The notes beneath the pieces were generated by a model. That model was not told where the DNA came from and ran no database searches. It saw nothing but the letters and a program-made list of their open reading frames with translations. A stretch of DNA of 64,000 nucleotides. It comes from Actinomycetes bacterium. Its GTDB lineage: Bacteria > Actinomycetota > Acidimicrobiia > Acidimicrobiales > Ilumatobacteraceae. Each line of letters opens with the position of its first letter. The first letter of the stretch is position 1. Shown one piece after another: positions 1 to 64,000 of this stretch. The stretch covers positions 2,193 to 66,192 of the forward strand of contig JAKOUY010000036.1 in NCBI GenBank assembly GCA_029782355.1, in the 5' to 3' direction. Both the position numbers and the translations under genes were made by a program.

Positions 1-860
1 CCCGGCGCCGAGCGGGAGCGGACCGCCTGGAGGGCATCGGGCCAGGCGGCCTCACCAGAACCCTTTCGGGGCGTGCGAACCCAGGCTGCGTCGGCGAGTT
101 GCATCGACCGGTACGGGTGTCCTTCGGCCACCTGGTGGACGAGGCCACCGAGCCGACCCGCTTGCCGCCCGGTGGCGTCGAAGCCGTGGTCGACGATGTC
201 GGTGACGTCCGCCAGCGAGAACGGGCCGATCTCGACGATGTCGGCCTGGGCGTAGAACGGCTGGGCCTGATCGGCAAACATCGCCGCCATGGCCGACGGC
301 TCGGACCCGGCGAAGACCACACCGATCTGCCTGACGTGGTGCTGCAACTTGGTCCGGAGCAAGCCGGCGGCGCCGGGCACACCTTGAATTCCGGTGAACT
401 CGTCGACGACCAGCAGCGTGGGCGAGGCGAGGGCGGCCTCCACCATGACATCGAGCAGGAGATCGAGCGAGGTGTCAGCGTCGGGACGCTGCGACGGTGG
501 GCGGGCGAACTCGACCCGCAGCAGCCCGATGTTCAGCGACGCGTTGGCCGCGAACCCGGCGATCCGTTTGCCGATGGAACCACGAGCCGTGGAAAGGGCC
601 CGGTCGAGGCGCACGGCGAGGTCGGCCGCCGAGCGAGTTTCGTAGAGGTCGAGACGGATCACCGACGTGCCGGCATTTTCGACCACGGCGGCGACCTTGC
701 CCAGCACGCTGGTCTTGCCGAAGCGCCGCGGCCCCAGCAGCGCGGTGACCCGCCGACCCGTCACCCGCTCGATCAAGTCATCGACCAGGTCGTCGCGGCC
801 ACGCACCTCATTAGGTGGAAGCGGACCTTGATGCGGAAACGGCGTCTCATCAATCAGCAC
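1..860 (-). CDS. ATP-binding protein, Arch_ATPase/AAA-like; 3' end runs off the window
   Basis: Hand translation of the minus strand from GTG at 860, preceded by an in-frame TAG: VLIDETPFPHQGPLPPNEVRGRDDLVDDLIERV..LLGPRRFGKTSVLGKV (Walker A)..TLLVVDEFTG (Walker B-like). It is absent from the ORF track because there is no stop inside the window. The first ~250 aa of the + ORF 99..2210 are its shadow frame. Confidence 0.6.
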   Translation of the reverse strand, partial: MLIDETPFPHQGPLPPNEVRGRDDLVDDLIERVTGRRVTALLGPRRFGKTSVLGKVAAVVENAGTSVIRLDLYETRSAADLAVRLDRALSTARGSIGKRIAGFAANASLNIGLLRVEFARPPSQRPDADTSLDLLLDVMVEAALASPTLLVVDEFTGIQGVPGAAGLLRTKLQHHVRQIGVVFAGSEPSAMAAMFADQAQPFYAQADIVEIGPFSLADVTDIVDHGFDATGRQAGRLGGLVHQVAEGHPYRSMQLADAAWVRTPRKGSGEAAWPDALQAVRSRSAP

Positions 861-1028
861 AAAAGCATGCTAACAAGTAGCATGATTCGACAGGCCGCCC
901 GTCGCGGTCCGGCCGCGATACGCTGCGTCACGCAACCCAGACGTGGTCCCGCCCGCCGCTCCTACGAGGCGGTCGTGGCCCGGGTGCTTTGGCAACAACC
1001 GGTCCGTTCCCGTCCCACGAGGTTCGTC

Positions 1029-2210
1029 GTGTCCCGCCATCGTGCCCGCCTGCTCGCCTGCCTGTCGCTCACCGCAGCGTCGGCCGCGGCGTGCTCGACC
1101 GCACAGGTCCAGGTGGTTCGCCCCGGCTCGCACGACACCGTTCCGGCCACACTAATCCCGGGCGAGATGCGCGTCCGCAACCGCAGCGCGTTCCCCGCCG
1201 ACCGCTGCGCCAAGAACCGTGAGTTCGGGCCGATCACTTTCTTGACCAACGCCGGCTACACCGCCGCCGCGGGCGTGATCGAAGTGCTGGCCGCCAAGGC
1301 CAAGGGCTACTTCGGCGACGTGTGCCTCGACGTCACCATCCAGCCGAGCTTCTCGACCGAGAACTATCCCCTGATCGCCGGCAACGACGCCCAGTTCGCC
1401 GCGGCCGGTTCGTTCAGCGAGGTCGTCGACTTCGCCGGGGAGAACAACGCCAAGTTCCGGGCCATCGCCGTCGACGGGCGCGAGCCGCTCGACACGCTGA
1501 TCGTCCGCCAGGGTGGCCCGGCGGACGTGGCCCACCTGCGCGACACCGCCATCGGGGTCCAGGGAGCGGTCACCCCGGCGGTGGCGGCGATGCTGGCCAA
1601 GGCCGGGCTGCAGCACGTCGACGAGACCGGCGTGGTCGTCAAGTCCTATCGCGAGGTGTCGTCCACCGACCCCGACCCGGTGACCCGGTTGGCCGATCCG
1701 GAGGTCACCGCCATCACCGGGACGCGCAGCAGCGACGTCCTCCGGCTCGGCCAGGCCGCCGTGCCGTTCCGCACGATGGATCCGGCCGGCTTCCGCATCC
1801 CCGGCAGCTTCGGGGTGACCTACACCAACGCGACGTTCGCCACCGACTACCCGACCGTGGTCGAGGACTTCATCCGGGCGACGTCGAAGGCACTCGCCGA
1901 AGCGCTGGCCGACCCCGACGGCACGGTCGACCTCGTGGCCCGCAGCCTGCCCGGCGACGCCGCCTTCGACCTCGATGCCGAGCGAGCCCGGTGGCGCGCC
2001 GAGGTGGCCATCATCCACCACTCCCCGATCGAGGTTCCCGACGGCATCCCGATGCGCAGCCTGCTCGCCGCCGAACTGGGCACCGGGTCGGCCATCGGTC
2101 TGTTCGGGGTCCCCGCCCCGCACGTCGACGACGTGCTCGACATCGGACCGAGCCTCGCCGTCTACGACCGCGACGGACACCTGATCTGGCCTGCGAAGGA
2201 GAAGACATGA
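1029..2210 (+). CDS. Periplasmic substrate-binding lipoprotein, NMT1/THI5-like (ABC-type nitrate/sulfonate/bicarbonate family)
   Basis: C-terminal 393 aa of ORF 99..2210. GTG at 1029 gives VSRHRARLLACLSLTAASAAACS, a lipobox-type signal. The overall pattern is SBP-like. Its stop overlaps the fbiC ATG (ATGA). Confidence 0.6.
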   Translation: MSRHRARLLACLSLTAASAAACSTAQVQVVRPGSHDTVPATLIPGEMRVRNRSAFPADRCAKNREFGPITFLTNAGYTAAAGVIEVLAAKAKGYFGDVCLDVTIQPSFSTENYPLIAGNDAQFAAAGSFSEVVDFAGENNAKFRAIAVDGREPLDTLIVRQGGPADVAHLRDTAIGVQGAVTPAVAAMLAKAGLQHVDETGVVVKSYREVSSTDPDPVTRLADPEVTAITGTRSSDVLRLGQAAVPFRTMDPAGFRIPGSFGVTYTNATFATDYPTVVEDFIRATSKALAEALADPDGTVDLVARSLPGDAAFDLDAERARWRAEVAIIHHSPIEVPDGIPMRSLLAAELGTGSAIGLFGVPAPHVDDVLDIGPSLAVYDRDGHLIWPAKEKT

Positions 2211-4570
2211 CCCGCGACGACCTGCTCGGCGCGCCGCTGGCGGATCTGCTGGAGGCCGCCGCGGCGATCCGCGATCAGCACCACGGCACCCGCCTGACCT
2301 ACAGCCCGAAGGTGTTCATCCCGCTGACCATGCTGTGTCGGGACCAGTGCGGCTACTGCACCTTCGCCCAACCGCCGGCGCGCCTCGACCATCCATACCT
2401 GTCCCCGGAGGATGTACTGACCATCGCCCGGCGCGGCGCGCTGGCCGGATGCCACGAGGCACTGTTCACGCTGGGCGAGCGACCCGAGGACCGCTACGAG
2501 GTGGCCCGCCGGTGGTTGACCGCTCACGGCTACGACTCGACCGTGCACTACGTGGTGGCGATGGCCAAGCTGGTGCTCGACGAGACCGGGCTGCTGCCCC
2601 ACGCCAACGCCGGGGCGCTGTCGGCCACCGAGTTGAGCCTGCTGCGCCCGGTCAGCCCCAGCCAAGGGATGATGGTCGAGACCCTGCGCAGCGACCTCGA
2701 CTGCCACCGGGCCGCGCCCGACAAGGACCCCGTGAGGCGGTTGGCGACGCTGGAGGCAGCCGGCGAGCTGGCCATCCCGTTCACCACCGGCATCCTCGTG
2801 GGCATCGGCGAGACCCGCGCCGACCGCATCGCCGCCCTGGAGGCCATCGCCGCCAGCCATGCCCGCCACGGTCACGTGCAGGAGGTCATCGTCCAGAACT
2901 TCCTGCCCAAGCTGCGCACCGCCATGCAACGGGCCGCCGCCTGCCCGGCCGACGAGTACCTGTGGTCGATCGCCGCGGCTCGGCTCATCCTGCCCCCGGC
3001 GATCCACCTCCAGGCTCCCCCGAACCTCAGCGACGACTTCGCCGCGCTGATCGACGCCGGCATCGACGATTGGGGTGGCGTGTCCCCGGTGACGGCGGAC
3101 CACGTCAACCCGGAGCGCCCGTGGCCGGACCTCGACCGGCTGCGCCGGGTGACCGAATCGGCCGGCTTCGCCCTCGCCCCGCGGCTGACGGTCTATCCGG
3201 AGTTCGCCCTCGACGCGCCGCGCTGGCTCGATCCGGCGGTGCGCTTCCCCGTCCTCGACCGCAGCGATGCCGAAGGACTGGGCCGTGACGACCCCGGCTC
3301 GGTGTGGCCGGAACGGGTCAGTGCCGCCGACGTCGTCCAGGACGGCGCTGAGGTCGTCCTGGTCGGTCACCGCAGCACGCAGTGGTACAGCGGCGCCGAC
3401 GTCGCCGCCCCGACGCTGGTGCCCGGCCGGGCGTGGACCCGCCCGGGCTCGGCGGTGGACGAGATCCTTCACGGCGTGCGCCTGGGCCATGATGTGGGCG
3501 AGGCGGAGATCAACGCCCTGCTCGCCGCCCGCGGCCCGGAGGTGGTGGCCGTGGCCGAGCTGGCCGACGAGCTCCGCCGCGACACCGTGGGCGATGCGGT
3601 GACCTGGGTGCACAACCGCAACATCAACTACACCAACGTGTGCACGTTCAAGTGCAAGTTCTGCGGCTTCGCCAAAGGCAAGCTGACCCTCAACCTGCGC
3701 GGCACGCCCTACCTGCTGAGCCTCGACGACATCGCCGAGCGAGCCCGCCAGGCGTGGGAGCTCGGGGCCACCGAGGTCACCCTGCAGGGCGGCATCCACC
3801 CGGACTTCGACGGCGACTACTACATCGACGTGACCCGGGCCGTGAAGCAGGCCGTCCCGGACATGCACATCCACGGCTTCACCGCCCTGGAGGTCACCGA
3901 GGGGGCCCGGCGGCTGGGCGAGGACCTACGCACCTACCTGACCCGGTTGCGCGACGCCGGACTGGCCTCGCTGCCGGGCACCGCCGCGGAGATCCTCGAC
4001 GACGACGTCCGCGCCGTGCTGTGCCCGGACAAGATCACCACCGAGGAGTGGCTGGAGTGCCATCGCCAGGCCCACGCCGTCGGCCTGCGCAGCAACGTGA
4101 CGATGATGTTCGGCTCGATCGAGCAACCGGCCAGCTGGACCCGCCACCTGCTGGCGACGCGCGCCCTGCAGCGGGAGACGGGCGGGTTCACCGAGTTCGT
4201 CGGCCTGCCCTTCGTGCACATGGCTTCCCCGATCTACCTGATGCGCCAGGCCCGACGCGGTCCGACCTTCCGCGAGACGCTGCTGGTCCACGCCGTGGCG
4301 CGCATCGCCTACCACGGCGACATCCCCAACATCCAGGTGAGCTGGGTGAAGATCGGTCCGCAGGGGGCGTTGCAGCTGCTGCAGGCCGGGTGCAACGACC
4401 TCGGCGGGACGCTGATGGACGAGAACATCTCCCGCGCCGCCGGCGCCGCCCACGGCCAGGCGATGACCCCGCAGCGCTTCACCCAGCTCACCGAGCAACT
4501 CGGCCGGCGGGCCGAGCAACGCTCGACGCTCTACGGTCGCCCGCCGCTGCCGGCGGGGAGGGCCTGCTAG
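2207..4570 (+). CDS. fbiC: FO synthase, fused CofG/CofH (7,8-didemethyl-8-hydroxy-5-deazariboflavin synthase)
   Basis: In ORF 1322..4570 from ATG 2207: MTRDDLL.. Two radical-SAM motifs, CRDQCGYCTF and CTFKCKFCGF, with typical CofG then CofH order. 787 aa. Confidence 0.9.
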   Translation: MTRDDLLGAPLADLLEAAAAIRDQHHGTRLTYSPKVFIPLTMLCRDQCGYCTFAQPPARLDHPYLSPEDVLTIARRGALAGCHEALFTLGERPEDRYEVARRWLTAHGYDSTVHYVVAMAKLVLDETGLLPHANAGALSATELSLLRPVSPSQGMMVETLRSDLDCHRAAPDKDPVRRLATLEAAGELAIPFTTGILVGIGETRADRIAALEAIAASHARHGHVQEVIVQNFLPKLRTAMQRAAACPADEYLWSIAAARLILPPAIHLQAPPNLSDDFAALIDAGIDDWGGVSPVTADHVNPERPWPDLDRLRRVTESAGFALAPRLTVYPEFALDAPRWLDPAVRFPVLDRSDAEGLGRDDPGSVWPERVSAADVVQDGAEVVLVGHRSTQWYSGADVAAPTLVPGRAWTRPGSAVDEILHGVRLGHDVGEAEINALLAARGPEVVAVAELADELRRDTVGDAVTWVHNRNINYTNVCTFKCKFCGFAKGKLTLNLRGTPYLLSLDDIAERARQAWELGATEVTLQGGIHPDFDGDYYIDVTRAVKQAVPDMHIHGFTALEVTEGARRLGEDLRTYLTRLRDAGLASLPGTAAEILDDDVRAVLCPDKITTEEWLECHRQAHAVGLRSNVTMMFGSIEQPASWTRHLLATRALQRETGGFTEFVGLPFVHMASPIYLMRQARRGPTFRETLLVHAVARIAYHGDIPNIQVSWVKIGPQGALQLLQAGCNDLGGTLMDENISRAAGAAHGQAMTPQRFTQLTEQLGRRAEQRSTLYGRPPLPAGRAC

Positions 4571-5010
4571 CCGCCCAGTTCGGTCGGGAAGCGGTCGACG
4601 TACGACCGCTCCTCGACGCGTTCGGCGATCCGCCACCCGTCGGTGGTGCGCACGAGGCGGTCGACGTACCACAGCCCGCAGAAGAACACGTGCGGATCGC
4701 CGTCGGGCTTGGTGTACACCATCGGGTTGAAGCAGATCGTCCGCGAGCGGGCGGTGTCCCCGTCGAGATCGATCATCGGCGGACCGATCATGTGCTGGAA
4801 CGACGAGAACATCGGCATGGCCGCTTCGAGGAACGGGACGATCACGTCCAGCCCGCCGGCGGGGCCGCCGAACACCGTGTAGTCGATGTGCGCGTCGGCG
4901 GTGAACACCCGCCGGAAGGCCACCCAGTCACGGCTGTCGACGGCGTGGCTGTAGCGCACCAGGAGGTCCTGGATCTCCATCCGATCGGACAGCTCCTGGA
5001 CGTCCATCAC
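4567..5010 (-). CDS. SnoaL-like / NTF2-fold family protein
   Basis: ORF 4567..5010, 147 aa. It has the typical SnoaL_4 N-terminus (IQDLLVRYSHAVDSRDW..F..DA..DY). Its start overlaps the ribF stop. Confidence 0.65.
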   Translation of the reverse strand: MMDVQELSDRMEIQDLLVRYSHAVDSRDWVAFRRVFTADAHIDYTVFGGPAGGLDVIVPFLEAAMPMFSSFQHMIGPPMIDLDGDTARSRTICFNPMVYTKPDGDPHVFFCGLWYVDRLVRTTDGWRIAERVEERSYVDRFPTELGG

Positions 5011-5987
5011 GGTCGCCTCCCTCGGTAGTGCAGCAGCGGTCGGGCGGCCTCGGCGGCCCGGTCGACGTCCTGTTTCAGCTGGGCCACGAGCGCGTCGATG
5101 CCGTCGAACTTGCGCTCGCTGCGCAGGAAGTGGGTGAAGCGGACCCGGGCCTGCTCGCCGTACAGGTCGCCCTCGAACCCCAGCAGGTGGGCTTCCAACA
5201 GCGACATCTCGGCATGCTCGTAGAACGTCGGGCGGCGGCCGAGGTTGATGGCGGTGGCGAAGCGAGCGCCGTCCGGCCGGGTGTAGATCCCGGCGTAGAC
5301 ACCGTCGGCGGGCAGGCAGATCGAGGCCGGGACCTGCACGTTGGCGGTCGGGAAGCCCAGCAGCCGGCCGCGCTGGTCACCCTGGATGACCACCCCGCGG
5401 ACCTCCAGCGGGCGACCCAGCATCCGCGCCGCCAGCTCGACCTGGCCGCCCGCCAGCGCCCGGCGGATGGCCGTCGAGCTGATCGGCTCGTCGACGCCGT
5501 CGAAGCGGGCGAGCAGCTCCACCGGCTCGACATCGAAGCCCAACTCGGCGCCCAGCTCGCGCAGCATGGGCACGCTGCCCTGGCGCTGGTGACCGAAGTG
5601 GAAGTCGGCACCGACGACCACGGTGGCCACCCCGAGGGCGCCCACCAGCACGCGGCGGGTGAAGTCCTCCGCCGTCTCGGTGGACTGGGCGTCGTCGAAG
5701 TGGACCACGACCGTGGCATCGACACCGGTGGCCGCGAGCAGTTCGAGCTTCTGGTCGAGATCGGTCAGCAGGCGAGGCGCCGATTCCGGGCGGACGACCG
5801 ATGCCGGATGGCGGTCGAAGGTGACCACCACAGAGCGTTGCCGGCGGCGGGTGGCGATGCGGCGGACCTCCTCGATCACCGCACGGTGGCCGGTGTGGAC
5901 ACCGTCGTAGGCGCCGATGGTCACCACGCTGCGTTCGCCGGGCCATGCCGCGTGTGAGAGATCCTCGACGACCTGCACGGCGGTCAC
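5007..5987 (-). CDS. ribF: Bifunctional riboflavin kinase / FMN adenylyltransferase
   Basis: ORF 5007..5987. Motifs: TIGAYDGVHTGHRAVI (FAD synthetase), GFPTAN and RPTF (riboflavin kinase domain). Confidence 0.9.
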   Translation of the reverse strand: MTAVQVVEDLSHAAWPGERSVVTIGAYDGVHTGHRAVIEEVRRIATRRRQRSVVVTFDRHPASVVRPESAPRLLTDLDQKLELLAATGVDATVVVHFDDAQSTETAEDFTRRVLVGALGVATVVVGADFHFGHQRQGSVPMLRELGAELGFDVEPVELLARFDGVDEPISSTAIRRALAGGQVELAARMLGRPLEVRGVVIQGDQRGRLLGFPTANVQVPASICLPADGVYAGIYTRPDGARFATAINLGRRPTFYEHAEMSLLEAHLLGFEGDLYGEQARVRFTHFLRSERKFDGIDALVAQLKQDVDRAAEAARPLLHYRGRRP

Positions 5988-6014
5988 GCTACCGTCACAC
6001 CCCGGGCCGGACCG

Positions 6015-6905
6015 TCACCCCGCGGGCGGGTCGAGGGCCACCATGACCGCCGGCTTGACCTCGCCGGGCCGGTGCGATTCGTACATCGCCAGCAGGGTTC
6101 CCTCGCCGTCGAGCACCGCCCAGGGCCCCGGACCGGCGAAGCCCTCGGCAGGCAGCACGCGGCCGTGGCGGATCAGCTCAACCGTCGCCGGATCGGCCGT
6201 GACGGCCGGATAGTCACGCATCGCCGCGGCCAGGTCGATCAACCCCACGGTGTCCGGCGGGCGGGCGTCGGCGTCGGTGAAGCTGCCCACCGCCGTGCGG
6301 CGCAGCCCGTGGAGGTGTGCTCCCCCGCCGAGCAGGCGACCGAGGTCGTCGGCCAACGAGCGGATGTAGGTCCCCGAGCTGCAGCGGACCTCGATGGCGA
6401 GCTGTCGCGGATCGGAGGTGCCGGCCACGTCGAAGGCGTGGACGGTGACCGGCCGCGGGGCGCGCTCGACCTCGAGTCCCTGGCGAGCCAGCTCGTGCAG
6501 CCGGCGACCGTCCACCTTCAGGGCGCTGACCATCGGCGGCACCTGCTGGATCGGGCCGAGGAGGTGCTCGGCCACCACCCGGCGAGCGTCGTCGACCGTG
6601 ACGCCGGCCATGTCGTAGGTGGCGGTCACCCGGCCGCTGCTGTCCAGGGTGTCGGTGGTGACACCCAGGCGGACGATGCCCGTGTACGTCTTGCCGAGCG
6701 CCGTGAGGAAGCGCAGGATCTTCGTCGCCTTGCCCACACCCACCAACAGCACCCCGGTGGCGTCGGGATCGAGTGTTCCGGCGTGGCCGACCTGACGCTC
6801 CTCGAGGCGGCGGCGGAGCATGCCGACCACGTCGTGGCTGGTCATCCCGGCCGGCTTGTCGACCACGGCCAGGCCGTGCACGGAGGGCGGGCGGCGGCGG
6901 GCCAT
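6015..6905 (-). CDS. truB: tRNA pseudouridine(55) synthase
   Basis: ORF 6015..6905. Motifs VVDKPAGMTSHDVV and GHAGTLDPDATGVLLVG (catalytic Asp motif). It lies in conserved synteny between rbfA and ribF. Confidence 0.9.
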   Translation of the reverse strand: MARRRPPSVHGLAVVDKPAGMTSHDVVGMLRRRLEERQVGHAGTLDPDATGVLLVGVGKATKILRFLTALGKTYTGIVRLGVTTDTLDSSGRVTATYDMAGVTVDDARRVVAEHLLGPIQQVPPMVSALKVDGRRLHELARQGLEVERAPRPVTVHAFDVAGTSDPRQLAIEVRCSSGTYIRSLADDLGRLLGGGAHLHGLRRTAVGSFTDADARPPDTVGLIDLAAAMRDYPAVTADPATVELIRHGRVLPAEGFAGPGPWAVLDGEGTLLAMYESHRPGEVKPAVMVALDPPAG

Positions 6906-6907
6906 GG

Positions 6908-7327
6908 TTAGTGGCCGGCGGGGTCGTCCTCGGGCGGGACCGGACGGTCCGGCAGGGTGGCCTGGTCGCGCAGCACCCGATCGATCCGCTCCGCGGCGCG
7001 GATCGTCTCGTCGACCCGGAACTGCAGGATCGGCGTCTTCTTGGCCCGCACCTGGCGACCGACGCTGGCCTGCAGGCGTACCCGGTGGGCGTTGAGCGCG
7101 TCGAGCACGTCGCCGTCGCCCTCCTCCCCCTGCAAGGAGTCGACGTACACGATCGCCCGGTTCATCTCCGGGTCGACATCGATCGACGTGACCGTGACCA
7201 GTTCGAGACGCTCGTCGTCGATGCGGGTCAGCTCCTCGGCGATCACCTCACGCAGCGACTCGTTCAGCCGGGCCGTGCGCGGGTACCGGTGTGGCGAGGT
7301 GGTGGCAGGGCGGCGGGGGCGGCTCAT
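6908..7327 (-). CDS. rbfA: Ribosome-binding factor A
   Basis: ORF 6908..7363. I prefer ATG 7327 (MSRPRRP..) because GAAGGAGA lies 7 nt upstream. The RTARLNESLREVIAEEL..DPEMNRAIVYV region is RbfA-like. Confidence 0.85.
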   Translation of the reverse strand: MSRPRRPATTSPHRYPRTARLNESLREVIAEELTRIDDERLELVTVTSIDVDPEMNRAIVYVDSLQGEEGDGDVLDALNAHRVRLQASVGRQVRAKKTPILQFRVDETIRAAERIDRVLRDQATLPDRPVPPEDDPAGH

Positions 7328-7409
7328 CGCAAGTCTCCTTCGGTCCGCGAGGTGGGTTGCCACCCTATCGGCGGGCCCGGTGCACCACGGGACCCGACGA
7401 ACACCGCTG

Positions 7410-8042
7410 CTAGCGGAAGTCGAGCTCGGCGCGGTTGGAGCGCTTCAGCTCGGCCATCCCGCTGGAGGTGGCGATCAGCTCGACCGCATCCCACAGGCGC
7501 ACGGCGTGCTCGCCGCGCGGGATCGAGGAGATCACCGGACCGAAGAAGCTGTTCTCCTCCGGCCGACCCGGGTGGAAGGTCAGGATCGGGGTGCCGACGT
7601 CCTTGCCGGTGCGCGCCAGCGCCAGCTCGGTGGCGGCGCGAATGGCGGCGTCGTGCGACTCGTCGTCGATCGCCGCGGCCACGGCCGGGTCGAAGCCGTG
7701 CTCGCCGAGCAGGGTCGCCCACCCCGCAGCCGGGTCGGCCTTCAGCTCAGCGGCGCGGCGCTGGCGATGGATGAACTCACCGGCGGCGGTGTAGAAGCGA
7801 TCGACGGCCTCGTTGCCGTGCGCGGCCTCGAGGGCGCCGGCGATGCGCAGGCCGGCATGTCCGACTGCCTGGCTCCGGCGACGCTCCGGGTCGACATCGG
7901 CAGCAGCCTCGTTGAGGATCTTCAGCGAGATCGGCCGCCAGACGACCTGGTAGTCGCGCTGCTCACGAACTTCCACGACCCACCGGGACGTGACGTAGGC
8001 GAACGGTCAAATCGGGTCGAAGAAGAACTCGAGATCTGCCAC
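7410..8042 (-). CDS. DsbA-like thioredoxin-fold protein (Rv2466c / mycothiol-dependent reductase-like) with in-frame TGA at 8007..8009: candidate selenoprotein
   Basis: The track ORF 7410..7976 starts at a GTG. Reading upstream in the same frame gives GTG(8042) VADLEFFFDPI-TGA-PFAYVTSRWVVEVREQ.. with no other stop. The TGA aligns with the first Cys of the FDPLCPWCWITSRW motif of Rv2466c-type proteins (recalled from memory). Downstream motifs also match: ISLKILNE, DVGTP, FFGPVISSIPRGE, ELKR. Confidence 0.6.
7974..7992 (-). promoter_or_regulatory. SECIS-like hairpin downstream of the TGA at 8007..8009
   Basis: Coding-strand sequence CACGUCCC-GGU-GGGUCGUG: 4 bp, a U.U mismatch, then 2-3 bp, with GGU at the apex. 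The stem starts 14 nt after the UGA. Confidence 0.4.
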
Positions 8043-8068
8043 GTGGCCAGGCTACCGGTGCGGCCCGA

Positions 8069-11000
8069 TCAGGTGCGGGCGATCTCCCGCTCCTCGAAGG
8101 TCTCGATGATGTCTCCCGGCTTGAGATCCTGGAAGTCGGACAGGCCGATGCCGCACTCGAAGCCCTCGCGGACCTCGCGGACGTCGTCCTTGAACCGGCG
8201 CAGCGATTGGATCGAGCCCTTCCAGATGATCGTGCCGTCGCGCAGGAAGCGGACCTTCGAGCCACGGGTGATCTGCCCGCTGAGCACGTAGCACCCGGCG
8301 ATGGCGCCGATCCGCGGCACCCGGAAGATCTCGCGGACCTCGGCCTCGCCGGTGATCACCTCTTCGAACTCGGGGGCGAGCATGCCGACCATGGCCCGCT
8401 CGATGTCCTCGAGCAGCTTGTAGATGATCTCGTACAGGCGGACCTCGACGTGCTCGGCCTCGGCCATCTCCCGGGCCTTGCGGTCCGGGCGGACGTTGAA
8501 CCCGATCAGCGTGGCATTGGTGGTGGCCGCCAGGCTGATGTCGTTCTCGGTGATCGACCCCACACCACGGTGGACGAACGCCAGCTTGACGTCGTCGCGC
8601 TCCAGGCGGCGCAGCGACTCGGTGACGGCCTCCAGCGAGCCCTGCACGTCGGCCTTCAGCACCAGGTTCAAGGTGGCGACCTCGCCGGCCTGGATCTGGC
8701 TGAAGATGTCCTCCAGCTTGACGCCCCGCTGGACGCGGGCATCGCCACGCTGAGCCTTGAGCCGCTGGCGCTGCTCACGGGCCTCGCCCACGGTGCGGGC
8801 GGTCTTCTCGTCGGCGGCGGCACGGAACTCGTCGCCGGCGTTCGGCACGCTCTGCAACCCGAGCACCTGCACCGGGGTCGACGGGCCGGCCTCCTTGATC
8901 TGCTGACCCTTGTCGTCGATCATCGCCCGGACCCGGCCCCACGCCGCGCCGGCCACGATCGGGTCGCCGACCTTCAGCGTGCCCTTGTCGACCAGAATCG
9001 TGGCCACCGGGCCGCGGCCGACGTCGAGGTTGGCCTCCAGGACGATGCCCTTGGCCCGCCCGGTGGGATTGGCGGTCAGCTCCTCCAGCTCGGCGACGAC
9101 GACGAGTTGGGCGAGCAGATCATCGACCCCGAGGTTCTGCTGGGCGGACATCTCCACGGTGATCGTGTCGCCACCCCACGACTCGGGCACCAGCTCCTGC
9201 TCGGAGAGCTGGGAGAGCACCCGCTGGACGTCGGCGTTGTCCTTGTCGATCTTGTTGATCGCCACGACGATGGGCACCTCGGCGGCGCGGGCGTGGTTGA
9301 TCGCCTCCACCGTCTGGGGCATCACGCCGTCGTCGGCGGCCACCATCAGCACGACGATGTCGGTCACCTGCGCGCCACGGGCGCGCATCTTGGTGAACGC
9401 CGCGTGACCCGGGGTGTCGATGAAGGTCACCTCGCCCTCCGGCGTGGCCACCTTGTAGGCGCCGATGTGCTGGGTGATGCCGCCGGCCTCGCCGGCCACC
9501 ACGTTGGCGTTGCGGATCCGGTCGAGCAGGGTGGTCTTGCCGTGGTCGACGTGACCCATCACGGTCACCACCGGCGCCCGAGGCACCTGCGAAGCCTCGT
9601 CCTCGTCGTCGCTGTCGTCGAACAACGCCTGCAGCTCGAGCTCCTCCTGCTGGCCGGGTTCGACCAACAGCAGGTCGGCGCCGATCTCCAGGGCGAAGAG
9701 CTCCATCTGCTCGTCGGAGAGGGTCATCGTGGCGGTGACCATCTCGCCGTTCTGCATCAGGAAGCGGATCACGTCGGCCGGGGTGCGGTTCAGCTTGGGA
9801 GCGAACTCCTGGCTGGACACCCCCCGCTCGACCACGATGGTGCCCTCCGGCACCGGGGCCGAGGAGGCGGTGTACGACGAGTTGTAGTTGGGCTGCAACT
9901 CGTCGAAGTCACGGCGACGACGAGCGCGGCTCTTCTTGCGCGGTGCCCGGCGCTGGCCGCTCGGGCGACCGCCGCCACCGCCTGGCGGGCCACCAGGCCC
10001 GCCGGGACGCGGGCCGAAGCCGCCACCGGGACGCGGGCCACCGGGGCCACCACCCGGACGCGGTCCGAAGCCACCGGGCCGCGGGCCGCCAGGACCGCCG
10101 GGCCGGCCGCCGACACCGGCGGGGCGCGGTCCGCCCGGACGCGGCGCGCCCGGACCACCGGGGCGGGCCGTGTAGCTGCCGGGTCGGGACTGCGGGCGAG
10201 CCGAACCGGGCGGCGGCGGGATCGGGCGACCGGATGCCGACAGCGGGCGACCCACGCCGGGCGGCGGCGGGATCGGGCGACCGGATGCCGACATCGGCCG
10301 GGGTCCGGGGGTCGGAGGCATGCCGGGCGGTGGGGCCGCCGGACGTACAGCGGGGCCGCCGGCTGCTGCCGGCGGGCGCGGCGCGGCGGACGGCGGCGGC
10401 CCGGACGGGCGCGGCGCGGCCGGACGGGGCGGCTCGGCGCTCGGCCGGCTGCTGACGATGCGTCGCGGCTCGTCGTCGGTCGGTGCCGTCGACGCCGACC
10501 CGGCGGGGGCCGGCATGTCGGCCGGGCTCGCCGCGGCCGGGGCCGCGCTCCGGGCGGGCGCGGCGGGGGCTGCGGTTCGGGCGGGCGCGGCGGGCGGAGC
10601 CGGGGGCGTCTCGGCCACCGGGGCCGGTGACGGGGCGGAACTCGGCGCCGGCGCGGGCTCGGGAGACGGGCTCGGCGGGGCGGCCACCTCGGGGACCGCC
10701 GCCGGAGCCGGGGTCGGCGGGGCGGCGGGCGGGGTCTCGACGGGCACCGCCGGGGCGGGGGCCGGGGACGCCTCGGTGACGGCATGCTCGGCGACCGGCG
10801 CACCCGGCACCTCGGCGTCGGCCGGCGCGGCGTCAGCGGTGGCCTTCTTCGGGGCGGCCTTCTTCGCCGCAGCCTTCTTGACCGGCTTGGGCTCCTCGGG
10901 CTGCTCCGGGCGGGTCAGGCCGTCGCGCTCGGCGCGGCGACGCAGCCGGTCGGCCTGGGCCTCGATCAGTGTCGAGGAATGGCTCTTCACGCCGACGCCC

Positions 11001-11071
11001 ATGCGGTCGGCCAGCTCCATCATTTCGGTGTTCGTCATGCCGAGCTCTTTGGCCAGCTCGTGCACGCGCAT
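8069..11071 (-). CDS. infB: Translation initiation factor IF-2
   Basis: ORF 8069..11275. Start set at ATG 11071 ([20 protein letters not shown], the canonical IF-2 N-terminus) with AAGGAAAGG upstream. Long Pro/Ala/Gly-rich linker. GTPase motifs [21 protein letters not shown]. Confidence 0.95.
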
Positions 11072-11088
11072 GTTCTTCGCCAAGCCTG

Positions 11089-11424
11089 TCAGCCTTTCCT
11101 TGGCTCTGCTGGTCCGGGAACGGCGTCCCGGGCCGTTGATGATGTTCGCACGTCGGCGCCAACCGGTCCGAACGAGATGAGCAATCCGTCGAGCGCCCCG
11201 GCGTCGAGCGGACGCCGCCACGCCCGCTCGAAGGCCTTGCGCCGCCGGGCGGTGTCCAGGCACGCGGCCGAGCACAGCCAGGCCCCACGCCCGGGGGCGG
11301 TGCGGCTGACCTCGGCACCGGCGGGACCGACCACGCAGCGCACCAGGCGCGCCTGGACGTCGCGTCGCCGGCAGCCGATGCAGGTCCGCAGCGGTTGGCG
11401 GGGCTCACTCGCTCGGTGCGTCAC
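11089..11424 (-). CDS. ylxR: YlxR/RnpM family (DUF448) RNA-binding protein
   Basis: ORF 11089..11424. It has the RTCIGCR motif and sits between nusA and infB. The exact start is uncertain because it overlaps the nusA end. Confidence 0.75.
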   Translation of the reverse strand: MTHRASEPRQPLRTCIGCRRRDVQARLVRCVVGPAGAEVSRTAPGRGAWLCSAACLDTARRRKAFERAWRRPLDAGALDGLLISFGPVGADVRTSSTARDAVPGPAEPRKG

Positions 11425-12562
11425 CGGCCTCCGTCGTCGCCGGGGCCGCCACGGCGGTCTCGGCCTGTTGGTTCCACTCGGCCTGGGTCAGCACCGTGCC
11501 GTCGGCGGCGTGCCACTCCATCTCGCCGGTCTCGGCGTTGGCCACCCACTCGCCCTCTTCGTAGTCGGCGTCGTCCTCGTAGACCTCGACCGGCTGGGTC
11601 TCGCCGCGGATGTCGATGCGCACGCCGGTCAACCGGGCGGCCAGCCGGGCGTTCTGGCCCTCCTTGCCGATGGCCAGGCTGAGCTGGTGGTCGGGGACGA
11701 TCACGTCGGCCTGGCTCAGGTCATCGGCGATGATCACCTCTTTGACCTTGGCCGGCGACAGGGCCTTGGCGACGAAGTCGGCCAGGTCCTCGCTGAACGG
11801 GACGATGTCGATCTTCTCGCCGCGCAGCTCGTTGACGACCATCCGAACCCGGCCGCCACGTGCCCCGACGCACGCCCCGACCGGATCGACGTTGTGGTCG
11901 TTGCTCCAGACGGCGATCTTCGTGCGATGACCTGGCTCCCGGGCGCAGGCCTTGATCTCCACGATGCCGTCGGCGATCTCCGGCACCTCCAGCTCGAACA
12001 GCCGCTTGATCAGTCCCGGATGGGTCCTGCTGACCACGATCTGGGGGCCCTTGGCGGTCTTGCGGACCTCGACGATGTAGGCCTTGACCCGGTCGCCGGT
12101 GGACGGGCGCTCGTGGGGCACCTGCTCGGCCTTGGGCATCAGCGCCTCGACCCGACCGAGATCGATCAGGGTGTAGCGCTCGTCGCTCTGCTGGATGATG
12201 CCGGTGACGATGTCGCCCTCGCGGTTGGCGTACTCCTCGAACTTGCGGTCGCGCTCGGCCTCGCGGATCCGCTGGCTCATCACCTGGCGGAAGGTCTGGG
12301 CGGCGATCCGGCCCAGTTCGTCCTTCTTCGGCGTGTCGTCGCGCTCGTTGATCCAGTTGCCGTCCTCGTCGACGTCGTAGGCGATGAACGTGAACTCCAT
12401 GGTGTCCGGGTTGACCTCGACGACGACCTCCTCGGCCGCACCGGGACGTCGCTTGTAGGCGGTCGCCAGGGCGTCGACGAGCACGTGCAGCAGGGTGTCG
12501 ACGGAGATGTTCTTCTCCATCGCCAGCATGCGGATCGCTTCGGACATGTCAAGGCTGCTCAT
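11405..12562 (-). CDS. nusA: Transcription termination/antitermination factor NusA
   Basis: In ORF 11405..13126 from ATG 12562 ([25 protein letters not shown]). It has S1 and KH regions (GDIVTGIIQQ.., GACVGARGGRV, AIGKEGQNARLA). The ATGA overlaps the rimP stop. Confidence 0.95.
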   Translation of the reverse strand: MSSLDMSEAIRMLAMEKNISVDTLLHVLVDALATAYKRRPGAAEEVVVEVNPDTMEFTFIAYDVDEDGNWINERDDTPKKDELGRIAAQTFRQVMSQRIREAERDRKFEEYANREGDIVTGIIQQSDERYTLIDLGRVEALMPKAEQVPHERPSTGDRVKAYIVEVRKTAKGPQIVVSRTHPGLIKRLFELEVPEIADGIVEIKACAREPGHRTKIAVWSNDHNVDPVGACVGARGGRVRMVVNELRGEKIDIVPFSEDLADFVAKALSPAKVKEVIIADDLSQADVIVPDHQLSLAIGKEGQNARLAARLTGVRIDIRGETQPVEVYEDDADYEEGEWVANAETGEMEWHAADGTVLTQAEWNQQAETAVAAPATTEAGDAPSE

Positions 12563-13104
12563 CAGGCCCCTTTCACGGCGGCGGGCTTGGGCGCCTTCGG
12601 CCCCTTGCCCGGCTTGGGCGCCGGCCCCCAGGCGAACACGGTGCGGGCGCGGTCGATGTGGTCGTAGGACAGAGTGCGCTCCTCGCCGGCGGCAGCAGCC
12701 GGCTCGGTGAGGCGCACGGTGACGGTGGCGTCGTCGGCGGCCAGCAGGTCGCCCTGCAGGCGGCGCTGGTCGTTGACGACGTCGCGCAGGCGGATCGCCA
12801 CCGTCTTGCCGATCTCCCGGCGGTAGTGCGCCGGGGTCCGCAGCGCCCGTTCCAGTCCCGGGCTGGACACCTCCAGCGTGTAGCGCCCCGGGAGCGGGTC
12901 GGCCGCGTCGAGCTCCTTGCCGATCAGCCGGCTGGCCAGCGACAGGGTGTCCAGGCTGACCCCACCGGCGCTGCCCGCCGGCGTGTCCAGCGTGACCCGC
13001 AGGACGCCGCCGTGCATCTCCACGTCGTACAGGTCCAAGCGGAGGTCGGCGGCGATCGGGGCGACGAGGCGGGTGACCGTGCTGACGAGTGCGGATTCGG
13101 TCAT
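12562..13104 (-). CDS. rimP: Ribosome maturation factor RimP
   Basis: ORF 12562..13173. ATG 13104 ([14 protein letters not shown]..) is preceded by GGGAGGTG. The [12 protein letters not shown] motif is present. Confidence 0.85.
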
Positions 13105-13134
13105 GGCGGTCACCTCCCGGGGCCATTCATTGAA

Positions 13135-13166
13135 GAAGGCGTGGACCCTGACGAGTCCACGCCTTC
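13135..13166 (-). promoter_or_regulatory. Perfect 12-bp hairpin in the rimP-nusA-infB leader (possible attenuator/terminator)
   Basis: GAAGGCGTGGAC-N8-GTCCACGCCTTC. On the minus-strand transcript it is followed by UUCAAUGAAU and lies about 30 nt upstream of the rimP ATG. Confidence 0.4.
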
Positions 13167-13249
13167 GGTTCATGGAACTTCAAAGGACCCCGGGAGTGTA
13201 CCAGCGGGGACCACGGGTGACGACCGGCCCGGCCAGTAACCTGCCCTCC

Positions 13250-15016
13250 GTGCTGCGCCTCTCCACCCTGTTCGTGCGGACCCTGCGTGAGGATCCGGCC
13301 GATGCCGAGGTGGCCAGCCACCGCCTGCTGGTGCGTGCCGGGTACATCCGCCGGGCGGCACCGGGGGGGTTCAGCTTCCTGCCGCTCGGATGGTCGGTGT
13401 ACCGCAACGTCGAGCGGGTGGTCCGCGAGGAGATGGACCGCGCCGGCTTCCAGGAGGTCCACTTCCCGGCGCTGCTCCCCCGCGAGCCCTACGAGCAGAC
13501 CGGACGGTGGACGGAGTACGGCGACGGCATGTTCCGGCTCAAGGACCGTCGGGACAACGACCTGCTGTTGGCCCCGACCCACGAGGAGATGTTCACCCTG
13601 CTGGTCAAGGACCTGTACAGCAGCTACCGGGACCTGCCGCTGTCGATCTACCAGATCCAGACGAAGTACCGCGACGAGCCCCGGCCGCGCGCCGGGCTGC
13701 TGCGAACCCGCGAGTTCGTGATGAAGGACTCCTACAGCTTCGACGTCGACGACGCTGGCCTGCAGGCCAGCTACGACCGTCACCGGGTGGCTTACCAACG
13801 GACCTTCGAGCGTCTCGGCCTCCCCTACGTCATCGTCTCGGCCATGAGCGGGGCCATGGGCGGGTCGGCCAGCGAGGAGTTCCTCGCTCCCCTGCCCGCC
13901 GGGGAGGACACCTTCGTGCGCTGCCCGTCGTGTGGCTACGCGGCCAACACCGAGGCCGTGCAGGCCCGCCCGCCCGATCCCCGGCCGGTGGACGGGCTGC
14001 CCGAGGCGGTGGTCTCCGACACGCCGGGCACGCCCACGATCCAGACCCTCGTCGACCTGTTCAACGGGCGCGACGACCTCCGCCGCCCGGACCGCTCGTG
14101 GACCGCCGCCGACACCCTGAAGAACCTGGTGGTCACGCTCCGGTACCCGGACGGGCGCAACGAGCCGCTGGCCATCGGGGTACCCGGCGACCGCGAGGTC
14201 GATCTCAAGCGGGTCGAGGCCCAGGTCGCCCCGGCCGAGATCGAGCCGTTCAGCGACGCCGACTTCGCCGCCAACCCGGCGCTGGCCAAGGGATACATCG
14301 GTCCCGGCGCGCTGGGCCTCGAGCGCGCCAGCGCGATCCGGTACCTGCTCGACCCACGCATCGTCACCGGCACGGCCTGGATCACCGGCGCCGACCAACC
14401 CGGCCGGCACGTCCACGGCCTGGTCATGGGCCGGGACTTCACCGGCGACGGCGTCATCGAGGCCGCCGAGATCCGCGACGGCGACCCGTGCCCGACGTGC
14501 GGGTCGCCGATGGAGATCGCCCGGGGCATCGAGATCGGGCACATCTTCCAGCTCGGCCGGCGCTACGCCCAGGCCCTCGGCCTGACCGTGCTCGACCAGA
14601 ACGGCGCGACCCAGGTGGTCACCATGGGCTCCTACGGAATCGGCGTCACCCGGCTGGTGGCGGCCGTGGCCGAGCTGAACTGCGACGGGCGCGGCCTGGT
14701 CTGGCCCCACGAGGTGGCCCCCGCCGACGTGCACATCGTGGCCACCGGCAAGCCCGGCGATCCGCAACTCCCCGCCGCCGAGCAGCTCGCCGCCGACTGC
14801 GAGGCAGCCGGGCTACGCGTCCTGCTCGACGACCGGGTCGGGGTGTCCCCGGGCGTCAAGTTCAACGACGCCGAACTGCTCGGCATGCCGACCATCGTCG
14901 TCGTCGGCCGCGGCCTGGCCGACGGCGTGGTCGAGGTCAAGGACCGCCGCACCGGGGAACGCACCGACGTCCCCCTGGCCGACGCCGTCGCCCACCTCTC
15001 GGCCCCCCGCACCTGA
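13250..15016 (+). CDS. proS: Proline--tRNA ligase
   Basis: In ORF 12917..15016. GTG 13250 gives [35 protein letters not shown], the canonical bacterial ProRS N-terminus. ATG 13172 is an alternative start. Class II motifs and an insertion domain are present. Confidence 0.9.
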
Positions 15017-15271
15017 CCGGGCTCGCCGGCCCCCTCACCGGCCCCCTCCCCCCCAACCCCCTCCCGGCACCTGGTCGGGCTCGCCGGTGCCCTCACCGGC
15101 CCCCTCCCGCCGTTCGTGTCGTGACAAGAACGCGACGTCGGCAACTTGTCACGACAAGAACGAGCCGGGGGGCGGCCGGGGGAACCTGGGCGGGGCGGGG
15201 GCGGGGGCGGGGGGAACCTGGGCGGGGGCGTGGGTTCGGGTTGGGGGCGGGGGCGTTGGTAGAACAGGCGC
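15010..15271. repeat. Structured intergenic element: C-tract direct repeats, a 12-bp perfect inverted repeat, and G-tract direct repeats
   Basis: A ~41-bp direct repeat occurs at 15010..15050 and 15068..15108 (cacctgRYcgggctcgccggYSccctcaccggccccctccc). The inverted repeat is TGTCGTGACAAG (15117..15128) / CTTGTCACGACA (15145..15156), around a spacer containing CGACGTCG. GGGGAACCTGGGCGGGG occurs twice (about 15178 and 15211), embedded in G-runs. Confidence 0.7.
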
Positions 15272-16117
15272 ATGCCGTTGAACCCGCACGCCGTCGGAAC
15301 CACCACCGAGCCCTCCCCCGCATCGTGGACCAGCACGGACGCCCTGCTGTACGCCGTCGGCATCGGCGGGACGACCGACGAGTTGGCCTACACCACGGAG
15401 AACACCAGCGGGGTCGACCAGCAGGTCTACCCGACGTTCCCGGTGGTGGTCAGCACCGGGAACGCCCAGGCCTTCGCCAACATCGGCACGTTCAACCCGG
15501 CGATGCTGGTCCACGGATCGCAGGCCGTCACCCTGTACAAGCCGCTGCCGGTGAACGGTCGCGTCCACGTGACCACCACGATCGCCAACATGTGGGACAA
15601 GGGCAAGGCCGGGGTGGTGGTCCTGGAGAACTCGGCCACCGACGACGCCGACGGCGAGCTGCTCTACACCACGACGATGTCGGCCTTCATCCGCGGCGAG
15701 GGTGGCTGGGGCGGCGAGCGGGGACCGAGCGGGCCGCAGAACGTGCCACCGGACCGCGCCGCTGACGAGACGGTGACGTACCAGACGTCACCGAACCAGG
15801 CCCTGACCTACCGGCTGTCCGGCGACCGAAACCCGCTGCACAGCGACCCGAGCTTCGCCGCCATGGGCGGCTTCCCGACGCCGATCCTCCACGGGCTGTG
15901 CACCTACGGGTTCACCGGCCGAGCACTGCTGCACCGCCTCTGCGGCGGCCAGTCGGCCAACTTCCGGCACATGGAAGGTCGCTTCGCCAGCCCGGTGATC
16001 CCCGGCGAGGAGCTGACCGTGCGGATCTGGCGCACCGGCGACGGGGAGGCGGTCTTCACCACCTCCGTCGGCGACCGAGTCGTGATCGACCAGGGCCTCT
16101 GCCGCTACTCGAGCTGA
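15272..16117 (+). CDS. MaoC-like (R)-specific enoyl-CoA hydratase, double hot-dog
   Basis: ORF 15272..16117. It has the YRLSGDRNPLHSDP hydratase-2 motif and an N-terminal degenerate hot-dog half. Confidence 0.85.
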   Translation: MPLNPHAVGTTTEPSPASWTSTDALLYAVGIGGTTDELAYTTENTSGVDQQVYPTFPVVVSTGNAQAFANIGTFNPAMLVHGSQAVTLYKPLPVNGRVHVTTTIANMWDKGKAGVVVLENSATDDADGELLYTTTMSAFIRGEGGWGGERGPSGPQNVPPDRAADETVTYQTSPNQALTYRLSGDRNPLHSDPSFAAMGGFPTPILHGLCTYGFTGRALLHRLCGGQSANFRHMEGRFASPVIPGEELTVRIWRTGDGEAVFTTSVGDRVVIDQGLCRYSS

Positions 16118-16136
16118 CCTCCCCGTCAGCCGCCCG

Positions 16137-17054
16137 TCACGTCGGTTGCGGCCAGCTGCCCGGACGGCCATCCATGCCACTGTTGCGCCGGGCCCCGGCC
16201 AGCAGGTCGGCCACGATCGGGCCCAGCTGGGTGGGGTCGTCCACCGGAGCGTGCTGCGGGCCGCGCACCCAGCCCTCGGCGACGGCCAGCACCTGACCGC
16301 TGGCCTCGAACACCCGCCCGGTGACGCCCGCCGACTGGTCGCTGGCCAGCCAGGTGACGATCGGGGCGATCCAGCGCGGCGAGCGGGCCTCGCGTTCCTC
16401 GTCGGTCTCCGGCGCCGGGCCGAGGCCCTCGGTCATGCGGGTCAGGGCCACCGGTCCGACCGCGTTGACCGTCACGCCATAGCGCGACAGCTCCATCGCG
16501 GCGATGTTGGTGAACGCGGCGATGCCGGCCTTGGCCGCGCCGTAGTTGGTCTGCCCGGGGTTGCCGTAGATGCCGCTGACCGAGGTGGTGTTGATGATCC
16601 GCCCGCTGACCGGCTGACCGGCCTTCGACCGCTCCCGCCAGTACGCCGCCGCCCACCGGCTCGGCGCGAACGTCCCCTTGAGGTGGACGTTGATCACCGC
16701 GTCCCACTCCTCCTCGGTCATGTTGACCAGCACCCGATCGCGCAGGATGCCGGCGTTGTTGACCAGCACGTGGAGGTCACCAAAGGTCTCCACGGCCGCG
16801 TTGATCAGCCGCTGGGCGCCTTCCCACGAGGCGACGTTGTCGCCGTTGGCGATGGCCTGCCCGCCCATCGCCTCGATCTCGGTGACCACCTGCTGCGCCG
16901 GGCTGACGTCACCGCCGCTGCCGTCGACGTTGCCGCCGAGGTCGTTGACCACGACCTTGGCGCCGTGGCTGGCCAGCATCAGGGCGTGCTCCCGGCCGAT
17001 GCCGCGCCCGGCTCCGGTGACGATGGCGATGCGTCCGTCGCAAAGTGTGCTCAT
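16137..17054 (-). CDS. SDR family oxidoreductase (MFE-2 / Rv0148-like hydroxyacyl-CoA dehydrogenase type)
   Basis: ORF 16137..17054. Motifs: TGAGRGIGRE (cofactor binding), NNAG, YGAAK (catalytic). Confidence 0.85.
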   Translation of the reverse strand: MSTLCDGRIAIVTGAGRGIGREHALMLASHGAKVVVNDLGGNVDGSGGDVSPAQQVVTEIEAMGGQAIANGDNVASWEGAQRLINAAVETFGDLHVLVNNAGILRDRVLVNMTEEEWDAVINVHLKGTFAPSRWAAAYWRERSKAGQPVSGRIINTTSVSGIYGNPGQTNYGAAKAGIAAFTNIAAMELSRYGVTVNAVGPVALTRMTEGLGPAPETDEEREARSPRWIAPIVTWLASDQSAGVTGRVFEASGQVLAVAEGWVRGPQHAPVDDPTQLGPIVADLLAGARRNSGMDGRPGSWPQPT

Positions 17055-17128
17055 GGCACCGAGTGTAGGAACCGACCGCCCCCGCCGGCGTGCTCGGCAG
17101 GGTGTGCCGGACGTCGTATCGTCGTGGC

Positions 17129-17881
17129 ATGCGGGACGAACATCTGGACCTCACCTCACCGACCCGGCGGCAGCTCTTCGTCGGCGGCACCCTCGCCGCG
17201 GCGGCGTTGGCCAGCGGCGCGCTGACGGCCGAGGCCGCCGCACCGCGGCCGGCGGTCACCGTCGACCCGGTCACGATCCGGCCCGGTCTGCGGGTGTTCC
17301 CGCGGGCCGCATGGGGTGCCGACCTCAAGCCGAAGGGCGCGCTGTACCCGGAGACGCCCAAGTTCCTCCTGGTCCACCACACCGGAGGGCTGAGCACCTC
17401 ACGCACGACACGCAACCACCTGCGCGTCGCCTACTGGTGGCACACCAGCCAGCACAAGCGGTGGGCCGACGTCTGCTACCAGTTCTTCGTGGGGCGCGAC
17501 GGTGACGTGTGGGAGGCCCGCCAGGGCTCGTTGGCCGGCCCGGTGCGAGCCGATGCCTCGGGCGGCAGTCAGGGCTGGGCCCAGCTGGTCTGCCTGACCG
17601 GGAACTTCAATCGGGAACGGCCGACGCCCGGGCACCTCGACGGGTTGGTCAAGATCCTCGCCCACATCGGTCTGCGCGACGGGCTCGACCTCGATCCCGG
17701 CGCCACCACCAGCTTCGTGTCCCGCGGCTCGAACCGGTGGCCACGGGGGACCACCGTGCGCACACCGATGATCAACGGACACCGCAGCATGTCCCGCACG
17801 GTGTGCCCCGGTGACAGCCTCTGGGCGATGCTCCCGACCATCCGCCAGCGCGTCGCCGAACAGGCGGCGGCCTGGAGCTGA
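17129..17881 (+). CDS. Secreted N-acetylmuramoyl-L-alanine amidase domain protein (Amidase_2/PGRP-like) with a Tat-type signal
   Basis: ORF 17090..17881, ATG 17129 preferred. SPTRRQLFVGGTLAAAALA looks like a twin-arginine signal. LVHHTG.. and NGHRSMS..TVCPG resemble amidase_2. Confidence 0.7.
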   Translation: MRDEHLDLTSPTRRQLFVGGTLAAAALASGALTAEAAAPRPAVTVDPVTIRPGLRVFPRAAWGADLKPKGALYPETPKFLLVHHTGGLSTSRTTRNHLRVAYWWHTSQHKRWADVCYQFFVGRDGDVWEARQGSLAGPVRADASGGSQGWAQLVCLTGNFNRERPTPGHLDGLVKILAHIGLRDGLDLDPGATTSFVSRGSNRWPRGTTVRTPMINGHRSMSRTVCPGDSLWAMLPTIRQRVAEQAAAWS

Positions 17882-17937
17882 CCGCTCACGACGCCGCCGG
17901 CCGGGAGCTGGTCGACCACGTCGACGCCGCCAACCGG

Positions 17938-18396
17938 GTGATCGGGACGGTGACCCGAGCGGAGATGCGCCGGCGAAACCTGGCCCACCGCAGCGTCGGG
18001 GTCGTGGTGATCGATGGTCGAGGCCAGGTGCTGATCCACCGGCGCTCCGACGACAAGGACGTCTGGCCCGGCCGGTGGGACCTGGCCGCCGGCGGGGTGC
18101 TGTCCACGGGCGAGACCTCCGAGTCGGCCGCCCGGCGTGAGCTGTCCGAGGAACTGGGCATCGAACCCGTCGAGCTGCGCCACCTGACCGACGGCCACTT
18201 CACCGACGACCTGGTCACGACCTTCGCCACCATCTTCGTCACCACCTGGGATGGGCCGGTCCGCTTCCGCGACGGCGAGGTCGCCGAGGCGGTGTGGGTC
18301 ACCGCCGCCGGCCTGCGCGCCCGCCTGGCCACCGACCGGTTCGTGCCCGACAGCGTGGCGCTGATCTCCCCGTACCTCGATCGGCTGGCGCAGTAG
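17938..18396 (+). CDS. NUDIX hydrolase (Idi-like subgroup)
   Basis: ORF 17938..18396. The Nudix box is GGVLSTGETSESAARRELSEELGI. The N-terminus probably extends upstream (..ELVDHVDAANRV is in frame), but only a CTG (17878) is available as a start. Confidence 0.75.
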   Translation: MIGTVTRAEMRRRNLAHRSVGVVVIDGRGQVLIHRRSDDKDVWPGRWDLAAGGVLSTGETSESAARRELSEELGIEPVELRHLTDGHFTDDLVTTFATIFVTTWDGPVRFRDGEVAEAVWVTAAGLRARLATDRFVPDSVALISPYLDRLAQ

Positions 18397-18397
18397 G

Positions 18398-20359
18398 GTG
18401 GCGGACCCTGTGTCCGCACCCACCGCCGAGTCGCTGTTCCCCGAACTGCCCGCCGAGCAGGCCCGCCTGGCCGCGTCGCGCGCCTGGCGGGACCGGATGA
18501 TCGCCCGCTTCGAACAGGTCGACCCGCAGCGCGCCGCCGACGAGATCACCCAGGAGTACGTCGAGGTCACGGTGGCCGAAGCGCTCGAGGATCTGCGCAC
18601 GCCCGGCGCCGGGGACTTCTTCGGGCGGATCACCGAGCAGGGCCGGGCGGGCGCCACCGGTCCGACCTGGTACGTCGGGCGTCGCCACATCGAGGACGAC
18701 GACCACGAACCGGTGGTGGTCGACTGGCGAGCACCGGTGGCGGCACCGTTCTACCGGGCGACGCACGTCGACCCCGTCGGGTTGGCCCATCGGCGCCGGT
18801 TCACCACCAGCGACGGGCAGCTCACCGCCTATCTCGACGAGCAGCTCGACGACCCCGATCACGAGACCGGCGGCACCGGTATCCCCGACCCGGTCCTGGC
18901 CGAGATCGGTGCGGCGCGCACCGGGGCGATGCGCGACATCGTCGCCACGATCCAGGCCGAGCAGGACGAGGTGATCCGCGCCCCACTCGACCAGTGCCTG
19001 GTGGTGCAGGGCGGGCCGGGGACCGGCAAGACGGCCGTCGGGCTGCACCGCGCCGCGTACCTGCTGTTCGAGCACCGCCGGCGCCTGTCGGCCACCGGCG
19101 TCCTGGTGGTCGGCCCCAACCCGGTCTTCCTCGACTACATCGCCAACGTCCTGCCGTCGCTCGGCGAACGCAGCGTCCGCCAGTGCACGGCGATCGATCT
19201 GTGCCTGCCGTCCGTGGCGATCACCGCGACCGACGACGACGAGGCCCGAGCGCAGAAGGGCAGCCCGGACATGTTGGCGGCCATCGAGTCGGCGACGACC
19301 ACCCACCTGCGCCGGCCGGTCGACGAGGTGCGCGTCCCCCTGGGCGCCCGCACCCTGGTGTTCCCGGCCCCCCAGCTCAACGACTGGATCGACCAGGCGC
19401 TCGACGCCCGGGCGCCGGTGAACCGCCGCCGGGCCAGCCTGGCCGGGATCGTCCAGCGCGACACCACCCGACGGTTCGACCGTGACGACGTCTGGCAGCA
19501 GGCCCCGGCGCTGCGCGCCGCGCTGGCCAGGGCCTGGCCGACCCAGCAACCGATCCGCCTGGCCGATGCCCTGCTGCCGGGCCGCCGCGGCCGGCGGAGG
19601 GCCTGGACGGTGGCCGACCAGTTCGTCGTCGACGAGGCCAACTCGCTGCTCAACGGCACGCCGTTCACCTCCGGCCACGTCGTCGTCGACGAGGCCCAGG
19701 ATCTCAGCGCCGTGGCGCTGCGCTGCATCGGCCGGCGCAGCCCGGCCGGTTCCCTGACGGTGCTGGGCGATCTCGCCCAGAGCACCACGCCCGCCGGGCA
19801 GCGATCGTGGGACGACGCCCTGGCGTGGTTGTGCCCCGGCCCCCAGGCGACCGCCGTGGCCCGCTTGACCGTCGGCTATCGAGTCCCGGGACCGATCCTG
19901 GAGGTCGCCAACCGGCTCCTGGCGCTGACCGGCGTCGACGTGACCCCCGGGACCAGCGTCCGTGGCCACGGCCAGCGGCCCGCCGTGCGCCGCAGCCGCG
20001 CCGCGGACCTGGCCGACACCGTGGCGGACGAGGTGGTGGCGGTCCGTCATCGCCACCACCACACCGGGGTCGTCTCCCCGGCGGCCCACCACTCGGCGAT
20101 CACCGCCGCGCTGGCCCGCCGCAACCTGCGCACCACCGGCCGGGTCGACCACCTCGACCACGACGAGGTCCCGCTGTTCGACCCCGAGTCGGTCAAGGGT
20201 CTGGAGTTCGACGGGGTCGTCGTCGTCCAGGCCCACGAGATCGCCGACGGCAGCCAGCGCGGCGCCCGCCTGCTCTACGTGGCGATGACCCGTGCCGTGC
20301 AGGTCCTGCACCTGGTGGGCGACCAGCCGCCGCCGGCGGTGCTGGGACTCAGTGGGTGA
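18398..20359 (+). CDS. helD: HelD/HelR-like UvrD-family ATPase (RNA polymerase recycling/protection factor type)
   Basis: ORF 18398..20359. The N-terminal motif WYVGRRHI..VVDWRAPVAAPFY is typical of actinobacterial HelD. Walker A is GGPGTGKT. VVDEAQD and a C-terminal helicase motif (YVAMTRA) are present. Confidence 0.75.
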   Translation: MADPVSAPTAESLFPELPAEQARLAASRAWRDRMIARFEQVDPQRAADEITQEYVEVTVAEALEDLRTPGAGDFFGRITEQGRAGATGPTWYVGRRHIEDDDHEPVVVDWRAPVAAPFYRATHVDPVGLAHRRRFTTSDGQLTAYLDEQLDDPDHETGGTGIPDPVLAEIGAARTGAMRDIVATIQAEQDEVIRAPLDQCLVVQGGPGTGKTAVGLHRAAYLLFEHRRRLSATGVLVVGPNPVFLDYIANVLPSLGERSVRQCTAIDLCLPSVAITATDDDEARAQKGSPDMLAAIESATTTHLRRPVDEVRVPLGARTLVFPAPQLNDWIDQALDARAPVNRRRASLAGIVQRDTTRRFDRDDVWQQAPALRAALARAWPTQQPIRLADALLPGRRGRRRAWTVADQFVVDEANSLLNGTPFTSGHVVVDEAQDLSAVALRCIGRRSPAGSLTVLGDLAQSTTPAGQRSWDDALAWLCPGPQATAVARLTVGYRVPGPILEVANRLLALTGVDVTPGTSVRGHGQRPAVRRSRAADLADTVADEVVAVRHRHHHTGVVSPAAHHSAITAALARRNLRTTGRVDHLDHDEVPLFDPESVKGLEFDGVVVVQAHEIADGSQRGARLLYVAMTRAVQVLHLVGDQPPPAVLGLSG

Positions 20360-22553
20360 AGCTGATCGTCGGGAGCACCTTGGCCAACCAGCGCGGCAGG
20401 TACCAGTTGCGCTCGCCGAGCAGGGCCATGGTTGCGGGCACGACGAGCACTCGGACCACCGTGGCATCGAGGGCCACGGCGACGGCCAACGTCAGTCCGA
20501 GCTCGGTGGGCGGGATCGGGCCGGTCACGCCGAAGGCGACGAAGACGACGATCATGATCAGCGCAGCGTTGGTGATCGGCCGACCGGTGCGGGCGATGCC
20601 CTCGGTGACCGCGGTCAGCGTCGATCCGGTGGCCTCGTAGCGCTCGCGGATCGCCGCCAGCAGGAACAGCTGGTAGTCCATCGACAGCCCGAACAGCAGG
20701 GCGAAGAAGAACAGCGGGGCCCAGGCGTCGACGAAGCCCTGGTGGTCGATGCCGATCAACCCGGCCCCGAACCCGTGCTGGAACACCAGGGTGGCGAAGC
20801 CGAACGCCGCGGCCACGGTCAACAGGTTCATGACGATGGAGAACACGGCGATGATCACGCTGCGGAACACGACCAGGAGCAGCAGGAAGGCGACGGCCAG
20901 GATGATGCCGATGGCCAGTGGTGCCCGGCCGGTCAGCACGCTGGTGAGGTCGTGGTTCTGTGCGGCCGGTCCCCCGACTGCGGCACTGGGCGCCGCCGCG
21001 TGCAGCCGGTCACGCAAGCCGGCCACGAGGTCGGCAGTGGCCGAGTCGTCGACCGGGGTGGAACCGATGACCCGGACCACGACCCGCCCGCTGGCCGCCG
21101 GCGGGGAGACCACGCGGGCGTCGAGCACCCCCGGCACCTGCCCGGCGGCGTCGACGACCGTCGCCGCCTGAGCCTGATCGACGGTGATCAGCACCGGCGC
21201 CGCGGCGCCCGGACCGAAGGCCTGGACCAGCGTGTCGTAGCCGTCGCGACTGGTCCGCCCGGTGTCCACCACCCGTGCCCCGGGCATGCCGAGGCGCATG
21301 CCGAGCGCCGGAGCGGCGACCACCAGCAGCAGGATCAGCCCGAGCGTCAGGGTCCGACCCGGGCGGCGCAGCGCCCAGCGGGTGACCCGCTCCCAGCGGC
21401 CTTCGGCGGCGATGTCCGGGTCCTCGGTGCCGTGCGGATGCGGGTTGCGCCGGGTGCGCAGGACGCGATCCCCCATGGCCACCAGCACCGCCGGGAGCAG
21501 GGTCAGCGCGGCGAGGGCGACGGCCACGACGGACAGGATCATCCCGAGGGCCATCGAGCGGAACACCATGACCGGCACGACGAACACCGCGGCCAGCGAG
21601 AAGACGACGGTCAGGGCCGACAGGAACACCGCCTTGCCGGCCGTGGCCAGGGCGTTGACCACCCCGTCCTCGGCGTTGGCGCCCTCTGCCCGCTCCTCGC
21701 GGTAGCGGGAGACGATGAACAGGCTGTAGTCGATGCCGACCGCCAGGCCGATCATCATCGAGAAGTTCATCGCCCACACCGACACCGGCATCTGCAGGCC
21801 GACGAGGTGCAGGCTGGCGAAGCCGACGGCGATGCCGGCGACGGCGAGGATCAGCGGGATGCCGGCGGCGATCAGGCTGCCGAAGGCCACCAGCAGCAGG
21901 ATCACCGTGGGCACTCCGGACACCAGCTCGGCGAGGTGCAGGGCCTCCTCGTTGGTCCGGTTGAAATCGGCCCACACCGGCCACTCGCCGGTCACGTCGG
22001 CACTGGCCCCCGTCGGGAGGTCGATGGCGGACACGGCGTCGCCGAGCGCCCCGGCCGACTCCGGGAGCTCGGCGTCACGCGTCGCCCGCAGCGCGACGGG
22101 GATCAGCGCGGTGCGCCCGTCACGAGCCATCAGTCCAGAGTCGGCGGGCATCGTCCGCGGGTCGACCACCCGTGCCGCGCCCGGTGCGCCGGCCACGGCG
22201 TCGACCAGGGTCGCCAGGCCGCCCGGCTGGGCGGTGATCGGTTGGTCCTGGTGGTAGACGACGTAGGCCGCCTCGGCCCCGACGGCGGCGAAGTCCCGGC
22301 GCAGCTCGTCGCGCACCCGCTGCGAGGTGGTGCCCTGGGCCTCCCATCCCGCGCCCGACAGTGCCCCGGTCAGGGTCACGGCCAGGGGCGCGGCGGCCAC
22401 GGCGACCAGGAGCCACAGCCCGATCACCAACCGCCTGCGGCGGGCCGACACTCGGGCGATGCGGCCGAGGATCCCGGCCGGTTGGGTGTGATGGTGGCCG
22501 CGTTCGACGTCGTCGTGGGCGGTCGCGGATCCGGTGTCGGCGGTGCTGGTCAT
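20349..22553 (-). CDS. MMPL family RND-type transporter
   Basis: In ORF 20349..23432 from ATG 22553 (MTSTADTGS..) with AGGAGGA upstream. GIDYSLFIVSRYREE and a second half with MDYQLFLL are typical of MMPL. Confidence 0.85.
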   Translation of the reverse strand: MTSTADTGSATAHDDVERGHHHTQPAGILGRIARVSARRRRLVIGLWLLVAVAAAPLAVTLTGALSGAGWEAQGTTSQRVRDELRRDFAAVGAEAAYVVYHQDQPITAQPGGLATLVDAVAGAPGAARVVDPRTMPADSGLMARDGRTALIPVALRATRDAELPESAGALGDAVSAIDLPTGASADVTGEWPVWADFNRTNEEALHLAELVSGVPTVILLLVAFGSLIAAGIPLILAVAGIAVGFASLHLVGLQMPVSVWAMNFSMMIGLAVGIDYSLFIVSRYREERAEGANAEDGVVNALATAGKAVFLSALTVVFSLAAVFVVPVMVFRSMALGMILSVVAVALAALTLLPAVLVAMGDRVLRTRRNPHPHGTEDPDIAAEGRWERVTRWALRRPGRTLTLGLILLLVVAAPALGMRLGMPGARVVDTGRTSRDGYDTLVQAFGPGAAAPVLITVDQAQAATVVDAAGQVPGVLDARVVSPPAASGRVVVRVIGSTPVDDSATADLVAGLRDRLHAAAPSAAVGGPAAQNHDLTSVLTGRAPLAIGIILAVAFLLLLVVFRSVIIAVFSIVMNLLTVAAAFGFATLVFQHGFGAGLIGIDHQGFVDAWAPLFFFALLFGLSMDYQLFLLAAIRERYEATGSTLTAVTEGIARTGRPITNAALIMIVVFVAFGVTGPIPPTELGLTLAVAVALDATVVRVLVVPATMALLGERNWYLPRWLAKVLPTISFTH

Positions 22554-22585
22554 CGTGTCCTCCTGGCGTCGGGCGGTCACCCTAC

Positions 22586-22601
22586 ATACCCCCGGGGGTA
22601 T
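22586..22601. promoter_or_regulatory. Perfect 16-bp palindrome ATACCCCCGGGGGTAT in a divergent promoter region
   Basis: Seen directly in the sequence. It lies 33 nt upstream of the MMPL ATG and 57 nt upstream of the geranylgeranyl reductase-family ATG. Confidence 0.4.
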
Positions 22602-22658
22602 TGGCAACTTGGCCGCCCGGCCCGCCACGGCACGCCCGCCCCGTAGCCTGGGGCTTCC

Positions 22659-23864
22659 ATGGAGCGGGTCGATGCGATCATCGTGGGCGCCGGACCGGCC
22701 GGCTCGGCCGCGGCCATCACCCTGGCCGCCCGCGGCAACCACGTCGTCCTGCTGGACAGGGCGACCTTCCCCCGGGACAAGTGCTGCGGTGACGGGCTGA
22801 CCACCCTGGCCGTGCGCGAGCTGGAGGCGCTCGGGCTGACCGCCGCCGACGTGGCCAACTGGTTCACCGTCACCGACGTCCGCCTGCGCGCCCCCGGCGG
22901 GCGCGACGTCCGCCTGACGCTGCCGGGCGACGGGGTGTTCGCCGCCACCGCGCCGCGCGCCGAGCTCGACGCCGCGCTGGTCCGCCTCGCCGGCTCGGCC
23001 GGCACGGACGTCCGCCAGGCCCACCGGGTCACCGCCGTCCGCCAGTCGGCCACCGGGGTCGAGGTGGACATTGACGGCCACGGCACCCTCGGCGCGCCGG
23101 TGCTGGTGGCCGCCGACGGGATGTGGTCCCCGACCCGCAAGTCGCTGGGGCTCGCCGAGGACGGCTACCTCGGCGAGTGGCACGCCTTCCGCCAGTACGC
23201 CACGGTGACCGGCGACGCCGCCCAGGCGCTGTACGTGTGGTTCGAGCCGGACCTGCTCCCCGGCTATGCGTGGAGCTTTCCGCTCCCGGGCGGGCGGGCC
23301 AACATCGGCTTCGGCGTTCGCCGCGACGGAACCCGCAAGATCCAGGACATGGCCGAGCTGTGGCCGCAGTTGCTCGCCCGGCCGCACATCGCCGCGGCGC
23401 TGGGAACGGGATTCGCCCCCGAGGGCCGGCACACCGCCTGGCCGATCCCGGCGGCCATCGACCGCAGCCCGTTAGCCAAGGGTCGAGTCCTGCTCGTCGG
23501 CGACGCAGCCATGGCCACGGACGTGATGACCGGCGAGGGCATCGGCCAGGCGCTGGTGACCGGGCGCCTGGCCGGTGAGGCGATCCTCGGTGGCGTCGCC
23601 GAGGCCCCGGCCCTGGCCGCCCGCTATCGATCGGCGGTGCGCCGCCACCTGCTGACCGACCATCGCCTCTCCAGCGCCCTCAGCCGAGCACTGAGCCACC
23701 CACGGCTCACCAACCGGGCGCTGCGCCTGGTGGACCGCAACGACTGGACCCGGCGGAACTTCGCCCGCTGGATGTTCGAGGACGAGCCACGGGCCGTGCT
23801 GCTGACCCCGCGGCGCTGGCACCGCCACGTCCTGCATCGCCCCGGAGCGTTCCGCTCGGCGTGA
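22659..23864 (+). CDS. Geranylgeranyl reductase family FAD-dependent oxidoreductase
   Basis: ORF 22659..23864. VDAIIVGAGPAGSAAA (FAD fold), FPRDKCCGDGLT and LVGDAA motifs are present. Confidence 0.8.
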   Translation: MERVDAIIVGAGPAGSAAAITLAARGNHVVLLDRATFPRDKCCGDGLTTLAVRELEALGLTAADVANWFTVTDVRLRAPGGRDVRLTLPGDGVFAATAPRAELDAALVRLAGSAGTDVRQAHRVTAVRQSATGVEVDIDGHGTLGAPVLVAADGMWSPTRKSLGLAEDGYLGEWHAFRQYATVTGDAAQALYVWFEPDLLPGYAWSFPLPGGRANIGFGVRRDGTRKIQDMAELWPQLLARPHIAAALGTGFAPEGRHTAWPIPAAIDRSPLAKGRVLLVGDAAMATDVMTGEGIGQALVTGRLAGEAILGGVAEAPALAARYRSAVRRHLLTDHRLSSALSRALSHPRLTNRALRLVDRNDWTRRNFARWMFEDEPRAVLLTPRRWHRHVLHRPGAFRSA

Positions 23865-23883
23865 GCCCGCTACCGTCGGCCGC

Positions 23884-24849
23884 ATGCGCACTCGGCTGAC
23901 CGAACTGCTGGACATCGAGCACCCGATCATGCTGGCCGGCATGGGCGGGGTCAGCTACCACGAACTGGTCGCCGCGGTCAGCGAGGCGGGCGGAATCGGC
24001 ACCCTCGGGGCCAGCACGATGCGCGAGGACGAGCTCCCCGAGGAGATGGCCAAGGTCCGCCAACGCACCGCCAAGCCGTTCGGGGTCGATCTGCTCACGG
24101 CGATGCCCGGCCAGGTCGAGGCCGGGGTGCGCAGCATCATCGACGGTGGGGCGTCGATCTTCGTCGCCGGACTGGGCGTGCCCCGCGAGGTGATCGACGA
24201 GTTGCACCGCCACCACGTCCTGATCGGGAGCATGTGCGGCAAGGTCCGTCACGCCATCGACGCCGTGGCCAGCGGGGTCGACTTCGTCGTCGCCCAGGGC
24301 ACCGAGGCCGGCGGGCACACCGGCACGGTGGCCACCATGGCGCTCGTGCCCCAAGTGGTCGACGCGGTCGGCGAGCGCGTCCCGGTGGTGGCCGCCGGCG
24401 GGCTGTTCGACGGGCGCGGTCTGGCCGCGGCGCTGACCCTCGGCGCCGACGGGGTGTGGATCGGAACCCGCTTCATCGCCACGCCCGAAGCGCGGGCCGT
24501 CAACGGCTACAAGGAGGCGGTGGTGGCCACACCCGAGGACGGCACGGTGATCAGCCGGGCCTTCACCGGCAAGACCTGCCGGGTAGTGCGCAACGCCACG
24601 ACCGCCCACTTCGAGGCCCACCCCGACGAGCTGCAGCCCTTCCCGGCGCAGTTCGTCGCCTCGGTGCGCGGCGGGTTCAACCACCTCGGCGCGCCCAGCG
24701 GCACGGCGGTGGACATCGACCGCGAGTTCCTGCCATGCGGCCAGGGAGCCGGGGCCATCGGCGGTCTGCGCCCGGCCGGGGAGCTGGTCGTCGAGATGGT
24801 CGAACAGGCCGAGGCCGCCCTCGGGCGCGTGGCAGCCTTGCGCCGATGA
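23884..24849 (+). CDS. Nitronate monooxygenase (NMO / 2-nitropropane dioxygenase family)
   Basis: ORF 23884..24849. Motifs: LLDIEHPIMLAGMGGVS, AQGTEAGGHTG, and a GG..DGRGLAAAL-type pattern. Confidence 0.85.
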   Translation: MRTRLTELLDIEHPIMLAGMGGVSYHELVAAVSEAGGIGTLGASTMREDELPEEMAKVRQRTAKPFGVDLLTAMPGQVEAGVRSIIDGGASIFVAGLGVPREVIDELHRHHVLIGSMCGKVRHAIDAVASGVDFVVAQGTEAGGHTGTVATMALVPQVVDAVGERVPVVAAGGLFDGRGLAAALTLGADGVWIGTRFIATPEARAVNGYKEAVVATPEDGTVISRAFTGKTCRVVRNATTAHFEAHPDELQPFPAQFVASVRGGFNHLGAPSGTAVDIDREFLPCGQGAGAIGGLRPAGELVVEMVEQAEAALGRVAALRR

Positions 24850-26261
24850 ACGCCGACCCGACCCTTCCCGATCACGTCGCCCGGCTGTGGGCCGACGAGA
24901 TCGTCCCGGTGATCACCGAGTACATCGCCATCCCCAACGTGTCGGTCGAGTACGACCCGGCGTGGAAGGCCAACGGGCACATGGATCGCGCCGTCGAACT
25001 GCTGCGGGCGTGGAGCGCGGCCAGGCCCATCGCCGGGATGACCGTCGAGGTCCACGAGTTGCCCGGGCGATCCCCGGTCCTGGTCATGGAGATCCCCGCG
25101 GCCAACGGCGCCAGCCAGGACGACACGGTGATCCTCTACGGCCATCTCGACAAGCAGCCGGAGATGACCGGGTGGCGCGACGGTCTGGGCCCGTGGTCCC
25201 CGGTGCGCGAGGGCGACCGGCTGTACGGGCGCGGCGGGGCCGACGACGGGTACTCGACCTTCGCCTCGCTGGCGGCGATCGAGGCCGCCCAGCGCGCCGG
25301 GTACCCCCACCACCGGTGCCTGGTCCTGATCGAGGCCAGCGAGGAGAGCGGCAGCATCGACCTCCCCGCCCACCTCGACGCCCTCGGCGACCGGCTCGGT
25401 TCCCCGAGCCTGGTGATGTGCCTCGACTCGGGCTGCCTCGATTGGGAGCGGATGTGGGTGACCACCTCACTGCGCGGCCTGACCGACGGCGTGCTGCGCG
25501 TCGACGTGCTGACCGATGGGGTGCACTCCGGGGACGCGTCCGGTGTCGTCCCGTCGTCGTTCCGGATCGCCCGCCACCTCCTCGAGCGGATCGAGGACAG
25601 CGCCACCGGGCGAATCCTGCTCGACGACCTGCACGCCGACATCCCCGCCGACCGGGTCGCCCAGGCCGACGCCACGGCGGCGCAGTTCTCGATCGACGAC
25701 CACTATCCCTGGCACGGCTCGACCCGGCCGATGACCACCGGCACCGCCGAGCAGCTCCTGGCCCGCACCTGGCGCCCGACCCTCAGCGTCACCGGCGCCG
25801 ACGGACTGCCGCCGAGCGGGCGAGCCGGCAACGTCCTGCGCCCGTTCACCGAACTGCGCCTCAGCTTCCGCCTGCCGCCGACCTGCGACGCCCACCGAGC
25901 CCTGGACGCGATCACCGCGGCACTGACCAGCGACCCGCCTGACGGCGCCACGGTGACCTTCGACCGCACCGGCGCGGCCAGCGGGTGGAACGCCCCGCCG
26001 TTCGCCCCGTGGCTGCGCCGGGCGATGGACGAGGCCTCGACGATCGCCTTCGGCAACGCCACCGAAGCGTTCGGCGAGGGCGGTTCGATCCCATTCATGG
26101 GCATGCTCGGCGAGCGCTTCCCCGACGCCCAGTTCGTGATCACCGGCGTGCTCGGTCCGCACACCAACGCCCACGGGCCCAACGAGTTCCTCCACCTGCC
26201 AACGGCCGAGCGACTGACGGTGTGCCTGGCCGAGATCCTCCGCTGCCACGCGCAACGCTGA
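24846..26261 (+). CDS. M20 family metallopeptidase / dipeptidase
   Basis: In ORF 24234..26261 from ATG 24846 (ATGA overlap with the NMO stop). YGHLDKQP, RLYGRGGADDGYS and EASEESGS are typical M20 metal-site motifs. Confidence 0.8.
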   Translation: MNADPTLPDHVARLWADEIVPVITEYIAIPNVSVEYDPAWKANGHMDRAVELLRAWSAARPIAGMTVEVHELPGRSPVLVMEIPAANGASQDDTVILYGHLDKQPEMTGWRDGLGPWSPVREGDRLYGRGGADDGYSTFASLAAIEAAQRAGYPHHRCLVLIEASEESGSIDLPAHLDALGDRLGSPSLVMCLDSGCLDWERMWVTTSLRGLTDGVLRVDVLTDGVHSGDASGVVPSSFRIARHLLERIEDSATGRILLDDLHADIPADRVAQADATAAQFSIDDHYPWHGSTRPMTTGTAEQLLARTWRPTLSVTGADGLPPSGRAGNVLRPFTELRLSFRLPPTCDAHRALDAITAALTSDPPDGATVTFDRTGAASGWNAPPFAPWLRRAMDEASTIAFGNATEAFGEGGSIPFMGMLGERFPDAQFVITGVLGPHTNAHGPNEFLHLPTAERLTVCLAEILRCHAQR

Positions 26262-26274
26262 GCGCGCCGCGCCG

Positions 26275-27633
26275 TCAGGTGTCGCCGCTGACCCCCGCCG
26301 GACCGGGTGGCTGCACGGGATCGGTGGGCGGCTGGCAGGCCACGCCGGCCAGGGCGATGTCCTGGCAGATCGTCGCCCGGCTGATCTTCCAGGATCCCCC
26401 GATCCGGTTGGCCTCGCCGAACCGGCCGGTGAAGTGCGTGCCGTTGGCGGTCAGCTCGTACTGGAACCAGGCTCGGGTGGGCGAGGCGAAGACCAGGTCA
26501 CCGAAGGCATACTCGGCCTGCTTCGCCGCGTCGCCGAACTGCCCTTGACCGACTTGGTCGAGTGCGTCGGCGACTCCGGTGGCATCGTCCAACGCGGCGC
26601 GGCGCTCGGCGAACGGCTTGGATGAGCGGAACAACAGGTCGAACTGGTTGCTGATCGCGGTGCGCTCGGCGTCCGGGTTCGCCGGCTGCTGGGCACCCGG
26701 CGCGGGAAGCCCGGGGGGCGGCGGGGTGCACGCCCGCTGCCAGCGGGCATCGCCCTCGGCGGGGATCTGCGTCCAGTCCACCGTGGTCACCTTGCCCTGC
26801 GACCCCGTCAGGCGCAGGCTGAACTTGCCGTTGAACCCGCCCGGGGCAGCGAGCACGGCGTAGCCGCCTGCCGCCGGCGCCGTGTCGGACACGCCGTCGG
26901 CGAAGCGGACCGTGACCGAGGTGACGTCGGCGGGCACCTGGGCGACCATCACCCGGTACGGCGTGCCATCGGCTTGGCCGGCATCGTGCAAGGTGACCCG
27001 GACCTGACCGGACGGGGCATAGGTCGGCCCGTTGGCCACAGACACCGAGCCGTTGCGCACGCTGGTCAGGCGATAGGAACCGGTGGCGAAGCACCACGCC
27101 GGCGGGTTCCAGCCGCCGGGCGAGGACCCCACGGCGGACCCGACGCTCACGTCGATGCGGGGCGGCACCACGCCCAGCGTGGTGGGCGGAGCCGGCACCG
27201 CGACGGCCGGCGCGGCATTGCCGGCCGACACCGTGATCACGCCTCCGGCGTTGGACGAGATCGAGATGACGGCGCCGGGGACCAACGGCTGGGACGAGTC
27301 GGACTGGAAGCCGGCGAGGGCGTAGAGCACCAGCGAGATCCCGTCCGGCGTCGTTCGCCGGGCGAGCACCGTCAGCGGGTCGCCGAGATAGTCACTCCCG
27401 GAATCCGGGTAGCCGGGCACCGTGGTGGCCGGCCCGGCGGGCGCCGGGACCGTATCGGCCACGCTGGGCTGGGCGGTGACCGGCACGGTCGACTCGTCCG
27501 ATGTCCCGTGATCCCCGCCGACGAGGGCGAACACCGCCCCGCCGATGCACAGGGCGAGGATGCCGGAGGCCACCCACCAGATCTTGCGCGAGCCGCCCCC
27601 GACCTCACTGGGATCCGTGTCACTGATGCGCAT
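26275..27633 (-). CDS. Hypothetical membrane-anchored protein (single N-terminal TM helix, extracytoplasmic domain)
   Basis: ORF 26275..27633. It has one TM helix (IWWVASGILALCIGGAVFALV). Composition is coding-like and I recognise no family. Confidence 0.5.
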   Translation of the reverse strand: MRISDTDPSEVGGGSRKIWWVASGILALCIGGAVFALVGGDHGTSDESTVPVTAQPSVADTVPAPAGPATTVPGYPDSGSDYLGDPLTVLARRTTPDGISLVLYALAGFQSDSSQPLVPGAVISISSNAGGVITVSAGNAAPAVAVPAPPTTLGVVPPRIDVSVGSAVGSSPGGWNPPAWCFATGSYRLTSVRNGSVSVANGPTYAPSGQVRVTLHDAGQADGTPYRVMVAQVPADVTSVTVRFADGVSDTAPAAGGYAVLAAPGGFNGKFSLRLTGSQGKVTTVDWTQIPAEGDARWQRACTPPPPGLPAPGAQQPANPDAERTAISNQFDLLFRSSKPFAERRAALDDATGVADALDQVGQGQFGDAAKQAEYAFGDLVFASPTRAWFQYELTANGTHFTGRFGEANRIGGSWKISRATICQDIALAGVACQPPTDPVQPPGPAGVSGDT

Positions 27634-27681
27634 CCGTCCCTCCCGCCCGCCATGGTGGCAGAGCGGCGTGGAGCTGTGCGG

Positions 27682-29352
<1,671 letters not shown>

Positions 29353-29445
29353 CCGAGCGAGGCTAGCGGCCGGGGCGCCTCGGCTCTCACCGTGATCTCA
29401 CCAGGCGTTCAACCGGGGGCAACCGGCGCCGATCAGACTGGCGCG

Positions 29446-30774
29446 ATGTCGGGCATGCTGATCACGGCGCTGGCCGCCGCGGGAACGCTGGTGGCACCGC
29501 TGGGCGTGGCACAACACCAGCCACGGTCGTCCGCCGCCGGCTGCGCCACCGTCGTGAGGCCGGGAGCCGACGTCACGGCCGCGCTGGGCGACGCGCTGGT
29601 CGCCGCCAGCGCCGAGCCGGACCCCCGAGTCGTCGGGCCCGCCGGCGCTCCCCAGGGTCGGGTGTACCTGCCGGCGGGCGAGTACGGGCTGTCCCAGGTG
29701 ACGGTGCCCTCCAACGTCCGCCTGGAGATCGACCCGGGGGCGACCCTGCACCCGGTGCCGACCAGCCGCCCGACGCGGGGGCGCGATTGGGGCATGTTCG
29801 TGTTCGGGACGCCCGACCAGCCAACTCGCAACGTCACGGTGGTGGCCGGTGACGGCTGCGGCGGGCCGGGCACCCCGACCGCGGCGAACAAGCCGGCGTC
29901 GACCGACTTCCGCGGCAACCTCCCGGAGACGGGCATGCACAACATGGCCGTGCCACTGGCCGGATGGAACACCGAGGCGATGTGGGTCCTCGACGTCGAC
30001 CCGGGACACTGGCAGGTCGACGAGCAGGTCACCGGCTTCCTGCTGCACTGGGCCCTCGACGTCGAGATCGGGTCGGTGTTCTCCATCCAGAACCCGGCTC
30101 GCCAGCCCACCGGGATCGGGCCGGTCCCCGGCGTCACCAGCCGGACGACCGTCATGATGTTCGACCCGCACGAGGGGATGCCCGTGCCGGCCGACGAGGC
30201 CGACGCCCGGCTCCCGCAACGGATCCACGTCCACGACCACTACAACATCCTCTCGCCGTCCGGCCAGGGACCGAACCAAGTCCGCTCGTGCATCGACTGC
30301 CGCTTCGAGCGGATCTTCAGCCACGGAGGCGTGGCCCTGCGGATCGAGACCGACGGGATCCGCCGGGTGACCGACTGCACGGCCACCGGTCCCAATGGTC
30401 AGGGGTTCACCACCTACGCCATCGTCGACCGCCTCGTGGCCGAGGACATCGTCGGCGCTGACGGCAATCGCGCCGCGATGTTGACCCCGCACTGCCTGGA
30501 CAGCGGGGTGGTGACCGTCCGCCGGGTCACCGGCTACAGCGAGTTCCAGACCGCGGTCGCCGCAGCCCGCGACCGGGGCAGCCGCTCGGGCGGGTTCGCC
30601 GCCGGCAGCCGGATCGACGAGGTGCGCGCCTGTCCCGGCGACGCCGCCCAGGAGCCGCACCCCGATCGGGACAGCTACCTGCCGGCGACCTCGCAGGTCG
30701 CCGTCGTGGACGCCTCGCCCACGGTCGTGGTGACCCCGGCCCTGCCCTGGCCGGGGTGCGTCAACCCACCGTGA
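29446..30774 (+). CDS. Hypothetical secreted protein (signal peptide; possibly beta-helix-like)
   Basis: The last 442 aa of the artefactual ORF 26974..30774, from ATG 29446 (MSGMLITALAAAGTLVAPLGVAQ). I recognise no family. Confidence 0.5.
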   Translation: MSGMLITALAAAGTLVAPLGVAQHQPRSSAAGCATVVRPGADVTAALGDALVAASAEPDPRVVGPAGAPQGRVYLPAGEYGLSQVTVPSNVRLEIDPGATLHPVPTSRPTRGRDWGMFVFGTPDQPTRNVTVVAGDGCGGPGTPTAANKPASTDFRGNLPETGMHNMAVPLAGWNTEAMWVLDVDPGHWQVDEQVTGFLLHWALDVEIGSVFSIQNPARQPTGIGPVPGVTSRTTVMMFDPHEGMPVPADEADARLPQRIHVHDHYNILSPSGQGPNQVRSCIDCRFERIFSHGGVALRIETDGIRRVTDCTATGPNGQGFTTYAIVDRLVAEDIVGADGNRAAMLTPHCLDSGVVTVRRVTGYSEFQTAVAAARDRGSRSGGFAAGSRIDEVRACPGDAAQEPHPDRDSYLPATSQVAVVDASPTVVVTPALPWPGCVNPP

Positions 30775-30780
30775 ACCGGT

Positions 30781-32190
30781 CTACAGCTCGGCTCCCCAGT
30801 CCCGCGTCTCCAGCTCCTGCTTGACCCGCACGAGGAACCCGGCGGCGTAGGCGCCGTCGAAGGCCCGGTGGTCCCAGCTCATCGCCAGGTTGCCGACCGG
30901 GTGGATGGCGATGCCCTCCTGACCGCCCGGCAGGCCGACCACCACCGGCTTGCGGACGATGGCGTCGGTGGACAGGATCGCCACCTGCGGCTGGTTGATG
31001 ATCGGCATCGTCAGCACGCTGCCCGCCGAACCGTTGTTGGAGATGGTGAACGTCCCCCCGGTGATCTCGTCCGGGCCGAGCTTCTTCGATCGGGCCCGGC
31101 CGGCCAGGTCGTTGATCTCCTGGGCGATGGCCCGCAGCCGCTTGGTCTCGGCCGACCGGATCACCGGCACCAGCAGTCCCTCGTAGTCCATGTCGACGGC
31201 GATGCCGATGTCGACGAAGCGGTGGACCACCAGGTCGTCCTCGCCGACGCTGGCGTTGAGATTGGGGAACGCGGCGAGGGCCTCGACGACGGCCCGGGTG
31301 ATGAACGGGAGATAGGTCAGCCCGAACCCCTCGGCCTGCCGCCACTCGTGCTTCACCGCCGAGCGGGTCAGGTCGACGTTGGCATAGTCGACCTCGACCA
31401 CGCTGAAGGCGTGCGGGCTCACCGCCTTGCTCATGATCATGTGGTTGCCGGTCAGCTTGCGGATCTTGCTGAGCTTGACCGAGCTGTCCCGCTGGCCGGC
31501 CGTCACGGCCGGCCCCGCGGCCCCGGCAGCGGCAGGCGCGACCGGCGCGGGAGACGGTGCCGCGGCGGGCGCCGCGGCCGGCGATGGGGCCGCCGGGGCC
31601 CGGCCGGCTGCGCCGGCACCGGACGCGGCCAGGCGGTCGATGTGGTCGAGCACGTCGTCACGGGTGATCCGCCCACCGGGCCCGGTGGCGGTGATCGACG
31701 CCGGGTCGAGGCCGTGCTCGCCGAGCAGACGACGGACGACGGGGGACACCAGCAGGCCCTCCCCGGCAGCCGGAGCCGGCGGGGGTGGGGTGGCCGGCGC
31801 CTCGGCCGCCGGAGGAGCCGGCTGGGGGTCGGGGGCGGCCGGCTCACGGACCACCGCGGCGCTCGCCGGCGGCGGGGCGGCCGGCGGCGCCGGCTGCGGC
31901 TCCGGGGCGGGCGCCGGGGCAGGCTGCTCGGCGGGCTGGGCCGGCGGCGAGGCGGCCGCGTCGCCGACGACGGCCACCACGGTCCCCACCGCGACCGTGT
32001 CACCCTCGTTGGCCCGGATCTCGCTGAGGACGCCGGCGGACGGCGAGGGCACCTCGGTGTCGACCTTGTCGGTGGAGACCTCGAACAGCGGCTCGTCGGC
32101 CGCGACCTGGTCGCCGACCTGCTTGAACCAGCGGGTGATGGTCCCTTCGGTCACCGTCTCACCCAACTGCGGGAGTTTCACTTCGGCCAC
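30781..32190 (-). CDS. Dihydrolipoamide acyltransferase, E2 component of a 2-oxoacid dehydrogenase complex
   Basis: In ORF 30781..32601 from GTG 32190 (VAEVKLPQLGETVTEGTI..STDKV, lipoyl domain) with GAGGAG upstream. It has Ala/Pro linkers, a subunit-binding domain, and a catalytic domain with DHRAFDG. Confidence 0.9.
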   Translation of the reverse strand: MAEVKLPQLGETVTEGTITRWFKQVGDQVAADEPLFEVSTDKVDTEVPSPSAGVLSEIRANEGDTVAVGTVVAVVGDAAASPPAQPAEQPAPAPAPEPQPAPPAAPPPASAAVVREPAAPDPQPAPPAAEAPATPPPPAPAAGEGLLVSPVVRRLLGEHGLDPASITATGPGGRITRDDVLDHIDRLAASGAGAAGRAPAAPSPAAAPAAAPSPAPVAPAAAGAAGPAVTAGQRDSSVKLSKIRKLTGNHMIMSKAVSPHAFSVVEVDYANVDLTRSAVKHEWRQAEGFGLTYLPFITRAVVEALAAFPNLNASVGEDDLVVHRFVDIGIAVDMDYEGLLVPVIRSAETKRLRAIAQEINDLAGRARSKKLGPDEITGGTFTISNNGSAGSVLTMPIINQPQVAILSTDAIVRKPVVVGLPGGQEGIAIHPVGNLAMSWDHRAFDGAYAAGFLVRVKQELETRDWGAEL

Positions 32191-32201
32191 GGAGGCTCCT
32201 C

Positions 32202-33635
32202 TCAGACGTTCAGGCTGCGCCCGGTGAGCGACAGCACCGTCTCGCCGAACAGCTCGGTCAGACTCGGATGGGGTTGGATGAACTCGGCGACCTCGGCCAC
32301 CGTGGCTTCCCAGTTGACGGCCAGGTAACCGCCGCTGAGCTGCTCGGTGACCCACGGCCCGACCATGTGCACGCCGAGGATCTGGCCCGCCGTGCCATCG
32401 GCGTTGCGCCGGGCGATGACCTTCACCAGCCCGTCGAGCTCGCCGAGGATCTTGGCCCGGCTGTTGGCCCGGAACTGGTGCTTGGCCACCACGACGTCGT
32501 GCCCGGCAGCCCGGGCGGCCTCCTCGCTGGGTCCGACGAAGGCCACCTCCGGGTGGCAGTAGATGGCCCACGGCACCCGGTCGTAGTCGACCGGGGCGCA
32601 CGGCTCACCGAGGATCTGCTTGGTCACCAGGATCGCCTCGGCGTAGCCGACGTGGGCCAGCTGCGGGGTGTTGATCAGGTCGCCGACGGCGAAGACACCC
32701 GGCTCGCCGGTCCGGCAGTACTCGTCGACCTCGACGAACCCGCGGTCGGTGACGGTGACCGCCGTGCCCTCGAGGCCGAGCTGATCGGCGAACGGGCGCC
32801 GGCCGACGCTGACGACCACGGCGTCGACCTCGACGCTCGTGCCGTCGCCGAGATGGACGGTGGTGCCGCCATGGCCGTTCGGCGTGTGGCCCGTGACCTG
32901 GACGCCGGTGCGGATGTCGATCCGCTGCTTCTTGAAGGCCCGGACCACCACGTTGGCGACATCGGGATCGAGGCCGGGCAGGATCTTGGGCAGGCCTTCG
33001 AGGATGGTGACCGTCGAGCCGAGGTCGGCGAACGTGCTGGCGAACTCGCAGCCGATCGCCCCGCCGCCGATGACCGCAACCCGGGCGGGCAGCTCGGTGA
33101 GCATCAGCACTTCGTCACTGGTCATCACCGGACCACGGTGGCCGGGCGGCGGCGGCTCGAACCCGGGGATCAGCCGCGGCACCGACCCGGCGGCGAGGAT
33201 CACGTGATCGCCGGTCACCGTCGAGGCCGAGCCGTCGGGGTGGGCGACGGTCACGGTCTTGCCCGGCCCGAGGTGGCCGATGCCCGACAGGATCGTGATC
33301 TTCTTCGAGCCCATGAAGGCGGTGAGGCCCTTGACGATCTCGTCGACGATCTTCTGCTTGCGCGCCTGGGACGTGGCGAAGTCGACCGTCGGGGCACCGG
33401 CGTTGATGCCGAAGTCGGCGGCGTGGGTCACGTGGCGGTGCACGGCGGCCGTCTCCAGGTAGGCCTTGGCCGGGATGCAGCCGCGGTTGAGGCACGTCCC
33501 GCCCATCGCGTCCTTCTCGACGATCGCCACCTTCAGCCCGGCCGAGGTGGCGTACAGCGCCGATCCGTAGCCGGCCGGCCCACCGCCGATGACCACCACG
33601 TCGAAGCGGTCGGCCTGGTCCTGCGCGGCGTTCAT
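32202..33635 (-). CDS. lpdA: Dihydrolipoyl dehydrogenase (E3)
   Basis: ORF 32202..33635. VVIGGGPAGY, the redox-active GGTCLNRGCIPAK, and a C-terminal HPSLTE-type motif are present. Confidence 0.9.
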   Translation of the reverse strand: MNAAQDQADRFDVVVIGGGPAGYGSALYATSAGLKVAIVEKDAMGGTCLNRGCIPAKAYLETAAVHRHVTHAADFGINAGAPTVDFATSQARKQKIVDEIVKGLTAFMGSKKITILSGIGHLGPGKTVTVAHPDGSASTVTGDHVILAAGSVPRLIPGFEPPPPGHRGPVMTSDEVLMLTELPARVAVIGGGAIGCEFASTFADLGSTVTILEGLPKILPGLDPDVANVVVRAFKKQRIDIRTGVQVTGHTPNGHGGTTVHLGDGTSVEVDAVVVSVGRRPFADQLGLEGTAVTVTDRGFVEVDEYCRTGEPGVFAVGDLINTPQLAHVGYAEAILVTKQILGEPCAPVDYDRVPWAIYCHPEVAFVGPSEEAARAAGHDVVVAKHQFRANSRAKILGELDGLVKVIARRNADGTAGQILGVHMVGPWVTEQLSGGYLAVNWEATVAEVAEFIQPHPSLTELFGETVLSLTGRSLNV

Positions 33636-33689
33636 CGTGCTCCTCTCGTGGACATGCCCGGCTTACGGTAGTGGCTGGCGACGGCGCGA

Positions 33690-34103
33690 TCACCCGGCCA
33701 GTTGCCAGGTGGCTCGCTCCTCGGCCCGGCGCAGCACCAGCACCGCGGCCCGTGGCGCGGCAGTGGGCAGCCGGAAGGTCAGCTGGCACGGTCGGACGGC
33801 GCGGGTGAAGGCCGCGCACCCGCTCGCCGCGGTCAGCAGGCGGCCGTCGCTCAGGAGGGCGAAGCCGTCCGAGCCGTTCGGATCGTCCACACCACCGACG
33901 CTGAGCTGGACGACCAGGTCCCCGGCGTCGACGGCCGCCTGGTGGACCACCACCGTGGCGTCACCCACGCGGACCTCCTCGCCGAGGCGGTGCGGCGGGC
34001 TGGCTGCCGGCTGGTTGGCCAGGCGGACCATCAGGGCCACCCCGGCCCCCAGCACCGCCAGCCCGCAGGCCACCGCCAGCAGCAGCAGGGTGCGGGTCTT
34101 CAT
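33690..34103 (-). CDS. Hypothetical small membrane-anchored protein
   Basis: ORF 33690..34103. It has an N-terminal TM/signal segment (MKTRTLLLLAVACGLAVLGAGVAL). I recognise no family. Confidence 0.45.
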   Translation of the reverse strand: MKTRTLLLLAVACGLAVLGAGVALMVRLANQPAASPPHRLGEEVRVGDATVVVHQAAVDAGDLVVQLSVGGVDDPNGSDGFALLSDGRLLTAASGCAAFTRAVRPCQLTFRLPTAAPRAAVLVLRRAEERATWQLAG

Positions 34104-34134
34104 CGGCGCCAGAGGCTACGGGTACCATGACCGG

Positions 34135-34731
34135 GTGCGCACCCGGACCGCCGCGGCACGTCTCGCCGCCTGCATCGCCGGGTCGGCGCTCGTGCTCGGG
34201 GCGTGCGGCGACGCGCCGGCTCGGACCGGCTCGGGCGCCACGGTGCCGCGATCGGCCACGGTGACCGGGGCGCCGGCGATGACCGCCCAGCCGGCCACGG
34301 TGCCGGCCGGGGCCACGCCCGGCACCGCCGTGGAACCGCTGCGCTTCTCGGCCACGCTCGTCGACGGCTCGACCCTCGATCTGGCCACGCTGTCGGGCAC
34401 GCCGGTGGTGCTGTGGTTCTGGGCGCCCACTTGAGGCGTGTGCAACCGGGAAGCCCCCTCGGTCGAGGCGGCCAGCGCTCGGTGGGCCGGTCGGGCCCGC
34501 TTCATCGGCGTCGCCTGGAACGGGGACCACGCCGCGTTCCAGGCCTTCGTCGACCAGCACCACCTGACCTTTCCGCAGATCGCCGACCCGGATGGGGACG
34601 TCTTCGCCCGCTTCGGGATCCCCGCCCAGCCGGCCATGGCGATCATCGACCGCCACGGCCTGGTGGCCCGCCAGCTCGGTCCGATCGAACCGGCCACCCT
34701 CGACCAGGCCCTGACCACGGCAGGAGGCTGA
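34135..34731 (+). CDS. TlpA/ResA-like thiol-disulfide oxidoreductase lipoprotein with in-frame TGA at 34432..34434 (UGVC in place of CxxC): candidate selenoprotein
   Basis: The tail of ORF 33589..34434 from GTG 34135 (VRTRTAAARLAACIAGSALVLGACGD, a lipobox) and ORF 34438..34731 are in the same frame, separated only by TGA-GGC. The joined sequence reads ..PVVLWFWAPT-U-GVCNREAPSVEA..F.GVAW..FPQIADPDG..F....PA.AIID, i.e. the WxxWCxxC..E.P redoxin signature with Sec at the first Cys. Confidence 0.6.
34453..34472 (+). promoter_or_regulatory. SECIS-like hairpin downstream of the TGA at 34432..34434
   Basis: GCCCCCUC-GGUC-GAGGCGGC: 4 bp, one C.C mismatch, then 3 bp, with a GGUC apical tetraloop. The stem starts 18 nt after the UGA. 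Confidence 0.4.
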
Positions 34732-34732
34732 C

Positions 34733-35629
34733 GTGCGCGTCCTCATCAGTGGTGCCACCGGCCTGATCGGCACCGCGCTCGTCGAGCGGCTGCGCGCCGG
34801 TGGCCATCAGCCGGTCCGCCTGGTGCGGCGCGACCCCACCGGGGACGACGTCGTCTGGCGCCCGTCGGAGCGGGCCCTGCCGGCCGGGGCGCTCGAGGGC
34901 GCCGACGCCGTCGTCAACCTCGCCGGCGCGGGGATCGGCGAGCATCGCTGGACCGATGCCTACCGAGCGGAGATCCTGGCCAGCCGGATCGACGCCACCG
35001 CCACGCTGGCCGCGGCCATCGCCGCGGCCGGGTCCGATGCCCCCGGCGTGTTCCTGTCCGGCAGCGCAGTGGGGTTCTACGGCGACCGCGGCGACGAGGT
35101 GCTCACCGAACGCTCTGCCGGCGGCGGCGGGTTCCTGGCCGACGTCTGCCGCCAGTGGGAGGCCGCCGCCCAGCCGGCCGTCGCCGCCGGATGCCGGGTG
35201 GTCAACCTGCGCACCGGCATCGTCCTGGCCGGCCACGGCGGGGCGCTGGCCAAGCAACTCCCGCTGTTCCGCCTCGGGCTGGGTGGACGGATCGGCTCGG
35301 GCCGGCAGTGGTGGAGCTGGATCGCCCTCGAGGACCACGTCTCGGCCATGGTCCACCTGCTCACCGCCGACCTCGACGGCCCGGTCAACCTCACCGCCCC
35401 GAACCCGGCGACCAACACCGAGTTCACCCGGACCCTCGGCCGGGTGCTGCACCGCCCGACGCTGCTCGCCGTTCCCGGCTTCGCCCCCAAAGTGCTGCTG
35501 GGTGCCGATCTCGCCGAGGCCCTGCTGCTGGAGGGTCAGCGGGTCCAGCCGGAGGTCCTGCGCTCGGCGGGGTTCACCTGGCGGCACCCGGAGCTGGCAG
35601 GGGCGCTGGCCGCCGCCCTCGGACGATGA
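34733..35629 (+). CDS. TIGR01777 (YfcH/SDR39U1-like) epimerase family protein with a DUF1731 C-terminus
   Basis: ORF 34733..35629. VLISGATGLIGTAL, RTGIVL, the G.Q..SWI..D-type pattern, and the C-terminal GF.F..P.L motif are present. Confidence 0.8.
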   Translation: MRVLISGATGLIGTALVERLRAGGHQPVRLVRRDPTGDDVVWRPSERALPAGALEGADAVVNLAGAGIGEHRWTDAYRAEILASRIDATATLAAAIAAAGSDAPGVFLSGSAVGFYGDRGDEVLTERSAGGGGFLADVCRQWEAAAQPAVAAGCRVVNLRTGIVLAGHGGALAKQLPLFRLGLGGRIGSGRQWWSWIALEDHVSAMVHLLTADLDGPVNLTAPNPATNTEFTRTLGRVLHRPTLLAVPGFAPKVLLGADLAEALLLEGQRVQPEVLRSAGFTWRHPELAGALAAALGR

Positions 35630-36789
35630 GCCCGACCGGCGCACCGGTCGAGCTTCCGGAGGGATTCCGCTGCCACGTGACCAACATCGGCATCAAGGAC
35701 GGCACCGACGACTTCACCGTCGTCGCCAGCGAGCGCCCCTGCGTGTCGGTGGGGCTATACACGCAGAGCTCGTTCGCCGGACCCAGCGTGATCGTCTCCC
35801 GCCAGGCCTCGGCGCATGCCCGAGCGATCGTCGTCATCTCCAAGAACGCCAACGTCGCCACGGGCGCCGAGGGACTGGCCAATGCCCGTGAGGTGGTGGC
35901 CGGCGTGGCCGGCGCCGTTGGCTGCGCCACCGACGAGGTCCTGATCGCCTCGACCGGCGTCATCGGCCGCCAGTACCCCATGGACCGGGTGCGCGCCGGG
36001 CTCGCCGCCATCCCCCGGCCGCTGCCCGGCTGCGATGCTGCGGCCGTGGCCCGCGGGATCATGACCACCGACACCGTGCCCAAGCTGGCCGTGGCGGGCG
36101 CCGGCGCGGCCCGCGTGGTGGGGGTGGCCAAGGGCGTCGGGATGATCGAGCCGGACATGGCGACGATGATCGCCATGGTGTTCACCGACGCCGCTGCCGA
36201 GGCGGCGACGCTCGACCCGATGGTCCGCCGGGTGGTCGGGCGGACGTTCAACGCCGTCTCGGTCGACACCGATACCTCCACCAGCGACACCGCCGTGGTG
36301 CTGGCCAACGGGACGGCCGGCGAGATCGACCCGGCCGCCCTGGAGGTCGCCCTCGAGCAGGTGATGGGCTCGCTGGCTCGCCAGATCGCCCGCGACGGCG
36401 AGGGGGCCACGAAGCTGATCGAGGTGTGCGTCGACGCCGCCGCCGACGACGCCCAGGCTCGCCGGGTGGCCAAGGCGATCGTCAACTCCCCGCTCGTCAA
36501 GACGGCCGTCCACGGCGCCGATCCCAACTGGGGGCGGGTGGCCATGGCCGTGGGCAAGTCGACCACGGCCGACGAGATCGACCAGGAGCGGGTGGTGATC
36601 CGCTTCGGCGATCAGGAGCTGTATCCGGTGCCGGTGGACGCCGACGGCCTGGCCCGCCTGGCCCGCTACCTGCGTGGCGACGAGGTGCGCATCCACGTCA
36701 CCCTCGGCACCGGCTCGGCGGCGGCGACGGTGTGGGGCTGCGACCTGTCCGACGGGTACGTGCGGATCAACGCCGACTACACCACCTAG
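35626..36789 (+). CDS. argJ: Ornithine acetyltransferase family protein (ArgJ-like)
   Basis: In ORF 35155..36789 from ATG 35626 (ATGA overlap). GFRCHVTNIGIK, KGVGMIEPDMATMIAMVFTDA (autoprocessing site region), DGEGATKLIEV, PNWGR, and the C-terminal INADYTT are present. Confidence 0.85.
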   Translation: MSPTGAPVELPEGFRCHVTNIGIKDGTDDFTVVASERPCVSVGLYTQSSFAGPSVIVSRQASAHARAIVVISKNANVATGAEGLANAREVVAGVAGAVGCATDEVLIASTGVIGRQYPMDRVRAGLAAIPRPLPGCDAAAVARGIMTTDTVPKLAVAGAGAARVVGVAKGVGMIEPDMATMIAMVFTDAAAEAATLDPMVRRVVGRTFNAVSVDTDTSTSDTAVVLANGTAGEIDPAALEVALEQVMGSLARQIARDGEGATKLIEVCVDAAADDAQARRVAKAIVNSPLVKTAVHGADPNWGRVAMAVGKSTTADEIDQERVVIRFGDQELYPVPVDADGLARLARYLRGDEVRIHVTLGTGSAAATVWGCDLSDGYVRINADYTT

Positions 36790-36810
36790 GCGCGTCGGCC
36801 CGGCCGGCGG

Positions 36811-38845
<2,035 letters not shown>

Positions 38846-39505
38846 GTGCCCCGTGACGGCGCTCGGACACGCGCCCGGCTGATCGAGGTCGGCCGGCGCC
38901 TGTTCGCCACCACCGGTGTCTACGCCACCCCGCTGAAGACCATCGTCGACGCCGCCGGGCAACGCAACGCCTCGGCCCTGCACTACCACTTCGGCTCACG
39001 CCAGGGGCTGCTCGAAGCCATCATCGCCACGACCAACGACGACATCGAGCGCCGCCGGGCCGTCCTCCTCGCAGGTGCCGGCCCCGATCCGACGATCCAG
39101 CAGCTGGTGACCGCCTGGATCGTCCCCCAGGCCGATCTGCTCGGCGACCCGATCGGCCGGCAGTTCCTGGCGATCATCTCCCAGCTCAACGACCTGTTCG
39201 ACGAATGGGACGCGGCCACCGTGCCCGCCGAGGCCTTGCGCACGCTGCAGGGGATCGACCACCACCTCCTCCGCCGCGTCGGGGTCAGCGACGATGCCGT
39301 GCGCCGAGAGCGGCTGACTCGGTTCCTCGAGCTGACCGCCGAGGCGCTCGGATCGCGGGCCCGGATGGTCGAGCGCGCCGCCCGCCCGGCGCTCGCTCAC
39401 GAGGCCTGGGTGGCCAACCTGACGGCGATGTCGGTGGGAGCGCTCAGCGCGACCGTGGCAGACCCAGCCCGGCCGTCGCCACGAGATCACGCTGGATCTC
39501 GTTGA
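38846..39505 (+). CDS. TetR family transcriptional regulator
   Basis: ORF 38846..39505. The N-terminal HTH region is TRARLIEVGRRLFATTGVYATPLKTIVDAAGQRNASALHYHFGSRQGLL. Confidence 0.8.
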   Translation: MPRDGARTRARLIEVGRRLFATTGVYATPLKTIVDAAGQRNASALHYHFGSRQGLLEAIIATTNDDIERRRAVLLAGAGPDPTIQQLVTAWIVPQADLLGDPIGRQFLAIISQLNDLFDEWDAATVPAEALRTLQGIDHHLLRRVGVSDDAVRRERLTRFLELTAEALGSRARMVERAARPALAHEAWVANLTAMSVGALSATVADPARPSPRDHAGSR

Positions 39506-40625
39506 CCCCACCGCCGAAGGTGTTGATCTGCGCGGCCCGCGCCGCCTGCTCGAGCTCGCCGTGCAGCGCCGCCCCGGGTGACCCGGCGCGCAGCGAACCC
39601 ACCGGGCCGAGCACCCCCTGCAGGACCCGGTAGACCTCGACGAGCTGCTCGGTGCCGAAGACCTTCGTGCTGCTGGCCTCGGCCGGCCCGAGGGTGTGAT
39701 CGCTGACCGAGCGAACCAGCCGCCAGGTCATCAGCCGGATCGCCTGCAACAGCGCCTTGGTGCGGGCCAGGTCGGCCTGCACCCACGGAACGTCGATCAT
39801 CGTCGTCGCCGGATCGGTACCCGCCGGGGTGGCCCGGCACCAGGCGACGACGTCGTCCCACAACCGCTCGCCCAGGGCGCTCAGCGCCGCCAGACCGACG
39901 CGCTCGTGGTTAAGCTGCATGGTGATCAGCGCCCATCCCCCGTTGACCTGGCCGACGACGTTGTCGCGGGGGACGCGCACGTCGTCGTAGTAGGTGGCCG
40001 TGGTCATCACGTCGCCGACGGTCACGATCGGCGTCCAGGAGAACCCGGGGCGATCGGTGGGGACGATGAGGATGGTGATGCCCTGGTGCTTCGGGGCGTC
40101 GGGATCGGTGCGGCAGGCCAGCCACACGTAGTCGGCCTGGTTGGCGCCGGACGTGAACACCTTGTTGCCGTTGATCACCCACTCGTCGCCGTCGAGCACG
40201 GCGGTGGTGCGCAGGCTGGCCAGGTCGGTGCCGGCCTCCGGCTCGGTGTAGCCGATGCTGAAGTTGATCTCGCCGTGGAGGATGCCCGGCAGGTAGGTGG
40301 CCTTCTGGGCTTCGGTCCCGTGGGCCATGATCGCCGGTCCCACCGTGTTGACGGTGACGAACGGGAACGGGACGTGGGCCCGCTGGATCTCGTCGAACAT
40401 GATGAACTGCTCGATCGGGCTGCGGCCCTGCCCGCCGTACTCCGTCGGCCAGCCCAGACCGAGCCAGCCATCCCGGCCCAGCCGGCGCATCACCCGGCGG
40501 TACGAGGCGCTGGCCTCGGGCCCCTCGCTGACCCCGAAGCGCGGCTCGTCGGCCAACAGGCCGGCGAAGTAGGCACGCAGCTCGGCCCGCAGGGCCAGCT
40601 GCTCGGCGGTCTCGGCCAGGTGCAT
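39444..40625 (-). CDS. Acyl-CoA dehydrogenase family protein
   Basis: ORF 39444..40625. It has typical ACAD domain organisation and a C-terminal ..GGVNEIQRDLVA motif. It overlaps the TetR gene end convergently. Confidence 0.85.
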   Translation of the reverse strand: MHLAETAEQLALRAELRAYFAGLLADEPRFGVSEGPEASASYRRVMRRLGRDGWLGLGWPTEYGGQGRSPIEQFIMFDEIQRAHVPFPFVTVNTVGPAIMAHGTEAQKATYLPGILHGEINFSIGYTEPEAGTDLASLRTTAVLDGDEWVINGNKVFTSGANQADYVWLACRTDPDAPKHQGITILIVPTDRPGFSWTPIVTVGDVMTTATYYDDVRVPRDNVVGQVNGGWALITMQLNHERVGLAALSALGERLWDDVVAWCRATPAGTDPATTMIDVPWVQADLARTKALLQAIRLMTWRLVRSVSDHTLGPAEASSTKVFGTEQLVEVYRVLQGVLGPVGSLRAGSPGAALHGELEQAARAAQINTFGGGVNEIQRDLVATAGLGLPRSR

Positions 40626-40977
40626 CGGCCCCGACGATACCCCCGATCTGACGCCCCATCAGATTCGAACCCCCGCCTCACCCACCCGTCCCCCGCCCAC
40701 CCTGTTCCCCGGTCCGTCCCCTGGTCCGTCCCCCGGTCCGTCCCCCGCCCCACCCCGTTCCCGAGCCCGCCCCCACCGCCCCCTCGCGTGCGCAATCGTC
40801 CGGATGCGGAGGTCTGCGCACGCGAGCCGTGCGAATGCGTGCGCAAACCGGCGGATGCGACGGTTTGCGCACGCATGAACGGCGGCGGGCGGGGGTGGGG
40901 ACGGTTTGCGCACGCGAGGGTGGCGGGGCGGGGGCGGGGGCGGGGGCGGGGGCGGGGGCGGGGGCGGGGGAACCGGC

Positions 40978-40992
40978 GGGGTGAACTTTTCG
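40978..40992 (+). promoter_or_regulatory. GGGGTGAACTTTTCG motif, copy 1 (upstream of purL)
   Basis: An identical 15-mer is also found at 44690..44704. It sits 46 nt upstream of a TACGGT -10-like hexamer. Confidence 0.45.
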
Positions 40993-41026
40993 GAATGGGC
41001 GGGACGCGGCGGGTGGGGACGGTGCC

Positions 41027-41032
41027 TACGGT
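41027..41032 (+). promoter_or_regulatory. -10-like TACGGT hexamer 7 nt upstream of the purL ATG (predicts a leaderless mRNA)
   Basis: It matches TANNNT. The spacing to the ATG is compatible with a transcription start at or next to the start codon, and there is no Shine-Dalgarno sequence between them. Confidence 0.35.
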
Positions 41033-41039
41033 GCCGGGC

Positions 41040-43790
41040 ATGACCGAACGGCTGGTGGTGGCGGCACGCGGGCAGGACCCGCGCTCGGCGGCGGTGACCA
41101 GGGCGGCGGCCACGCTCGGGTACCCGCACCTGTCGATCGAGGTGGCCGATCTGGTCTTGACCGACCACCCGGTCGGTCGAGCCCTGGGCGACTTGCTGAT
41201 CGAGCCGCTGCTGCAGGCCGCTGACGACGCACCGGGGTCCACGGGCGTGCACACCGTCGACGTCGTCCCCCGCCACGGCGTCACCGACCCGGCCGCCACC
41301 GAGTTGCACCGAGCCGCCGAGTGGACCGGTGAGGCCGTGCGCGCCACCGTGGGGCGGCGGTACCGGGTCCGCGGCGCTCGCTCGGCGACCGAGCTCGACC
41401 GGGTGGTGCGCCGGCTGCTGGCCAACCCGGTGGTCGAGCGGTGGACGGTCGACGAGCCGATCGACCTCGGCGAGCCGCCCGAGCCCGCCGAGCCGATCGT
41501 CGAGACCGTCGCCGTGGCCGGCCTCGACGACCGGGCCCTCGGTGCGCTAAACGCCGAGCGCGGCCTGTCGCTGGACCTCGACCAACTGCGCGCCATCGCC
41601 CGACACTTCGCCGCCCTCGACCGCCCGCCCACCGACGCCGAGATCGAGATGATCGCCCAGACGTGGAGCGAGCACTGCGCCCACACCACCTTCCGGGCCG
41701 ACATCACCCTGCCCGACGGGACCACCGTCGAGCCGCTGCTCCACCAGCTGCGGTCGAGCACCGAGACGCTCGCCCGCCCGTGGGTCGTCAACGCCTTCGC
41801 CGGCAACGCCGGCATCGTCGCCTTCACCGAGGACCGGACCATCGCCCTCAAGGCCGAGACCCACAACCACCCCAGCGCCGTCGAGCCGTTCGGCGGGGCC
41901 AACACCGGCGTCGGTGGGGTGATCCGCGACGTGATGGGCGCGGCCCACCGCCCGATCGCGATCACCGACGTGCTGTGCTTCGGCTCGCCGGACATGGCGA
42001 GCACCCCCGACGGGGTGCTCCACCCGACCCGGATCATCGACGGGGTCGTGGCTGGCGTGGCCGACTACGGCAACAAGATCGGCCTGCCGACGGTGGCCGG
42101 CGCGGTGCTGTACGACCCGGCCTACACCGCCAACCCACTGGTCTACGCCGGCTGCATCGGGGTCGCCTCGACGCTCGACCCGCCGCTCACCGGGCCGCAC
42201 CCCGGCGATCGGGTGGTGGTGATCGGCGGGCGCACCGGCCGCGACGGCATCCGCGGCGCCACCTTCAGCAGCCGGACCATGGACGGCGCCACCGGCGAGG
42301 TCGCCGGTGCCAGCGTGCAGATCGGGGATCCGATCGTCGAGAAGCTGCTCATCGACGTGCTGGCCGAGTCCACCGGGCTGTTCACGGCGATCACCGACTG
42401 CGGCGCCGGCGGCCTGTCGTCGGCGGTCGGCGAGATGGCCGATCCGCTCGGTGCCGAGGTCGATCTGGCCGGCGCCCCGCTCAAGTACCCCGGGCTGCAG
42501 CCCTGGGAGATCTGGTTGAGCGAGGCCCAGGAGCGAATGGTGCTGGCAGTCGACCCGGCCCGCCTGGCCGAGATGACCACGGTGTGCCGCCGCCACGGCG
42601 TCGAGCTGACCGACCTCGGCCACTTCACCGGGGACGGCCGGCTGGTGGTCCGCCACGGCTCGATGACCGTGGTCGACCTCGACGTCGGCTTCCTCCACGA
42701 CGGCCGCCCGCCGCGCTCGCTCCGAGCCGAACTGCCCGCGCCGCAGCGCGACGTCGACCAGCTGCCGCCGGCCAACCTGGACGTCGCCGCCACCCTGCTG
42801 GCCCTGCTCGCCCATCCGAACATCGCCTGCAAGGCTGACGTCGTGCGCCGCTACGACCACGAGATCCGCGGCGCCACCCTCGGTCGGCCGCTGATCGGTG
42901 TCGAGGGGGACGGCCACGCCGACGGCGTGGTCCTGGCCGAACCCACCGAGCACCACGGCATCGCCGTCGGCATCGGGGTCAATCCGTGGTACGGCATGCT
43001 GGATGCCGAGCGGATGGCCCACGCCGCGGTCGACGAGGCAGTCCGCAACGTGATCGCGGCGGGCGCCGACCCGGACAAGATCGCCCTGCTCGACAACTTC
43101 TCGTGGGGCGACCCGCGCCGGCCCTCGACCCTCGGCCAGTTGGTCGCTGCCGTGCGTGGCTGCGTCGACGCAGCCGCGGCCCACGACGCCCCGTTCGTCA
43201 GCGGCAAGGACAGCCTGAACAACGAGTACCTCGGCCGCGACGGTCAGCGCCACGCCGTGCCGCCCACGCTGGTGATCACCGCCGTCGCCCACGTGCCCGA
43301 CCTGACCCGGCTTCCCGCCGCCGAGCTCCGCCACCCCGGGCACTACCTGGTGCTCATCGGCGCCCCGGAGACCTGGTTCGGCGGCAGCCACCTGCACCTC
43401 GTGCGTGGCACCAGCGGTGGCGTCGTCCCGCCCCCCGACGCCGGCGCCCCGGCCCGCTACCGGGTGGTCCACCACCTGATCGGTGGTGGGCACCTGGGCG
43501 GCCTGCACGACATCAGCGAGGGTGGCGTGGCCGTCGCCGTGGCCGAGATGGCCATCGCCGGCGGTCTCGGTGCCCACCTCGAACCCACCGATCCGGCCAC
43601 GCTGTTCGGCGAGGCCAACGGTCGTTTCGTTGCCGAGGTCGACCCTCACGACCTCGACCTGATCCGCCGGGCACTTCCCGGCCAGGTGACCGTGCTCGGC
43701 GTGGTCAGCGCCGACCCGTCGCTGCGCATCGGCGAGGCGGTGCGGATCGGGCCCGACGACCTGCGCCGAGCCTGGCGCGGCCGCTACTGA
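41040..43790 (+). CDS. purL: Phosphoribosylformylglycinamidine synthase subunit PurL with an N-terminal tandem PurS-like extension
   Basis: In ORF 39696..43790 from ATG 41040, 916 aa. Residues ~75-165 (VDVVPRHGVTDPAATEL..VGRRYRV..ELDRVVRRLLANPVVERWTV) match PurS. Residues 1-70 are a weaker PurS-like repeat. The remainder is canonical small PurL (WSEHCAH, ETHNHPSAVEPFGGANTGVGGVIRD). Confidence 0.9.
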   Translation: MTERLVVAARGQDPRSAAVTRAAATLGYPHLSIEVADLVLTDHPVGRALGDLLIEPLLQAADDAPGSTGVHTVDVVPRHGVTDPAATELHRAAEWTGEAVRATVGRRYRVRGARSATELDRVVRRLLANPVVERWTVDEPIDLGEPPEPAEPIVETVAVAGLDDRALGALNAERGLSLDLDQLRAIARHFAALDRPPTDAEIEMIAQTWSEHCAHTTFRADITLPDGTTVEPLLHQLRSSTETLARPWVVNAFAGNAGIVAFTEDRTIALKAETHNHPSAVEPFGGANTGVGGVIRDVMGAAHRPIAITDVLCFGSPDMASTPDGVLHPTRIIDGVVAGVADYGNKIGLPTVAGAVLYDPAYTANPLVYAGCIGVASTLDPPLTGPHPGDRVVVIGGRTGRDGIRGATFSSRTMDGATGEVAGASVQIGDPIVEKLLIDVLAESTGLFTAITDCGAGGLSSAVGEMADPLGAEVDLAGAPLKYPGLQPWEIWLSEAQERMVLAVDPARLAEMTTVCRRHGVELTDLGHFTGDGRLVVRHGSMTVVDLDVGFLHDGRPPRSLRAELPAPQRDVDQLPPANLDVAATLLALLAHPNIACKADVVRRYDHEIRGATLGRPLIGVEGDGHADGVVLAEPTEHHGIAVGIGVNPWYGMLDAERMAHAAVDEAVRNVIAAGADPDKIALLDNFSWGDPRRPSTLGQLVAAVRGCVDAAAAHDAPFVSGKDSLNNEYLGRDGQRHAVPPTLVITAVAHVPDLTRLPAAELRHPGHYLVLIGAPETWFGGSHLHLVRGTSGGVVPPPDAGAPARYRVVHHLIGGGHLGGLHDISEGGVAVAVAEMAIAGGLGAHLEPTDPATLFGEANGRFVAEVDPHDLDLIRRALPGQVTVLGVVSADPSLRIGEAVRIGPDDLRRAWRGRY

Positions 43791-43903
43791 TCGCTCACCC
43801 CGGGCAACACCCGGCAGAGCTGCCGCAGGCGCTCCACGGGTCCGGACGAGCCATCCCCGCCCCCGTCCCCGGCGGCTACGGTGCCCGGATCGACCCGCCG
43901 CGC

Positions 43904-44605
43904 CTGCTGCACGTCACCGACACCCATCTGCGTGCCGTCCCCGGCCCAACGCCCGAGGGGCTGGACCCCGATCGGCAGCTGGCGGGCCTGCTGGCGCTGG
44001 TCGGCCGGGTCGACGTGGCCGTGCACACCGGCGACATCGCCGACGATGCCTCGCCGGCCGCCACCTTCCGAGCAGCCGCGCTGCTCCGCGGGGTGGCGGA
44101 TGCGGTGCTGGCCGTGCCCGGCAACCACGACGATCCGGCGGTGGTCGCCGTGGCCTTCCCGACCGGAGCGGTCGAGACCGGCGGGTGGCGCGTCGTCGGG
44201 GTCGACAGCAGCGTCGCCGGGGCGGTGGCGGGGCAGGTCGACGCGGCCTGCGTCGCCGCGGATCTCGATCGCCTGGCACGCGCCGGACGCCGCCCGACGG
44301 TGCTGGCGATCCATCACCCGCCGGTGTCGAACAGCACACACCGCTGGTTCCAGCTGGCGGGCGCCAGCGACCTGGTCACCGTGCTCGACGCCCACCCGGA
44401 GGTCCGTGTGGTGCTGGCCGGGCACACCCACGAGCGCCTCGACAGCCCCCTCGGCCGCCACGCCCGCCTGCTCGGTGGGCCGTCCAGCCACTACTCGATC
44501 GAGCACCACGGTGACCGCTGGCAACGCTCGTCGGCCCCGATCGGTGCCCAGCTGATCGAGCTGCACCCGCACGGCGAGGTCGTTTCGGTCACCGTCATCC
44601 CCTGA
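43904..44605 (+). CDS. Metallophosphoesterase (CpdA-like cyclic nucleotide phosphodiesterase family); start codon unresolved
   Basis: Tail of ORF 42986..44605. LLHVTDTHL, HTGDIADD, PGNHD, IHHPP and LAGHTHE are the five calcineurin-like motifs. There is no ATG, GTG or TTG in frame between the purL stop and the first motif; 43904 is a CTG. Confidence 0.65.
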   Translation: MLHVTDTHLRAVPGPTPEGLDPDRQLAGLLALVGRVDVAVHTGDIADDASPAATFRAAALLRGVADAVLAVPGNHDDPAVVAVAFPTGAVETGGWRVVGVDSSVAGAVAGQVDAACVAADLDRLARAGRRPTVLAIHHPPVSNSTHRWFQLAGASDLVTVLDAHPEVRVVLAGHTHERLDSPLGRHARLLGGPSSHYSIEHHGDRWQRSSAPIGAQLIELHPHGEVVSVTVIP

Positions 44606-44689
44606 TCCAACGCGTTGGGAGGGTCGGAGCACGTCACGCGTCGTTCCTCCCACCGCGGGGTGTCGGCGGGGGTGACGGCGGGGCGGGGT

Positions 44690-44704
44690 GGGGTGAACTT
44701 TTCG
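44690..44704 (+). promoter_or_regulatory. GGGGTGAACTTTTCG motif, copy 2 (upstream of purQ)
   Basis: Identical to 40978..40992. It sits 45 nt upstream of a TACGGT -10-like hexamer. Confidence 0.45.
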
Positions 44705-44737
44705 TCCGCTCGGGGGTCGGCGCCGGGCGGCGCTCGT

Positions 44738-44743
44738 TACGGT
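44738..44743 (+). promoter_or_regulatory. -10-like TACGGT hexamer 6 nt upstream of the purQ ATG (predicts a leaderless mRNA)
   Basis: The hexamer plus the following G is the same as upstream of purL (TACGGTG). The ATG at 44750 follows. Confidence 0.35.
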
Positions 44744-44749
44744 GACGTG

Positions 44750-45493
44750 ATGGTGGTGCCGAGGGCGATGATCGTCTCGGCGCCGGGGACCAACCGGGAC
44801 GCCGACGTCGCCCTGGCCCTCCGCCTGGCCGGCGCTGACCCGTTCGTCGCCCTCGTCGCCGAGCTGGAGGCCGATCCCGGCCAGCTCGACCGGGCCGACC
44901 TGCTGGTGCTGGCCGGTGGGTTCAGCTATGCCGACGCCCTCGGTGCCGGCCGGGTGTGGGCCGTCGACCTGCGCCGCCACCTCGGCGATGCGCTCGACCA
45001 CTTCGTCGCCGGCGGGCGGCCGGTGATCGGGATCTGCAACGGCTTCCAGACCCTGGTCCGCAGCGGTCTGCTGCCGGGCGGGGGTCGGCGCGCCGCGCTG
45101 GCCCCCAACGACGGTGGGCACTTCGACTGCCGCTGGGTGTGCCTGGCACCGGCGTCGACCCGCTGCGTGTGGACCGCCGGGCTGGAGGGCCCGATCGACT
45201 GCCCGATCGCCCACGGCGAGGGGCGCTTCGTCTGCGACGACGACACGTTGGCGGCACTGGGCGACGCCGACCAGATCGCCCTCACCTACGCCGGCGCCAA
45301 TCCCAACGGGTCGATGGGAGCCGTCGCCGGCCTGACCGACCCGAGTGGCGTCGTCCTCGGGCTGATGCCCCATCCGGAGAACCACGTGCTGGCCCGCCAG
45401 CATCCCCGTCACCGTGCCGGCCGCCCCGGCGATGTCGGCGGCCTCGGCCTCGACCTGTTCGTCAACGGCGTGCGCCACGCCAAGGAGCTGTGA
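44750..45493 (+). CDS. purQ: Phosphoribosylformylglycinamidine synthase glutaminase subunit PurQ
   Basis: In ORF 44615..45493, ATG 44750 preferred (ATG 44768 is an alternative). APGTNRD, the GFSYAD-type motif, IGICNGFQ (catalytic Cys) and HPE are present. Confidence 0.85.
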   Translation: MVVPRAMIVSAPGTNRDADVALALRLAGADPFVALVAELEADPGQLDRADLLVLAGGFSYADALGAGRVWAVDLRRHLGDALDHFVAGGRPVIGICNGFQTLVRSGLLPGGGRRAALAPNDGGHFDCRWVCLAPASTRCVWTAGLEGPIDCPIAHGEGRFVCDDDTLAALGDADQIALTYAGANPNGSMGAVAGLTDPSGVVLGLMPHPENHVLARQHPRHRAGRPGDVGGLGLDLFVNGVRHAKEL

Positions 45494-45497
45494 CCCC

Positions 45498-46457
45498 GTG
45501 ACCGACCCGTTCGTCGACGTCCACCTCGACCTCCCCGACCGCCGGGCCGGCAAGGTCCGGGTGTCGTACGCCCTGCCCGAGGAGCGGCGCCTGTTCGTCA
45601 CCACCGACCGGCTGTCGGCGTTTGACCGGATCATCGCCGGCGTTCCCTGGAAGGGCCAGGTGCTCAACCAGCTGGCGGCGTGGTGGTTCGACCAGACCGC
45701 CGATCTCGTGGCCAACCACATCAGCGTCCTGCCGGCCAACGTCGTGGCCCAGCCCGACCCGAACGTGACCATCGCCGCCGCGGCGCGCCCGCTGCCGGTC
45801 GAGGTCATCGTCCGCGGTCACATCACCGGGGTCACCAGCACCTCGCTGTGGCGGCGCTACGCCGAGGGGGCGCGGACGATCTACGGCTACACCTTCCCGG
45901 ACGGGCTGCGCAAGAACACCGAGCTGCCGGCTCCGATCATCACCCCGACCACCAAGGCCGAGGCGGGCGAGCACGACGAGGCGCTGACCTGTGCCGACGT
46001 GACCGAGCGCGGCCTGGTCGACCCGGCGGTCTGGGAGGAGGTCCAGGCTGCGGCGCTGGCCGTGTTCGAACGCGGCCGGCAGGTGGCGGCCGCCGCCGGG
46101 CTGATCCTGGCCGACACCAAGTACGAGTTCGGCCTGGCACCCGACGGCACGCCGATGCTGATCGACGAGTTGCACACGCCCGACTCCAGCCGCTTCTGGG
46201 TGGCCGAGAGCTACCCGGGCCGGCTCGCCGCCGACGAGGAACCGGAGAGCCTCGACAAGGAGGTCATCCGCCGGGCCCTGGCCGACGCCGGCTACCGCGG
46301 CGACGGTGCGCCGCCCGCGCTCGACGGCGCGGTCTGGGAGGCCACCGCGGCCCGGTACATCGACGCCTACGAGCGGCTCACCGGTACACCCTTCGAACCC
46401 GGCTCGTACCCGGTGGAGCCACGGCTCACCGCCAACGTCGAGGAGTACCTCCGATGA
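45498..46457 (+). CDS. purC: Phosphoribosylaminoimidazole-succinocarboxamide (SAICAR) synthase
   Basis: In ORF 45414..46457 from GTG 45498. GKVR, TDRLSAFD, LADTKYEFG and DELHTPDSSRFW are present. Confidence 0.9.
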   Translation: MTDPFVDVHLDLPDRRAGKVRVSYALPEERRLFVTTDRLSAFDRIIAGVPWKGQVLNQLAAWWFDQTADLVANHISVLPANVVAQPDPNVTIAAAARPLPVEVIVRGHITGVTSTSLWRRYAEGARTIYGYTFPDGLRKNTELPAPIITPTTKAEAGEHDEALTCADVTERGLVDPAVWEEVQAAALAVFERGRQVAAAAGLILADTKYEFGLAPDGTPMLIDELHTPDSSRFWVAESYPGRLAADEEPESLDKEVIRRALADAGYRGDGAPPALDGAVWEATAARYIDAYERLTGTPFEPGSYPVEPRLTANVEEYLR

Positions 46458-46954
46458 CTGTTCGCACTCCCACGCTGCTGGTCGTGCTGATGGGGTCGCC
46501 GGCCGACCGTGAGCACGCCGCAGCCGTCGTCGCCATGGCCGAACGGCTGGGCCTGACCGTTGAGCAGCGGGTCGGCAGTGCGCACAAGACGCCCCGTCAT
46601 GTGCTCTCGATCATCGAGCAGTACGAGGCCGATCCGCGCCCGACGGTCTGGGTGACCATCGCCGGGCGCTCCAACGCCCTGTCGGCGTTCGTCGATGCCG
46701 CGGTGGGCGCCCCGGTCATCGCCTGCCCCCCGCCCGGTCCGCCCGACGATCTGTGGTCGAGCGTGCGGATGCCGGCCGACGTGGCCCCGATGCTGGTGCT
46801 CGACCCGGCCAATGCGGCGCTGGCTGCGGCCAAGATCCTCGCCCAGCACGATCCCGCCATCGCCGAGCGCCTGGCCCACTACCGCACCGCCACGTTCGGC
46901 CGTGTCGTCGAGGCCGACCGCGCCGGGCGCGCCGGCGGCGAGAAGCGGGACTGA
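46454..46954 (+). CDS. purE: PurE family protein, class II-like (AIR carboxylase type)
   Basis: From ATG 46454 (ATGA overlap with the purC stop), 166 aa. LMGSPADRE, SAHKTP, IAGRSNALSAF, PVIACPP and DLWSSVRMP resemble the AIRc domain of animal PAICS (VAGRSNGLGPV..PVISCPP..DVWSSLRLP, recalled from memory). They do not resemble class I PurE (SAHRTP, GGAAHLPG). Confidence 0.75.
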   Translation: MTVRTPTLLVVLMGSPADREHAAAVVAMAERLGLTVEQRVGSAHKTPRHVLSIIEQYEADPRPTVWVTIAGRSNALSAFVDAAVGAPVIACPPPGPPDDLWSSVRMPADVAPMLVLDPANAALAAAKILAQHDPAIAERLAHYRTATFGRVVEADRAGRAGGEKRD

Positions 46955-46955
46955 C

Positions 46956-48356
46956 GTGTGCGGGGTGCTCGGGCTCTCCACGCCACACGGTGACGGGGTG
47001 GCCAGCATGGCCTTCTTCGGCCTGTACGCCCTGCAGCACCGCGGCCAGGAAGCCGCCGGGATCGCCGTCAGCGACGGGCAGCGGGCCCGGCTGCACAAGG
47101 ACGCCGGGCTGGTGGCCAACGTCTTCAACCCCGACCGCCTGGCGCCGCTCACCGGCTACCACGCCATCGGCCACACCCGCTACAGCACCACCGGTGGCAG
47201 CGGAGCGCGCAACGCCCAGCCGTTCCTGGTCGAGACCATGCACGGCCCGATGGCCCTGGCGCACAACGGCAACCTGGTCAACGCCCCGGCGCTGCGGGCC
47301 GAGCTGCTGTCGCGCGGCTTCGGGCTGACCGCCAGCAGCGACACCGAGGTGATGACGCTGATGCTCACCTCGGCCGGCGGGCGCGACTGGGAGGAACGCC
47401 TCGAGCGCACCCTGCCGGCCTGGAAGGGGGCCTACAGCCTGGTGATCCTGACCCACGACCGGGTCCTCGCCGCCCGTGACCCATGGGGCTTCCGGCCGCT
47501 GTCGATCGGCCGCTTGCCCGATGGCGGCTGGGCGGCGGCGTCGGAGACCTGCGCCCTGCTGACCCTCGGGTGCAGCGACGTGGCCGAGGTCGAGCCGGGC
47601 GAGATCGTCACGCTGCAGGGCAGCGAGCTGCGCCGCCGGCGGCTGTTCGCCAGTGGGCGCCCGGCGCACTGCAGCTTCGAGTTCGTCTACTTCAGCCGGC
47701 CGGACAGCACCTGGGCGGGCAGCAACGTCCACCATGCCCGCCAGCGCCTCGGCGAGCGGTTGGCCGCGGAGAGCCCGGTGGATGCCGACGTCGTCGTGCC
47801 GGTGCCGGACAGCAGCATCCCGGCAGCCATCGGCTACAGCCACGTCAGCGGGGTGCCGTTCAACGACGGGCTGATCAAGAATCGCTACATCGGGCGGACC
47901 TTCATCGAGCCCGCCCAGGCCCAGCGCCAGCGCGGGGTGGCGCTGAAGTTCAACGCCCTTGCGGAGAACCTGGCCGGCAAGCGGGTGGTGATGATCGACG
48001 ATTCGCTGGTCCGCGGCACGACGGCCGGACCGCTGGTCAAGCTGGTTCGCGACGCCGGGGCCACCGAGGTCCACCTGCGGATCACCTGCCCGCCCATCAC
48101 CCACGCCTGCCACTTCGGCGTCGACATGGGCCACGACGGCGACCTGATGGCCGCCCGCCACGACGTCGAGGAGATCCGCCGGCACATCGGCTGCGACTCG
48201 CTGGCGTTCCTCAGCCTGGCGGGCATGCTGGCCGCCATCGCCGGCCCGGAGCCGGCCGGCGGTTCGGGCCTGTGCACCGCCTGCTTCACGGGCGACTACC
48301 CCGTCCCGGTGGAGGAGGCCCCGGTGAAGCTGGCCTTCGAGGGAGCGCTGCGCTGA
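46956..48356 (+). CDS. purF: Amidophosphoribosyltransferase
   Basis: In ORF 46695..48356 from GTG 46956, giving (M)CGVLGL with the N-terminal catalytic Cys. LQHRGQE, GHTRYST, and the PRTase loop VVMIDDSLVRGTT are present. Confidence 0.9.
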   Translation: MCGVLGLSTPHGDGVASMAFFGLYALQHRGQEAAGIAVSDGQRARLHKDAGLVANVFNPDRLAPLTGYHAIGHTRYSTTGGSGARNAQPFLVETMHGPMALAHNGNLVNAPALRAELLSRGFGLTASSDTEVMTLMLTSAGGRDWEERLERTLPAWKGAYSLVILTHDRVLAARDPWGFRPLSIGRLPDGGWAAASETCALLTLGCSDVAEVEPGEIVTLQGSELRRRRLFASGRPAHCSFEFVYFSRPDSTWAGSNVHHARQRLGERLAAESPVDADVVVPVPDSSIPAAIGYSHVSGVPFNDGLIKNRYIGRTFIEPAQAQRQRGVALKFNALAENLAGKRVVMIDDSLVRGTTAGPLVKLVRDAGATEVHLRITCPPITHACHFGVDMGHDGDLMAARHDVEEIRRHIGCDSLAFLSLAGMLAAIAGPEPAGGSGLCTACFTGDYPVPVEEAPVKLAFEGALR

Positions 48357-50544
48357 TGCACGTCGTCGTGCTCGGTTCGGGCGGGCGGGAGCACGCCATC
48401 GCCTGGCACGTCGCCCGCCACGGGCACCGGGTTGAGGTGTGCGACTCGATCCACTCGGCAGTCGGCGCCCACCCGGACCTGGTCATCGTCGGGCCCGAAT
48501 CACTGCTGGCCGCGGGGGCCGCCGACCGCTGCACGGCAGCCGGCATCGCCTGCTTCGGCCCCACCGCAGCGCTGGCCCGGTTGGAGACCTCCAAGGCCGA
48601 CGGCCGTGACCTGGCGGCCCGCCTGGGCATCCCCATCCCCCGCTACCGCACGCACCCCGACGCGCCCAGCGCGCTCGACGCGTGGCGCGCCGACGGATGC
48701 CCCCCGGTGGTGGTCAAGCAGGACGGCCTGGCGGCCGGCAAAGGCGTGGCCGTCCCGGACGGTCCGGCCGAGACCGAAGCCGCCATCGTCGCCCTCGGCG
48801 CTGCCGGGCCGCTGGTGGTCGAGCAGCGCATGAGCGGCCCGGAGCTGACCCTCCTGGCCGTCTCCGACGGGCGTCGCGCCGTGGCGCTGCCGCTGGTGCA
48901 GGACCACAAGCGGATCGGCGAGGGGGACACCGGACCGAACACGGGTGGCATGGGCGCGGTGGCCCCCGTCGACCTCGGCCTCGACCCGGCGGCCCTGACG
49001 GCCACGTTCGTCCAGCCGGTCATCGATCACCTCGCCGCCGCCGGGACGCCCTACATCGGGGTGCTGTACGCCGGGCTGATGCTCACGGCGGGCGGGCCTC
49101 GACTGGTGGAGTACAACTGCCGCTTCGGGGATCCCGAGGCCCAGGCCGTCCTGGCGCTGCTGGATGCCGACCTGGCGGCTCTGGCGATGGCCTGCGTCGA
49201 GGGTCGGCTCGACCCCGCCATGGTGACCACCCGAGCCGGGGCAGCCTGCACGGTGGTGGCCGCCGCCCCCGGCTACCCGGACTGCCCGCAGCTCGGCGGC
49301 ACGGTGCGCCTCGACGGCCGCCCGCTGCCCGACGGCAGCGTCGAGCTGGCCGAGGGCGTGGTGCTGCACCCGGCGGGAGTGTGCCGCGGCACGGTCACCG
49401 GCGGGCGGGTGCTGTCGGTCACGGCCACTGCAGCCGACCTCGGTCGGGCCCGACAGCAGGCGTACGACGCGCTGGCGCGCATCGAGCTCGACGGCGTCCA
49501 GGTGCGCGGCGACATCGGCTGGCGGGCCCGGGCGGCGGGCATCGCCACCTACTCGGCGACCGGGGTGGACATCGACGAAGGCAATCGGGCCGTCCGCTCC
49601 CTGGCCGCGGCGGTCGAGGCGACCCACGGCCCTGCCGTGCTGCGCGGCGTCGGCAGCTTCGGCGGGGCCTTCTCCGCCGCGGCGCTGGTCGCCATGGACG
49701 ATCCGGTGCTGGTCGGCTCCACCGACGGCGTCGGCACGAAGGTCGAGCTAGCCGCCCGGGCCGGGCGCTACGCCGGGGTCGGCCAGGACATCGTCAACCA
49801 CTGCATCGACGACGTCCTCGTGCAGGGGGCTCGCCCGCTGTTCTTCCTCGACTACATCGCCGCCGCCCGGATCCGCGCCGAGCAGGTCGCCGAGGTCGTC
49901 GGCGGCATGGCCGCGGCCTGCGCGGCCGGTGGGTGTGCGCTGCTGGGCGGGGAGACCGCCGAGATGCCGGGCGTCTACCACGACGGCCACTTCGACATCG
50001 CCGGCACGCTGGTGGGTGCGGTGGAGCGGGCCGACCTGCTGCCCCGCCCGACGGTGGCCGCCGGCGACGTCCTGGTCGGCCTGGCCTCCAGCGGAGCGCA
50101 CACCAACGGGTACTCGCTGCTGCGCAACCTGTTCGCCTGGCTGCCCCTCGACGCCCAGCCGGCCCCGCTCGATCGCCCGCTGGTCGACGCCCTGCTCGAG
50201 CCGCACCGTTCGTACCTCGACGTCCTCGGCCCGCTGCTCGACCACCCGGCGCTGAAGGCCCTGGCCCACATCACGGGCGGCGGGCTGCCGGAGAACCTGC
50301 CTCGGGTCCTGCCCGAGGGGGTCCACGCCGAGATCCAGCTCGGCTCGTGGCCGCTGCCACCGCTGTTCGAGCTGGTCACCCAGGTCGCCACGACCATGCC
50401 GGTTGAGGAGCTGTACCGGACCCTCAACATGGGCATCGGCATGGTCGTGGTCACCGATCGGCCGGAGGAGATCCGAGCCGCCATCGCCGAGCCGAGCTGG
50501 ATCATCGGGCGCCTGGTGCCCGGCCGGCGCGGGGTCACCCTGCG

Positions 50545-50548
<4 letters not shown>
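48356..50548 (+). CDS. purD-purM: Fused phosphoribosylamine--glycine ligase (PurD) / AIR synthase (PurM)
   Basis: In ORF 47483..50548 from ATG 48356, 730 aa. The PurD part has VVVLGSGGREHA, DHKRIGEGDTGPNTGGMG, EYNCRFGDPE and GDIGWRA. It continues directly into the PurM part: YSATGVDIDEGNRAV, GTDGVGTKV, LGGETAEMPG, AHITGGG. Confidence 0.9.
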
Positions 50549-52666
<2,118 letters not shown>

Positions 52667-52681
52667 TCGCCGGAGCGCGGC

Positions 52682-53710
52682 TCAGGCCGTGGACGGGCCT
52701 TCCCACAGGTTGATGCCGGAGTCGACGGCGTGGCGGTCGATCTCGGCCAGCTCGTCGTCGGTCAGCGGGGGGCCCGACAAGGCGTCGAGGTTGGTGTCGA
52801 GCTGGGCCACCGAGGAGGCACCGATCACCGCCGAGGACACCCGCGGGTCGCGCAGGACCCACTGCAGGGCCAGCTGGGCGAGCTGCTGGCCACGGCGGGC
52901 GGCGATGCGCTGCAGGGCCCGGACCCGATCCAGCACCGCCTCGTCGAGCCCGGTCAGGGTCGAGTTGGGCCGGGCGGCGCGGGAGTCCGACGGCACCCCG
53001 CCGAGGTACCGGTCGGTCAGCAGCCCCTGGGCCAGGGCGGTGAAGACGATGCAACCCATGCCCTGGCGCTCGAGCTCGTCCAGCAGCCCGCCTTCGATCC
53101 ACCGGTTCAGCATCGAGTACGACGGCTGGTGGATGAGCAGCGGGGTGCCCAGGCGACGGGCGATGTCGGCGGCCTCGGCCGTGCGCTGCGCCGAGTACGA
53201 GGAGATCCCGACGTACAGCGCCTTGCCGGAGCGCACGGCGGTGTCCAGCGCGCCGATGGTCTCCTCCAGCGGGGTGTCCCGGTCGAAGCGGTGGCTGTAG
53301 AAGATGTCGACGTAGTCCAGGCCGAGGCGACGCAGCGACTGGTCGAGCGACGCCAGGACGTACTTGCGCGAGCCGCCTCCCTGGCCGTAGGGGCCCGGCC
53401 ACATGTCCCAGCCGGCCTTGGTCGAGATGATCAGCTCGTCGCGGTACGGTCGGAAGTCGTCGGCCAGGTAACGGCCGACGTTCTCCTCCGCCCGGCCGTA
53501 CGGCGGGCCGTAGTTGTTGGCCAGGTCGAAGTGGGTCACGCCGCGGTCGAAGGCCCGCCGCAGGATGGCTCGCTGGGTCTCCTCCGGACGGTCGGTGCCG
53601 AAGTTCTGCCACAACCCGAGCGACAGCGCCGGGAACCGCAGCCCGCTGCGGCCCACCACCCGGTAGGTCATCTGGTCGTAGCGGTCCTCGGCTGCCTGGT
53701 AGCTCACCAC
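52682..53710 (-). CDS. Aldo/keto reductase (YghZ / Kv-beta-like, L-glyceraldehyde-3-phosphate reductase type)
   Basis: In ORF 52682..55129 from GTG 53710 (VVSYQAAEDRYDQMTYRVVGRSGLRFPALSLGLW). DLANNYG, the STKAGW pattern and DIFYSHR are present. Confidence 0.85.
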   Translation of the reverse strand: MVSYQAAEDRYDQMTYRVVGRSGLRFPALSLGLWQNFGTDRPEETQRAILRRAFDRGVTHFDLANNYGPPYGRAEENVGRYLADDFRPYRDELIISTKAGWDMWPGPYGQGGGSRKYVLASLDQSLRRLGLDYVDIFYSHRFDRDTPLEETIGALDTAVRSGKALYVGISSYSAQRTAEAADIARRLGTPLLIHQPSYSMLNRWIEGGLLDELERQGMGCIVFTALAQGLLTDRYLGGVPSDSRAARPNSTLTGLDEAVLDRVRALQRIAARRGQQLAQLALQWVLRDPRVSSAVIGASSVAQLDTNLDALSGPPLTDDELAEIDRHAVDSGINLWEGPSTA

Positions 53711-53826
53711 GCCATTGTGCTCGACGGGTCGCTCCGACCGGCATCCACCACCGGGTTCGGCGAACGGGTGATCTACGCTGGGTCTCGGGGACGCCGCTCG
53801 GGTCGGCTCCCGTTCCGGAGGTTGCC

Positions 53827-54138
53827 ATGTCCACCGCAGAAGGTTCCGATGTTGCCGCTCGCCTGCGCGACGACCTGGCTCGAGCCGTCGAGCAACGCGA
53901 CCAGCTGGAGGCCGAGTACCAGCAGTGCCTCGAGGATCCCGACGTCCTCCAGGAGGATCGCGACTCGGTGCGGACCCTGCTGGAAGGGGCGCGTGGCGCC
54001 GTCGAACACGCCGAGCGGGCCTTGCAGCGGGTGGAGAGCGGTGAGTACGGCACCTGCTCGGTCTGCGGCAAGCCGATCGGCGCCGCCCGGCTCGAGGCAC
54101 TGCCGGAAGCCACCACCTGCGTGAACTGCACCCCGTGA
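53827..54138 (+). CDS. TraR/DksA family C4-type zinc-finger protein
   Basis: ORF 53827..54138. A coiled-coil-like N-terminus is followed by CSVCGKPIG..R...P....CVNC. Confidence 0.75.
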   Translation: MSTAEGSDVAARLRDDLARAVEQRDQLEAEYQQCLEDPDVLQEDRDSVRTLLEGARGAVEHAERALQRVESGEYGTCSVCGKPIGAARLEALPEATTCVNCTP

Positions 54139-54148
54139 TCCGCCGCCG

Positions 54149-55189
54149 ATGAGCGGACCGTCGATCGAGCTGCCGAGCGACGACCCCGAGGCCCTGTACG
54201 AGCTGTTCGAGCGGCACGGGTGGGGTGACGGCCTGCCGCTGGTCGCCCCGACCGCGGCGCGGGTCGAGGCAATGCTGGCCGAGGGCGCGCCCGGACAGGA
54301 CCCCGACGAGGTCGTCGCCGTGCTGGAGCCGCGCCGTGGTCTGGCCACCCGGCGGATCATCGCCGTCAATGCCGTGCTGGCCGGGTGCCGGCCGGCCCAG
54401 CTCCCCGTCGTGCTCAGCGCAGTGCGCGCCCTGGCCCGCCCGGAGGTCAACCTGCGCGGGGTCAACGCCACCACCCACCCGGTCGCTCCGCTGCTGATCG
54501 TCCACGGGGCCGTCGTCCACGGCGCCGGGTACCGCTACGCCAGCGGCGCCCTGGGCCCCGGCAACCGGGCCAATGCCACCACCGGGCGGGCGGTACGGCT
54601 GATCCTGACCCATGTCGCCGGGGCCACGGTGGGCGACGGTGATGCGTCCACGCAGGGCGGGCCGGCGAAGTACGGCTTCTGCGTCGCCGAGCACGAGTCC
54701 GCCTCCCCGTGGGGTGGGTTCGCCGCCGGGCGCGGGGTGCGCGCCGCCTCGGCCGTCACCGTGCACTGTGGTGAGGGCCCGCACAACGTCCACGACATGG
54801 AGCACGGCGATCCGCAGCTGATCCTCGACAAGCTGGCCTCGGCCATGGCCACCCTCGGCCAGAACAACGCGTGCATCAGCCAGGGCGAGTACGTCGTGCT
54901 GCTCTGCCCGGAGCATGCCGCGGCGATGGCCGCCGCCGGGCTCGACCGGGCGACCATCGCCGAGCGCCTGTGGGAGCGGGCCCGGCACCCGGCGGCGCTG
55001 CTGCGCCGGCACTTCGCCACGCTGGCGTGGGCGCCGTGGATGATGGCGGCCGGCGACGACGACCTGCTGCCGATGACCGAGTCTCCCGCCAACATCCTGG
55101 TGCTCGTCGTGGGCGGCGCGGGCAAGCACTCCTCGATCGTTCCCAGCTGGGGCATGACCCGCAGCGTCACCCTGGCCGTCGAGCCATGA
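54149..55189 (+). CDS. Conserved hypothetical protein (family not recognised)
   Basis: ORF 54149..55189, 346 aa, with coding-like composition. It lies 10 nt after the DksA-like gene and about 20-35 nt before the UGSC gene. Distinctive N-terminal GWGDGLPLVAPT segment. Confidence 0.5.
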   Translation: MSGPSIELPSDDPEALYELFERHGWGDGLPLVAPTAARVEAMLAEGAPGQDPDEVVAVLEPRRGLATRRIIAVNAVLAGCRPAQLPVVLSAVRALARPEVNLRGVNATTHPVAPLLIVHGAVVHGAGYRYASGALGPGNRANATTGRAVRLILTHVAGATVGDGDASTQGGPAKYGFCVAEHESASPWGGFAAGRGVRAASAVTVHCGEGPHNVHDMEHGDPQLILDKLASAMATLGQNNACISQGEYVVLLCPEHAAAMAAAGLDRATIAERLWERARHPAALLRRHFATLAWAPWMMAAGDDDLLPMTESPANILVLVVGGAGKHSSIVPSWGMTRSVTLAVEP

Positions 55190-55208
55190 CGGCGATCGGC
55201 GATGATGG

Positions 55209-56021
55209 ATGGCGGGAGGTTCGATGCTGATCTACGAGCCGTGCGGATCGATCGCCGGGGAGGATGGTGCGCCACGGCGCACGCCGGGCATCCGCCCGTC
55301 ACTGGTCGGGCGGCGCCTCGGCGTGCTCGACAATGGCAAGCCCAATGCCGGCGTGGTGCTCGGTGCCATCGCCCAGACCCTGGTCGGTCGGCACGGCGCC
55401 GTGGCCGGACTGGTCACCGGCAAGGGCCCAGGTGCCAATGCGGCCACCGCCGCCCGTCCGGAGGTCCTCGCCCGGCTGGGCGACGAGGTCGACGTCACGC
55501 TGGTGGGCTCGGCCGATTGAGGGAGCTGCACGTCGTGGAGTGTCCACGACGCCGTCGAGCTGGAGGGCCGCGGAGTCACCGCGCTCGTCGTGACCACCCC
55601 ACCGTTCCTCTCGCTGACCCGCCGGGTCGCCGCCGAGCTGGGGCGTGCGGACCTGGCCGTGCTCGTCGTCCCCCACCCGTTGGGCGGCACCGATCCGGAC
55701 GAGGTGCGCCGGTGGGGCGCCGAGTCGGCCGAGATCGCCGCCCGAGCGCTCGCCGGGACACCCGTGCCCGGATCGGACCAGGCCGAGCCGGCGCGCTTGG
55801 CCGATCTGCAGCAGACGCTGCGCCAGGACGGCGCCGAACTGCGCCTCGAGCGCATCGAGGGTGGCGTCGCCCACCTCACCCTGGAACTCGCCGACGCCCG
55901 CTGCGCCGAGTGCGTCATGCCCGCCGAGTTCATCGAGCGGTTGGCCGGCGCGGCCCTGGCGGCCGAGATCGACGGGCTGGGCGGCGTGGTCGTCCACGAT
56001 CCGCGACGGGAGGACCGATGA
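55209..56021 (+). CDS. UGSC-motif protein with a NifU-like C-terminal domain and in-frame TGA at 55518..55520: candidate selenoprotein
   Basis: ORF 55209..55520 and ORF 55590..56021 are in the same frame with no stop between them other than the TGA. The joined sequence reads ..VDVTLVGSAD-U-GSCTSWSVHDAVELEGRGVTALVVTTPPF.. The C-terminus (LRLERIEGGVAHLTLELADARCAECVMP) is NifU/Nfu-like. ATG 55224, preceded by GGGAGG, is the more likely start. Confidence 0.6.
55531..55551 (+). promoter_or_regulatory. SECIS-like hairpin downstream of the TGA at 55518..55520
   Basis: CGUCGUGGA-GUG-UCCACGACG: a perfect 9-bp stem (or 8 bp with an AGUGU loop). It starts 10 nt after the UGA. Confidence 0.5.
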
Positions 56022-56821
56022 CGGTCACCATCGATCTGGGCGGGCAGGTCGCCCTGATCACCGGCGCCGGAGCCGGGATCGGGCGGAGCATCGCCCACTG
56101 GCTGGCCGGCGCCGGTGCCCACGTGGTGATCGTCGACGGGCGCGGCGAGCGGGTCGACGCCGTGGCCGCGGAGATCGGTGACGCCGGCGGCACGGCCACG
56201 GCGCGGTGCGCCGACCTGCGCGACGACACCGCCCACGACCGCATCGTCACCGACGTCGTCGATCAGCACGGCAGGCTGGACATCGCCGTCAACAACGTCG
56301 GCATGCTGCCGGCCGGTCGGCGGACCCAGCCGTTTCTCGACTACGGGCCCGAGGACTGGCGGGACATCGTCGACCAGAACCTCACCCTCGCCGCGCTGGG
56401 CGCCCGGGCGCAGGCCGGGGCCATGGTCGCCGGTGGGCGGGGCGGGACCCTGCTGTTCGTCAGCTCCGGGGAGACCACCCGGCCGTCGCCGACCAATGCC
56501 ATCTACGCCGCGGCGAAGGCGGCGCTCAACCACCTGGTGACCAGCCTGGCGGTCGAGCTCGGCCCGGCCGGCGTGCGCGTCTTCGCCATCGCTCCGGGAA
56601 CCACGGCCACCGAGCAGGTCGTCGCCGCCCTCGACGAGGAGTACCTCGACGCCGTGGCGGCGTCGACACCGCTGCGCCGGCGGGTCGAACCCGACGAGCT
56701 CGGACGGCTGGCCGTGTTCCTCGCCAGCGACCTGGCGCGGTGCATGACGGGGCAGTTCCTCCTGGCCGACGCCGGTGCCTTCCTGTCCCGGACCCGCCCC
56801 ACGCTGCCGGGCACTGCCTAA
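56018..56821 (+). CDS. SDR family oxidoreductase
   Basis: In ORF 55202..56821 from ATG 56018 (ATGA overlap with the UGSC gene stop). ITGAGAGIGRS, NNVG, YAAAKAA and IAPG are present. Confidence 0.85.
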   Translation: MTVTIDLGGQVALITGAGAGIGRSIAHWLAGAGAHVVIVDGRGERVDAVAAEIGDAGGTATARCADLRDDTAHDRIVTDVVDQHGRLDIAVNNVGMLPAGRRTQPFLDYGPEDWRDIVDQNLTLAALGARAQAGAMVAGGRGGTLLFVSSGETTRPSPTNAIYAAAKAALNHLVTSLAVELGPAGVRVFAIAPGTTATEQVVAALDEEYLDAVAASTPLRRRVEPDELGRLAVFLASDLARCMTGQFLLADAGAFLSRTRPTLPGTA

Positions 56822-56830
56822 GGTCGGTGC

Positions 56831-57667
56831 ATGGCCGCCAGCGATCCGCCCGAGCTCGGCGTGTTCCTCGCCACCCTGACCCTCGGCAACCCGTGGTCGC
56901 CAACGGCCGATGCCGTCGTCACGGCGGCCGACGCCGCCGCGGCGGCCGGGTTCGGCCACGTCGGGATCTCCCGACCGGCGGTGTCCGCGCTGGCGGCGGC
57001 GGGCGCCGATCCCGCCGCGGTGCTGTCCGAGCGTGGCTTGCGGGTCTCCTGCCTGGAGGCGCTGTTCGGCTGGTCGACGGACGGTGACGCAGCGCGAGCC
57101 GAGGCCGCAGCAGCGCTCGACGACGCCGGCGCGGTGGGAGCCGATCTGGTGATGGCGGTCGAGCTGGGCGACCGGCCCGTCGACGTCGAGCGGGCCGCCG
57201 CCAACCTGGCGCTCGTCGCCGAGGTGCTCGGCGGGGCGGGGGTATCACCGTGCGTCGAGTTCCTGCCGTGGTCCGGCATCCCCGATCTGGCCACCGCATG
57301 GGCGGTGGTCGGTCCGGTTCCGTCAGCCCGGTTGCTGGTCGACACCTGGCACTGGGCCCGGCAACCGGGTGGACCCGATCCTCGGCTGCTGGCCTCGATC
57401 CCCGCGGATCGGGTGGCTGCGGTCCAGCTGTGCGACACCCAGCCGGGCGGCGGGCGCGGCGACCTGATGGCGGAGGCGATGACCCGCCGTCTGGATCCGG
57501 GCGAGGGCGACGCCGACATCGGCGGTGTCCTGGCAACCCTGCGGGCGATGGGCGCCGCGCCGCGCTGGAGCGTGGAGGTCTTCGATCCGCATCGCCTGGC
57601 GGCCGAGGGCCCGGCGCGCCGCGCCGAGCAGCAGTTCCGCGCCGCCCGGCGGGCGATGGCCGCCTAG
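56831..57667 (+). CDS. Sugar phosphate isomerase/epimerase family (xylose isomerase-like TIM barrel) protein
   Basis: ORF 56831..57667. The pattern ..VEFLPWS.I.D...A..V......ARLLVDTWHW......P..L..IP..R.....L.D is typical of AP_endonuc_2 TIM barrels. Confidence 0.65.
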   Translation: MAASDPPELGVFLATLTLGNPWSPTADAVVTAADAAAAAGFGHVGISRPAVSALAAAGADPAAVLSERGLRVSCLEALFGWSTDGDAARAEAAAALDDAGAVGADLVMAVELGDRPVDVERAAANLALVAEVLGGAGVSPCVEFLPWSGIPDLATAWAVVGPVPSARLLVDTWHWARQPGGPDPRLLASIPADRVAAVQLCDTQPGGGRGDLMAEAMTRRLDPGEGDADIGGVLATLRAMGAAPRWSVEVFDPHRLAAEGPARRAEQQFRAARRAMAA

Positions 57668-58269
57668 AACCCGCCGGCCTTGTCGGCGCCGAGCATGACG
57701 ACGATGGTGGCGGCACCGAGGTTGATCGGCCCGCCGCGGATGGAGATCGGCGTGGGCATGTAGGCCAGCTCGGACACCCCGAGGACCCGAGCCACCGAGC
57801 GGGCCACCGCCTCGGAGCCCGGCTTGACGTAGATCTTCGTCGTGGCCAGCTGTGACTCGATGCCGTCGGCGGTGGTCGCCTTCTGCGTGCTGAACCCCAG
57901 CGAGTCCAGGCGGGCGGTCAAGCGGCTGGCTGCCCCGTCGACGTTGGACGCATTGGCCACCATGACCACGGCGCCCGTGGTGACCAGTGGTTCGGTCGTC
58001 GTCGTGCTCGGGTCGGGTGCGGGGATGGTCGGTGACGCGGAGGCTTGGGTGACCGCCGTGGTGTCGGAGGGGTCTGCCGGCGCGGCGTCGGTCGTCGGCA
58101 GCCGCGCACCCGTGACCGGCGTGGCGACGGTCGCGGCGGGTGTCCCCGGCGGGCGCCGATCGGTGGGCAGCGCCTGGTCGGTGGCCTTCGAGCTGCATGC
58201 CCCGAGGATCGGCAGGATCACGCCGACCACCACTCGCGCCCGCCCTCGAGTCATCCCACGTCGTGCCAT
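57664..58269 (-). CDS. LytR_C domain-containing lipoprotein
   Basis: ORF 57664..58317, with a start at ATG 58269 or 58254 (..VVVGVILPILGACSS, a lipobox). The C-terminal VMVANASNVDGAASRLTARLDSLGF............TKIYV is LytR_C-like. Confidence 0.65.
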   Translation of the reverse strand: MARRGMTRGRARVVVGVILPILGACSSKATDQALPTDRRPPGTPAATVATPVTGARLPTTDAAPADPSDTTAVTQASASPTIPAPDPSTTTTEPLVTTGAVVMVANASNVDGAASRLTARLDSLGFSTQKATTADGIESQLATTKIYVKPGSEAVARSVARVLGVSELAYMPTPISIRGGPINLGAATIVVMLGADKAGGF

Positions 58270-58338
58270 CCACACCCTCCGGTTCGTCCGTCCAGATTGC
58301 CGGACCGGACGACCCAAGACAACGCGGCCAGCGGCGGG

Positions 58339-59319
58339 TCAGCGTCCGATCGTCGTCGTGGTCGTCGACCGCGCCGGCGGGCGGGAGTCCGCCGGGGAGA
58401 CCTGCGGAGTGGTGGACGACGGCGAGCGCGCCGGCGGTGTCGTCGGCGTGGCCGAGGTCGGCGTGGGTGACGGGGCCGGCGGGCTGGGCGGCGCCGTCGG
58501 AGCGGTCGGTCGCGTCGTCGGCGGCGGCAGCGCCGGCCGGGTCGTCGGGGGCGGGGCGGTGGGCCGCGTCGTCGGCGGGGACGGCCGAGTCGTCGGGGTC
58601 GGGGCGGTGGGCCGCGTCGTCGGCGGGGACGGCCGAGTCGTGGGGGTCGGCGGAGCGGTCGGCCGAGTCGTCGGCGGCAGGCTCGTGGTCGGCGTCGGCC
58701 GGGTGGTCGGGGTCGTCCCCTGGCCGTTGCCGTCGCTGTTGGCCGGCGTGGTCGTCGTCGTGCCCGGGTCGACACCACCGTTGCGAGCGCCGTCGGGCGG
58801 GTCTGTGGTGGGCAGGACCGGCGGAGCCGGTGTCGGCGTCGGTCCGGGCACCACCGGAACCGGCACCGTGCCCGCGCCGATCAGCCCGTTCGGCGTGTTC
58901 GCCCCGTTCGCCGGGACCACTCCCGACGTGGCATCGGCCGGGCCCGTCGGCGAGACGCCGGGGACGGTGGGCGGGATGGTGGTGAGGACGCCCGTTCGCG
59001 GCGTGGTCGAGTTCACCGAGCCACCGGGCGGCGTCGTCCCGCGTGGTTGGTGGTCGTGACCGAACCCGAGTTGGAGCGCCAGGACTCCCGCGCCGACGAG
59101 GATCAGGGCGGCGGCCACCCGCCCCAGCACCCGGGACCGCCACGGGACACCGACGACCGGACGCCGACCGCTGCCGTCGCCCAGCGCGTCGAGCATGGCA
59201 TCGACGGCGGAGTCTCGCCCGACGAGCTCGGCCGCGCTTGCCGGCTGCTGCAGGGATGCAAGCAATCTCAAGCACTCCGCCGAAAGCCGAGCGTCGTCGG
59301 GCGGACTCATGCCGGACAT
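58339..59319 (-). CDS. Putative anti-sigma factor: single-pass membrane protein with a Pro/Thr-rich repetitive extracytoplasmic tail
   Basis: ORF 58339..59319, immediately downstream of the ECF sigma gene. It has one TM helix (VLGRVAAALILVGAGVLAL). The C-terminal repeats are PTTRPTAP/PTTRPSPP. Confidence 0.5.
   Translation of the reverse strand: MSGMSPPDDARLSAECLRLLASLQQPASAAELVGRDSAVDAMLDALGDGSGRRPVVGVPWRSRVLGRVAAALILVGAGVLALQLGFGHDHQPRGTTPPGGSVNSTTPRTGVLTTIPPTVPGVSPTGPADATSGVVPANGANTPNGLIGAGTVPVPVVPGPTPTPAPPVLPTTDPPDGARNGGVDPGTTTTTPANSDGNGQGTTPTTRPTPTTSLPPTTRPTAPPTPTTRPSPPTTRPTAPTPTTRPSPPTTRPTAPPPTTRPALPPPTTRPTAPTAPPSPPAPSPTPTSATPTTPPARSPSSTTPQVSPADSRPPARSTTTTTIGR
58553..58648. repeat. 48-bp tandem duplication (2 units, 1 mismatch) inside the Pro/Thr-rich coding region
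   Basis: GGGGCGGTGGGCCGCGTCGTCGGCGGGGACGGCCGAGTCGT(C/G)GGGGTC at 58553..58600 and 58601..58648. Confidence 0.8.
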
Positions 59320-59340
59320 ATCGACCGACCCGCGAGATTG

Positions 59341-59892
59341 TTACCGGAAATCACGGCGACCCTCCATGGCGTGCTGCAGCCGGGTCAGGCCGCGATGGAT
59401 GGCGACGCGCACTGCGCCCTCGCGCTTGCCCTGGATCGTGGCGATCTCGGCGATGTCCAGGCCGGTGACGTAGCGCAACAGCACCGCCTCGGCCATGTCA
59501 TCGGGGAGCCGGCGGATCAGCGCCAGGGCCCGTTCCAGATCGGCCGTGTCCGGCTGCTCGACGCTCGGTTCGGGAACGGCATCGATCGCCACCGTCGGGC
59601 GGCGGACCCGCTGGCGGATGTCGTCGATGTGCCGGCGGCGGGCGATGGTCATCAGCCAGGCGACGAAGTCACGCCGCCCACCGCGGAAGCGGGTCAGCCC
59701 CCGGGCGACGTCGATCCAGACGGCGCTGGCCAGATCCGCCGGCTCGGCGGCACCACGGCCGCGGAGGTAGCGCAGCACCATCGGCTGAAACGCCGACCAC
59801 AGGGCACCCAGCGCGTCGCGGTCACCGAGACGGGCCGCCTCGAGCGTCTCGGCGAAGTGCCCGCCAACAGACTCGGGCTCATCCGACAGCAC
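59341..59892 (-). CDS. ECF-type RNA polymerase sigma-70 family factor
   Basis: ORF 59341..59892. The region 2 pattern is DLASAVWIDVARGL..F.G....F.AWLMTIARRRHID. The region 4 pattern is AVLLRYVTGLDIAEIATIQGKREGAVRVAIHRGL. Confidence 0.85.
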   Translation of the reverse strand: MLSDEPESVGGHFAETLEAARLGDRDALGALWSAFQPMVLRYLRGRGAAEPADLASAVWIDVARGLTRFRGGRRDFVAWLMTIARRRHIDDIRQRVRRPTVAIDAVPEPSVEQPDTADLERALALIRRLPDDMAEAVLLRYVTGLDIAEIATIQGKREGAVRVAIHRGLTRLQHAMEGRRDFR

Positions 59893-59962
59893 TACCCCCT
59901 ACCGTATCGCGTCCGGGCCGTCACTTCGTCGGTCGAGCGGGCCCAGGGTACGCTCGGCGGCG

Positions 59963-60730
59963 ATGGGCCGCCTGGATACGCTCGACCTGACCAAGCGGCT
60001 GTCCCGGGAGGACTACGAGGTGCGCCTGGCCGCGGCGCAGAAGCGCCTCGCCCAACTTCGCCTGCATCTCGGCGGGAAGATGGGCGACTCCCACCTCGGC
60101 CCGGGCCTCGTCATCGTCTTCGAAGGCCCGGACGCGTCCGGCAAGGGCGGGGCGATCAAGGCGGTCGTCGGCCATCTCGACGTCCGCCACTACGAGGTCT
60201 GCGGGTTCGCTGCGCCGACCAAGCAGGAGAAGGAGCATCACTTCCTGTGGCGCTTCTGGAAGGTGCTGCCGGGCCTCGGGGAGATGACCGTCTACGACCG
60301 CAGCTGGTACGGGCGGGTGCTCGTCGAGCGGGTCGAGGGGTTCGCCACCGACGAGGAGTGGGAGCGGGCCTACCGGGCGATCGTCGAGTTCGAGCGCACG
60401 CTGGTGCTCGAAGGGATGATCATCGTCAAGTTCTGGTTGCACATCAGCGACGAGGAGCAGCAAGCACGGTTCGAGGCGCGGGCGGCAGACCCGTTCAAGC
60501 AGTGGAAGCTGACCGAGGAGGACTGGCGCAACCGGGCCAAGAACCGGCGCTACGACGAAGCCGCCGAGGAGATGTTCCGCCGGACCAGCCACCCGCACGG
60601 GCGCTGGGACGTCATCCCCGCCGAGCAGAAGCGCTTCGCCCGGATTGCCGTGCTCGAGACGCTGAACAAGCGCATCGAGCAAGGGTTGCGCAGCCACGGC
60701 CTCGACGTGCCCGACCCACTCCCCCGCTGA
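59963..60730 (+). CDS. ppk2: Polyphosphate kinase 2 family protein
   Basis: ORF 59963..60730. FEGPDASGKGG (Walker A), FLWRFW, the VYDRSWYGRV-type motif, and KFWLHIS.EEQ..RF are present. Confidence 0.9.
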   Translation: MGRLDTLDLTKRLSREDYEVRLAAAQKRLAQLRLHLGGKMGDSHLGPGLVIVFEGPDASGKGGAIKAVVGHLDVRHYEVCGFAAPTKQEKEHHFLWRFWKVLPGLGEMTVYDRSWYGRVLVERVEGFATDEEWERAYRAIVEFERTLVLEGMIIVKFWLHISDEEQQARFEARAADPFKQWKLTEEDWRNRAKNRRYDEAAEEMFRRTSHPHGRWDVIPAEQKRFARIAVLETLNKRIEQGLRSHGLDVPDPLPR

Positions 60731-60760
60731 GCACCGCTCTCGGCTGGGTGCTGGCGTCGT

Positions 60761-62023
60761 TCAGCCGGTCACCAGCGAGCGACGGGTCACCGCCAGTGCG
60801 CCCGCCACGAGCATCAGCCCGGCGACCACCGTGGAGCCGGCGGCCAAGAGGTGGAACCCGAAGGCCTTGCGGATGAAGCCGCTGGCGAACCCGGCGGTGC
60901 CCCCGCAGACGCTCATCAGCAGGTCGGCCACGCCCTGCACGGCGACGCGATGCTCCCCGGCCACGGACTCCGACAGCAGCGACGACCCGCCGATCAGACC
61001 GAAGTTCCACCCGACTCCGAGGGCCCACAGCGCCGGGAACAGCAGCATGTCGGCGTCACCCGACAGCGCGGCCAGCAGCGTCGCCGCCACCAGCACGGCG
61101 CCACCGATCTGGATGGTCCGTGGCCGGCCGTGGTGGTCGGCGAACCGCCCCACCAGCGGGGCGAAGGCGTACATGCCGGCGATGTGCAGCGAGACGACGA
61201 ACTGGCTGACGTTCTCGTGACCGTGCAGCTTCATGTGCACCGGGGTCATCGCCATGACCGCCACCATCGTGAACTGCGAGACGGTCATCGCCAGCAGGCC
61301 GAGGCGGGCGTCGGCCGTCAGCGTGGCGGCACGCAGGGCATCGCCGAGACCGAGGGGGACTGCCGGCGTGGCGGCCCCGTCGCCACCTCGGGCGATCCGG
61401 TTGGCCACGAGCAGCGGGTCGGGACGGAGGCGGACCGCGGTGTTCAGGGCGGCCAGGGCGAAGAGCGTGGCGGCCAGGAGCCACGGGCCGGCGTAGCGCT
61501 GCAGGCCGAACCACGACTGCCCGGCGCGCTCGGCCGGACCGATCAGCACCGGTCCGAACACCGCCCCGAAGGTCGACGCGAACACCACCCGGCCCATCGC
61601 CCGGCTGCGTTCGTGGGCATCCGCCAGATCGGTGGCGGCGTAGCGGGCCAGCAGATTGGTGGCCTGCCCGGCCCCGAAGGCGGCGAGGGCCACGACGAAC
61701 AGCCACAGGCTGGCGCGCTGCACGGCGGCGGCGGCCAGGCATCCGCCGACCACCGCCAGGACGTAGCCGACCAACATCCCGGGCCGCCGGCCGCGACGTT
61801 GCATCAGCGTGGAGAGCACCCGGGCGAAGACGGCCGAGCCACACGTCACCGTTGCCGAGGCCAGCCCGGCCCAGCCGGTGGTCCGCCCGAGCAGGTCCTG
61901 GATGACGAAGGCCCCGACGGTGACCGACGCCCCCAGGGCGGCACTGCCGGCGACCTGCCCGGAACCCAGCACCCACAGCGTCCGCCGCTGGACCGCGGCG
62001 AGGTCCGCACCCGGATCGATCAT
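60761..62023 (-). CDS. MFS transporter
   Basis: ORF 60761..62023. It has about 12 hydrophobic segments and an MQRRGRRP loop motif between TM2 and TM3. Confidence 0.8.
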   Translation of the reverse strand: MIDPGADLAAVQRRTLWVLGSGQVAGSAALGASVTVGAFVIQDLLGRTTGWAGLASATVTCGSAVFARVLSTLMQRRGRRPGMLVGYVLAVVGGCLAAAAVQRASLWLFVVALAAFGAGQATNLLARYAATDLADAHERSRAMGRVVFASTFGAVFGPVLIGPAERAGQSWFGLQRYAGPWLLAATLFALAALNTAVRLRPDPLLVANRIARGGDGAATPAVPLGLGDALRAATLTADARLGLLAMTVSQFTMVAVMAMTPVHMKLHGHENVSQFVVSLHIAGMYAFAPLVGRFADHHGRPRTIQIGGAVLVAATLLAALSGDADMLLFPALWALGVGWNFGLIGGSSLLSESVAGEHRVAVQGVADLLMSVCGGTAGFASGFIRKAFGFHLLAAGSTVVAGLMLVAGALAVTRRSLVTG

Positions 62024-62027
62024 CGAC

Positions 62028-63176
62028 TCACAGGCCGATCGACTTGGCGACGATCGACTTCATGATCTCCGTCGTCCCGCCGTAGATGGTGGTGATCCGG
62101 GCGTCGGCGTACGCCCGGGCGATGGGGTACTCGAGCATGTAGCCGTACCCACCGAACAGCTGCAGGCAGGTGTCGACCGTCCGCTTCTGCATCTCGGTGC
62201 ACCACCACTTGGCGGTCGCCGCCTCGGCGGCAGTGAGTTGACCGGCGTTGTGGGCCAGCACGCAGCGGTCGACGTACGACTGGGCGACCTCGACCTCGGT
62301 GTGCACCTCGGCCAGGCGGAACTTGGTGTTCTCGAACGAGGCGATCGGCTTGCCGAAGGCCTGGCGCTCCGTGACGTAGTCGAGCGTCCAGCCCAGGGCG
62401 GCGCGCGCCGCGGCCACCGCCGAGACGGCGATCGACAGCCGCTCCTGGGCCAGGTTGAAGCTCAGGTAGGCGAACCCCTGGCCCTCCTCACCCAGGCGAT
62501 TGGCCACCGGGACGCGCACGTCGCTGAAGAACAGCTCGGCGGTGTCCTGGCTGTGCAGCCCGAGCTTGTCGAGGTTGCGACCGCGCTCGAAACCCTCCAT
62601 GCCACGTTCGAGGACCAGCAGGGACAGGCCGGTGTGCCGCTGGCCGGGATCCGTCTTCACGGCCACCACCACCAGATCGGCGTTGATTCCATTGGTGATG
62701 AACGTCTTCGAGCCGTTGACCACGTAGGTCTCCCCGTCGCGGATGGCCGTCGTGGCGAAGCCGGCGATGTCGCTGCCAGCGCCCGGTTCGGTCATCGCCA
62801 GGGCGGTGATCAGCTCGCCGGCGGCGATGCCGGGCAGCCAGCGACGGCGCTGCTCATCGGTGCAGTACTCGAGGAAGTACGGGGTGACGATGTCGTTGTG
62901 CAGCGAGATGCCGAGACCGGCGCCGCCGAGGCCGGCGGCGGCGAACTCCTCGGCCAGCACCTGATTGAAGCGGAAGTCGGGCGACCCGCCTCCGCCGTAC
63001 TCCTCGGGGATCGCCAGGCCGACGAAGCCGTGACGTCCGGCGTCGGCGAAGATCGATCGGGGGGCGATGCCGGCGGCCTCCCACTCGAGGTGATGGGGAG
63101 CGAGGTCGCGGGCGATCCAGCTGCGCACGCTGTCGGCGAAGGCCAGGTGCTCGTCCTCGAAGATGTCGCGCTGCAT
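62028..63176 (-). CDS. Acyl-CoA dehydrogenase
   Basis: ORF 62028..63176. ALAMTEPGAGSD, NGSKTFITNG, and the C-terminal IYGGTTEIMK are present. Confidence 0.9.
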   Translation of the reverse strand: MQRDIFEDEHLAFADSVRSWIARDLAPHHLEWEAAGIAPRSIFADAGRHGFVGLAIPEEYGGGGSPDFRFNQVLAEEFAAAGLGGAGLGISLHNDIVTPYFLEYCTDEQRRRWLPGIAAGELITALAMTEPGAGSDIAGFATTAIRDGETYVVNGSKTFITNGINADLVVVAVKTDPGQRHTGLSLLVLERGMEGFERGRNLDKLGLHSQDTAELFFSDVRVPVANRLGEEGQGFAYLSFNLAQERLSIAVSAVAAARAALGWTLDYVTERQAFGKPIASFENTKFRLAEVHTEVEVAQSYVDRCVLAHNAGQLTAAEAATAKWWCTEMQKRTVDTCLQLFGGYGYMLEYPIARAYADARITTIYGGTTEIMKSIVAKSIGL

Positions 63177-63203
63177 CGGCCCATTCTGCCGGGCCGACCG
63201 GGG

Positions 63204-63911
63204 TCAGGCGGTGGCCGACCGGCGCAGCGTCAGCTTGGTCCAGGCCCCGAGGAACACGGCATCGCCGTCGTCGATCGCGGTGGCCACGCCCGGGGTGATG
63301 GCCGGCGTGTCGTCGCTGGGCGCCTCGCCGTGATACACGACCGAGGTCCCGTTGGTCGAGGACAGGTCGACGATGGTCATGTGCTCGCCGTCGCGCACGA
63401 ACTGGGCGTGACGGCGGGACACGCCGGTGTCCTGGTCGAGCGCCACCTCGGGGCGGATCCCCTTGGACTGGCTGGTCCGCCCGACCAGCGAGGTGTGCCC
63501 GACGAGGCGGATCGTCGAGGTCGACGGCGGCGGGCAGGGTTGGTCGGCCAGCGACCCCTTCAGCGCGTACCACTCCGGGGAGACCTCGACGACCACCAGC
63601 CAGTCCGGTCCCCCGACCGGCATCGGGGTCGGCGGCTCCGGGCCCGCCTGGGGATCGGCAGCCGGAGGTGCCTGACCGGTGGTGAAGTCGTAGCCACATC
63701 CCTCGCAGAACAGGTTGTCCGGCGGGTTCAGCACCGTGCAGTTGGGACACACGACGGGATCGGCGGCGTGCGGGTCCGCGTCCAGCGTCGGAGCGGTCGG
63801 CGGGACGTGTGCCGGGTCCGGTGCCGGCGGGGCTGCGCCGATGCGCGCCCCGCACACGTCGCACCAGTCCGGGTCGTTGCTCTGGTGCCCGGCCGGGCAG
63901 GCCACCGTCAC
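63204..63911 (-). CDS. FHA domain protein with N-terminal double zinc-ribbon
   Basis: ORF 63204..63911. CPAGH..DWCDVCG and CPNC....FCEGCG are followed by the FHA core: LVGRTS......V.L..D.GVSRRHAQF......MTIVDLSSTNGT. Confidence 0.8.
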   Translation of the reverse strand: MTVACPAGHQSNDPDWCDVCGARIGAAPPAPDPAHVPPTAPTLDADPHAADPVVCPNCTVLNPPDNLFCEGCGYDFTTGQAPPAADPQAGPEPPTPMPVGGPDWLVVVEVSPEWYALKGSLADQPCPPPSTSTIRLVGHTSLVGRTSQSKGIRPEVALDQDTGVSRRHAQFVRDGEHMTIVDLSSTNGTSVVYHGEAPSDDTPAITPGVATAIDDGDAVFLGAWTKLTLRRSATA

Positions 63912-64000
63912 GGCTGGGGCTCCCGGCGGATCCGCGTGGTCTTGGTGCTGCGGGTGTCGAGGGCCATCTCGTCGGCCTTGGCGACGTCGCGCTTCAGCCG
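63908..64000 (-). CDS. 3' end of an unidentified upstream gene (partial)
   Basis: Hand translation of the minus strand gives ..RLKRDVAKADEMALDTRSTKTTRIRREPQP* with the stop at 63908..63910, overlapping the FHA gene GTG (GTGA). The fragment is too short to assign. Confidence 0.3.
   Translation of the reverse strand, partial: RLKRDVAKADEMALDTRSTKTTRIRREPQP

What the first reader, a model, noticed from the sequence alone, without database searches (positions are those of the whole stretch)
7410..8042. Rv2466c/DsbA-like reductase between infB and rbfA with TGA at the active-site Cys (U-P-F-A): possibly a new selenoprotein family member
The track starts this ORF at GTG 7976. The same frame is open upstream to GTG 8042 except for one TGA (8007..8009).

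The read-through N-terminus, VADLEFFFDPI-U-PFAYVTSRWVVEV, aligns with the FDPLCPWCWITSRW active-site segment of the mycobacterial mycothiol/mycoredoxin-dependent reductase Rv2466c (recalled from memory). Sec sits at the nucleophilic Cys and Ala at the resolving Cys.

The rest of the protein matches that family. Without the N-terminal 22 aa it would lack its catalytic residue.

A hairpin with apical GGU (7974..7992, minus strand) begins 14 nt after the UGA.

The gene is inserted in the otherwise conserved infB-rbfA junction, 27 nt after the infB stop.
Basis: partly seen in the sequence, partly recalled or inferred. Interest (0 to 1): 0.8.

Follow-up and report, generated by a model that had tools for sequence, protein, structure and literature searches.

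The report
Unannotated selenocysteine Rv2466c-like reductase gene
The "stop" codon near the start of this gene most likely encodes selenocysteine at the enzyme's catalytic position, so the gene, and some 70 relatives in public databases, has been annotated as a truncated protein lacking its active site.

Summary
On the minus strand, GTG 8042 opens a frame interrupted only by TGA 8009..8007. The read-through product is a full-length Rv2466c-like (Pfam PF22234) thioredoxin-fold reductase, and the TGA aligns with the nucleophilic Cys19 of Rv2466c.

Evidence that the TGA is decoded:
- Nine other distinct orthologues from three subclades carry TGA in the same column, with conserved coding sequence on both sides.
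- About 70 database homologues are "truncated" exactly there.
- A hairpin 14 nt downstream fits the bacterial SECIS model. It shows two compensatory wobble-pair switches, and its synonymous sites are frozen in Sec forms (p=0.005) but not in Cys forms.
- The same window holds two more UGA-interrupted redox genes, a UGSC-family protein and a U-G-V-C redoxin.

Two qualifications. Ala at the "resolving" position is normal for this clade (C-P-[FW]-[AT]), so the enzyme has a single redox residue; the window protein has no Cys at all. No selA/B/C/D lies in the window, although related Ilumatobacter genomes have them.

DsbA-like selenoproteins are already known, so this is a new subfamily-level member and not a new principle.

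The parts
7410..8042 (-). Full read-through CDS of the Rv2466c-like selenoprotein. It is 210 codons with Sec at codon 12, starting at GTG and ending at TAG 7412..7410.
   Evidence: Pfam PF22234 E=5e-42 over residues 11-201, which is profile positions 1-180 of 180. Aligns with PDB Rv2466c over residues 5-203.
8040..8042 (-). Start codon GTG. It is the only canonical start between the upstream in-frame stop and the UGA.
   Evidence: It sits at codon -11 from the UGA. Orthologues carry ATG, GTG, TTG or CTG at codon -11 or -12. It matches the MADLEFFFDP N-terminus of the Cys forms.
8007..8009 (-). In-frame TGA, read as the selenocysteine codon. It aligns with the nucleophilic Cys19 of Rv2466c.
   Evidence: The same column is TGA in L001, L002, L004, L005, L006, L013, L014/15, L016 and L017, and TGC in the Cys forms.
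7973..7993 (-). SECIS-like hairpin UCACGUCCC-GGU-GGGUCGUGG. It has 8 pairs with a conserved U.U mismatch and an apical GGU loop, and there are 22 nt from the UGA to the loop.
   Evidence: It fits the published bSECIS constraints at -9.5 kcal/mol and is the RNAalifold consensus. Two compensatory wobble pairs are seen, and synonymous sites are frozen in Sec forms only.
7974..7976 (-). GTG used as the start in existing annotation. It gives a 188-aa product that lacks the active site and is most likely a gene-caller artefact.
   Evidence: P0001. This codon is Val21 inside the conserved SRWVVEV helix of all full-length homologues.
8069..11275 (-). infB, the upstream neighbour. Its stop is TGA 8071..8069, 26 nt before the GTG.
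   Evidence: The ordinary TGA stop shows that the genome uses the standard code.
6908..7363 (-). rbfA, the downstream neighbour. truB (6015..6905) and ribF (5007..5987) follow it.
   Evidence: Pfam RBFA, TruB_N, FAD_syn. The same order is seen next to Cys-form orthologues.

Best explanation
The gene encodes a 210-residue cytoplasmic thioredoxin-fold reductase of the Rv2466c-like (DsbA-mycoredoxin) family.

Translation starts at GTG 8042. UGA 8009..8007 is decoded as selenocysteine by the SelB/tRNA-Sec system, guided by the hairpin that begins 14 nt downstream inside the coding sequence.

Sec12 replaces the nucleophilic Cys of the C-P-[FW]-x motif. This clade has Ala or Thr instead of the resolving Cys, and the window protein has no Cys anywhere. 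The enzyme must therefore work through a single redox residue.

Inferred mechanism: the selenolate attacks a mixed disulfide, or an oxidant, on the substrate. The resulting Se-S adduct (or selenenic acid) is resolved by a low-molecular-weight thiol, most plausibly mycothiol. This parallels the monothiol demycothiolation route shown for Rv2466c and NCgl2478.

Shown here: family membership, the position of the UGA, its conservation, and RNA-level constraint on the hairpin. Inferred: that the inserted residue is Sec, the identity of the thiol partner, and the substrates.
For: - Family and position: Pfam PF22234 E=5e-42 over the full profile. PDB Rv2466c E=4e-35, with the UGA opposite Cys19.
- Conservation: TGA in the same column in 10 distinct sequences from three subclades. 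Upstream codons are conserved and differ mostly at synonymous sites.
- Spread: 72 of 240 homologues begin exactly after that column. All 10 distinct DNA sequences examined carry the TGA.
- Hairpin: it is the RNAalifold consensus. Of its cells, 93% are paired, against 30-53% in shifted registers. Both free wobble-wobble pairs switch in a compensatory way, C-G/G-C and G-C/C-G.
- Synonymous sites: 5 of 5 hairpin codons are identical in five Sec forms, against 32% elsewhere in the gene (p=0.005). Cys forms give 1 of 5 against 36%.
- SECIS model: the hairpin meets the published bSECIS constraints (PMC13188914 section 5).
- Same window: a UGSC-family gene with U-G-S-C (Pfam E=2e-38 across the UGA) and a lipoprotein redoxin with U-G-V-C. 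Each has a compliant hairpin.
- Lineage: Ilumatobacter is scored SelD+/SelA+/SelB+ with 10-15 selenoproteins.
- Single-residue chemistry: the window protein has no Cys, nor do 42 of the 72 Sec candidates. The monothiol mechanism needs only the nucleophilic Cys (PMC6178380, PMC8280269).
Against: - No selA, selB, selD or tRNA-Sec is in the 64-kb window. The rest of the genome could not be read.
- The hairpin is not more stable than shuffled sequence. Compliant hairpins follow 17% of all UGA triplets here.
- Much of the stem is dictated by the T-S-R-W-V-V codons. The closest Cys form (L007) keeps the identical hairpin.
- The compensatory changes amount to one clade-level switch per pair.
- Two Sec-form orthologues (L013, L014) have only CTG, not ATG/GTG/TTG, upstream of the UGA.
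- L004 carries frameshifts.
- There is no protein-level evidence of selenium.
- Mycothiol dependence is extrapolated from dithiol relatives that are only about 40% identical.
Confidence: 0.85

Rival explanations
1. The gene is a pseudogene, or the Cys codon has suffered a nonsense mutation (TGC to TGA is one step). The gene is dead, or only the truncated product is made.
For: TGC to TGA is a single transition-type step. L004 does carry frameshifts as well as the TGA. Existing annotations call the truncated ORF.
Against: The same codon is TGA in 10 distinct sequences of 57-88% protein identity from three subclades. Nine of these are otherwise intact over about 200 codons. The codons upstream of the TGA stay conserved at the amino-acid level and differ mostly at synonymous sites. 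A truncated product would lack the only catalytic residue.
Confidence: 0.03
2. The protein really starts downstream (GTG 7976, or ATG 'MTSRW' in the other clade). The conserved upstream stretch would then be an untranslated leader or regulatory RNA, not coding sequence.
For: L013 and L014 have no canonical start codon upstream of the UGA. A start codon lies directly after the UGA region in every Sec form.
Against: The upstream stretch matches the family's L-[DE]-F-F-F-D-P-x motif codon for codon, with third-position variation (CTC/CTG, CCT/CCA/CCC, GGT/GCC). That is a protein-coding signature. In L013 and L014 a CTG sits exactly at codon -11, where the others have ATG/GTG/TTG. The downstream 'start' lies inside helix alpha-1 of the fold.
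Confidence: 0.04
3. The UGA is read through, but not as Sec. It could be read as Cys or Trp by near-cognate or suppressor decoding, or by a tRNA-Sec-like tRNA charged with Cys.
For: None of the tools can identify the inserted residue. No tRNA-Sec was seen in the window.
Against: The UGA is followed by a conserved SECIS-type hairpin under synonymous-site constraint. The window holds a UGSC-family gene, which is a recognised (seleno)protein family. The lineage is documented as SelA/SelB/SelD positive. infB and other genes end in ordinary TGA stops.
Confidence: 0.07
4. The TGA is a sequencing or assembly error at a TGC codon in this one assembly.
For: The window comes from a metagenome-assembled genome. 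L004 shows that such assemblies can contain indels.
Against: An independent Logan assembly (L003) gives the identical sequence. Orthologues from at least eight other samples have the same TGA.
Confidence: 0.01

Closest known systems
Rv2466c / mycoredoxin-2 of M. tuberculosis and NCgl2339 / NCgl2478 of C. glutamicum (DsbA-Mrx cluster; PDB 4nxi, 4zil, 5xur; Pfam PF22234)
   Same: It has the same fold and family (E=4e-35 to the solved structure, full-length Pfam match). The redox residue sits at the same position, before Pro at the N-terminus of helix alpha-1. The published monothiol route needs only that residue.
   Different: The nucleophile is Sec, not Cys. The resolving Cys is absent, giving U-P-F-A instead of C-P-[WF]-C, so the dithiol route used for prodrug activation is impossible. 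Identity to Rv2466c is only about 40%. Dependence on mycothiol is untested.
DsbA-like selenoproteins of the literature: 'DsbA-like' / 'DsbA 1, 2' (COG2761, UxxC; Zhang 2005, 2008), 'DsbA 3' (UxxV; GOS 2008) and 'DsbA-like form 2' (DxxUP; 2026 review citing Peng 2016)
   Same: These are DSBA-clan thioredoxin-fold proteins in which Sec replaces the N-terminal active-site Cys. DsbA 3 and form 2 also lack a resolving Cys. The window protein literally reads D-P-I-U-P.
   Different: The described forms are assigned to PF01323/COG2761 and come from Deltaproteobacteria, Clostridia and marine metagenomes. [quoted passage not shown] No paper in the searchable library links selenocysteine with Rv2466c. 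NCBIfam has no model that hits these proteins. I could not retrieve the example sequences, so identity with DsbA 3 or form 2 is neither shown nor excluded.
Selenocysteine glutathione peroxidases and monothiol glutaredoxin/mycoredoxin-1 mechanisms
   Same: A single chalcogen nucleophile with no resolving residue in the protein is regenerated by two equivalents of a low-molecular-weight thiol. This comparison rests on established knowledge, and its application here is inference.
   Different: The sub-fold within the thioredoxin superfamily differs. No peroxidase or deglutathionylation-type activity has been tested for this protein.
E. coli fdhF-type bacterial SECIS, and the bSECISearch consensus
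   Same: The hairpin lies in the coding sequence just after the UGA. It has a small apical loop starting G-[G/U], 22 nt from the UGA to the loop, and an unpaired U in the stem.
   Different: The stem is short at 8 pairs, with a U.U mismatch instead of a bulged U, and the loop is only 3 nt. L006 uses a differently placed hairpin. SelB binding is untested.

Membership tests
Bacterial selenoprotein gene (SelB/SECIS-dependent UGA decoding) | An in-frame UGA aligned with a redox-active Cys in homologues | tested here: met
   The UGA aligns with the Cys of C-P-[FW]-[AT] in about 157 homologues and with Cys19 of Rv2466c.
Bacterial selenoprotein gene (SelB/SECIS-dependent UGA decoding) | The UGA is conserved in orthologues, with coding conservation on both sides | tested here: met
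   Ten distinct DNA sequences from three subclades carry it. Upstream codons are conserved and differ mostly at synonymous sites.
Bacterial selenoprotein gene (SelB/SECIS-dependent UGA decoding) | A downstream hairpin meeting the bSECIS model (loop 3-9 nt, G in the first two loop positions followed by G/U, 16-37 nt spacing, -7.5 kcal/mol or lower) that is conserved | tested here: met
   Loop GGU, spacing 22 nt, -9.5 kcal/mol. It is the RNAalifold consensus with two compensatory pairs. Synonymous sites are constrained in Sec forms only. Caveat: 17% of all UGA triplets in the window comply by chance.
Bacterial selenoprotein gene (SelB/SECIS-dependent UGA decoding) | selA, selB, selC (tRNA-Sec) and selD are present in the same genome | not testable with these tools
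   None lies in the 64-kb window. Indirect support comes from two other UGA-containing redox genes in the window and from Ilumatobacter being SelA/B/D positive in PMC5029168.
Bacterial selenoprotein gene (SelB/SECIS-dependent UGA decoding) | Selenium shown in the protein by 75Se labelling or mass spectrometry | not testable with these tools
   This needs an experiment.
Rv2466c-like / DsbA-mycoredoxin cluster (Pfam PF22234) | A sequence match to the family profile above its curated cut-off | tested here: met
   144.5 bits against a cut-off of 27, covering profile positions 1-180 of 180. L005 and L006 also match, at E=5e-51 and 3e-86.
Rv2466c-like / DsbA-mycoredoxin cluster (Pfam PF22234) | Full-length homology to the solved Rv2466c structure | tested here: met
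   4nxi, 4zil and 5xur match at E about 4e-35 over residues 5-203.
Rv2466c-like / DsbA-mycoredoxin cluster (Pfam PF22234) | The C-P-[W/F]-C dithiol active-site motif, stated to be the cluster's signature (PMC8280269) | tested here: not met
   The window has U-P-F-A. In the clade the counts are CPWA 80, CPWT 39, CPFA 33, CPWS 2 and CPWC only 2. It belongs to the Pfam family but not to the dithiol 'DsbA-Mrx' signature group.
Rv2466c-like / DsbA-mycoredoxin cluster (Pfam PF22234) | Electrons come from mycothiol / mycothione reductase | not testable with these tools
   The only support is indirect. Mycothiol S-conjugate amidase is reported as conserved across Acidimicrobiia (PMC5962788).
Published 'DsbA-like' selenoprotein families (form 1 UxxC; DsbA 3 UxxV; form 2 DxxUP) | A PF01323 DSBA domain with Sec at the first active-site position | tested here: met
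   PF01323 scores 27.8 bits against a cut-off of 25.6 over residues 4-51. Sec occupies the first motif position.
Published 'DsbA-like' selenoprotein families (form 1 UxxC; DsbA 3 UxxV; form 2 DxxUP) | The UxxC motif of form 1 / COG2761 | tested here: not met
   The motif here is U-P-F-A.
Published 'DsbA-like' selenoprotein families (form 1 UxxC; DsbA 3 UxxV; form 2 DxxUP) | Being the same family as 'form 2' (DxxUP, MDP6049977.1) or GOS 'DsbA 3' (UxxV) | tested here: inconclusive
   The motif D-P-I-U-P fits DxxUP. [quoted passage not shown]

The most novel reading that the evidence does not exclude
This may be the first selenoprotein of the actinobacterial mycothiol redox system. It would be a one-Sec 'mycoredoxin-2' with no Cys at all, working through a Se-S-mycothiol intermediate as a mycothiol-dependent reductase or peroxidase.

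On this reading it arose from Cys ancestors about ten separate times within Acidimicrobiia. It is widespread there (70 or more 90%-identity clusters) but invisible in annotation.
Probability: 0.3. Interest if true: 0.6.

Novelty: new member of a known kind. Interest (0 to 1): 0.45.

Why it matters
Annotation is the main practical consequence. At least about 70 protein clusters in public databases are N-terminally truncated at this UGA and lack their catalytic residue. Examples are HEX2048561.1, MEN3316306.1 and MGI8807405.1, named 'disulfide bond formation protein DsbA' or 'hypothetical protein'. No NCBIfam model would let annotation pipelines rescue them.

The finding adds the Rv2466c/mycoredoxin-2 family to the list of thioredoxin-fold families with natural Sec/Cys pairs. 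That family matters because Rv2466c activates antitubercular prodrugs. The Sec and Cys forms are closely related, sometimes about 70% identical, and the single-residue active site is unusually clean. Together these make a convenient natural system for comparing Sec and Cys catalysis.

It also shows that uncultured Acidimicrobiia carry sizeable selenoproteomes, with three selenoprotein genes in 64 kb here. The principle itself, Sec replacing a catalytic Cys with a coding-region SECIS, is conventional.

Tried and rejected
- **DNA pattern scans** of genome contigs and metagenome contigs found only 3 loci. My pattern required Ala or Ser after P-[FW], and the main Sec clade has Thr (U-P-W-T), so these counts greatly understate the family.
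- **NCBIfam** gave no hit for the window, L005 or L006 proteins.
- **Sec machinery in the window.** Pfam annotation of about 50 ORFs found none. The AIRS-domain hits belong to PurL and PurM, not SelD.
- **A possible tRNA-Sec.** ARAGORN's 90-nt 'tRNA-Arg(gcg)' at 30640..30729 was considered. It has no Rfam tRNA or tRNA-Sec match even at E<=10, so I treat it as a G+C-rich false positive.
- **Thermodynamic stability** of the post-UGA region is not significant against shuffles. I dropped it as evidence in favour of covariation and synonymous-site tests.
I relied on the alignment to the solved structure instead.
- **Literature searches** for selenocysteine+Rv2466c, selenoprotein+Ilumatobacter and selenoprotein+mycothiol found nothing relevant. 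PMC12013261 (Haft & Tolstoy 2025) is not held.
- **Genome-wide UGA reassignment** was rejected, because infB and the redoxin gene end in ordinary TGA stops.

Full report
**Observation.** On the minus strand a GTG at 8042..8040 opens a frame that runs to TAG 7412..7410. It is interrupted only by TGA 8009..8007. The ORF normally called starts at GTG 7976. infB ends with TGA 8071..8069, 26 nt upstream, and rbfA, truB and ribF follow downstream. The read-through N-terminus is (M)ADLEFFFDPI-*-PFAYVTSRWVVEV. An independent assembly of the same sequence has the same TGA.

**What the protein is.** With the TGA read as Cys for searching, the 210-aa product matches Pfam PF22234 (Rv2466c-like). The match is E=5e-42 over the whole profile, and there is a weak DSBA (PF01323) hit. 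It aligns over residues 5-203 with the solved Rv2466c structures (4nxi, 4zil, 5xur; E about 4e-35). The TGA falls opposite Cys19, the first Cys of C19-P-W-C22. Published work identifies Cys19 as the nucleophile and Cys22 as the resolving residue, and shows that demycothiolation needs only the nucleophile (PMC6178380, PMC8280269). A product starting at 7976 would begin inside helix alpha-1 and lack the catalytic residue.

**Homologues.** Thousands exist, mostly from Acidimicrobiia/Ilumatobacteraceae MAGs. In the alignment the motif is F-F-F-D-P-x-C-P-[FW]-A. Across 240 retrieved homologues the motifs are CPWA 80, CPWT 39, CPFA 33, CPWS 2 and CPWC 2. Ala at the 'resolving' position is therefore the clade norm, not something peculiar to this gene. 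The window protein contains no Cys at all, and neither do 42 of 72 candidate Sec forms.

**Is the TGA conserved?**
- Two close homologues (P0010, P0020; 71% and 66% identity) are 'truncated' at the same MEVR start. Their DNA has TGA in the same column, with conserved codons upstream that differ mostly at synonymous sites.
- A degenerate DNA pattern found three more in other subclades: L004 and L005 (Acidimicrobiales/Actinomycetota MAGs) and L006.
- A search with the L005 protein showed that 69 of its 120 best relatives start exactly at 'MTSRW', the first Met after the expected U-P-W-x-W.
- DNA for four distinct members of that group all read F-F-F-D-P-[GA]-TGA-CCG-TGG-ACC-TGG-ATG, which is U-P-W-T.
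- In total ten distinct sequences have TGA at the catalytic column, and every candidate examined on DNA did.
- On an NJ tree the Sec/Cys states need at least about 10 switches, with Cys at the root. The Sec state is inferred from truncation for most tips.
- Public records name these proteins as truncated 'DsbA' or 'hypothetical protein'.

**The hairpin.** Its stability is not better than shuffles. In this 73% G+C window 17% of all 1213 UGA triplets are followed by a hairpin that meets the published bSECIS constraints. A compliant hairpin (loop GGU, 22 nt spacing, -9.5 kcal/mol) is therefore weak evidence on its own. Most stem positions are also fixed by the T-S-R-W-V-V codons. The informative positions are two wobble-wobble pairs.
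- Both wobble pairs are Watson-Crick in nine of the ten Sec forms, and both switch in a compensatory way between clades (C-G to G-C, and G-C to C-G). L006 uses a shifted hairpin.
- RNAalifold recovers the same helix without being given it.
- 93% of cells are paired, against 30-53% in shifted registers.
- In five Sec forms of the L005 clade all five degenerate hairpin codons are identical, against 32% elsewhere in the gene (Fisher p=0.005). This includes the locally rare CGT, which supplies the G-U-U loop.
- In four Cys forms only 1 of 5 is identical, against 36% elsewhere.
- Of the Cys forms, L007 keeps the hairpin, L008 loses one pair, and L009 and L011/12 lose two to four.

Sample sizes are small, and each compensatory pair reflects one clade-level event.

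**Sec capacity of the organism.** No selA, selB, selD or tRNA-Sec lies in the window. ARAGORN's odd 90-nt tRNA has no Rfam support. The window does hold two further UGA-interrupted redox genes.
- A lipoprotein redoxin reads ...WFWAPT-U-GVC (TGA 34432..34434). Its Pfam match reaches the CxxC region only if the TGA is read through.
- A UGSC-family gene reads ...GSAD-U-GSC (TGA 55518..55520). Its Pfam UGSC match spans the TGA at E=2e-38. It also matches NCBIfam 'UGSC family (seleno)protein', below that model's cut-off.
- Each has a compliant hairpin. The chance of all three complying is about 0.005 at the measured base rate.

Peng et al. 2016 score Ilumatobacter coccineus and I. nonamiensis as SelD+/SelA+/SelB+, with 15 and 10 selenoproteins. 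Ordinary TGA stops at infB and the redoxin gene exclude a reassigned code.

**Mechanism (inferred).** Sec12 is the only redox-active residue. The selenolate would attack a mixed disulfide or an oxidant, and the Se-S or Se-OH intermediate would be resolved by a small thiol. Mycothiol is the obvious candidate. The family is mycothiol-linked, and mycothiol S-conjugate amidase is reported to be conserved in Acidimicrobiia. This is untested.

**Context.** The infB-gene-rbfA arrangement is shared by Cys-form orthologues. It is not shared by the other Sec clade. It is clade synteny, not part of the mechanism.

**Novelty.** DsbA-like selenoproteins have been known since 2005 (UxxC, COG2761). They occur in Deltaproteobacteria and Clostridia. 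GOS listed a 'DsbA 3' with UxxV. A 2026 catalogue lists a 'form 2' with DxxUP. Neither of the last two has a resolving Cys. I found no paper that links selenocysteine with Rv2466c and no NCBIfam model for these proteins. I could not fetch the catalogued examples to exclude overlap. I therefore rate this as a new subfamily-level member of a known kind. It is real and well supported, useful for annotation and for Sec-versus-Cys enzymology, but not surprising in principle.

Noticed in passing
window 34135..34731 (+); TGA 34432..34434; hairpin 34453..34472: A second candidate selenoprotein. It is a lipoprotein-type (lipobox L-G-A-C) TlpA/ResA-like redoxin reading ...VVLWFWAPT-U-GVC-NREAP. The part after the TGA matches AhpC-TSA/Redoxin only from profile position 41, while the read-through matches from position 8. 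A SECIS-model hairpin (loop GGUC, -9.9 kcal/mol) lies 26 nt from the UGA to the loop.
   Followed up: partly
window 55209 or 55224..56021 (+); TGA 55518..55520; hairpin 55531..55551: A third selenoprotein gene, of the UGSC family, reading ...LVGSAD-U-GSC-TSW. The read-through matches Pfam PF24696 UGSC at positions 16-170 of 172, E=2e-38. It also matches NCBIfam NF041046 'UGSC family (seleno)protein' at E=5e-30, below that model's cut-off. A strong 9-bp hairpin with a GUG loop starts 10 nt after the UGA.
   Followed up: partly
L013 9968..9970 and L014 9968..9970 (CTG at codon -11 from the UGA): Two Sec-form orthologues have no ATG, GTG or TTG between the upstream in-frame stop and the Sec UGA. 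Both have CTG at exactly the position where the others have their start codon, which suggests CTG initiation.
   Followed up: partly
L004 403..985 (JADDRA010000001.1): This Sec-form orthologue needs at least two frame shifts to be read through. It is either a decaying gene or indel errors in that MAG assembly.
   Followed up: no
window 30640..30729 (-): ARAGORN calls a 90-nt 'tRNA-Arg(gcg)' just downstream of the E2 acyltransferase gene. Rfam finds no tRNA or tRNA-Sec there even at E<=10. The stretch folds strongly (-50.7 kcal/mol, z=-2.2) but is most likely a G+C-rich false positive.
   Followed up: yes
window 27682..29352 (-): A single 556-aa ORF carries a LipB-type lipoyl/octanoyl transferase domain (residues 12-210) followed by lipoyl synthase radical-SAM domains (266-477). 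It looks like a LipB-LipA fusion.
   Followed up: no
window about 48458..50545 (+), then 50545..51195 (+): PurD (GARS N/A/C domains) and PurM (AIRS domains) lie in one uninterrupted frame, directly followed by a PurN-type formyltransferase gene. This is the GARS-AIRS-GART order of the eukaryotic trifunctional enzyme. The gene boundaries were not checked.
   Followed up: no
P0121, P0183, P0140 (HEX2048561.1, MEN3316306.1, MGI8807405.1) and about 70 further clusters: Public records annotate the Sec forms as 185-190-aa 'disulfide bond formation protein DsbA' or 'hypothetical protein' starting at MTSRW. This is a systematic truncation at the Sec codon.
   Followed up: yes

Follow-up and report, generated by a model that had tools for sequence, protein, structure and literature searches.

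In the window, by which we mean the whole 64-kb stretch of DNA that was analysed, three thiol-oxidoreductase genes were found that carry an in-frame TGA flanked on both sides by coding sequence. The source fragment is Acidimicrobiia-like and derives from a 73% GC actinobacterium, and no formate dehydrogenase is among the three genes, referred to here as g1, g2 and g3. The genes, their predicted selenocysteine (Sec, U) codons and the candidate SECIS hairpins are located as follows.

7410 to 8042, minus strand: g1, predicted Rv2466c-like/DsbA-like selenoprotein gene, 210 codons, GTG start, matching PF22234
8009 to 8007, minus strand: predicted Sec codon UGA of g1 (codon 12), aligned to Cys
7973 to 7993, minus strand: candidate SECIS hairpin of g1, UCACG-U-CCC-GGU-GGG-U-CGUGG, with the GGU loop at 7982-7984; the stem starts 13 nt and the loop 22 nt after the UGA
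34135 to 34731, plus strand: g2, predicted DsbE/DsbF (TlpA/ResA)-like selenoprotein gene with AhpC-TSA and Redoxin matches
34432 to 34434, plus strand: predicted Sec codon UGA of g2, at the first Cys of CxxC
34453 to 34472, plus strand: candidate SECIS hairpin of g2, GCC-C-CCUC-GGUC-GAGG-C-GGC, with the GGUC loop at 34461-34464; the stem starts 18 nt and the loop 26 nt after the UGA
55224 to 56021, plus strand: g3, predicted UGSC-family selenoprotein gene, matching PF24696
55518 to 55520, plus strand: predicted Sec codon UGA of g3, at the first position of the UGSC motif
55531 to 55551, plus strand: candidate SECIS hairpin of g3, CGUCGUGGA-GUG-UCCACGACG, with the GUG loop at 55540-55542; the stem starts 10 nt and the loop 19 nt after the UGA

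Elsewhere in the window TGA behaves as an ordinary stop, as the first-pass annotation had held: it terminates 42 of the 53 gene models, and the ATGA start/stop overlaps that had been pointed out are seen as an ATGA context at 7 of these 42. Across approximately 18,000 codons of gene models, the TGAs of g1, g2 and g3 are the only in-frame stops; the three frames are intact, with coding-type GC3 both upstream and downstream of each TGA. Two six-frame scans of the window yielded no further read-through candidates, just same-frame neighbouring genes, and the in-frame TGAs at 38843, 63204, 27682 and 48354 were rejected as ordinary stops separating such genes. The same annotation had placed the three TGAs at Cys-equivalent positions of unrelated redox proteins. 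Each U was indeed aligned with a conserved active-site Cys; the proteins are unrelated by family, but all three are of the thiol-oxidoreductase type. All three families were previously listed as selenoproteins, namely DsbA-like form 2 (DxxUP), Redoxin or thiol-disulfide-isomerase-like (UxxC) and the UGSC-containing NF041046 (PMC13188914), and g1, g2 and g3 add members to them. Regarding the decoding machinery, selA, selB, selD and selC (tRNA-Sec) were not found within the 64-kb window, nor was tRNA-Sec found in 120 fetched flanks. A "tRNA-Arg" called by ARAGORN at 30640-30729 was considered as a miscalled tRNA-Sec and discarded, given its anticodon (gcg), its location inside a coding region and the lack of an Rfam tRNA match.

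The g1 gene is located between infB on one side and rbfA-truB on the other, a context also present in L002-L004. It matches PF22234 with 144.5 bits (cutoff 27) over profile positions 1-180 of 180, and its translation around the predicted Sec (...FFDPI-U-PFAY...) gives the active site D-P-I-U-P-F-A. In place of the CPWC dithiol known from Rv2466c of M. tuberculosis, g1 carries U-P-F-A. Homologs of g1 display C-P-[WF]-[AS] with no second Cys, and Ala occupies that position in nearly all Acidimicrobiia homologs. The D-P-I-U-P sequence and the full-length PF22234 match are shared with DsbA-like form 2 (DxxUP, PMC13188914 table) and the Rv2466c/Mrx-2 family. In alignment A1, Cys was observed opposite the U in all 26 full-length homologs. 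Among the matches listed, the codon is TGA in L003, L004, L019, L036, L046, L047, L081 and L082; a further 69 loci carry TGC or TGT. The TGA recurs in 6/80 species-representative genomes among these matches and in 2 further assemblies. Sec and Cys forms of the family are interleaved among species. The hairpin was compared between Sec and Cys forms that encode the same peptide, T-S-R-W-V, and all 7 pairs are present in 8 of 9 Sec forms versus 1 of 73 Cys forms (Fisher p = 2e-9). Its Ser codon is UCC in 8/9 Sec forms, compared with UCG in 47/73 Cys forms. Pairing reaches 98% of cells within the Sec forms, with one compensatory pair (CG in 5 sequences, GC in 3).

The g2 product, with Pfam matches to AhpC-TSA (63.5 bits) and Redoxin (59.5 bits; cutoffs ~26), is probably an exported lipoprotein, as suggested by the signal ..LVLGAC; M. 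tuberculosis DsbF likewise has an N-terminal export or lipoprotein signal. Among solved structures, the closest are those of M. tuberculosis MPT53/DsbE (1LU4, E = 1e-24) and DsbF (3IOS). The translation around the predicted Sec (...WFWAPT-U-GVCNREAPSVE...) contains the active site W-A-P-T-U-G-V-C, in which U-G-V-C is aligned with WCPFC of DsbE and WCPTC of DsbF. The fold family and the U in place of the leading Cys of CxxC are those of the Redoxin, Prx-like and thiol-disulfide-isomerase-like UxxC selenoproteins (PMC2398784; PMC13188914). Membership in NCBIfam NF041054 (ResA-like WAxxUGC) was rejected, the partial match reaching 37 bits where 300 are required. The codon is TGA in 80/80 of the closest metagenomic loci, and within these 80 nearest relatives the clade defined by WFWAP-x-U-xxC-x-x-E-[AS]-x-S-V-E seems to contain Sec forms only. 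For the hairpin, loci of 47-74% GC provided 58 distinct sequences for alignment. The GGUC loop and its two adjoining pairs are invariant, and the two remaining pairs of the CCUC/GAGG stem form in 58/58 sequences (one UG, one UA). The 12-nt core CCUCGGUCGAGG (CCUC-GGUC-GAGG) is essentially invariant, and this extends to the wobble bases of its codons for Ser (UCG), Val (GUC) and Glu (GAG, with GAA in a single sequence). Over the hairpin, 82% of cells are paired, versus 32-53% when the partner is slid, and pair columns 24-39, both third codon positions, comprise CG 28, AU 7, GC 4 and UA 1.

The g3 translation (...VGSAD-U-GSCTSWSVHD...) contains the UGSC motif and matches PF24696 over its full length (132.4 bits, cutoff 25). 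Both features are shared with the UGSC-containing family (NF041046, PF24696), which is mostly Sec-containing: the Global Ocean Sampling (GOS) data included 255 sequences with Sec and 21 with Cys (PMC2398784). On the other hand, g3 scores below the NCBIfam NF041046 equivalog cutoff (104.5 bits against 125, scored with C replacing U) and carries a C-terminal extension of ~90 residues with CxxC. This extension, weakly NifU-like (E = 0.15), is present in a minority of the family and also in homologs P0124, P0133 and P0188. The U is aligned with the invariant C99 of the family (alignment A2), and 72 of the 101 cluster representatives matching the N-terminal half of g3 stop at ..G[ST][AG]D, directly before the U. 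The site reads TGA-GGN-WSN-TGY in seven further loci (six distinct sequences). The hairpin has 9 contiguous pairs (-13.5 kcal/mol), and its core UCGUGGA-GUG-UCCA(C/U)GA is common to all Sec forms fetched, from 43 to 73% GC, the stem being in part forced by the conserved SWSVHD peptide. No covariation was seen among the Sec forms, only conservation at synonymous sites. The U of the loop belongs to an AGU codon for Ser; AGU accounts for 2.4% of the Ser codons in the window, and AGC stands in its place in the single Cys form examined. In viral contigs, scans for Sec-containing UGSC members gave chance matches outside ORFs only.

The three hairpins had been described as sharing one geometry, with a stem starting 10-18 nt downstream of the UGA and a G/U-containing apical loop at about 20-30 nt. 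The distances found were 10-18 nt for the stem and 19-26 nt for the loop, in good agreement. The corresponding search pattern was drawn up after the three hairpins had been seen, so its occurrence in 3/3 is by construction and the informative part lies in the background rates. The pattern follows 1.35% of 18,358 in-frame codons, 25 of 1,212 TGA triplets in any frame and 0/42 of the TGA stop codons of gene models. The shared geometry is real, yet weakly diagnostic by itself. The expectation that the hairpins would stand out from shuffled sequence was not borne out, as folding energy gave no separation from dinucleotide shuffles (z = 0.53, 1.38 and -0.69 for g1, g2 and g3). Folding energy compared with shuffles is not discriminating in 73% GC sequence.

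The published bSECIS model (PMC13188914, Fig. 2A legend) comprises a 3-9 nt loop with G in the first two loop positions, a 4-16 bp upper stem, 16-37 nt spacing and an MFE <= -7.5 kcal/mol. As in bacterial Sec-UGA/bSECIS systems such as E. coli fdhF, the hairpins of g1, g2 and g3 are located within the ORF directly 3' of the UGA. They agree with the model in loop size, loop G and spacing, with 3-4 nt apical loops starting with G followed by G or U (GGUC in g2) and 19-26 nt from UGA to loop, and their energies, -10.0, -9.9 and -13.5 kcal/mol, respectively (1x1 mismatch allowed), all fall below the energy threshold. Under a strictly contiguous stem, g3 alone passes, as do 19.6% of background codons; g1 and g2 fail because a 1x1 mismatch breaks their stems after 3 and 4 pairs, respectively, counted from the loop. 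For these reasons the strict form of the model is not useful here. Besides the interrupted stems of g1 and g2, the differences from the known systems include the absence of an Rfam match and, relative to E. coli fdhF, the 73% GC actinobacterial host and gene products other than formate dehydrogenase. Searches against the Rfam SECIS models gave no match over the window at the gathering threshold and none at E <= 10 around the three sites. To our knowledge, Rfam has poor coverage of bacterial SECIS elements and lacks actinobacterial ones. A joint covariance model of the three hairpins would not be useful, since they have too little sequence in common; the three separate hairpin alignments could seed covariance models of actinobacterial SECIS. 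Among relatives of the three genes, synonymous sites of the hairpins are conserved, and the hairpins go with TGA rather than TGC/TGT.

These observations suggest that g1, g2 and g3 are, with high probability, genuine bacterial selenoprotein genes with SECIS elements in which UGA is read as Sec, a predicted decoding that is supported mainly by comparison with relatives. What was observed here is where the UGA lies, that it recurs in relatives and that the hairpins are conserved; we infer the delivery of Sec by SelB from the established E. coli mechanism. In such a mechanism, the UGA would stand in place of the nucleophilic Cys codon, in DxxUP of g1, UxxC of g2 and UGSC of g3. The in-ORF hairpin starting 10-18 nt past the UGA, with its 3-4 nt G-G/U loop at 19-26 nt, would serve as the SECIS. 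SelB with GTP and Sec-tRNA(Sec) would bind the loop and deliver Sec to the UGA, while all other UGAs of the genome would presumably end translation. Each product would then be a selenolate-based redox protein.

Alternatively, the TGAs could have fallen on Cys codons by chance, either as three nonsense mutations that arose independently and made pseudogenes or as errors of sequencing or assembly. TGC to TGA is a one-base change and the source is a metagenome-assembled genome, but the comparative data effectively refute this explanation and make it hardly credible. Dozens of other organisms have TGA at the same codon, in line with the earlier argument against three coincidental nonsense mutations, and protein-level constraint persists downstream of the TGA. 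The sister genomes, where differing disruptions had been proposed as a counter-indication, show at this exact site either TGA or a codon for Cys. Furthermore, Logan assemblies of run SRR15686344 (L001, L002), an independent assembly, are 100% identical to the window over g1 and g3, and no other stop interrupts the ~18,000 codons of gene models.

A recent loss of the Sec trait, leaving g1-g3 as relics whose TGA now acts as a stop and whose products are truncated or made from downstream starts, is very unlikely. The lack of any sel gene or tRNA-Sec in the window would fit such a loss, as would the 188-residue g1 product (P0001) that gene callers predict from a GTG at 7976. However, the frames, the coding-type GC3 on either side of the TGA and the hairpins are intact in all three genes, relatives retain the same arrangement, and three relics kept at once without any further lesion would be improbable. 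The UGA could also be read as something other than Sec, through near-cognate Trp or Cys insertion or a hairpin-aided, context-dependent read-through, and we regard this as highly improbable. One ENA entry, P0222, has W at the g2 position, but this is probably a translation-table artefact because the same peptide context occurs in TGA-reading loci (L143, L145, L152 and others). In addition, the sites are the exact redox Cys positions of families classed as selenoproteins, and the loops resemble SelB-dependent elements in their G-G/U signature and in a spacing within 16-37 nt.

With Sec as the favoured reading of the three UGAs, the earlier suggestion of a selenoproteome larger than formate dehydrogenase holds for this fragment, with its three predicted Sec genes, but this is not unusual for Acidimicrobiia: Actinomarina genomes are reported to encode selABCD and about 5 selenoproteins each (bioRxiv 10.64898/2026.04.03.716425). 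In mycobacteria, formate dehydrogenase is the predicted sole selenoprotein (PMC13449736). The genes described here would give an aerobic-type, mycothiol- and F420-using actinobacterium Sec-containing thiol oxidoreductases in the cytoplasm and probably outside it, and they leave the current understanding of Sec decoding unchanged. We tentatively raise the possibility, which we consider rather doubtful, that this Acidimicrobiia lineage has a thiol-oxidoreductase-dominated, formate dehydrogenase-independent selenoproteome of at least 6 genes, including an obligate-Sec exported DsbE/DsbF-like lipoprotein clade and a UGSC operon. The latter would be a conserved arrangement of an uncharacterised ~350-residue protein, the UGSC selenoprotein and a short-chain dehydrogenase and, if confirmed, could form an undescribed selenoenzyme system. 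Standard gene callers split or truncate genes of the g1, g2 and g3 type, as illustrated by the 188 residues of P0001 and by UGSC fragments of 98 and 143 residues in L001. All three genes are broken in this way, and one relative has been given a Trp in place of Sec, so that annotation of redox proteins in this lineage is systematically wrong.

The first-pass annotation had read three in-frame TGA codons as selenocysteine (Sec) codons, and comparison with relatives supports this reading, the three products being predicted selenoproteins. The TGAs lie in frame at the positions it had reported, 8007-8009 (minus), 34432-34434 (plus) and 55518-55520 (plus), in the following genes:

Genes with an in-frame TGA
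g1, 7410..8042, minus strand: Rv2466c-like protein, DsbA-fold, full-length (PF22234, 144.5 bits)
g2, 34135..34731, plus strand: Redoxin/AhpC-TSA-type protein
g3, 55224..56021, plus strand: UGSC family (PF24696, 132.4 bits)

Homolog alignments agree that the predicted selenocysteine (U), at residue 12 of g1, 100 of g2 and 99 of g3, occupies a Cys-equivalent position in all three. In g1, it stands opposite the Cys of FFDP[VI]-C-P-[WF]-A in all full-length homologs of the alignment. The closest solved structures to g2 are M. tuberculosis DsbE/MPT53 and DsbF, where U corresponds to the first Cys of the CxxC; the N-terminus of g2 looks like a putative lipoprotein signal. In g3, U falls on the invariant Cys of the UGSC family; this protein also has a C-terminal CxxC extension, which a few homologs possess too. 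The families are catalogued as selenoproteins, namely DsbA-like form 2 with motif DxxUP (g1), Redoxin or thiol-disulfide-isomerase-like with UxxC (g2) and UGSC-containing, NF041046 (g3) (PMC13188914), and the three genes are therefore correctly called new members of known families. Against NF041046 itself, g3 scored 104.5 bits, below the cutoff of 125. In the Global Ocean Sampling (GOS) data, UGSC sequences number 255 with Sec and 21 with Cys (PMC2398784).

As the first-pass annotation had noted, TGA is a normal stop in the window: 42 of the 53 gene models end in it, 7 of these stops lying within an ATGA. Apart from the three TGAs, no stop interrupts the frame of any model, and six-frame scans of the window revealed no more read-through candidates, only stops between same-frame neighbouring genes.

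Downstream of each UGA, a hairpin was observed with the geometry described initially (a stem 10-18 nt and a GU-containing loop about 20-30 nt from the UGA):

Hairpins following the UGA codons
g1: stem +13 nt, loop +22 nt after UGA; loop GGU; -10.0 kcal/mol
g2: stem +18 nt, loop +26 nt after UGA; loop GGUC; -9.9 kcal/mol
g3: stem +10 nt, loop +19 nt after UGA; loop GUG; -13.5 kcal/mol

Taken by itself, this geometry is weak evidence. Over the 65 nt that follow the UGA, the sequence folds no better than its shuffles in energy (z = 0.53 for g1, 1.38 for g2 and -0.69 for g3), and the proposal that the hairpins stand out from shuffled background therefore failed on energy. When the published constraints for the bacterial SECIS hairpin, quoted in PMC13188914, were applied in a strict contiguous-stem version, only g3 of the three passed, as did 19.6% of background codons. 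A tighter pattern (7 or more pairs with no more than one 1x1 mismatch, a loop of 3-5 nt with G first and GU inside, 16-30 nt spacing) was devised after the hairpins had been seen, so that its recovery of all three is by construction; in the background it occurs at 1.35% of in-frame codons, 0 of 42 TGA stops and 25 of 1,212 TGA triplets.

It is the comparative evidence, rather than the hairpins alone, that decides the matter at the level of sequence. For g2, the codon is TGA in all 80 of the closest metagenomic loci, which represent 58 distinct sequences at 47-74% GC. Across the 58 sequences, the GGUC loop and its two adjoining pairs show zero variation, and the other two CCUC/GAGG pairs are always paired (58/58), synonymous third positions included. 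In the lower stem, the pair whose two members are both third codon positions appears as C-G (28), A-U (7), G-C (4) or U-A (1), and 82% of the cells in the hairpin alignment are paired, versus 32-53% with the partner slid. One g2 homolog in ENA (P0222) reads WFWAPG-W-RACKSES, while at the DNA level, loci that share this peptide context, such as L143, L145 and L152, carry TGA; its Sec codon was apparently translated as Trp at source.

For g1, TGA occupies the codon in 6 of the 80 loci listed in a scan of species-representative genomes, the remainder with the motif having TGC or TGT (Cys forms), and also in two truncated database homologs. The peptide after the site is identical in Sec and Cys forms (P-[WF]-A-[WY]-[IV]-T-S-R-W-V). 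Among the matches listed, the complete hairpin (7/7 pairs) is present in 8 of 9 Sec forms versus 1 of 73 Cys forms (Fisher p = 2e-9), and for Ser, 8/9 Sec forms use UCC whereas 47/73 Cys forms use UCG. The two Sec clades are set apart by a compensatory change from G-C to C-G, consisting of two synonymous substitutions. The one Cys form with the full Sec-type hairpin among these matches, L077 (ATCACGTCCCGGTGGGTCGTGG), may represent a recent Sec-to-Cys conversion. M. tuberculosis Rv2466c is a CPWC dithiol protein. In contrast, nearly all Acidimicrobiia homologs in the alignment lack the second Cys (C-P-[WF]-A or C-P-[WF]-S), and the g1 clade as a whole, in Sec and Cys forms alike, is a variant with one thiol (or one selenol).

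For g3, 72 of the 101 cluster representatives matching the N-terminal half stop at ...G[ST][AG]D, directly before U, and seven loci from such fragments (six distinct sequences, 43 to 73% GC) contain TGA-GGN-WSN-TGY and share the hairpin core UCGUGGA-GUG-UCCA(C/U)GA. The loop U is supplied by an AGU codon, which accounts for 2.4% of Ser codons in the window; AGC stands in its place in the single Cys form that was inspected. The conserved SWSVHD peptide partly dictates the stem and no covariation was seen in the Sec-form alignment, the support offered by these sequences being synonymous-site conservation only. The gene belongs to a conserved module (54149-56821), in which it is flanked by:

54149-55189: UGSC partner of roughly 350 residues, upstream of the UGSC gene
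56018-56821: short-chain dehydrogenase, after the UGSC gene with an ATGA overlap

Sequence comparison of the partner protein with Pfam, NCBIfam and the PDB produced no match; the neighbours of the two UGSC genes of locus L171 (2228-6534) share 67% and 35% identity with it. Loci L173-L176 similarly have a similar-sized gene without a Pfam match upstream of UGSC and a dehydrogenase downstream.

Overall, the comparative data show three UGAs at predicted redox-active Cys positions, each coupled to a hairpin whose structure is maintained at the RNA level. On the model of the known bacterial pathway, the apical loop would be bound by SelB with GTP and Sec-tRNA(Sec), and the UGA would then be decoded as selenocysteine in g1, g2 and g3. 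Within the 64-kb window, selA, selB, selD and tRNA-Sec were not found. A 90-nt tRNA-Arg (gcg) called by ARAGORN at 30640-30729 (minus) is not a tRNA-Sec and is probably a false positive; the opposite strand has a coding signature there, and Rfam yielded no tRNA match at its gathering threshold. The initial contrast with formate dehydrogenase as the usual actinobacterial selenoprotein holds for mycobacteria, where it is the predicted sole one (PMC13449736), but not for the phylum as a whole, as Actinomarinales, another Acidimicrobiia order, are reported to encode selA, selC and selD together with a divergent selB, and about five selenoproteins in each genome (bioRxiv 10.64898/2026.04.03.716425).

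The window (72.8% GC) has, from translations, an actinobacterium-type gene content, including fbiC (F420 synthesis), the homolog of the mycothiol-dependent protein Rv2466c, a rimP-nusA-infB-rbfA-truB-ribF cluster, lpdA-sucB, a lipB-lipA fusion and a purine biosynthesis cluster. Among the matches listed, the nearest relatives of one window protein are Ilumatobacteraceae and other Acidimicrobiia MAGs, and two stretches were recovered with zero mismatches in Logan assemblies of run SRR15686344. The apparent fusions, also from translations, are lipB-lipA (octanoyltransferase and lipoyl synthase; 27682-29352, minus) and purD-purM (about 48410-50548, plus). Downstream of a sigma-factor-like gene (59341-59892), ORF 58339-59319 (minus) encodes a long Pro/Thr-rich tract containing repeated PPTTRPTAP units, in a stretch where the frame signal is weak. 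Finally, a perfect 14-bp hairpin at 13135-13166 (minus), GAAGGCGUGGACUC-GUCA-GGGUCCACGCCUUC (-27 kcal/mol), lies between proS and rimP, either in the leader of the rimP-nusA-infB operon or in its first codons.

Follow-up and report, generated by a model that had tools for sequence, protein, structure and literature searches.

In Mycobacterium tuberculosis, DsbF (Rv1677; PDB 3IOS) and DsbE/MPT53 (Rv2878c; PDB 1LU4) have been studied as secreted oxidoreductases and antigens, and DsbF is itself a lipoprotein. Within the literature library searched, no paper links DsbE, DsbF or MPT53 with selenocysteine (Sec). Redoxin selenoproteins with a UxxC motif have nevertheless been catalogued since 2004-2005, with descriptions from Deltaproteobacteria and marine metagenomes. 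Published constraints on bSECIS elements specify an apical loop of 3-9 nt having G in its two leading positions and an upper stem of 4-16 bp, at 16-37 nt from the UGA and with a minimum free energy (MFE) of -7.5 kcal/mol or lower (PMC13188914, Fig. 2). The string TGA-N18-GGTC of E. coli fdhF, flanked by TTGCA and TGCAC, has matches of 100% identity that lie under fdhF in over 5,400 E. coli genomes.

The window, that is, the whole 64-kb stretch of DNA analysed here, contains a gene at 34135-34731(+) that is very probably a selenoprotein gene, encoding a Sec form of the actinobacterial DsbE/DsbF (MPT53) exported thiol-disulfide oxidoreductases. Its in-frame TGA at 34432-34434 is, judged from comparison of sequences, almost certainly a selenocysteine codon. 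The features to which the text refers are as follows.

33690-34115, minus strand: small gene, divergently adjacent to the redoxin gene, for a protein that has two Cys and a hydrophobic segment at its N-terminus
34135-34731, plus strand: redoxin gene of 198 codons with a GTG start and one internal UGA; DsbE/DsbF-type thioredoxin-fold protein, predicted lipoprotein
34135-34206, plus strand: predicted lipoprotein signal peptide, from reading of the sequence; lipobox L-G-A-C, Cys24 codon at 34204-34206
34432-34434, plus strand: U100, UGA predicted to be read as selenocysteine, at the N-terminal nucleophilic Cys position of CxxC
34441-34443, plus strand: resolving Cys103 of U-G-V-C; column C40, invariant in alignment A1
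34445-34483, plus strand: possible extended stem-loop, with a lower helix (34445-34450 with 34478-34483) around the hairpin, seen in the MFE fold of the window only
34453-34472, plus strand: SECIS-like hairpin, stem GCC(C)CCUC / GAGG(C)GGC, GGUC apical loop at 34461-34464
34627-34632, plus strand: Gln165-Pro166, thioredoxin-fold loop facing the active site; Q102/P103 invariant in A1, QP in DsbF and DsbE
34729-34731, plus strand: true gene stop, TGA; an epimerase-like gene starts (GTG) at 34733
55224-56021, plus strand: UGSC-family gene, the second TGA-interrupted gene in the window, 21 kb from the redoxin gene

Translation of 34135-34731(+) begins with VRTRTAAARLAACIAGSALVLGAC, runs to VVLWFWAPT, is halted by a single internal stop (TGA 34432-34434), and continues in the same frame from GVCNREAPSVEAA to a C-terminal TTAGG before the final stop. 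The GTG start was assigned from the position of the signal peptide and should be regarded as the likely one. By eye, the predicted signal peptide has a positively charged n-region followed by a hydrophobic core and L-G-A-C, after which comes an Ala/Pro/Thr-rich tether; equivalent lipoboxes (LSAC, LSGC, FGC) are present in homologues. When Cys is put for the stop, the joined protein matches Pfam PF00578 (AhpC-TSA; 63.5 bits against a cut-off of 26, E=2e-17) and PF08534 (Redoxin; 59.5 bits, cut-off 26.6), and the match is unbroken over residues 71-179, crossing the TGA at residue 100. The active-site set comprises U100-x-x-C103, E106 and Q165-P166, of which Pro166 is presumed to be the cis-Pro, and the matching columns C37, C40, E43, Q102 and P103 are invariant in A1. 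Sec in place of the first Cys is thus a variant of the CxxC active site of the family and not a failed motif. The first-pass annotation had placed the stop exactly at the first Cys of a redoxin CxxC within a frame opened by a lipoprotein signal, and the translation and the Pfam match across the TGA bear this out.

That annotation had also described the protein as TlpA/ResA-like. The redoxin assignment holds, but when the family profile A1 is compared with PDB the best matches are DsbF (3IOS; E=1.5e-44, profile positions 2-136) and MPT53 (1LU4; E=9e-40), whereas ResA, TlpA and CcmG score no better than E of about 1e-17. On profile comparison, therefore, the closest characterised relatives are DsbF and DsbE/MPT53 of M. 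tuberculosis and not ResA or CcmG proper. The likeness covers the whole thioredoxin-fold domain and includes the xLWFWxPxCxxCxxEAP motif, the Q-P loop, predicted export by a signal peptide and actinobacterial origin. The window protein differs from DsbF and DsbE in having UGA/Sec for the first active-site Cys and Thr for the Trp that precedes it. With the UxxC redoxin selenoproteins of 2004-2005 it shares the thioredoxin fold, Sec as the first residue of UxxC and prediction by Sec/Cys pairing; this likeness is drawn from their description, and the window protein also passes PF00578. Similarly, the NCBIfam family NF041054, 'ResA-like WAxxUGC motif-containing protein', has W-A-x-x-U-G where the window has W-A-P-T-U-G, but its model spans 354 residues and reads U-G-C, as opposed to 198 residues and U-G-V-C here. 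Membership of NF041054 was rejected (37 bits against a cut-off of 300), as was that of the NCBIfam ResA subfamily NF002854 (54.6 bits, cut-off 170).

A search with the single joined sequence returned only four relatives, and the larger protein set came from a profile search. Among the 124 proteins retrieved, 122 have Cys at the column of the TGA; the two others are P0001, in which the position is read as W, and P0004, which is without the motif. At the DNA level both alternatives that the first-pass annotation had suggested looking for, Cys and TGA, occur in relatives. Eleven further distinct loci, drawn from independent assemblies, carry TGA at this column, which makes 12 with the window included (TGA 34432 aligns with TGA in L001, L002, L015, L016, L014, L004, L009, L025, L007, L008, L027, L011 and L013), and it is TGC or TGT in all remaining loci (12 distinct Cys-form loci). 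The TGA loci fall into two lineages with G+C contents of 46-74%: the clade of the window (group A) and a Pseudonocardia-like lineage (group B). They include syntenic relatives, a contig of 46% G+C and Pseudonocardia sp. N23. In the syntenic orthologues L001, L002 and L016, which have the gene order lipBA-sucB-lpd-small gene-redoxin-epimerase-argJ, the TGA is kept although Lpd is only 75-80% identical and the redoxin about 55%. The roughly 97 codons after the TGA are open and conserved up to the usual C-terminus of the family. The frame after the TGA is unbroken in 10 of the 11 other distinct TGA loci, and assorted disruptions of the kind expected of pseudogenes were found in none of the orthologues apart from the exception, L013, a 1.5-kb MAG contig in which a 1-nt deletion ruins both the frame and the GGUC hairpin. 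No Cys-form member of group A was found. The residue before the nucleophile is Trp in 121 of the 122 Cys-form proteins, Thr in the window and Gly or Phe in the other Sec forms.

The hairpin that follows the TGA starts 18 nt downstream of it, at the place where the first-pass annotation had put it, and its GGUC loop starts at 26 nt. The loop sequence which that annotation gave for fdhF is correct, and in both cases the UGA is followed at once, on its 3' side and within the coding sequence, by a hairpin whose apical loop is GGUC. The loop stands at 18 nt in fdhF but at 26 nt in the window and at 35 nt in the Pseudonocardia-like lineage, and the window stem is unrelated in sequence to that of fdhF. 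With its GGUC loop, 4+3 bp stem, distance of 26 nt and MFE of -10.9 kcal/mol (34451-34474), the hairpin at 34453-34472 lies within the published bSECIS constraints. Rfam, run on the whole window at gathering scores and on 34100-34800 at E<=10, gave no SECIS and nothing else relevant, and the hairpin has no Rfam match. In DNA of 73% G+C a simplified generic bSECIS description fits 19% of the TGA triplets in the window, so such a filter is too permissive to count as evidence, and the fold of the 75-nt hairpin region does not stand out against those of its shuffles (z=+1.37). For these reasons the hairpin by itself is weak evidence, and the case is carried by the comparative data.

Across relatives, a GGUC loop at 26 or 35 nt past the TGA, closed by a stem of 4 bp or more, is found in 10 of 11 distinct TGA forms and in none of 12 distinct Cys forms, figures which overstate independence because the TGA forms represent two lineages only. 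As background, such a stem and cap at 16-37 nt follows 5 of the 1,213 TGA triplets in the window (0.4%). The four distinct group A sequences, that of 46% G+C included, share the 12-nt hairpin core CCUCGGUCGAGG without any difference, and the C.C mismatch of the window stem is a G-C pair in L016; the hairpin is conserved, without double changes or covariation among these four. For group B, from few sequences, pairing holds in 96.7% of cells, with two compensatory pairs. Codons for invariant residues in group A are identical in 5 of 7 cases within the 17 codons after the UGA, compared with 4 of 30 elsewhere (Fisher p=0.005), and the corresponding excess of synonymous-site identity in group B is not significant (p=0.26). 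The lower helix of the extended stem-loop is not kept in register in L001, L016 and L014, and this larger structure is therefore tentative.

Use of Sec by the source genome is suggested by the UGSC-family gene at 55224-56021, whose TGA (55518-55520) lies within the motif D-U-G-S-C. The joined protein matches NF041046, 'UGSC family (seleno)protein', across the TGA with E=4.9e-30 (104.5 bits, cut-off 125), and the Pfam match of the C-terminal ORF to PF24696 (UGSC) starts only at profile position 94. A hairpin of 8 bp at 55531-55551 has the loop AGUGU, 18 nt past the UGA. This family (NF041046/PF24696) is unrelated to the redoxin in fold and motif and is relevant only to Sec use by the genome, which, on the evidence of this second gene, probably decodes Sec. 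Searches of the 64-kb window and of some 330 kb from related loci turned up neither selA, selB or selD nor a tRNA-Sec. Pfam gave no SelA, SelB or SelD match in 40 of the 52 called ORFs of the window, a set without the called ORFs of 1-11404, ORF 63204-63911, sucB and lpd. With SelD and SelB of E. coli as queries, tblastn against the window and every locus matched only IF-2 (infB, 8069-10255, whose assignment comes from its motif and tblastn). In 33 related loci ARAGORN detected no tRNA-Sec. Its 90-nt 'tRNA-Arg(gcg)' at 30640-30729(-), checked as a tRNA-Sec candidate, was treated as a false positive, since Rfam has no tRNA at the site. Among relatives, SelA, SelB and SelD are expressed in Pseudonocardiaceae together with a Se-dependent FDH (PMC7176365), and Sec machinery occurs in about 40% of mycobacteria (PMC13449736).

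These data bear on the rival accounts of the TGA. A sequencing or assembly error, which the first-pass annotation had named as fatal to its proposal, is excluded by the recurrence of the TGA in independent assemblies. A reassignment of UGA across the genome (translation table 4 or 25) might seem to be favoured by the public gene caller that gave Trp for the orthologous TGA on the 46% G+C contig (P0001/L014), but the table-4 reading of L014 also crosses another TGA, upstream of where the real signal peptide begins, which marks it as an artefact of the caller. Of the 52 called genes in the window, 39 end in TGA, the redoxin gene included, so UGA is not globally reassigned and what happens at 34432 has to be a local decoding event. 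When TGA codons flanked on either side by high GC3 were sought, nothing but ordinary junctions between genes in the same frame emerged. Error and reassignment are effectively refuted. The first-pass annotation had left a choice between read-through and a very recent pseudogene, and it is the former that finds support. A nonsense mutation from TGC to TGA in a Cys-type DsbE/DsbF gene needs only one substitution and would yield nothing but a useless 99-residue fragment, and L013, in which the TGA is accompanied by loss of frame and hairpin, indicates that decay does happen in the family. Decay at the window locus is nonetheless most improbable, given a TGA that recurs in two lineages over a wide range of G+C, further stops or frameshifts missing from all but one of the other loci, a downstream half conserved to its usual end, a group A from which no Cys form was recovered, and a hairpin and synonymous-site constraint that sit exactly after the TGA.

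Read-through that uses no selenium is also very improbable. In this account a near-cognate Trp or Cys tRNA, or a tRNASec charged with Cys or Ser, would decode the UGA, perhaps in a condition-dependent manner, to give a W-, C- or S-x-x-C product. UGA is the leakiest stop codon, and misincorporation of Cys via the Sec pathway occurs under selenium limitation in other systems. As with the pseudogene, the account gains from the fact that the case for Sec machinery in the source genome is indirect. Against it, near-cognate leakage typically amounts to a few percent and leaves the conserved GGUC hairpin unexplained, GGUC being a known SelB-binding type of loop. Moreover, a protein with Trp or Ser in place of the nucleophile would be inactive, and the window holds, in the UGSC gene, a second member of a dedicated selenoprotein family.

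Decoding of the TGA as Sec accordingly remains the preferred reading. The comparative pattern and the bSECIS model suggest that a SelB-GTP-Sec-tRNASec complex on the GGUC-capped hairpin would insert Sec at UGA 34432, instead of termination by release factor 2. Export of the 198-residue prolipoprotein would follow, and acylation of Cys24 would anchor it at the membrane's outer face, as its predicted signal peptide implies. By analogy with established thioredoxin-fold and Sec chemistry, U100-G-V-C103 would cycle between the selenol/thiol and selenenylsulfide forms, exchanging with substrate disulfides or thiols, and Sec would surpass the Cys of ordinary members of the family both as a nucleophile and as a leaving group.

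A more ambitious reading, plausible but as a whole not quite probable, is that Sec was recruited repeatedly. Here the actinobacterial DsbE/DsbF family would have gained Sec on two or more occasions, each at the same catalytic position, and a GGUC-capped hairpin of the SelB type would each time have been built from coding sequence at a different codon offset: 26 nt in the clade of the window and 35 nt in the Pseudonocardia-like lineage, where an E-to-A replacement would complete the stem. Each time, too, the near-invariant Trp before the nucleophile would have been lost (WCxxC to G/T/F-UxxC). If this is true, the clade of the window represents an uncatalogued all-Sec lineage of exported lipoprotein oxidoreductases.

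As an unannotated selenoprotein the window protein is real but unsurprising, since its kind is already catalogued, and current understanding of bacterial selenoproteins is not overturned. The practical value lies in correcting annotation: gene callers split, truncate or mistranslate the gene, with UGA rendered as Trp in one public record, and consequently, for a set of Actinomycetota, protein databases lack the half bearing the active site. Beyond this, the use of Sec is extended to the DsbE/DsbF (MPT53) family, and the natural Sec/Cys pairs offer a means of testing what an extracytoplasmic thiol-disulfide exchanger gains from selenium. The hairpin in its two placements, together with the Trp lost repeatedly before the nucleophile, makes a compact case of SECIS evolution inside coding sequence.

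Some features of the neighbourhood deserve mention. The small gene at 33690-34115(-) adjoins the redoxin in all group A loci, and its syntenic counterparts in L001, L002, L015 and L016 are 42-45% identical; it has no Pfam or NCBIfam match, and a functional link to the redoxin is speculative. A relay of Lpd, DlaT, AhpD and AhpC is known from mycobacteria. A functional tie of the redoxin to lpd-sucB-lipBA by analogy with that relay was set aside, because the redoxin has a predicted export signal and the Lpd, SucB and LipBA enzymes are cytoplasmic. At the redoxin in the window, L001, L002 and L016 there is no adjoining CcdA/DsbD-like gene, which distinguishes this clade from many relatives in the family. 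In group B and most Cys loci, a gene for a CcdA/DsbD-like membrane protein (DsbD_TM E=6.5e-5, below the cut-off) lies immediately downstream, which suggests that the cytoplasm normally supplies the electrons that keep the DsbE/DsbF family reduced.

The plus-strand ORF 34135-34731, embedded in actinobacterial DNA of 73% G+C, translates as VRTRTAAARLAACIAGSALVLGAC...TPVVLWFWAPT-stop-GVCNREAPSVEAA...TTAGG-stop, with a sole internal stop, the TGA at 34432-34434. The first-pass annotation had described this in-frame TGA and had joined its two flanks into a single redoxin, and both points hold: when Cys is substituted for the stop (residue 100), both AhpC-TSA (63.5 bits) and Redoxin (59.5 bits) match above their Pfam gathering scores, continuously and across the stop (residues 71-179). 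TGA terminates 39 of the 52 called genes of the window, among them the redoxin gene itself (34729-34731), and a genome-wide reassignment of UGA is therefore excluded.

The label 'TlpA/ResA-like' that had been given to the protein is right as to the fold and less so as to the nearest kin. The family profile matches Mycobacterium tuberculosis DsbF (3IOS; E=1.5e-44) and DsbE/MPT53 (1LU4; E=9e-40) across the whole domain, whereas matches to ResA, TlpA and CcmG reach only about 1e-17 or are weaker. None of the NCBIfam models claims the window redoxin: its score for ResA is 54.6 bits (cut-off 170) and that for the selenoprotein model 'ResA-like WAxxUGC' is 37 bits (cut-off 300). Invariant alignment columns include both active-site positions, a Glu three residues past the second Cys and a Q-P loop. 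Since a basic n-region and a hydrophobic core lead to an L-G-A-C lipobox at the N-terminus, with an Ala/Pro/Thr-rich tether after it, and since equivalent lipoboxes are present in homologues, the predicted product is an exported, membrane-anchored thioredoxin-fold oxidoreductase with the active centre U100-G-V-C103.

Thirteen related loci (prefixed L) came from 185,579 species-representative genomes and 19 more from a metagenome scan, and relatives were found with either TGA or Cys codons in the active-site column, the comparison that the first-pass annotation had proposed. In translation, L001, L002, L015 and L016 read WFWAPG-stop-GTC/TTC, with TGA in the identical column, as it is in L014, on a contig of 46% G+C (WFWAPG-stop-RAC), and in L004 (Pseudonocardia sp. 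N23), L009 and L025 (APF-stop-PSC/PTC); L007, L008, L027, L011 and L013 likewise carry it there. Every other locus retrieved has TGC or TGT. Among proteins, Cys occupies the column in all of the best 120 relatives listed from a profile search against 5.8 billion sequences, and in 122 of the 124 retrieved when four first-search matches are counted in. The single database protein from the window's own clade, P0001, has Trp in the column because its gene caller applied a TGA=Trp table to DNA that reads TGA; this gene call is an annotation artefact hiding a selenoprotein. The public call, at L014 239-880 (ENA contig GROS21-1 scaffold_169285), reads two TGAs as Trp in the manner of table 4, on a contig of actinobacterial type (46% G+C); of these, the second is the Sec codon, and the first precedes the real signal peptide.

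Recurrence of the same TGA column in many loci leads us to reject an assembly or sequencing error. The first-pass annotation had offered read-through or a very recent pseudogene, and it is the behaviour of diverged relatives that separates the two. L001, L002 and L016 are true orthologues of the window gene, and share with it the order lipB/lipA-sucB-lpd-small divergent gene-redoxin-epimerase-like-argJ; Lpd identity is merely 75-80% and redoxin identity about 55%. Despite that divergence the TGA is kept, and about 97 codons 3' of it are open and conserved to the usual C-terminus of the family. The same evidence that favours read-through thus rejects a recent pseudogene, and we regard ORF 34135-34731 as very probably a genuine selenoprotein gene.

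Decayed members of the family also occur. The sole TGA locus with an additional 1-nt deletion is L013 (139-374), on a 1.5-kb MAG contig, where the deletion shifts the frame and removes the GGUC hairpin. Two decayed Cys forms, L032 (2268 onward) and L033 (1208 onward), end at a TAG 16 codons past the Cys codon, at a position where relatives have Tyr or Phe.

The GGUC-loop hairpin reported 3' of the TGA is present at 34453-34472 (GCC-C-CCUC / GGUC / GAGG-C-GGC), and the parallel drawn with fdhF is correct: a TGA-N18-GGTC string, flanked by TTGCA and TGCAC, occurs under fdhF with 100% identity in more than 5,400 Escherichia coli genomes. The TGA forms split into two groups. In group A (the window, L001/L002/L015, L016 and L014) the loop of a GGUC-capped stem starts 26 nt past the UGA, and a 12-nt core, CCUCGGUCGAGG, is identical across all four distinct sequences, the one of 46% G+C included; the C.C mismatch of the window hairpin becomes a G-C pair in L016. 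This hairpin is conserved and shows no covariation. Within 17 codons past the UGA in group A, 5 of 7 invariant residues have nucleotide-identical codons, as against 4 of 30 elsewhere (Fisher p=0.005), which indicates constraint on the RNA itself. Group B, the Pseudonocardia-like loci, has two neighbouring hairpins, the first with a GAGG loop (GAAG in L007) 15 nt past the UGA and the second with a 6-7 bp stem and a GGUC cap at 35 nt; pairing is kept in 96.7% of cells, with two compensatory pairs (C-G/U-A and G-C/A-U). A GGUC loop at 16-37 nt on a stem of 4 bp or more is found in 10 of the 11 distinct TGA forms (all except the frameshifted L013), in 0 of 12 distinct Cys forms and in a background of 5 of the 1,213 TGA triplets of the window, an association that rests on two lineages. 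Of the TGA triplets in the window DNA, 19% match our own simplified version of a generic bSECIS model, the region of the window hairpin is no more stable than shuffles, and Rfam gave no relevant match, there or in the window as a whole. In the mechanism we propose, SelB on the GGUC hairpin would bring Sec-tRNASec to UGA 34432; the prolipoprotein would then be exported and lipidated, and its selenol/thiol pair would alternate with a selenenylsulfide in thiol-disulfide exchange.

A search for selA, selB, selD and tRNA-Sec found none in the window, 40 of whose 52 called ORFs were run against Pfam, or in the related loci. A further gene of the window is interrupted by TGA and has a hairpin of its own:

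55224-56021, plus strand: UGSC-family (seleno)protein gene, TGA at 55518-55520, motif D-U-G-S-C
55531-55551, plus strand: 8-bp hairpin, loop AGUGU, the loop 18 nt past the UGA of that gene

The spacing equals that of E. coli fdhF (18 nt). In the ORF 3' of this TGA the Pfam UGSC match begins only at profile position 94, and NCBIfam NF041046 'UGSC family (seleno)protein' aligns to the joined protein across the TGA with E=4.9e-30 and 104.5 bits, under the 125-bit cut-off. Two independent selenoprotein-type genes within 64 kb make it likely that the source genome has the Sec trait. Relatives within the Actinomycetota are known to decode Sec too: Pseudonocardiaceae express SelA, SelB and SelD and oxidise formate in a selenium-dependent manner (PMC7176365), and about 40% of mycobacteria carry Sec machinery (PMC13449736). 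Rfam gave no tRNA at any threshold for the 90-nt 'tRNA-Arg (gcg)' that ARAGORN called at 30640-30729 on the minus strand, in G+C-rich intergenic DNA; the call was discarded as a probable false positive.

Neighbour-joining on a short alignment, from which evolutionary readings rank as suggestions, united groups A and B in 0 of 300 bootstraps and placed group B among Cys forms, beside the Cys-form protein P0012, which has the same F-C and EGPG features. This split, the nesting beside P0012 and the differing hairpin offsets suggest that Sec was recruited separately at least twice in the family. Trp precedes the nucleophile (WCxxC) in 121 of 122 Cys-form proteins; the residue before the Sec codon is Gly, Thr or Phe in all intact TGA forms of both Sec lineages (Thr99 in the window, ACT at 34429-34431), and L013 is the only W-TGA locus. 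Loss of this Trp may have a structural cause or one in decoding context. Where Cys forms have Glu, group B has Ala, and this replacement completes its GGUC stem. Catalogues have included thioredoxin-fold UxxC selenoproteins since 2004-2005, Actinobacteria are listed among phyla rich in selenoprotein families, and Cys-to-Sec conversion has been described as the common route in redox families. The window redoxin adds to this known kind and will not surprise a specialist; our literature search found no paper tying DsbE, DsbF or MPT53 to selenocysteine. Its value is as a useful annotation correction and a small case of SECIS evolution.

The genes adjoining the redoxin differ between clades:

L004 10623-11321, L007 10270-11265, L011 8988-9914: membrane protein gene directly downstream of the redoxin
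L003, L005, L006, L010, L017-L026: the same gene at the matching position
Window 33690-34115, minus strand: small divergent gene adjoining the redoxin; product with two Cys (SGCAAFTRAVRPC) and a hydrophobic stretch at the N-terminus

Group B and most Cys relatives encode a polytopic membrane protein directly 3' of the redoxin. Its motifs AAFNPCGFALLPAYL and SLSCTIAPFL (NPC and SCT...P), together with a DsbD_TM match that is weak (E=6.5e-5) and under the cut-off, make a CcdA-like electron transporter probable; this arrangement suggests that reducing equivalents are supplied by a CcdA-type route in these organisms. In L008 and L027 the gene is reduced to a 44-residue remnant, and it is absent beside the redoxin in the window's clade. 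Past the Sec-redoxin/CcdA-like pair of Pseudonocardia sp. N23 (L004) lie genes for a DUF3179 protein (11338-12525) and an FMN reductase-like protein (12540-13250). DUF3179 is among predicted selenoprotein families (PMC13188914); this copy is an uninterrupted ORF. The small divergent gene keeps its position in L001, L002, L015 and L016 (42-45% identity), and its product matches no Pfam or NCBIfam family; that it is a partner or substrate of the redoxin would be pure speculation.

Downstream of the window redoxin lies an epimerase-like gene (Epimerase and DUF1731 domains), whose GTG start is separated from the TGA stop by 1 nt, with a GGAGG inside the final redoxin codons. This arrangement (34723-34735) makes translational coupling of the two genes probable; in L001, L002 and L016, unlike the window, other genes intervene. 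Apparent or possible gene fusions also lie in the window:

27682-29352, minus strand: apparent lipB-lipA fusion in a single 556-codon ORF
40995-43790, plus strand: PurS, FGAM-synthase linker and AIRS in a single ORF, purine operon
48272-50548, plus strand: GARS (PurD) and AIRS (PurM) in a single ORF, purine operon

The first combines a LipB-type octanoyl/lipoyl transferase domain (LplA-B_cat, residues 12-210) with a lipoyl synthase radical-SAM domain (LIAS_N and Radical_SAM, residues 266-477), and aligns unbroken with its counterparts in L002 (583 aa) and L016 (566 aa). The other two, delimited by a GC3-based caller with predicted starts, are possible purS-purL and purD-purM fusions respectively.

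Follow-up and report, generated by a model that had tools for sequence, protein, structure and literature searches.

Between positions 53827 and 57667 of the 64-kb window, the whole stretch of DNA analysed here, five ORFs on the forward strand encode a DksA-like zinc-finger protein, protein X, a UGSC-family selenoprotein, an SDR oxidoreductase and a TIM-barrel protein, all exactly where the sequence-only reading had placed them (Table 1). The tight spacing described there is borne out, with successive gaps of 10, 34, −4 and 9 nt, the second shrinking from 34 to 19 nt if the UGSC gene starts at ATG 55209. The block is bounded on both sides by minus-strand genes, encoding an aldo/keto reductase upstream and a LytR_C protein downstream, and no terminator-like site was found inside it. 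The original domain calls were right for all five genes, NifU-like tail included (Pfam matches; PF01106 for the orthologues of the tail), and the CxxC-x17-CxxC pattern of the DksA-like protein is readable in its translation.

Table 1. Features of the five-gene block, in window coordinates
Feature	Position	Strand	Basis
DksA/TraR-type C4 zinc-finger protein, 103 aa	53827..54138	+	PF01258, E 2.8e-11
Protein X, 346 aa, probable catalytic partner of UGSC	54149..55189	+	no Pfam/NCBIfam model
Cys80 codon of protein X	54386-54388	+	conserved residue
UGSC family selenoprotein with C-terminal Nfu-like domain, 265 aa from ATG 55224 (alternative ATG 55209)	55224..56021	+	PF24696, E 2.5e-38
TGA read as selenocysteine (U of UGSC), within SAD-U-GSC	55518..55520	+	in-frame codon
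SECIS-type hairpin, 8-bp stem GUCGUGGA/UCCACGAC, apical loop GUG	55532..55550	+	covariation
Nfu (NifU C-terminal)-like domain fused to UGSC, C-terminal 85 residues	55764..56018	+	PF01106 alignment
CxxC (C-A-E-C) of the Nfu-like domain	55902-55913	+	motif in translation
SDR oxidoreductase, 267 aa, ATGA-coupled to the UGSC gene	56018..56821	+	PF13561 5.6e-54, PF00106 3.5e-47
Xylose-isomerase-like TIM-barrel protein, 278 aa	56831..57667	+	PF01261, E 4.5e-22

The selenoprotein call is upheld. At the aligned position, each of the 72 unique interrupted UGSC genes has TGA, and never TAA or TAG, while about ten loci have an uninterrupted UGSC ORF in place of the TGA form, and Cys-form fusion proteins align a Cys with the Sec position. 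The adjoining SECIS-type hairpin covaries: G23 and U24 (numbered from the U of UGA) are invariant, 95.6% of alignment cells are paired, compensatory changes occur in four of the eight pairs, and the covariation score was reached by 0 of 500 shuffles. That the TGA is instead a true stop between two small genes (55224–55520 and 55590–56021), as gene callers divide the ORF and as the lack of any visible tRNA-Sec or sel gene within the 64-kb window might suggest, is barely credible against a frame that stays unbroken across the 72 genes, the aligned Cys of homologues, a covarying hairpin at the canonical distance from the TGA, and a Pfam domain that continues over the break.

On an identical public contig the UGSC gene is called from 55224, a start preceded by GGGAGG. 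The PF24696 match spans residues 24–181, and the window protein shares with the UGSC family this domain, the U-G-S-C motif, the in-frame TGA and the SECIS hairpin; it departs from usual members in its extra Nfu-like domain, a rare arrangement, and in scoring 104 bits against NF041046, under the 125-bit equivalog cut-off. UGSC is a catalogued family without an assigned function (PMC13188914); it corresponds to the "UGSC-containing protein" of selenoproteome surveys in the Sargasso Sea and GOS data (PMC2398784). The 2008 survey already records UGSC fused to an "Unknown_1" domain, which is probably protein X, and guesses at a thioredoxin-like fold for UGSC, whereas our model of a UGSC–X fusion predicts a flavodoxin-like alpha/beta domain with the Sec-equivalent residue after a beta-strand, at a helix N-terminus.

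Protein X, in which the GWGDGLPLVAPT motif is confirmed, has relatives in 4530 representative clusters at E ≤ 1e-3. Searches of Pfam, NCBIfam and PDB sequences returned no match; the protein lies outside every described family, and the sequence-only reading likewise could not place it in one. Its conserved residues are D27, N74, C80, T109, N142, R147, C178, E181, W188 and H256. Cys80 is close to invariant; Cys178 is substituted in about 15–25% of members, and three fusions (P0283, P0286 and P0191) have lost it and carry a Cys at residue 74 instead. Resolving cysteines of thiol reductases typically shift position in this way. Structure prediction, proposed as a check in the sequence-only reading, yielded a confident AlphaFold model (pLDDT 88.3, pTM 0.90), in which Cys80 is predicted to sit at a helix N-terminus amid D27, N142, R147, E181 and H256; a glycine-rich loop suggests an anionic ligand, e.g. 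a carboxylate, CoA or phosphate. Foldseek comparison of this model with the PDB gave nothing significant (best E 0.036, TM ≤ 0.30). The top-ranked matches were the alpha domain of class I (Fe-S) fumarate hydratase and Toblerone-fold cyclic amide hydrolases, over 270–380 columns, but this resemblance is not significant because of its E (0.036–1.8), TM (0.17–0.30) and rmsd (11–18 Å) values, and an internal threefold repeat could not be detected in X.

The neighbourhood check passed very strongly for X and UGSC as a pair. Across about 85 loci in at least ten phyla, UGSC adjoins X on the same strand wherever the flanks are intact, as they are in 83 of 87 sources; in the other four a contig end interrupts the locus. 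Hosts comprise Acidimicrobiia, Dehalococcoidia, Rokubacteria/Methylomirabilota, alpha-, beta- and gammaproteobacteria, Binatia, Acidobacteriota, a haloarchaeon and a thaumarchaeon. The pair is seen in either gene order, as several paralogous copies per genome, and in tandem, with three pairs in one locus (L061). Natural fusions of the two occur as UGSC–X and X–UGSC, about 50 fusion proteins of 530–590 aa having been collected, and X is also found as an X–thioredoxin-reductase fusion. The model of a UGSC–X fusion (pLDDT 93.2, pTM 0.93) indicates a predicted fixed arrangement of both domains. X and UGSC are established partners and probably form a two-part redox enzyme.

How the two parts might work together can be framed as a thiol/selenol relay, a reading to which we give about an even chance: the conserved unit would be a two-component selenoenzyme in which X handles the substrate, with Cys80 as its essential cysteine, and UGSC serves as its dedicated redox partner, the Sec-Gly-Ser-Cys motif cycling between selenol/thiol and selenenylsulfide. 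Electrons from NAD(P)H would enter through a flavoprotein of the thioredoxin-reductase type, which could belong to the host cell at large or be dedicated to the system, and would move on to UGSC and then to Cys80, Cys178 acting as a movable resolving cysteine. X would then perform a reductive step on an anionic organic substrate, either a small organic acid or an acyl compound. Which way the electrons flow, what Cys80 does and what class of substrate is used are inferred. P0143 joins X to a thioredoxin-reductase domain with a CAVC redox motif (TIGR01292, E 4.6e-100), and thioredoxin-reductase-like genes lie directly upstream of UGSC–X in L049 and L081. The predicted place of the UxxC motif at a helix N-terminus, the near-invariance of Cys80 beside a shifting second cysteine, the selenocysteine signals and the catabolic gene neighbourhoods also speak for the relay. 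Thioredoxin-dependent thiol reductases offer parallels: methionine sulfoxide reductases, ArsC arsenate reductases and peroxiredoxins have, like X, an invariant catalytic Cys at a helix N-terminus, and these systems also have in common with X–UGSC a resolving Cys that shifts or is lost between subfamilies and a dedicated CxxC/UxxC redoxin with thioredoxin-reductase fusion or adjacency. X has no fold or sequence in common with any of them, however, and the redoxin is predicted to be flavodoxin-like rather than of thioredoxin fold.

Several observations count against the relay. No thioredoxin-reductase gene lies in the five-gene block of the window, and Cys178 is not universal. In several fusions (P0126, P0132, P0151 and P0270, among others) the UGSC motif retains neither its U/C nor its second Cys although Cys80 of X is kept, and therefore the chemistry of X does not always depend on a redox-active partner. 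A hydrolase or transferase using a cysteine nucleophile would account just as well for the conserved Cys/His/Asp-Glu set in X, and the relay leaves the roles of the SDR and the Nfu-like domain unaccounted for.

A different use of selenium is known from glycine/sarcosine/betaine and D-proline reductases, where a small to medium alpha/beta protein bears Sec within a UxxC/CxxU motif; the selenoproteins GrdA, GrdB and PrdB cooperate with a larger subunit lacking Sec that binds the substrate, GrdE or PrdA, and are re-reduced via a thioredoxin-type system. By analogy with these Stickland reductases, X would bind and activate a substituted carboxylate, the UGSC selenol would attack a substrate carbon directly, the Se–C adduct would be resolved by the neighbouring UGSC Cys, and the selenenylsulfide would be re-reduced by a thioredoxin-type system. 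The tight coupling of a UxxC selenoprotein to a larger non-seleno partner, the thioredoxin-reductase fusions and neighbours, and a carboxylate site suggested by R147 and the glycine-rich loop all favour this, as does the strong preference for Sec over Cys (about 72 TGA against ~10 Cys forms in the sampled genomes), which fits a nucleophilic role for selenium as in GrdA and PrdB. Nevertheless, we consider it unlikely: neither sequence nor profile comparison links the pair to the GrdA, GrdB, PrdB, GrdE or PrdA families, structural searches gave no match, protein-C-like (GrdC/D) genes are absent from the recurrent neighbour families tallied, the hosts belong mostly to lineages commonly regarded as aerobic heterotrophs, and fusions without Sec/Cys still retain the catalytic residues of X.

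A second alternative extends the functional unit to all five genes, with a DksA-like regulator, X, UGSC, the SDR and a TIM-barrel isomerase/epimerase acting on one sugar-like or repair substrate. Very tight spacing with one ATGA overlap, uninterrupted by any terminator-like site and enclosed by opposite-strand genes, speaks for it, as does the order DksA–X–UGSC–SDR, preserved in the closest relative found (X 79% identical). Yet the window and that relative are the only places where a DksA-like gene adjoins X, all loci below 79% identity lacking it, and in the relative it follows guaB, inside a purN–guaB–dksA synteny block; the TIM-barrel gene stands beside X at no locus other than the window and its identical public contig. 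Both are neighbours by position only, outside the conserved module. The SDR, which matched no NCBIfam equivalog above its cut-off, has orthologues (E 1e-65 to 1e-110) directly 3′ of UGSC in 8 of 13 evaluable Acidimicrobiia-type loci, plus L004, L005 and L090, but is replaced elsewhere, in L002 by a nitroreductase and a 2-hydroxyacid dehydrogenase; as an accessory gene, it is confined to the Acidimicrobiia-type clade. A single five-gene pathway is accordingly quite improbable in our estimate, and the term "five-gene operon" overstates the functional unit: of the module first proposed, the X/UGSC pair is conserved, and only these two genes hold together across phyla.

An antioxidant or detoxifying system, akin to a peroxidase or a sulfoxide/arsenate reductase and clearing a reactive compound rather than serving catabolism, would share the thiol/selenol chemistry and thioredoxin-reductase link common to such systems, and an AhpC/Redoxin gene lies ~3 kb from the pair in L002. 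We nonetheless hold it to be rather remote, with no likeness to known peroxidase or reductase folds and several paralogous pairs, also in tandem, occurring per genome. The recurrent neighbours of X–UGSC are SDRs (22 loci), TctC binding proteins (16), acyl-CoA dehydrogenases (12), enoyl-CoA hydratases (11), CoA-transferase III (9) and Amidohydro_2 proteins (9), and this systematic setting among transporters and acyl-CoA/organic-acid enzymes argues for substrate-diversified metabolism.

The Nfu-like tail bears on one further possibility. Against PF01106 the window domain is highly divergent and scores weakly (E 0.14; motif C-A-E-C-V-M-P), whereas stand-alone orthologous ORFs score better (1e-7 in L017, 7e-4 in L012, 8e-3 in L005); both align with the Nfu/NifU C-terminal domain and keep its CxxC. 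A UGSC–PF01106 fusion is also on record (P0400). An HMM built from the orthologues places the domain, fused or adjacent, in seven loci, all within the set of at least 55% identity (Acidimicrobiia-type). Such a domain could deliver an Fe-S cluster to X, which would then be a hydro-lyase-type enzyme with Cys80, Cys178 and the UGSC Sec/Cys as its three ligands, in keeping with the fumarate hydratase matches. This is very improbable: those matches are not significant, some members do without Cys178 and some without the UGSC cysteines, the Nfu-like domain is restricted to part of one clade, and a thioredoxin-reductase link is unexpected for a hydro-lyase.

These comparisons divide the proposal of a selenium-dependent catabolic or repair module. 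A selenium pathway using a sugar-phosphate isomerase has no comparative support because the TIM-barrel, DksA-like and SDR genes are not generally kept. What gene context does support is a selenium-dependent redox enzyme within organic-acid/acyl-CoA catabolic neighbourhoods, whose two-component unit, in the lineage of this bacterium, has gained a UGSC-fused Nfu-like CxxC domain and a co-inherited SDR.

The five tightly spaced genes that the sequence-only reading had described on one strand were recovered at 53827-57667 of the window, with intergenic gaps of 10, 34, -4 and 9 nt. An aldo/keto reductase gene flanks the block on one side and a LytR_C gene on the other, both on the - strand. For the gene of UGSC, the (seleno)protein, the start at 55224 is the one called on an identical public contig and is preceded by GGGAGG. 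A promoter and terminator scan returned no sites within the block, terminator-like ones included, a result that is uninformative in such GC-rich DNA (70-75% for the window), and Rfam gave no noteworthy match to a riboswitch or other RNA upstream of the block or within it. Judging by the names of homologues, the window probably derives from an Acidimicrobiia-type actinobacterium.

Features of the five-gene block, with the SECIS hairpin inside UGSC and a sigma factor gene downstream
Feature	Coordinates	Strand	Match or description
DksA/TraR zinc finger	53827-54138	+	PF01258, E 2.8e-11
X, 346 aa	54149-55189	+	no Pfam or NCBIfam match
UGSC	55209/55224-56021	+	PF24696, E 2.5e-38
SECIS hairpin	55532-55550	+	8-bp stem, +15 to +33 from the U of TGA
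SDR	56018-56821	+	PF00106, E 3.5e-47; PF13561, E 5.6e-54
AP_endonuc_2 xylose isomerase-like TIM barrel	56831-57667	+	PF01261, E 4.5e-22
ECF-type sigma factor gene	59344-59892	-	

Conservation of the neighbourhood was checked at loci with X homologues from other genomes (L numbers), 80 from GTDB and six from metagenome assemblies. UGSC adjoins X on the same strand wherever a flank exists, the four exceptions being cut by contig ends. X precedes UGSC in nearly every locus that shares at least 55% identity in X with the window (the Acidimicrobiia-type clade), and UGSC comes first in most lineages outside that clade. Natural fusions of the two proteins occur in both orders, and Cys-type fusions or pairs are present in cultured organisms including Embleya, Natrialba asiatica and Vineibacter terrae. 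Judged from sequence, X is an obligate partner of UGSC. In L061 (6371-11753), L049, L072, L036 and L047, UGSC-X pairs were observed in tandem, two or three to an array, with hosts among Chloroflexi, Acidobacteriota, Vicinamibacterales and betaproteobacteria; these arrays point to paralogue expansion. Archaeal X-UGSC pairs were found in L025 (Natrialba asiatica), L052 (Nitrosocosmicus) and L083 (labelled Methanobacteriaceae), the UGSC frame being uninterrupted (Cys-type) in L025 and L083 and carrying a TGA in L052, and their occurrence suggests that the module has spread horizontally.

Reading UGSC through the in-frame TGA at 55518-55520 yields ...LVGSAD-U-GSCTSWSVHD..., in which the SAD-TGA-GSC motif (55509-55529) lines up with the CGSC found in Cys forms. 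TGA occupies the aligned position in 72/72 unique frame-broken UGSC genes, with the frame resuming at once; about ten loci have an uninterrupted UGSC ORF instead, and the Cys-form fusion proteins place Cys at the position aligned to Sec. The apical loop of the downstream SECIS hairpin reads G-U-N, with G23 and U24 invariant; in the E. coli fdhF SECIS, too, these are the key nucleotides at the apex. An alignment of 66 distinct sequences has 95.6% of its cells paired, and compensatory changes affect four of the eight pairs; none of 500 shuffles reached the observed covariation score, and pairing falls to 17-47% when the partner strand is slid along. One compensatory change replaces Trp by Cys (TGG to TGC) and is paired with a synonymous change on the opposite arm, so the RNA stem overlaps part of the conserved peptide motif. 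This motif, T-S-W-S-x-H-D (TSW-x-x-HD), follows UGSC at 55527-55550 and is encoded by both stem arms, and part of the apparent "protein motif" may be an RNA constraint. ARAGORN and Rfam found no tRNA-Sec within the 64-kb window. The selenoprotein call made for UGSC in the earlier reading is upheld by the exclusive use of TGA in the unique frame-broken genes together with the covarying hairpin, and selenocysteine at this codon is well supported at the level of sequence comparison.

X, which the sequence-only reading could not place in any family, resisted placement here too. The window protein, scanned against Pfam and NCBIfam, has no curated family in either; when 72 diverse relatives were run against Pfam at E<=1, only scattered chance matches appeared, and the family profile recovered no PDB chain at E<=1. 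The family comprises 4530 representative clusters at 50% identity (E<=1e-3), 822 of them at E<=1e-30, with more than 600 matches among GTDB species genomes. Where the source names them, stand-alone members are "hypothetical protein", and UGSC-X fusions such as P0271 (P numbers denote homologous proteins) carry the annotation UGSC family (seleno)protein. An AlphaFold model of X built from 120 sequences reached a pLDDT of 88.3 and a pTM of 0.90. Its Foldseek search against the PDB gave no match at E<=1e-3; class I fumarate hydratase and Toblerone-fold hydrolases were rejected as homologues, the best values being E 0.036 and TM <=0.30. A Toblerone-like threefold origin was likewise set aside after an internal-repeat test (hhalign probabilities <1%). 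The conserved polar residues are D27, T35, N74, C80, T109, N142, R147, C178, E181, W188 and H256. In the model, Cys80 lies in a short loop preceding a helix, and G136-x-G138-x-x-A-N142 forms a glycine-rich loop leading to the helix with R147. Cys80 is near-invariant, about 15-25% of members have no Cys178, and residue 74 is Cys in three fusions that lack Cys178. Two X domains share one polypeptide in P0282 (637 aa) and P0227 (717 aa), an arrangement which suggests that X may normally act as a dimer.

UGSC itself scores 132 bits against PF24696 (cut-off 25) and 104 bits against NF041046, under the equivalog cut-off of 125, and a search of the PDB by sequence gave nothing meaningful for it. A model of the UGSC-X fusion P0147 was obtained with a pLDDT of 93.2 and a pTM of 0.93, the domain arrangement being confident too. 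In Foldseek, the UGSC domain of this model matched only generic flavodoxin-like alpha/beta proteins, and weakly (E 6e-3 to 5e-2), among them lumazine synthase, FMN azoreductase and also a CheY-like receiver; a GH3 alpha/beta domain was likewise among the best 50. The predicted UGSC fold is flavodoxin-like alpha/beta, a class assignment that is indicative only. For the thioredoxin-like fold proposed in the 2008 survey's account of the family (PMC2398784), the model gives no support: no thioredoxin-fold protein was among the best 50 matches, all of which had E >1e-3. The Sec-equivalent Cys is predicted to follow a beta-strand and to precede the N-terminus of a helix.

X is also found fused to a thioredoxin-reductase domain (TIGR01292, E 4.6e-100) that keeps its CAVC redox motif, and L049 and L081 carry thioredoxin-reductase-like genes directly upstream of UGSC-X; the window block contains no such gene. 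X and UGSC probably draw their electrons from NADPH and thioredoxin reductase. Electrons would pass from NAD(P)H through a flavoprotein of the thioredoxin-reductase type to the selenenylsulfide of UGSC, and from there to Cys80/Cys178 of X, which would then reduce an anionic organic substrate. We tentatively propose that X and UGSC constitute a previously unrecognised selenoenzyme class, in which a catalytic X of new fold would work with a flavodoxin-like selenoprotein and many paralogues would reduce different organic acids, possibly with C-X cleavage. Direct nucleophilic chemistry by selenocysteine, of the Stickland-reductase type, is in our estimate unlikely: the GRDA, GRDB and Gly_reductase profiles gave no match to UGSC (E<=0.01) or to X and 72 relatives (E<=1), and the glycine and D-proline reductase proteins (GrdA, GrdB, PrdB, GrdE, PrdA) have no detectable relation to either partner. 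Strict co-loss of the redox residues of UGSC and X was also considered and does not hold, since some fusions without U/C retain Cys80. In P0126, P0132, P0151, P0247, P0270 and others, U/C-x-x-C is lost (for example IGGS or GGNP) and Cys80 mostly kept; UGSC-X fusions of this kind may be non-redox paralogues.

The recurrent neighbours of the pair are SDRs (22 loci), TctC/Bug binding proteins (16), acyl-CoA dehydrogenases (12), enoyl-CoA hydratases (11), family III CoA-transferases and Amidohydro_2 proteins (nine each), luciferase-like monooxygenases (eight), Zn-alcohol dehydrogenases (seven), HIBADH-like proteins (five), and MmgE/PrpD and DUF6282 (four each). By annotation, this set is the make-up of variable organic-acid/acyl-CoA catabolic islands. 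Such neighbours, together with many paralogues per genome, argue for an enzyme family that would have diversified by substrate. A detoxifying role for the X-UGSC system appears improbable to us.

The other three genes of the block are less constant companions. The SDR shows a TGAGAGIG cofactor motif and a YAAAK catalytic motif in translation, and no specific NCBIfam equivalog exceeds its cut-off. Orthologues of this SDR (E 1e-65 to 1e-110) come after UGSC in eight of the 13 Acidimicrobiia-type loci that could be evaluated, and also in L004, L005 and L090; L002 has a nitroreductase and a 2-hydroxyacid dehydrogenase in its place, and outside the Acidimicrobiia-type clade no orthologous SDR is kept. 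The TIM barrel scores 79 bits against PF01261 (cut-off 31) and faintly resembles QuiC (27 bits vs 1200); no other locus among those compared has such a gene beside X. The DksA/TraR protein carries C-x2-C-x17-C-x2-C, all DksA equivalog models remain under their cut-offs, and beyond the window its gene adjoins X in one case only, the closest relative found (79% identity), with the genes arranged as purN-guaB-dksA-X-UGSC-SDR. Of the five-gene operon that the sequence-only reading considered a possible undescribed selenium-dependent catabolic or repair module, the X and UGSC part is conserved, and the TIM-barrel and DksA-like genes are local neighbours outside the conserved unit. A single five-gene pathway is hardly to be expected, and that framing should be replaced by one in which X and UGSC are the conserved unit.

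The C-terminal extension of UGSC is a predicted divergent Nfu/NifU-C domain with a CxxC at 55902-55913; the window copy matches PF01106 weakly (E 0.14), and orthologues reach 1e-7 (32.4 bits vs a cut-off of 27). An Nfu-like ORF stands separate and small beside the module in L005, L012, L017 and L018, lies upstream in L009, and is fused to UGSC in L002 and P0400. That X might be an Fe-S enzyme served by this domain is, in our estimate, very unlikely. The window holds a typical Sec-type UGSC member with its X, to which a lineage-specific Nfu-like fusion and an SDR have been added.

Elsewhere in the window, a single ORF at 47483-50548 (+) encodes GARS_N/A/C (PurD) followed by AIRS/AIRS_C (PurM) domains and looks like a purD-purM fusion, which to our knowledge is unusual for bacteria; its true start probably lies close to 48.4 kb, and at the other end it is overlapped by purN, with guaB next. 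ARAGORN reported a 90-nt "tRNA-Arg (gcg)" at 30640-30729 (-), which in such GC-rich sequence is probably spurious; at the gathering threshold, Rfam detected no tRNA anywhere in the 64-kb window. A Pro/Thr-rich 326-aa ORF at 58342-59319 (-), with no Pfam match, lies directly downstream of the ECF-type sigma factor gene, and its product may be an anti-sigma factor.

UGSC is among the selenoprotein families of highest abundance in the GOS metagenomes, especially in non-marine samples (PMC2398784), and has been catalogued without an assigned function (PMC13188914); because the family is already catalogued, the system in the window is not categorically new. In its account of UGSC, the 2008 survey describes a fusion to "Unknown_1" (PMC2398784), which is probably X. 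Identification of X as the partner now makes UGSC function testable, with X and UGSC together as the unit for assay and the variable catabolic neighbours as a list of candidate substrates. It also brings forward a family of no fewer than 4,500 clusters (50% identity) that has neither a Pfam model nor a structural relative, and the predicted model would correct the thioredoxin fold assumed for UGSC.

The hosts of X and UGSC mostly belong to lineages that are usually considered aerobic heterotrophs of freshwater, soil and the sea. If the pair does represent an unrecognised selenoenzyme class, selenium would contribute to the degradation of dissolved organic matter.
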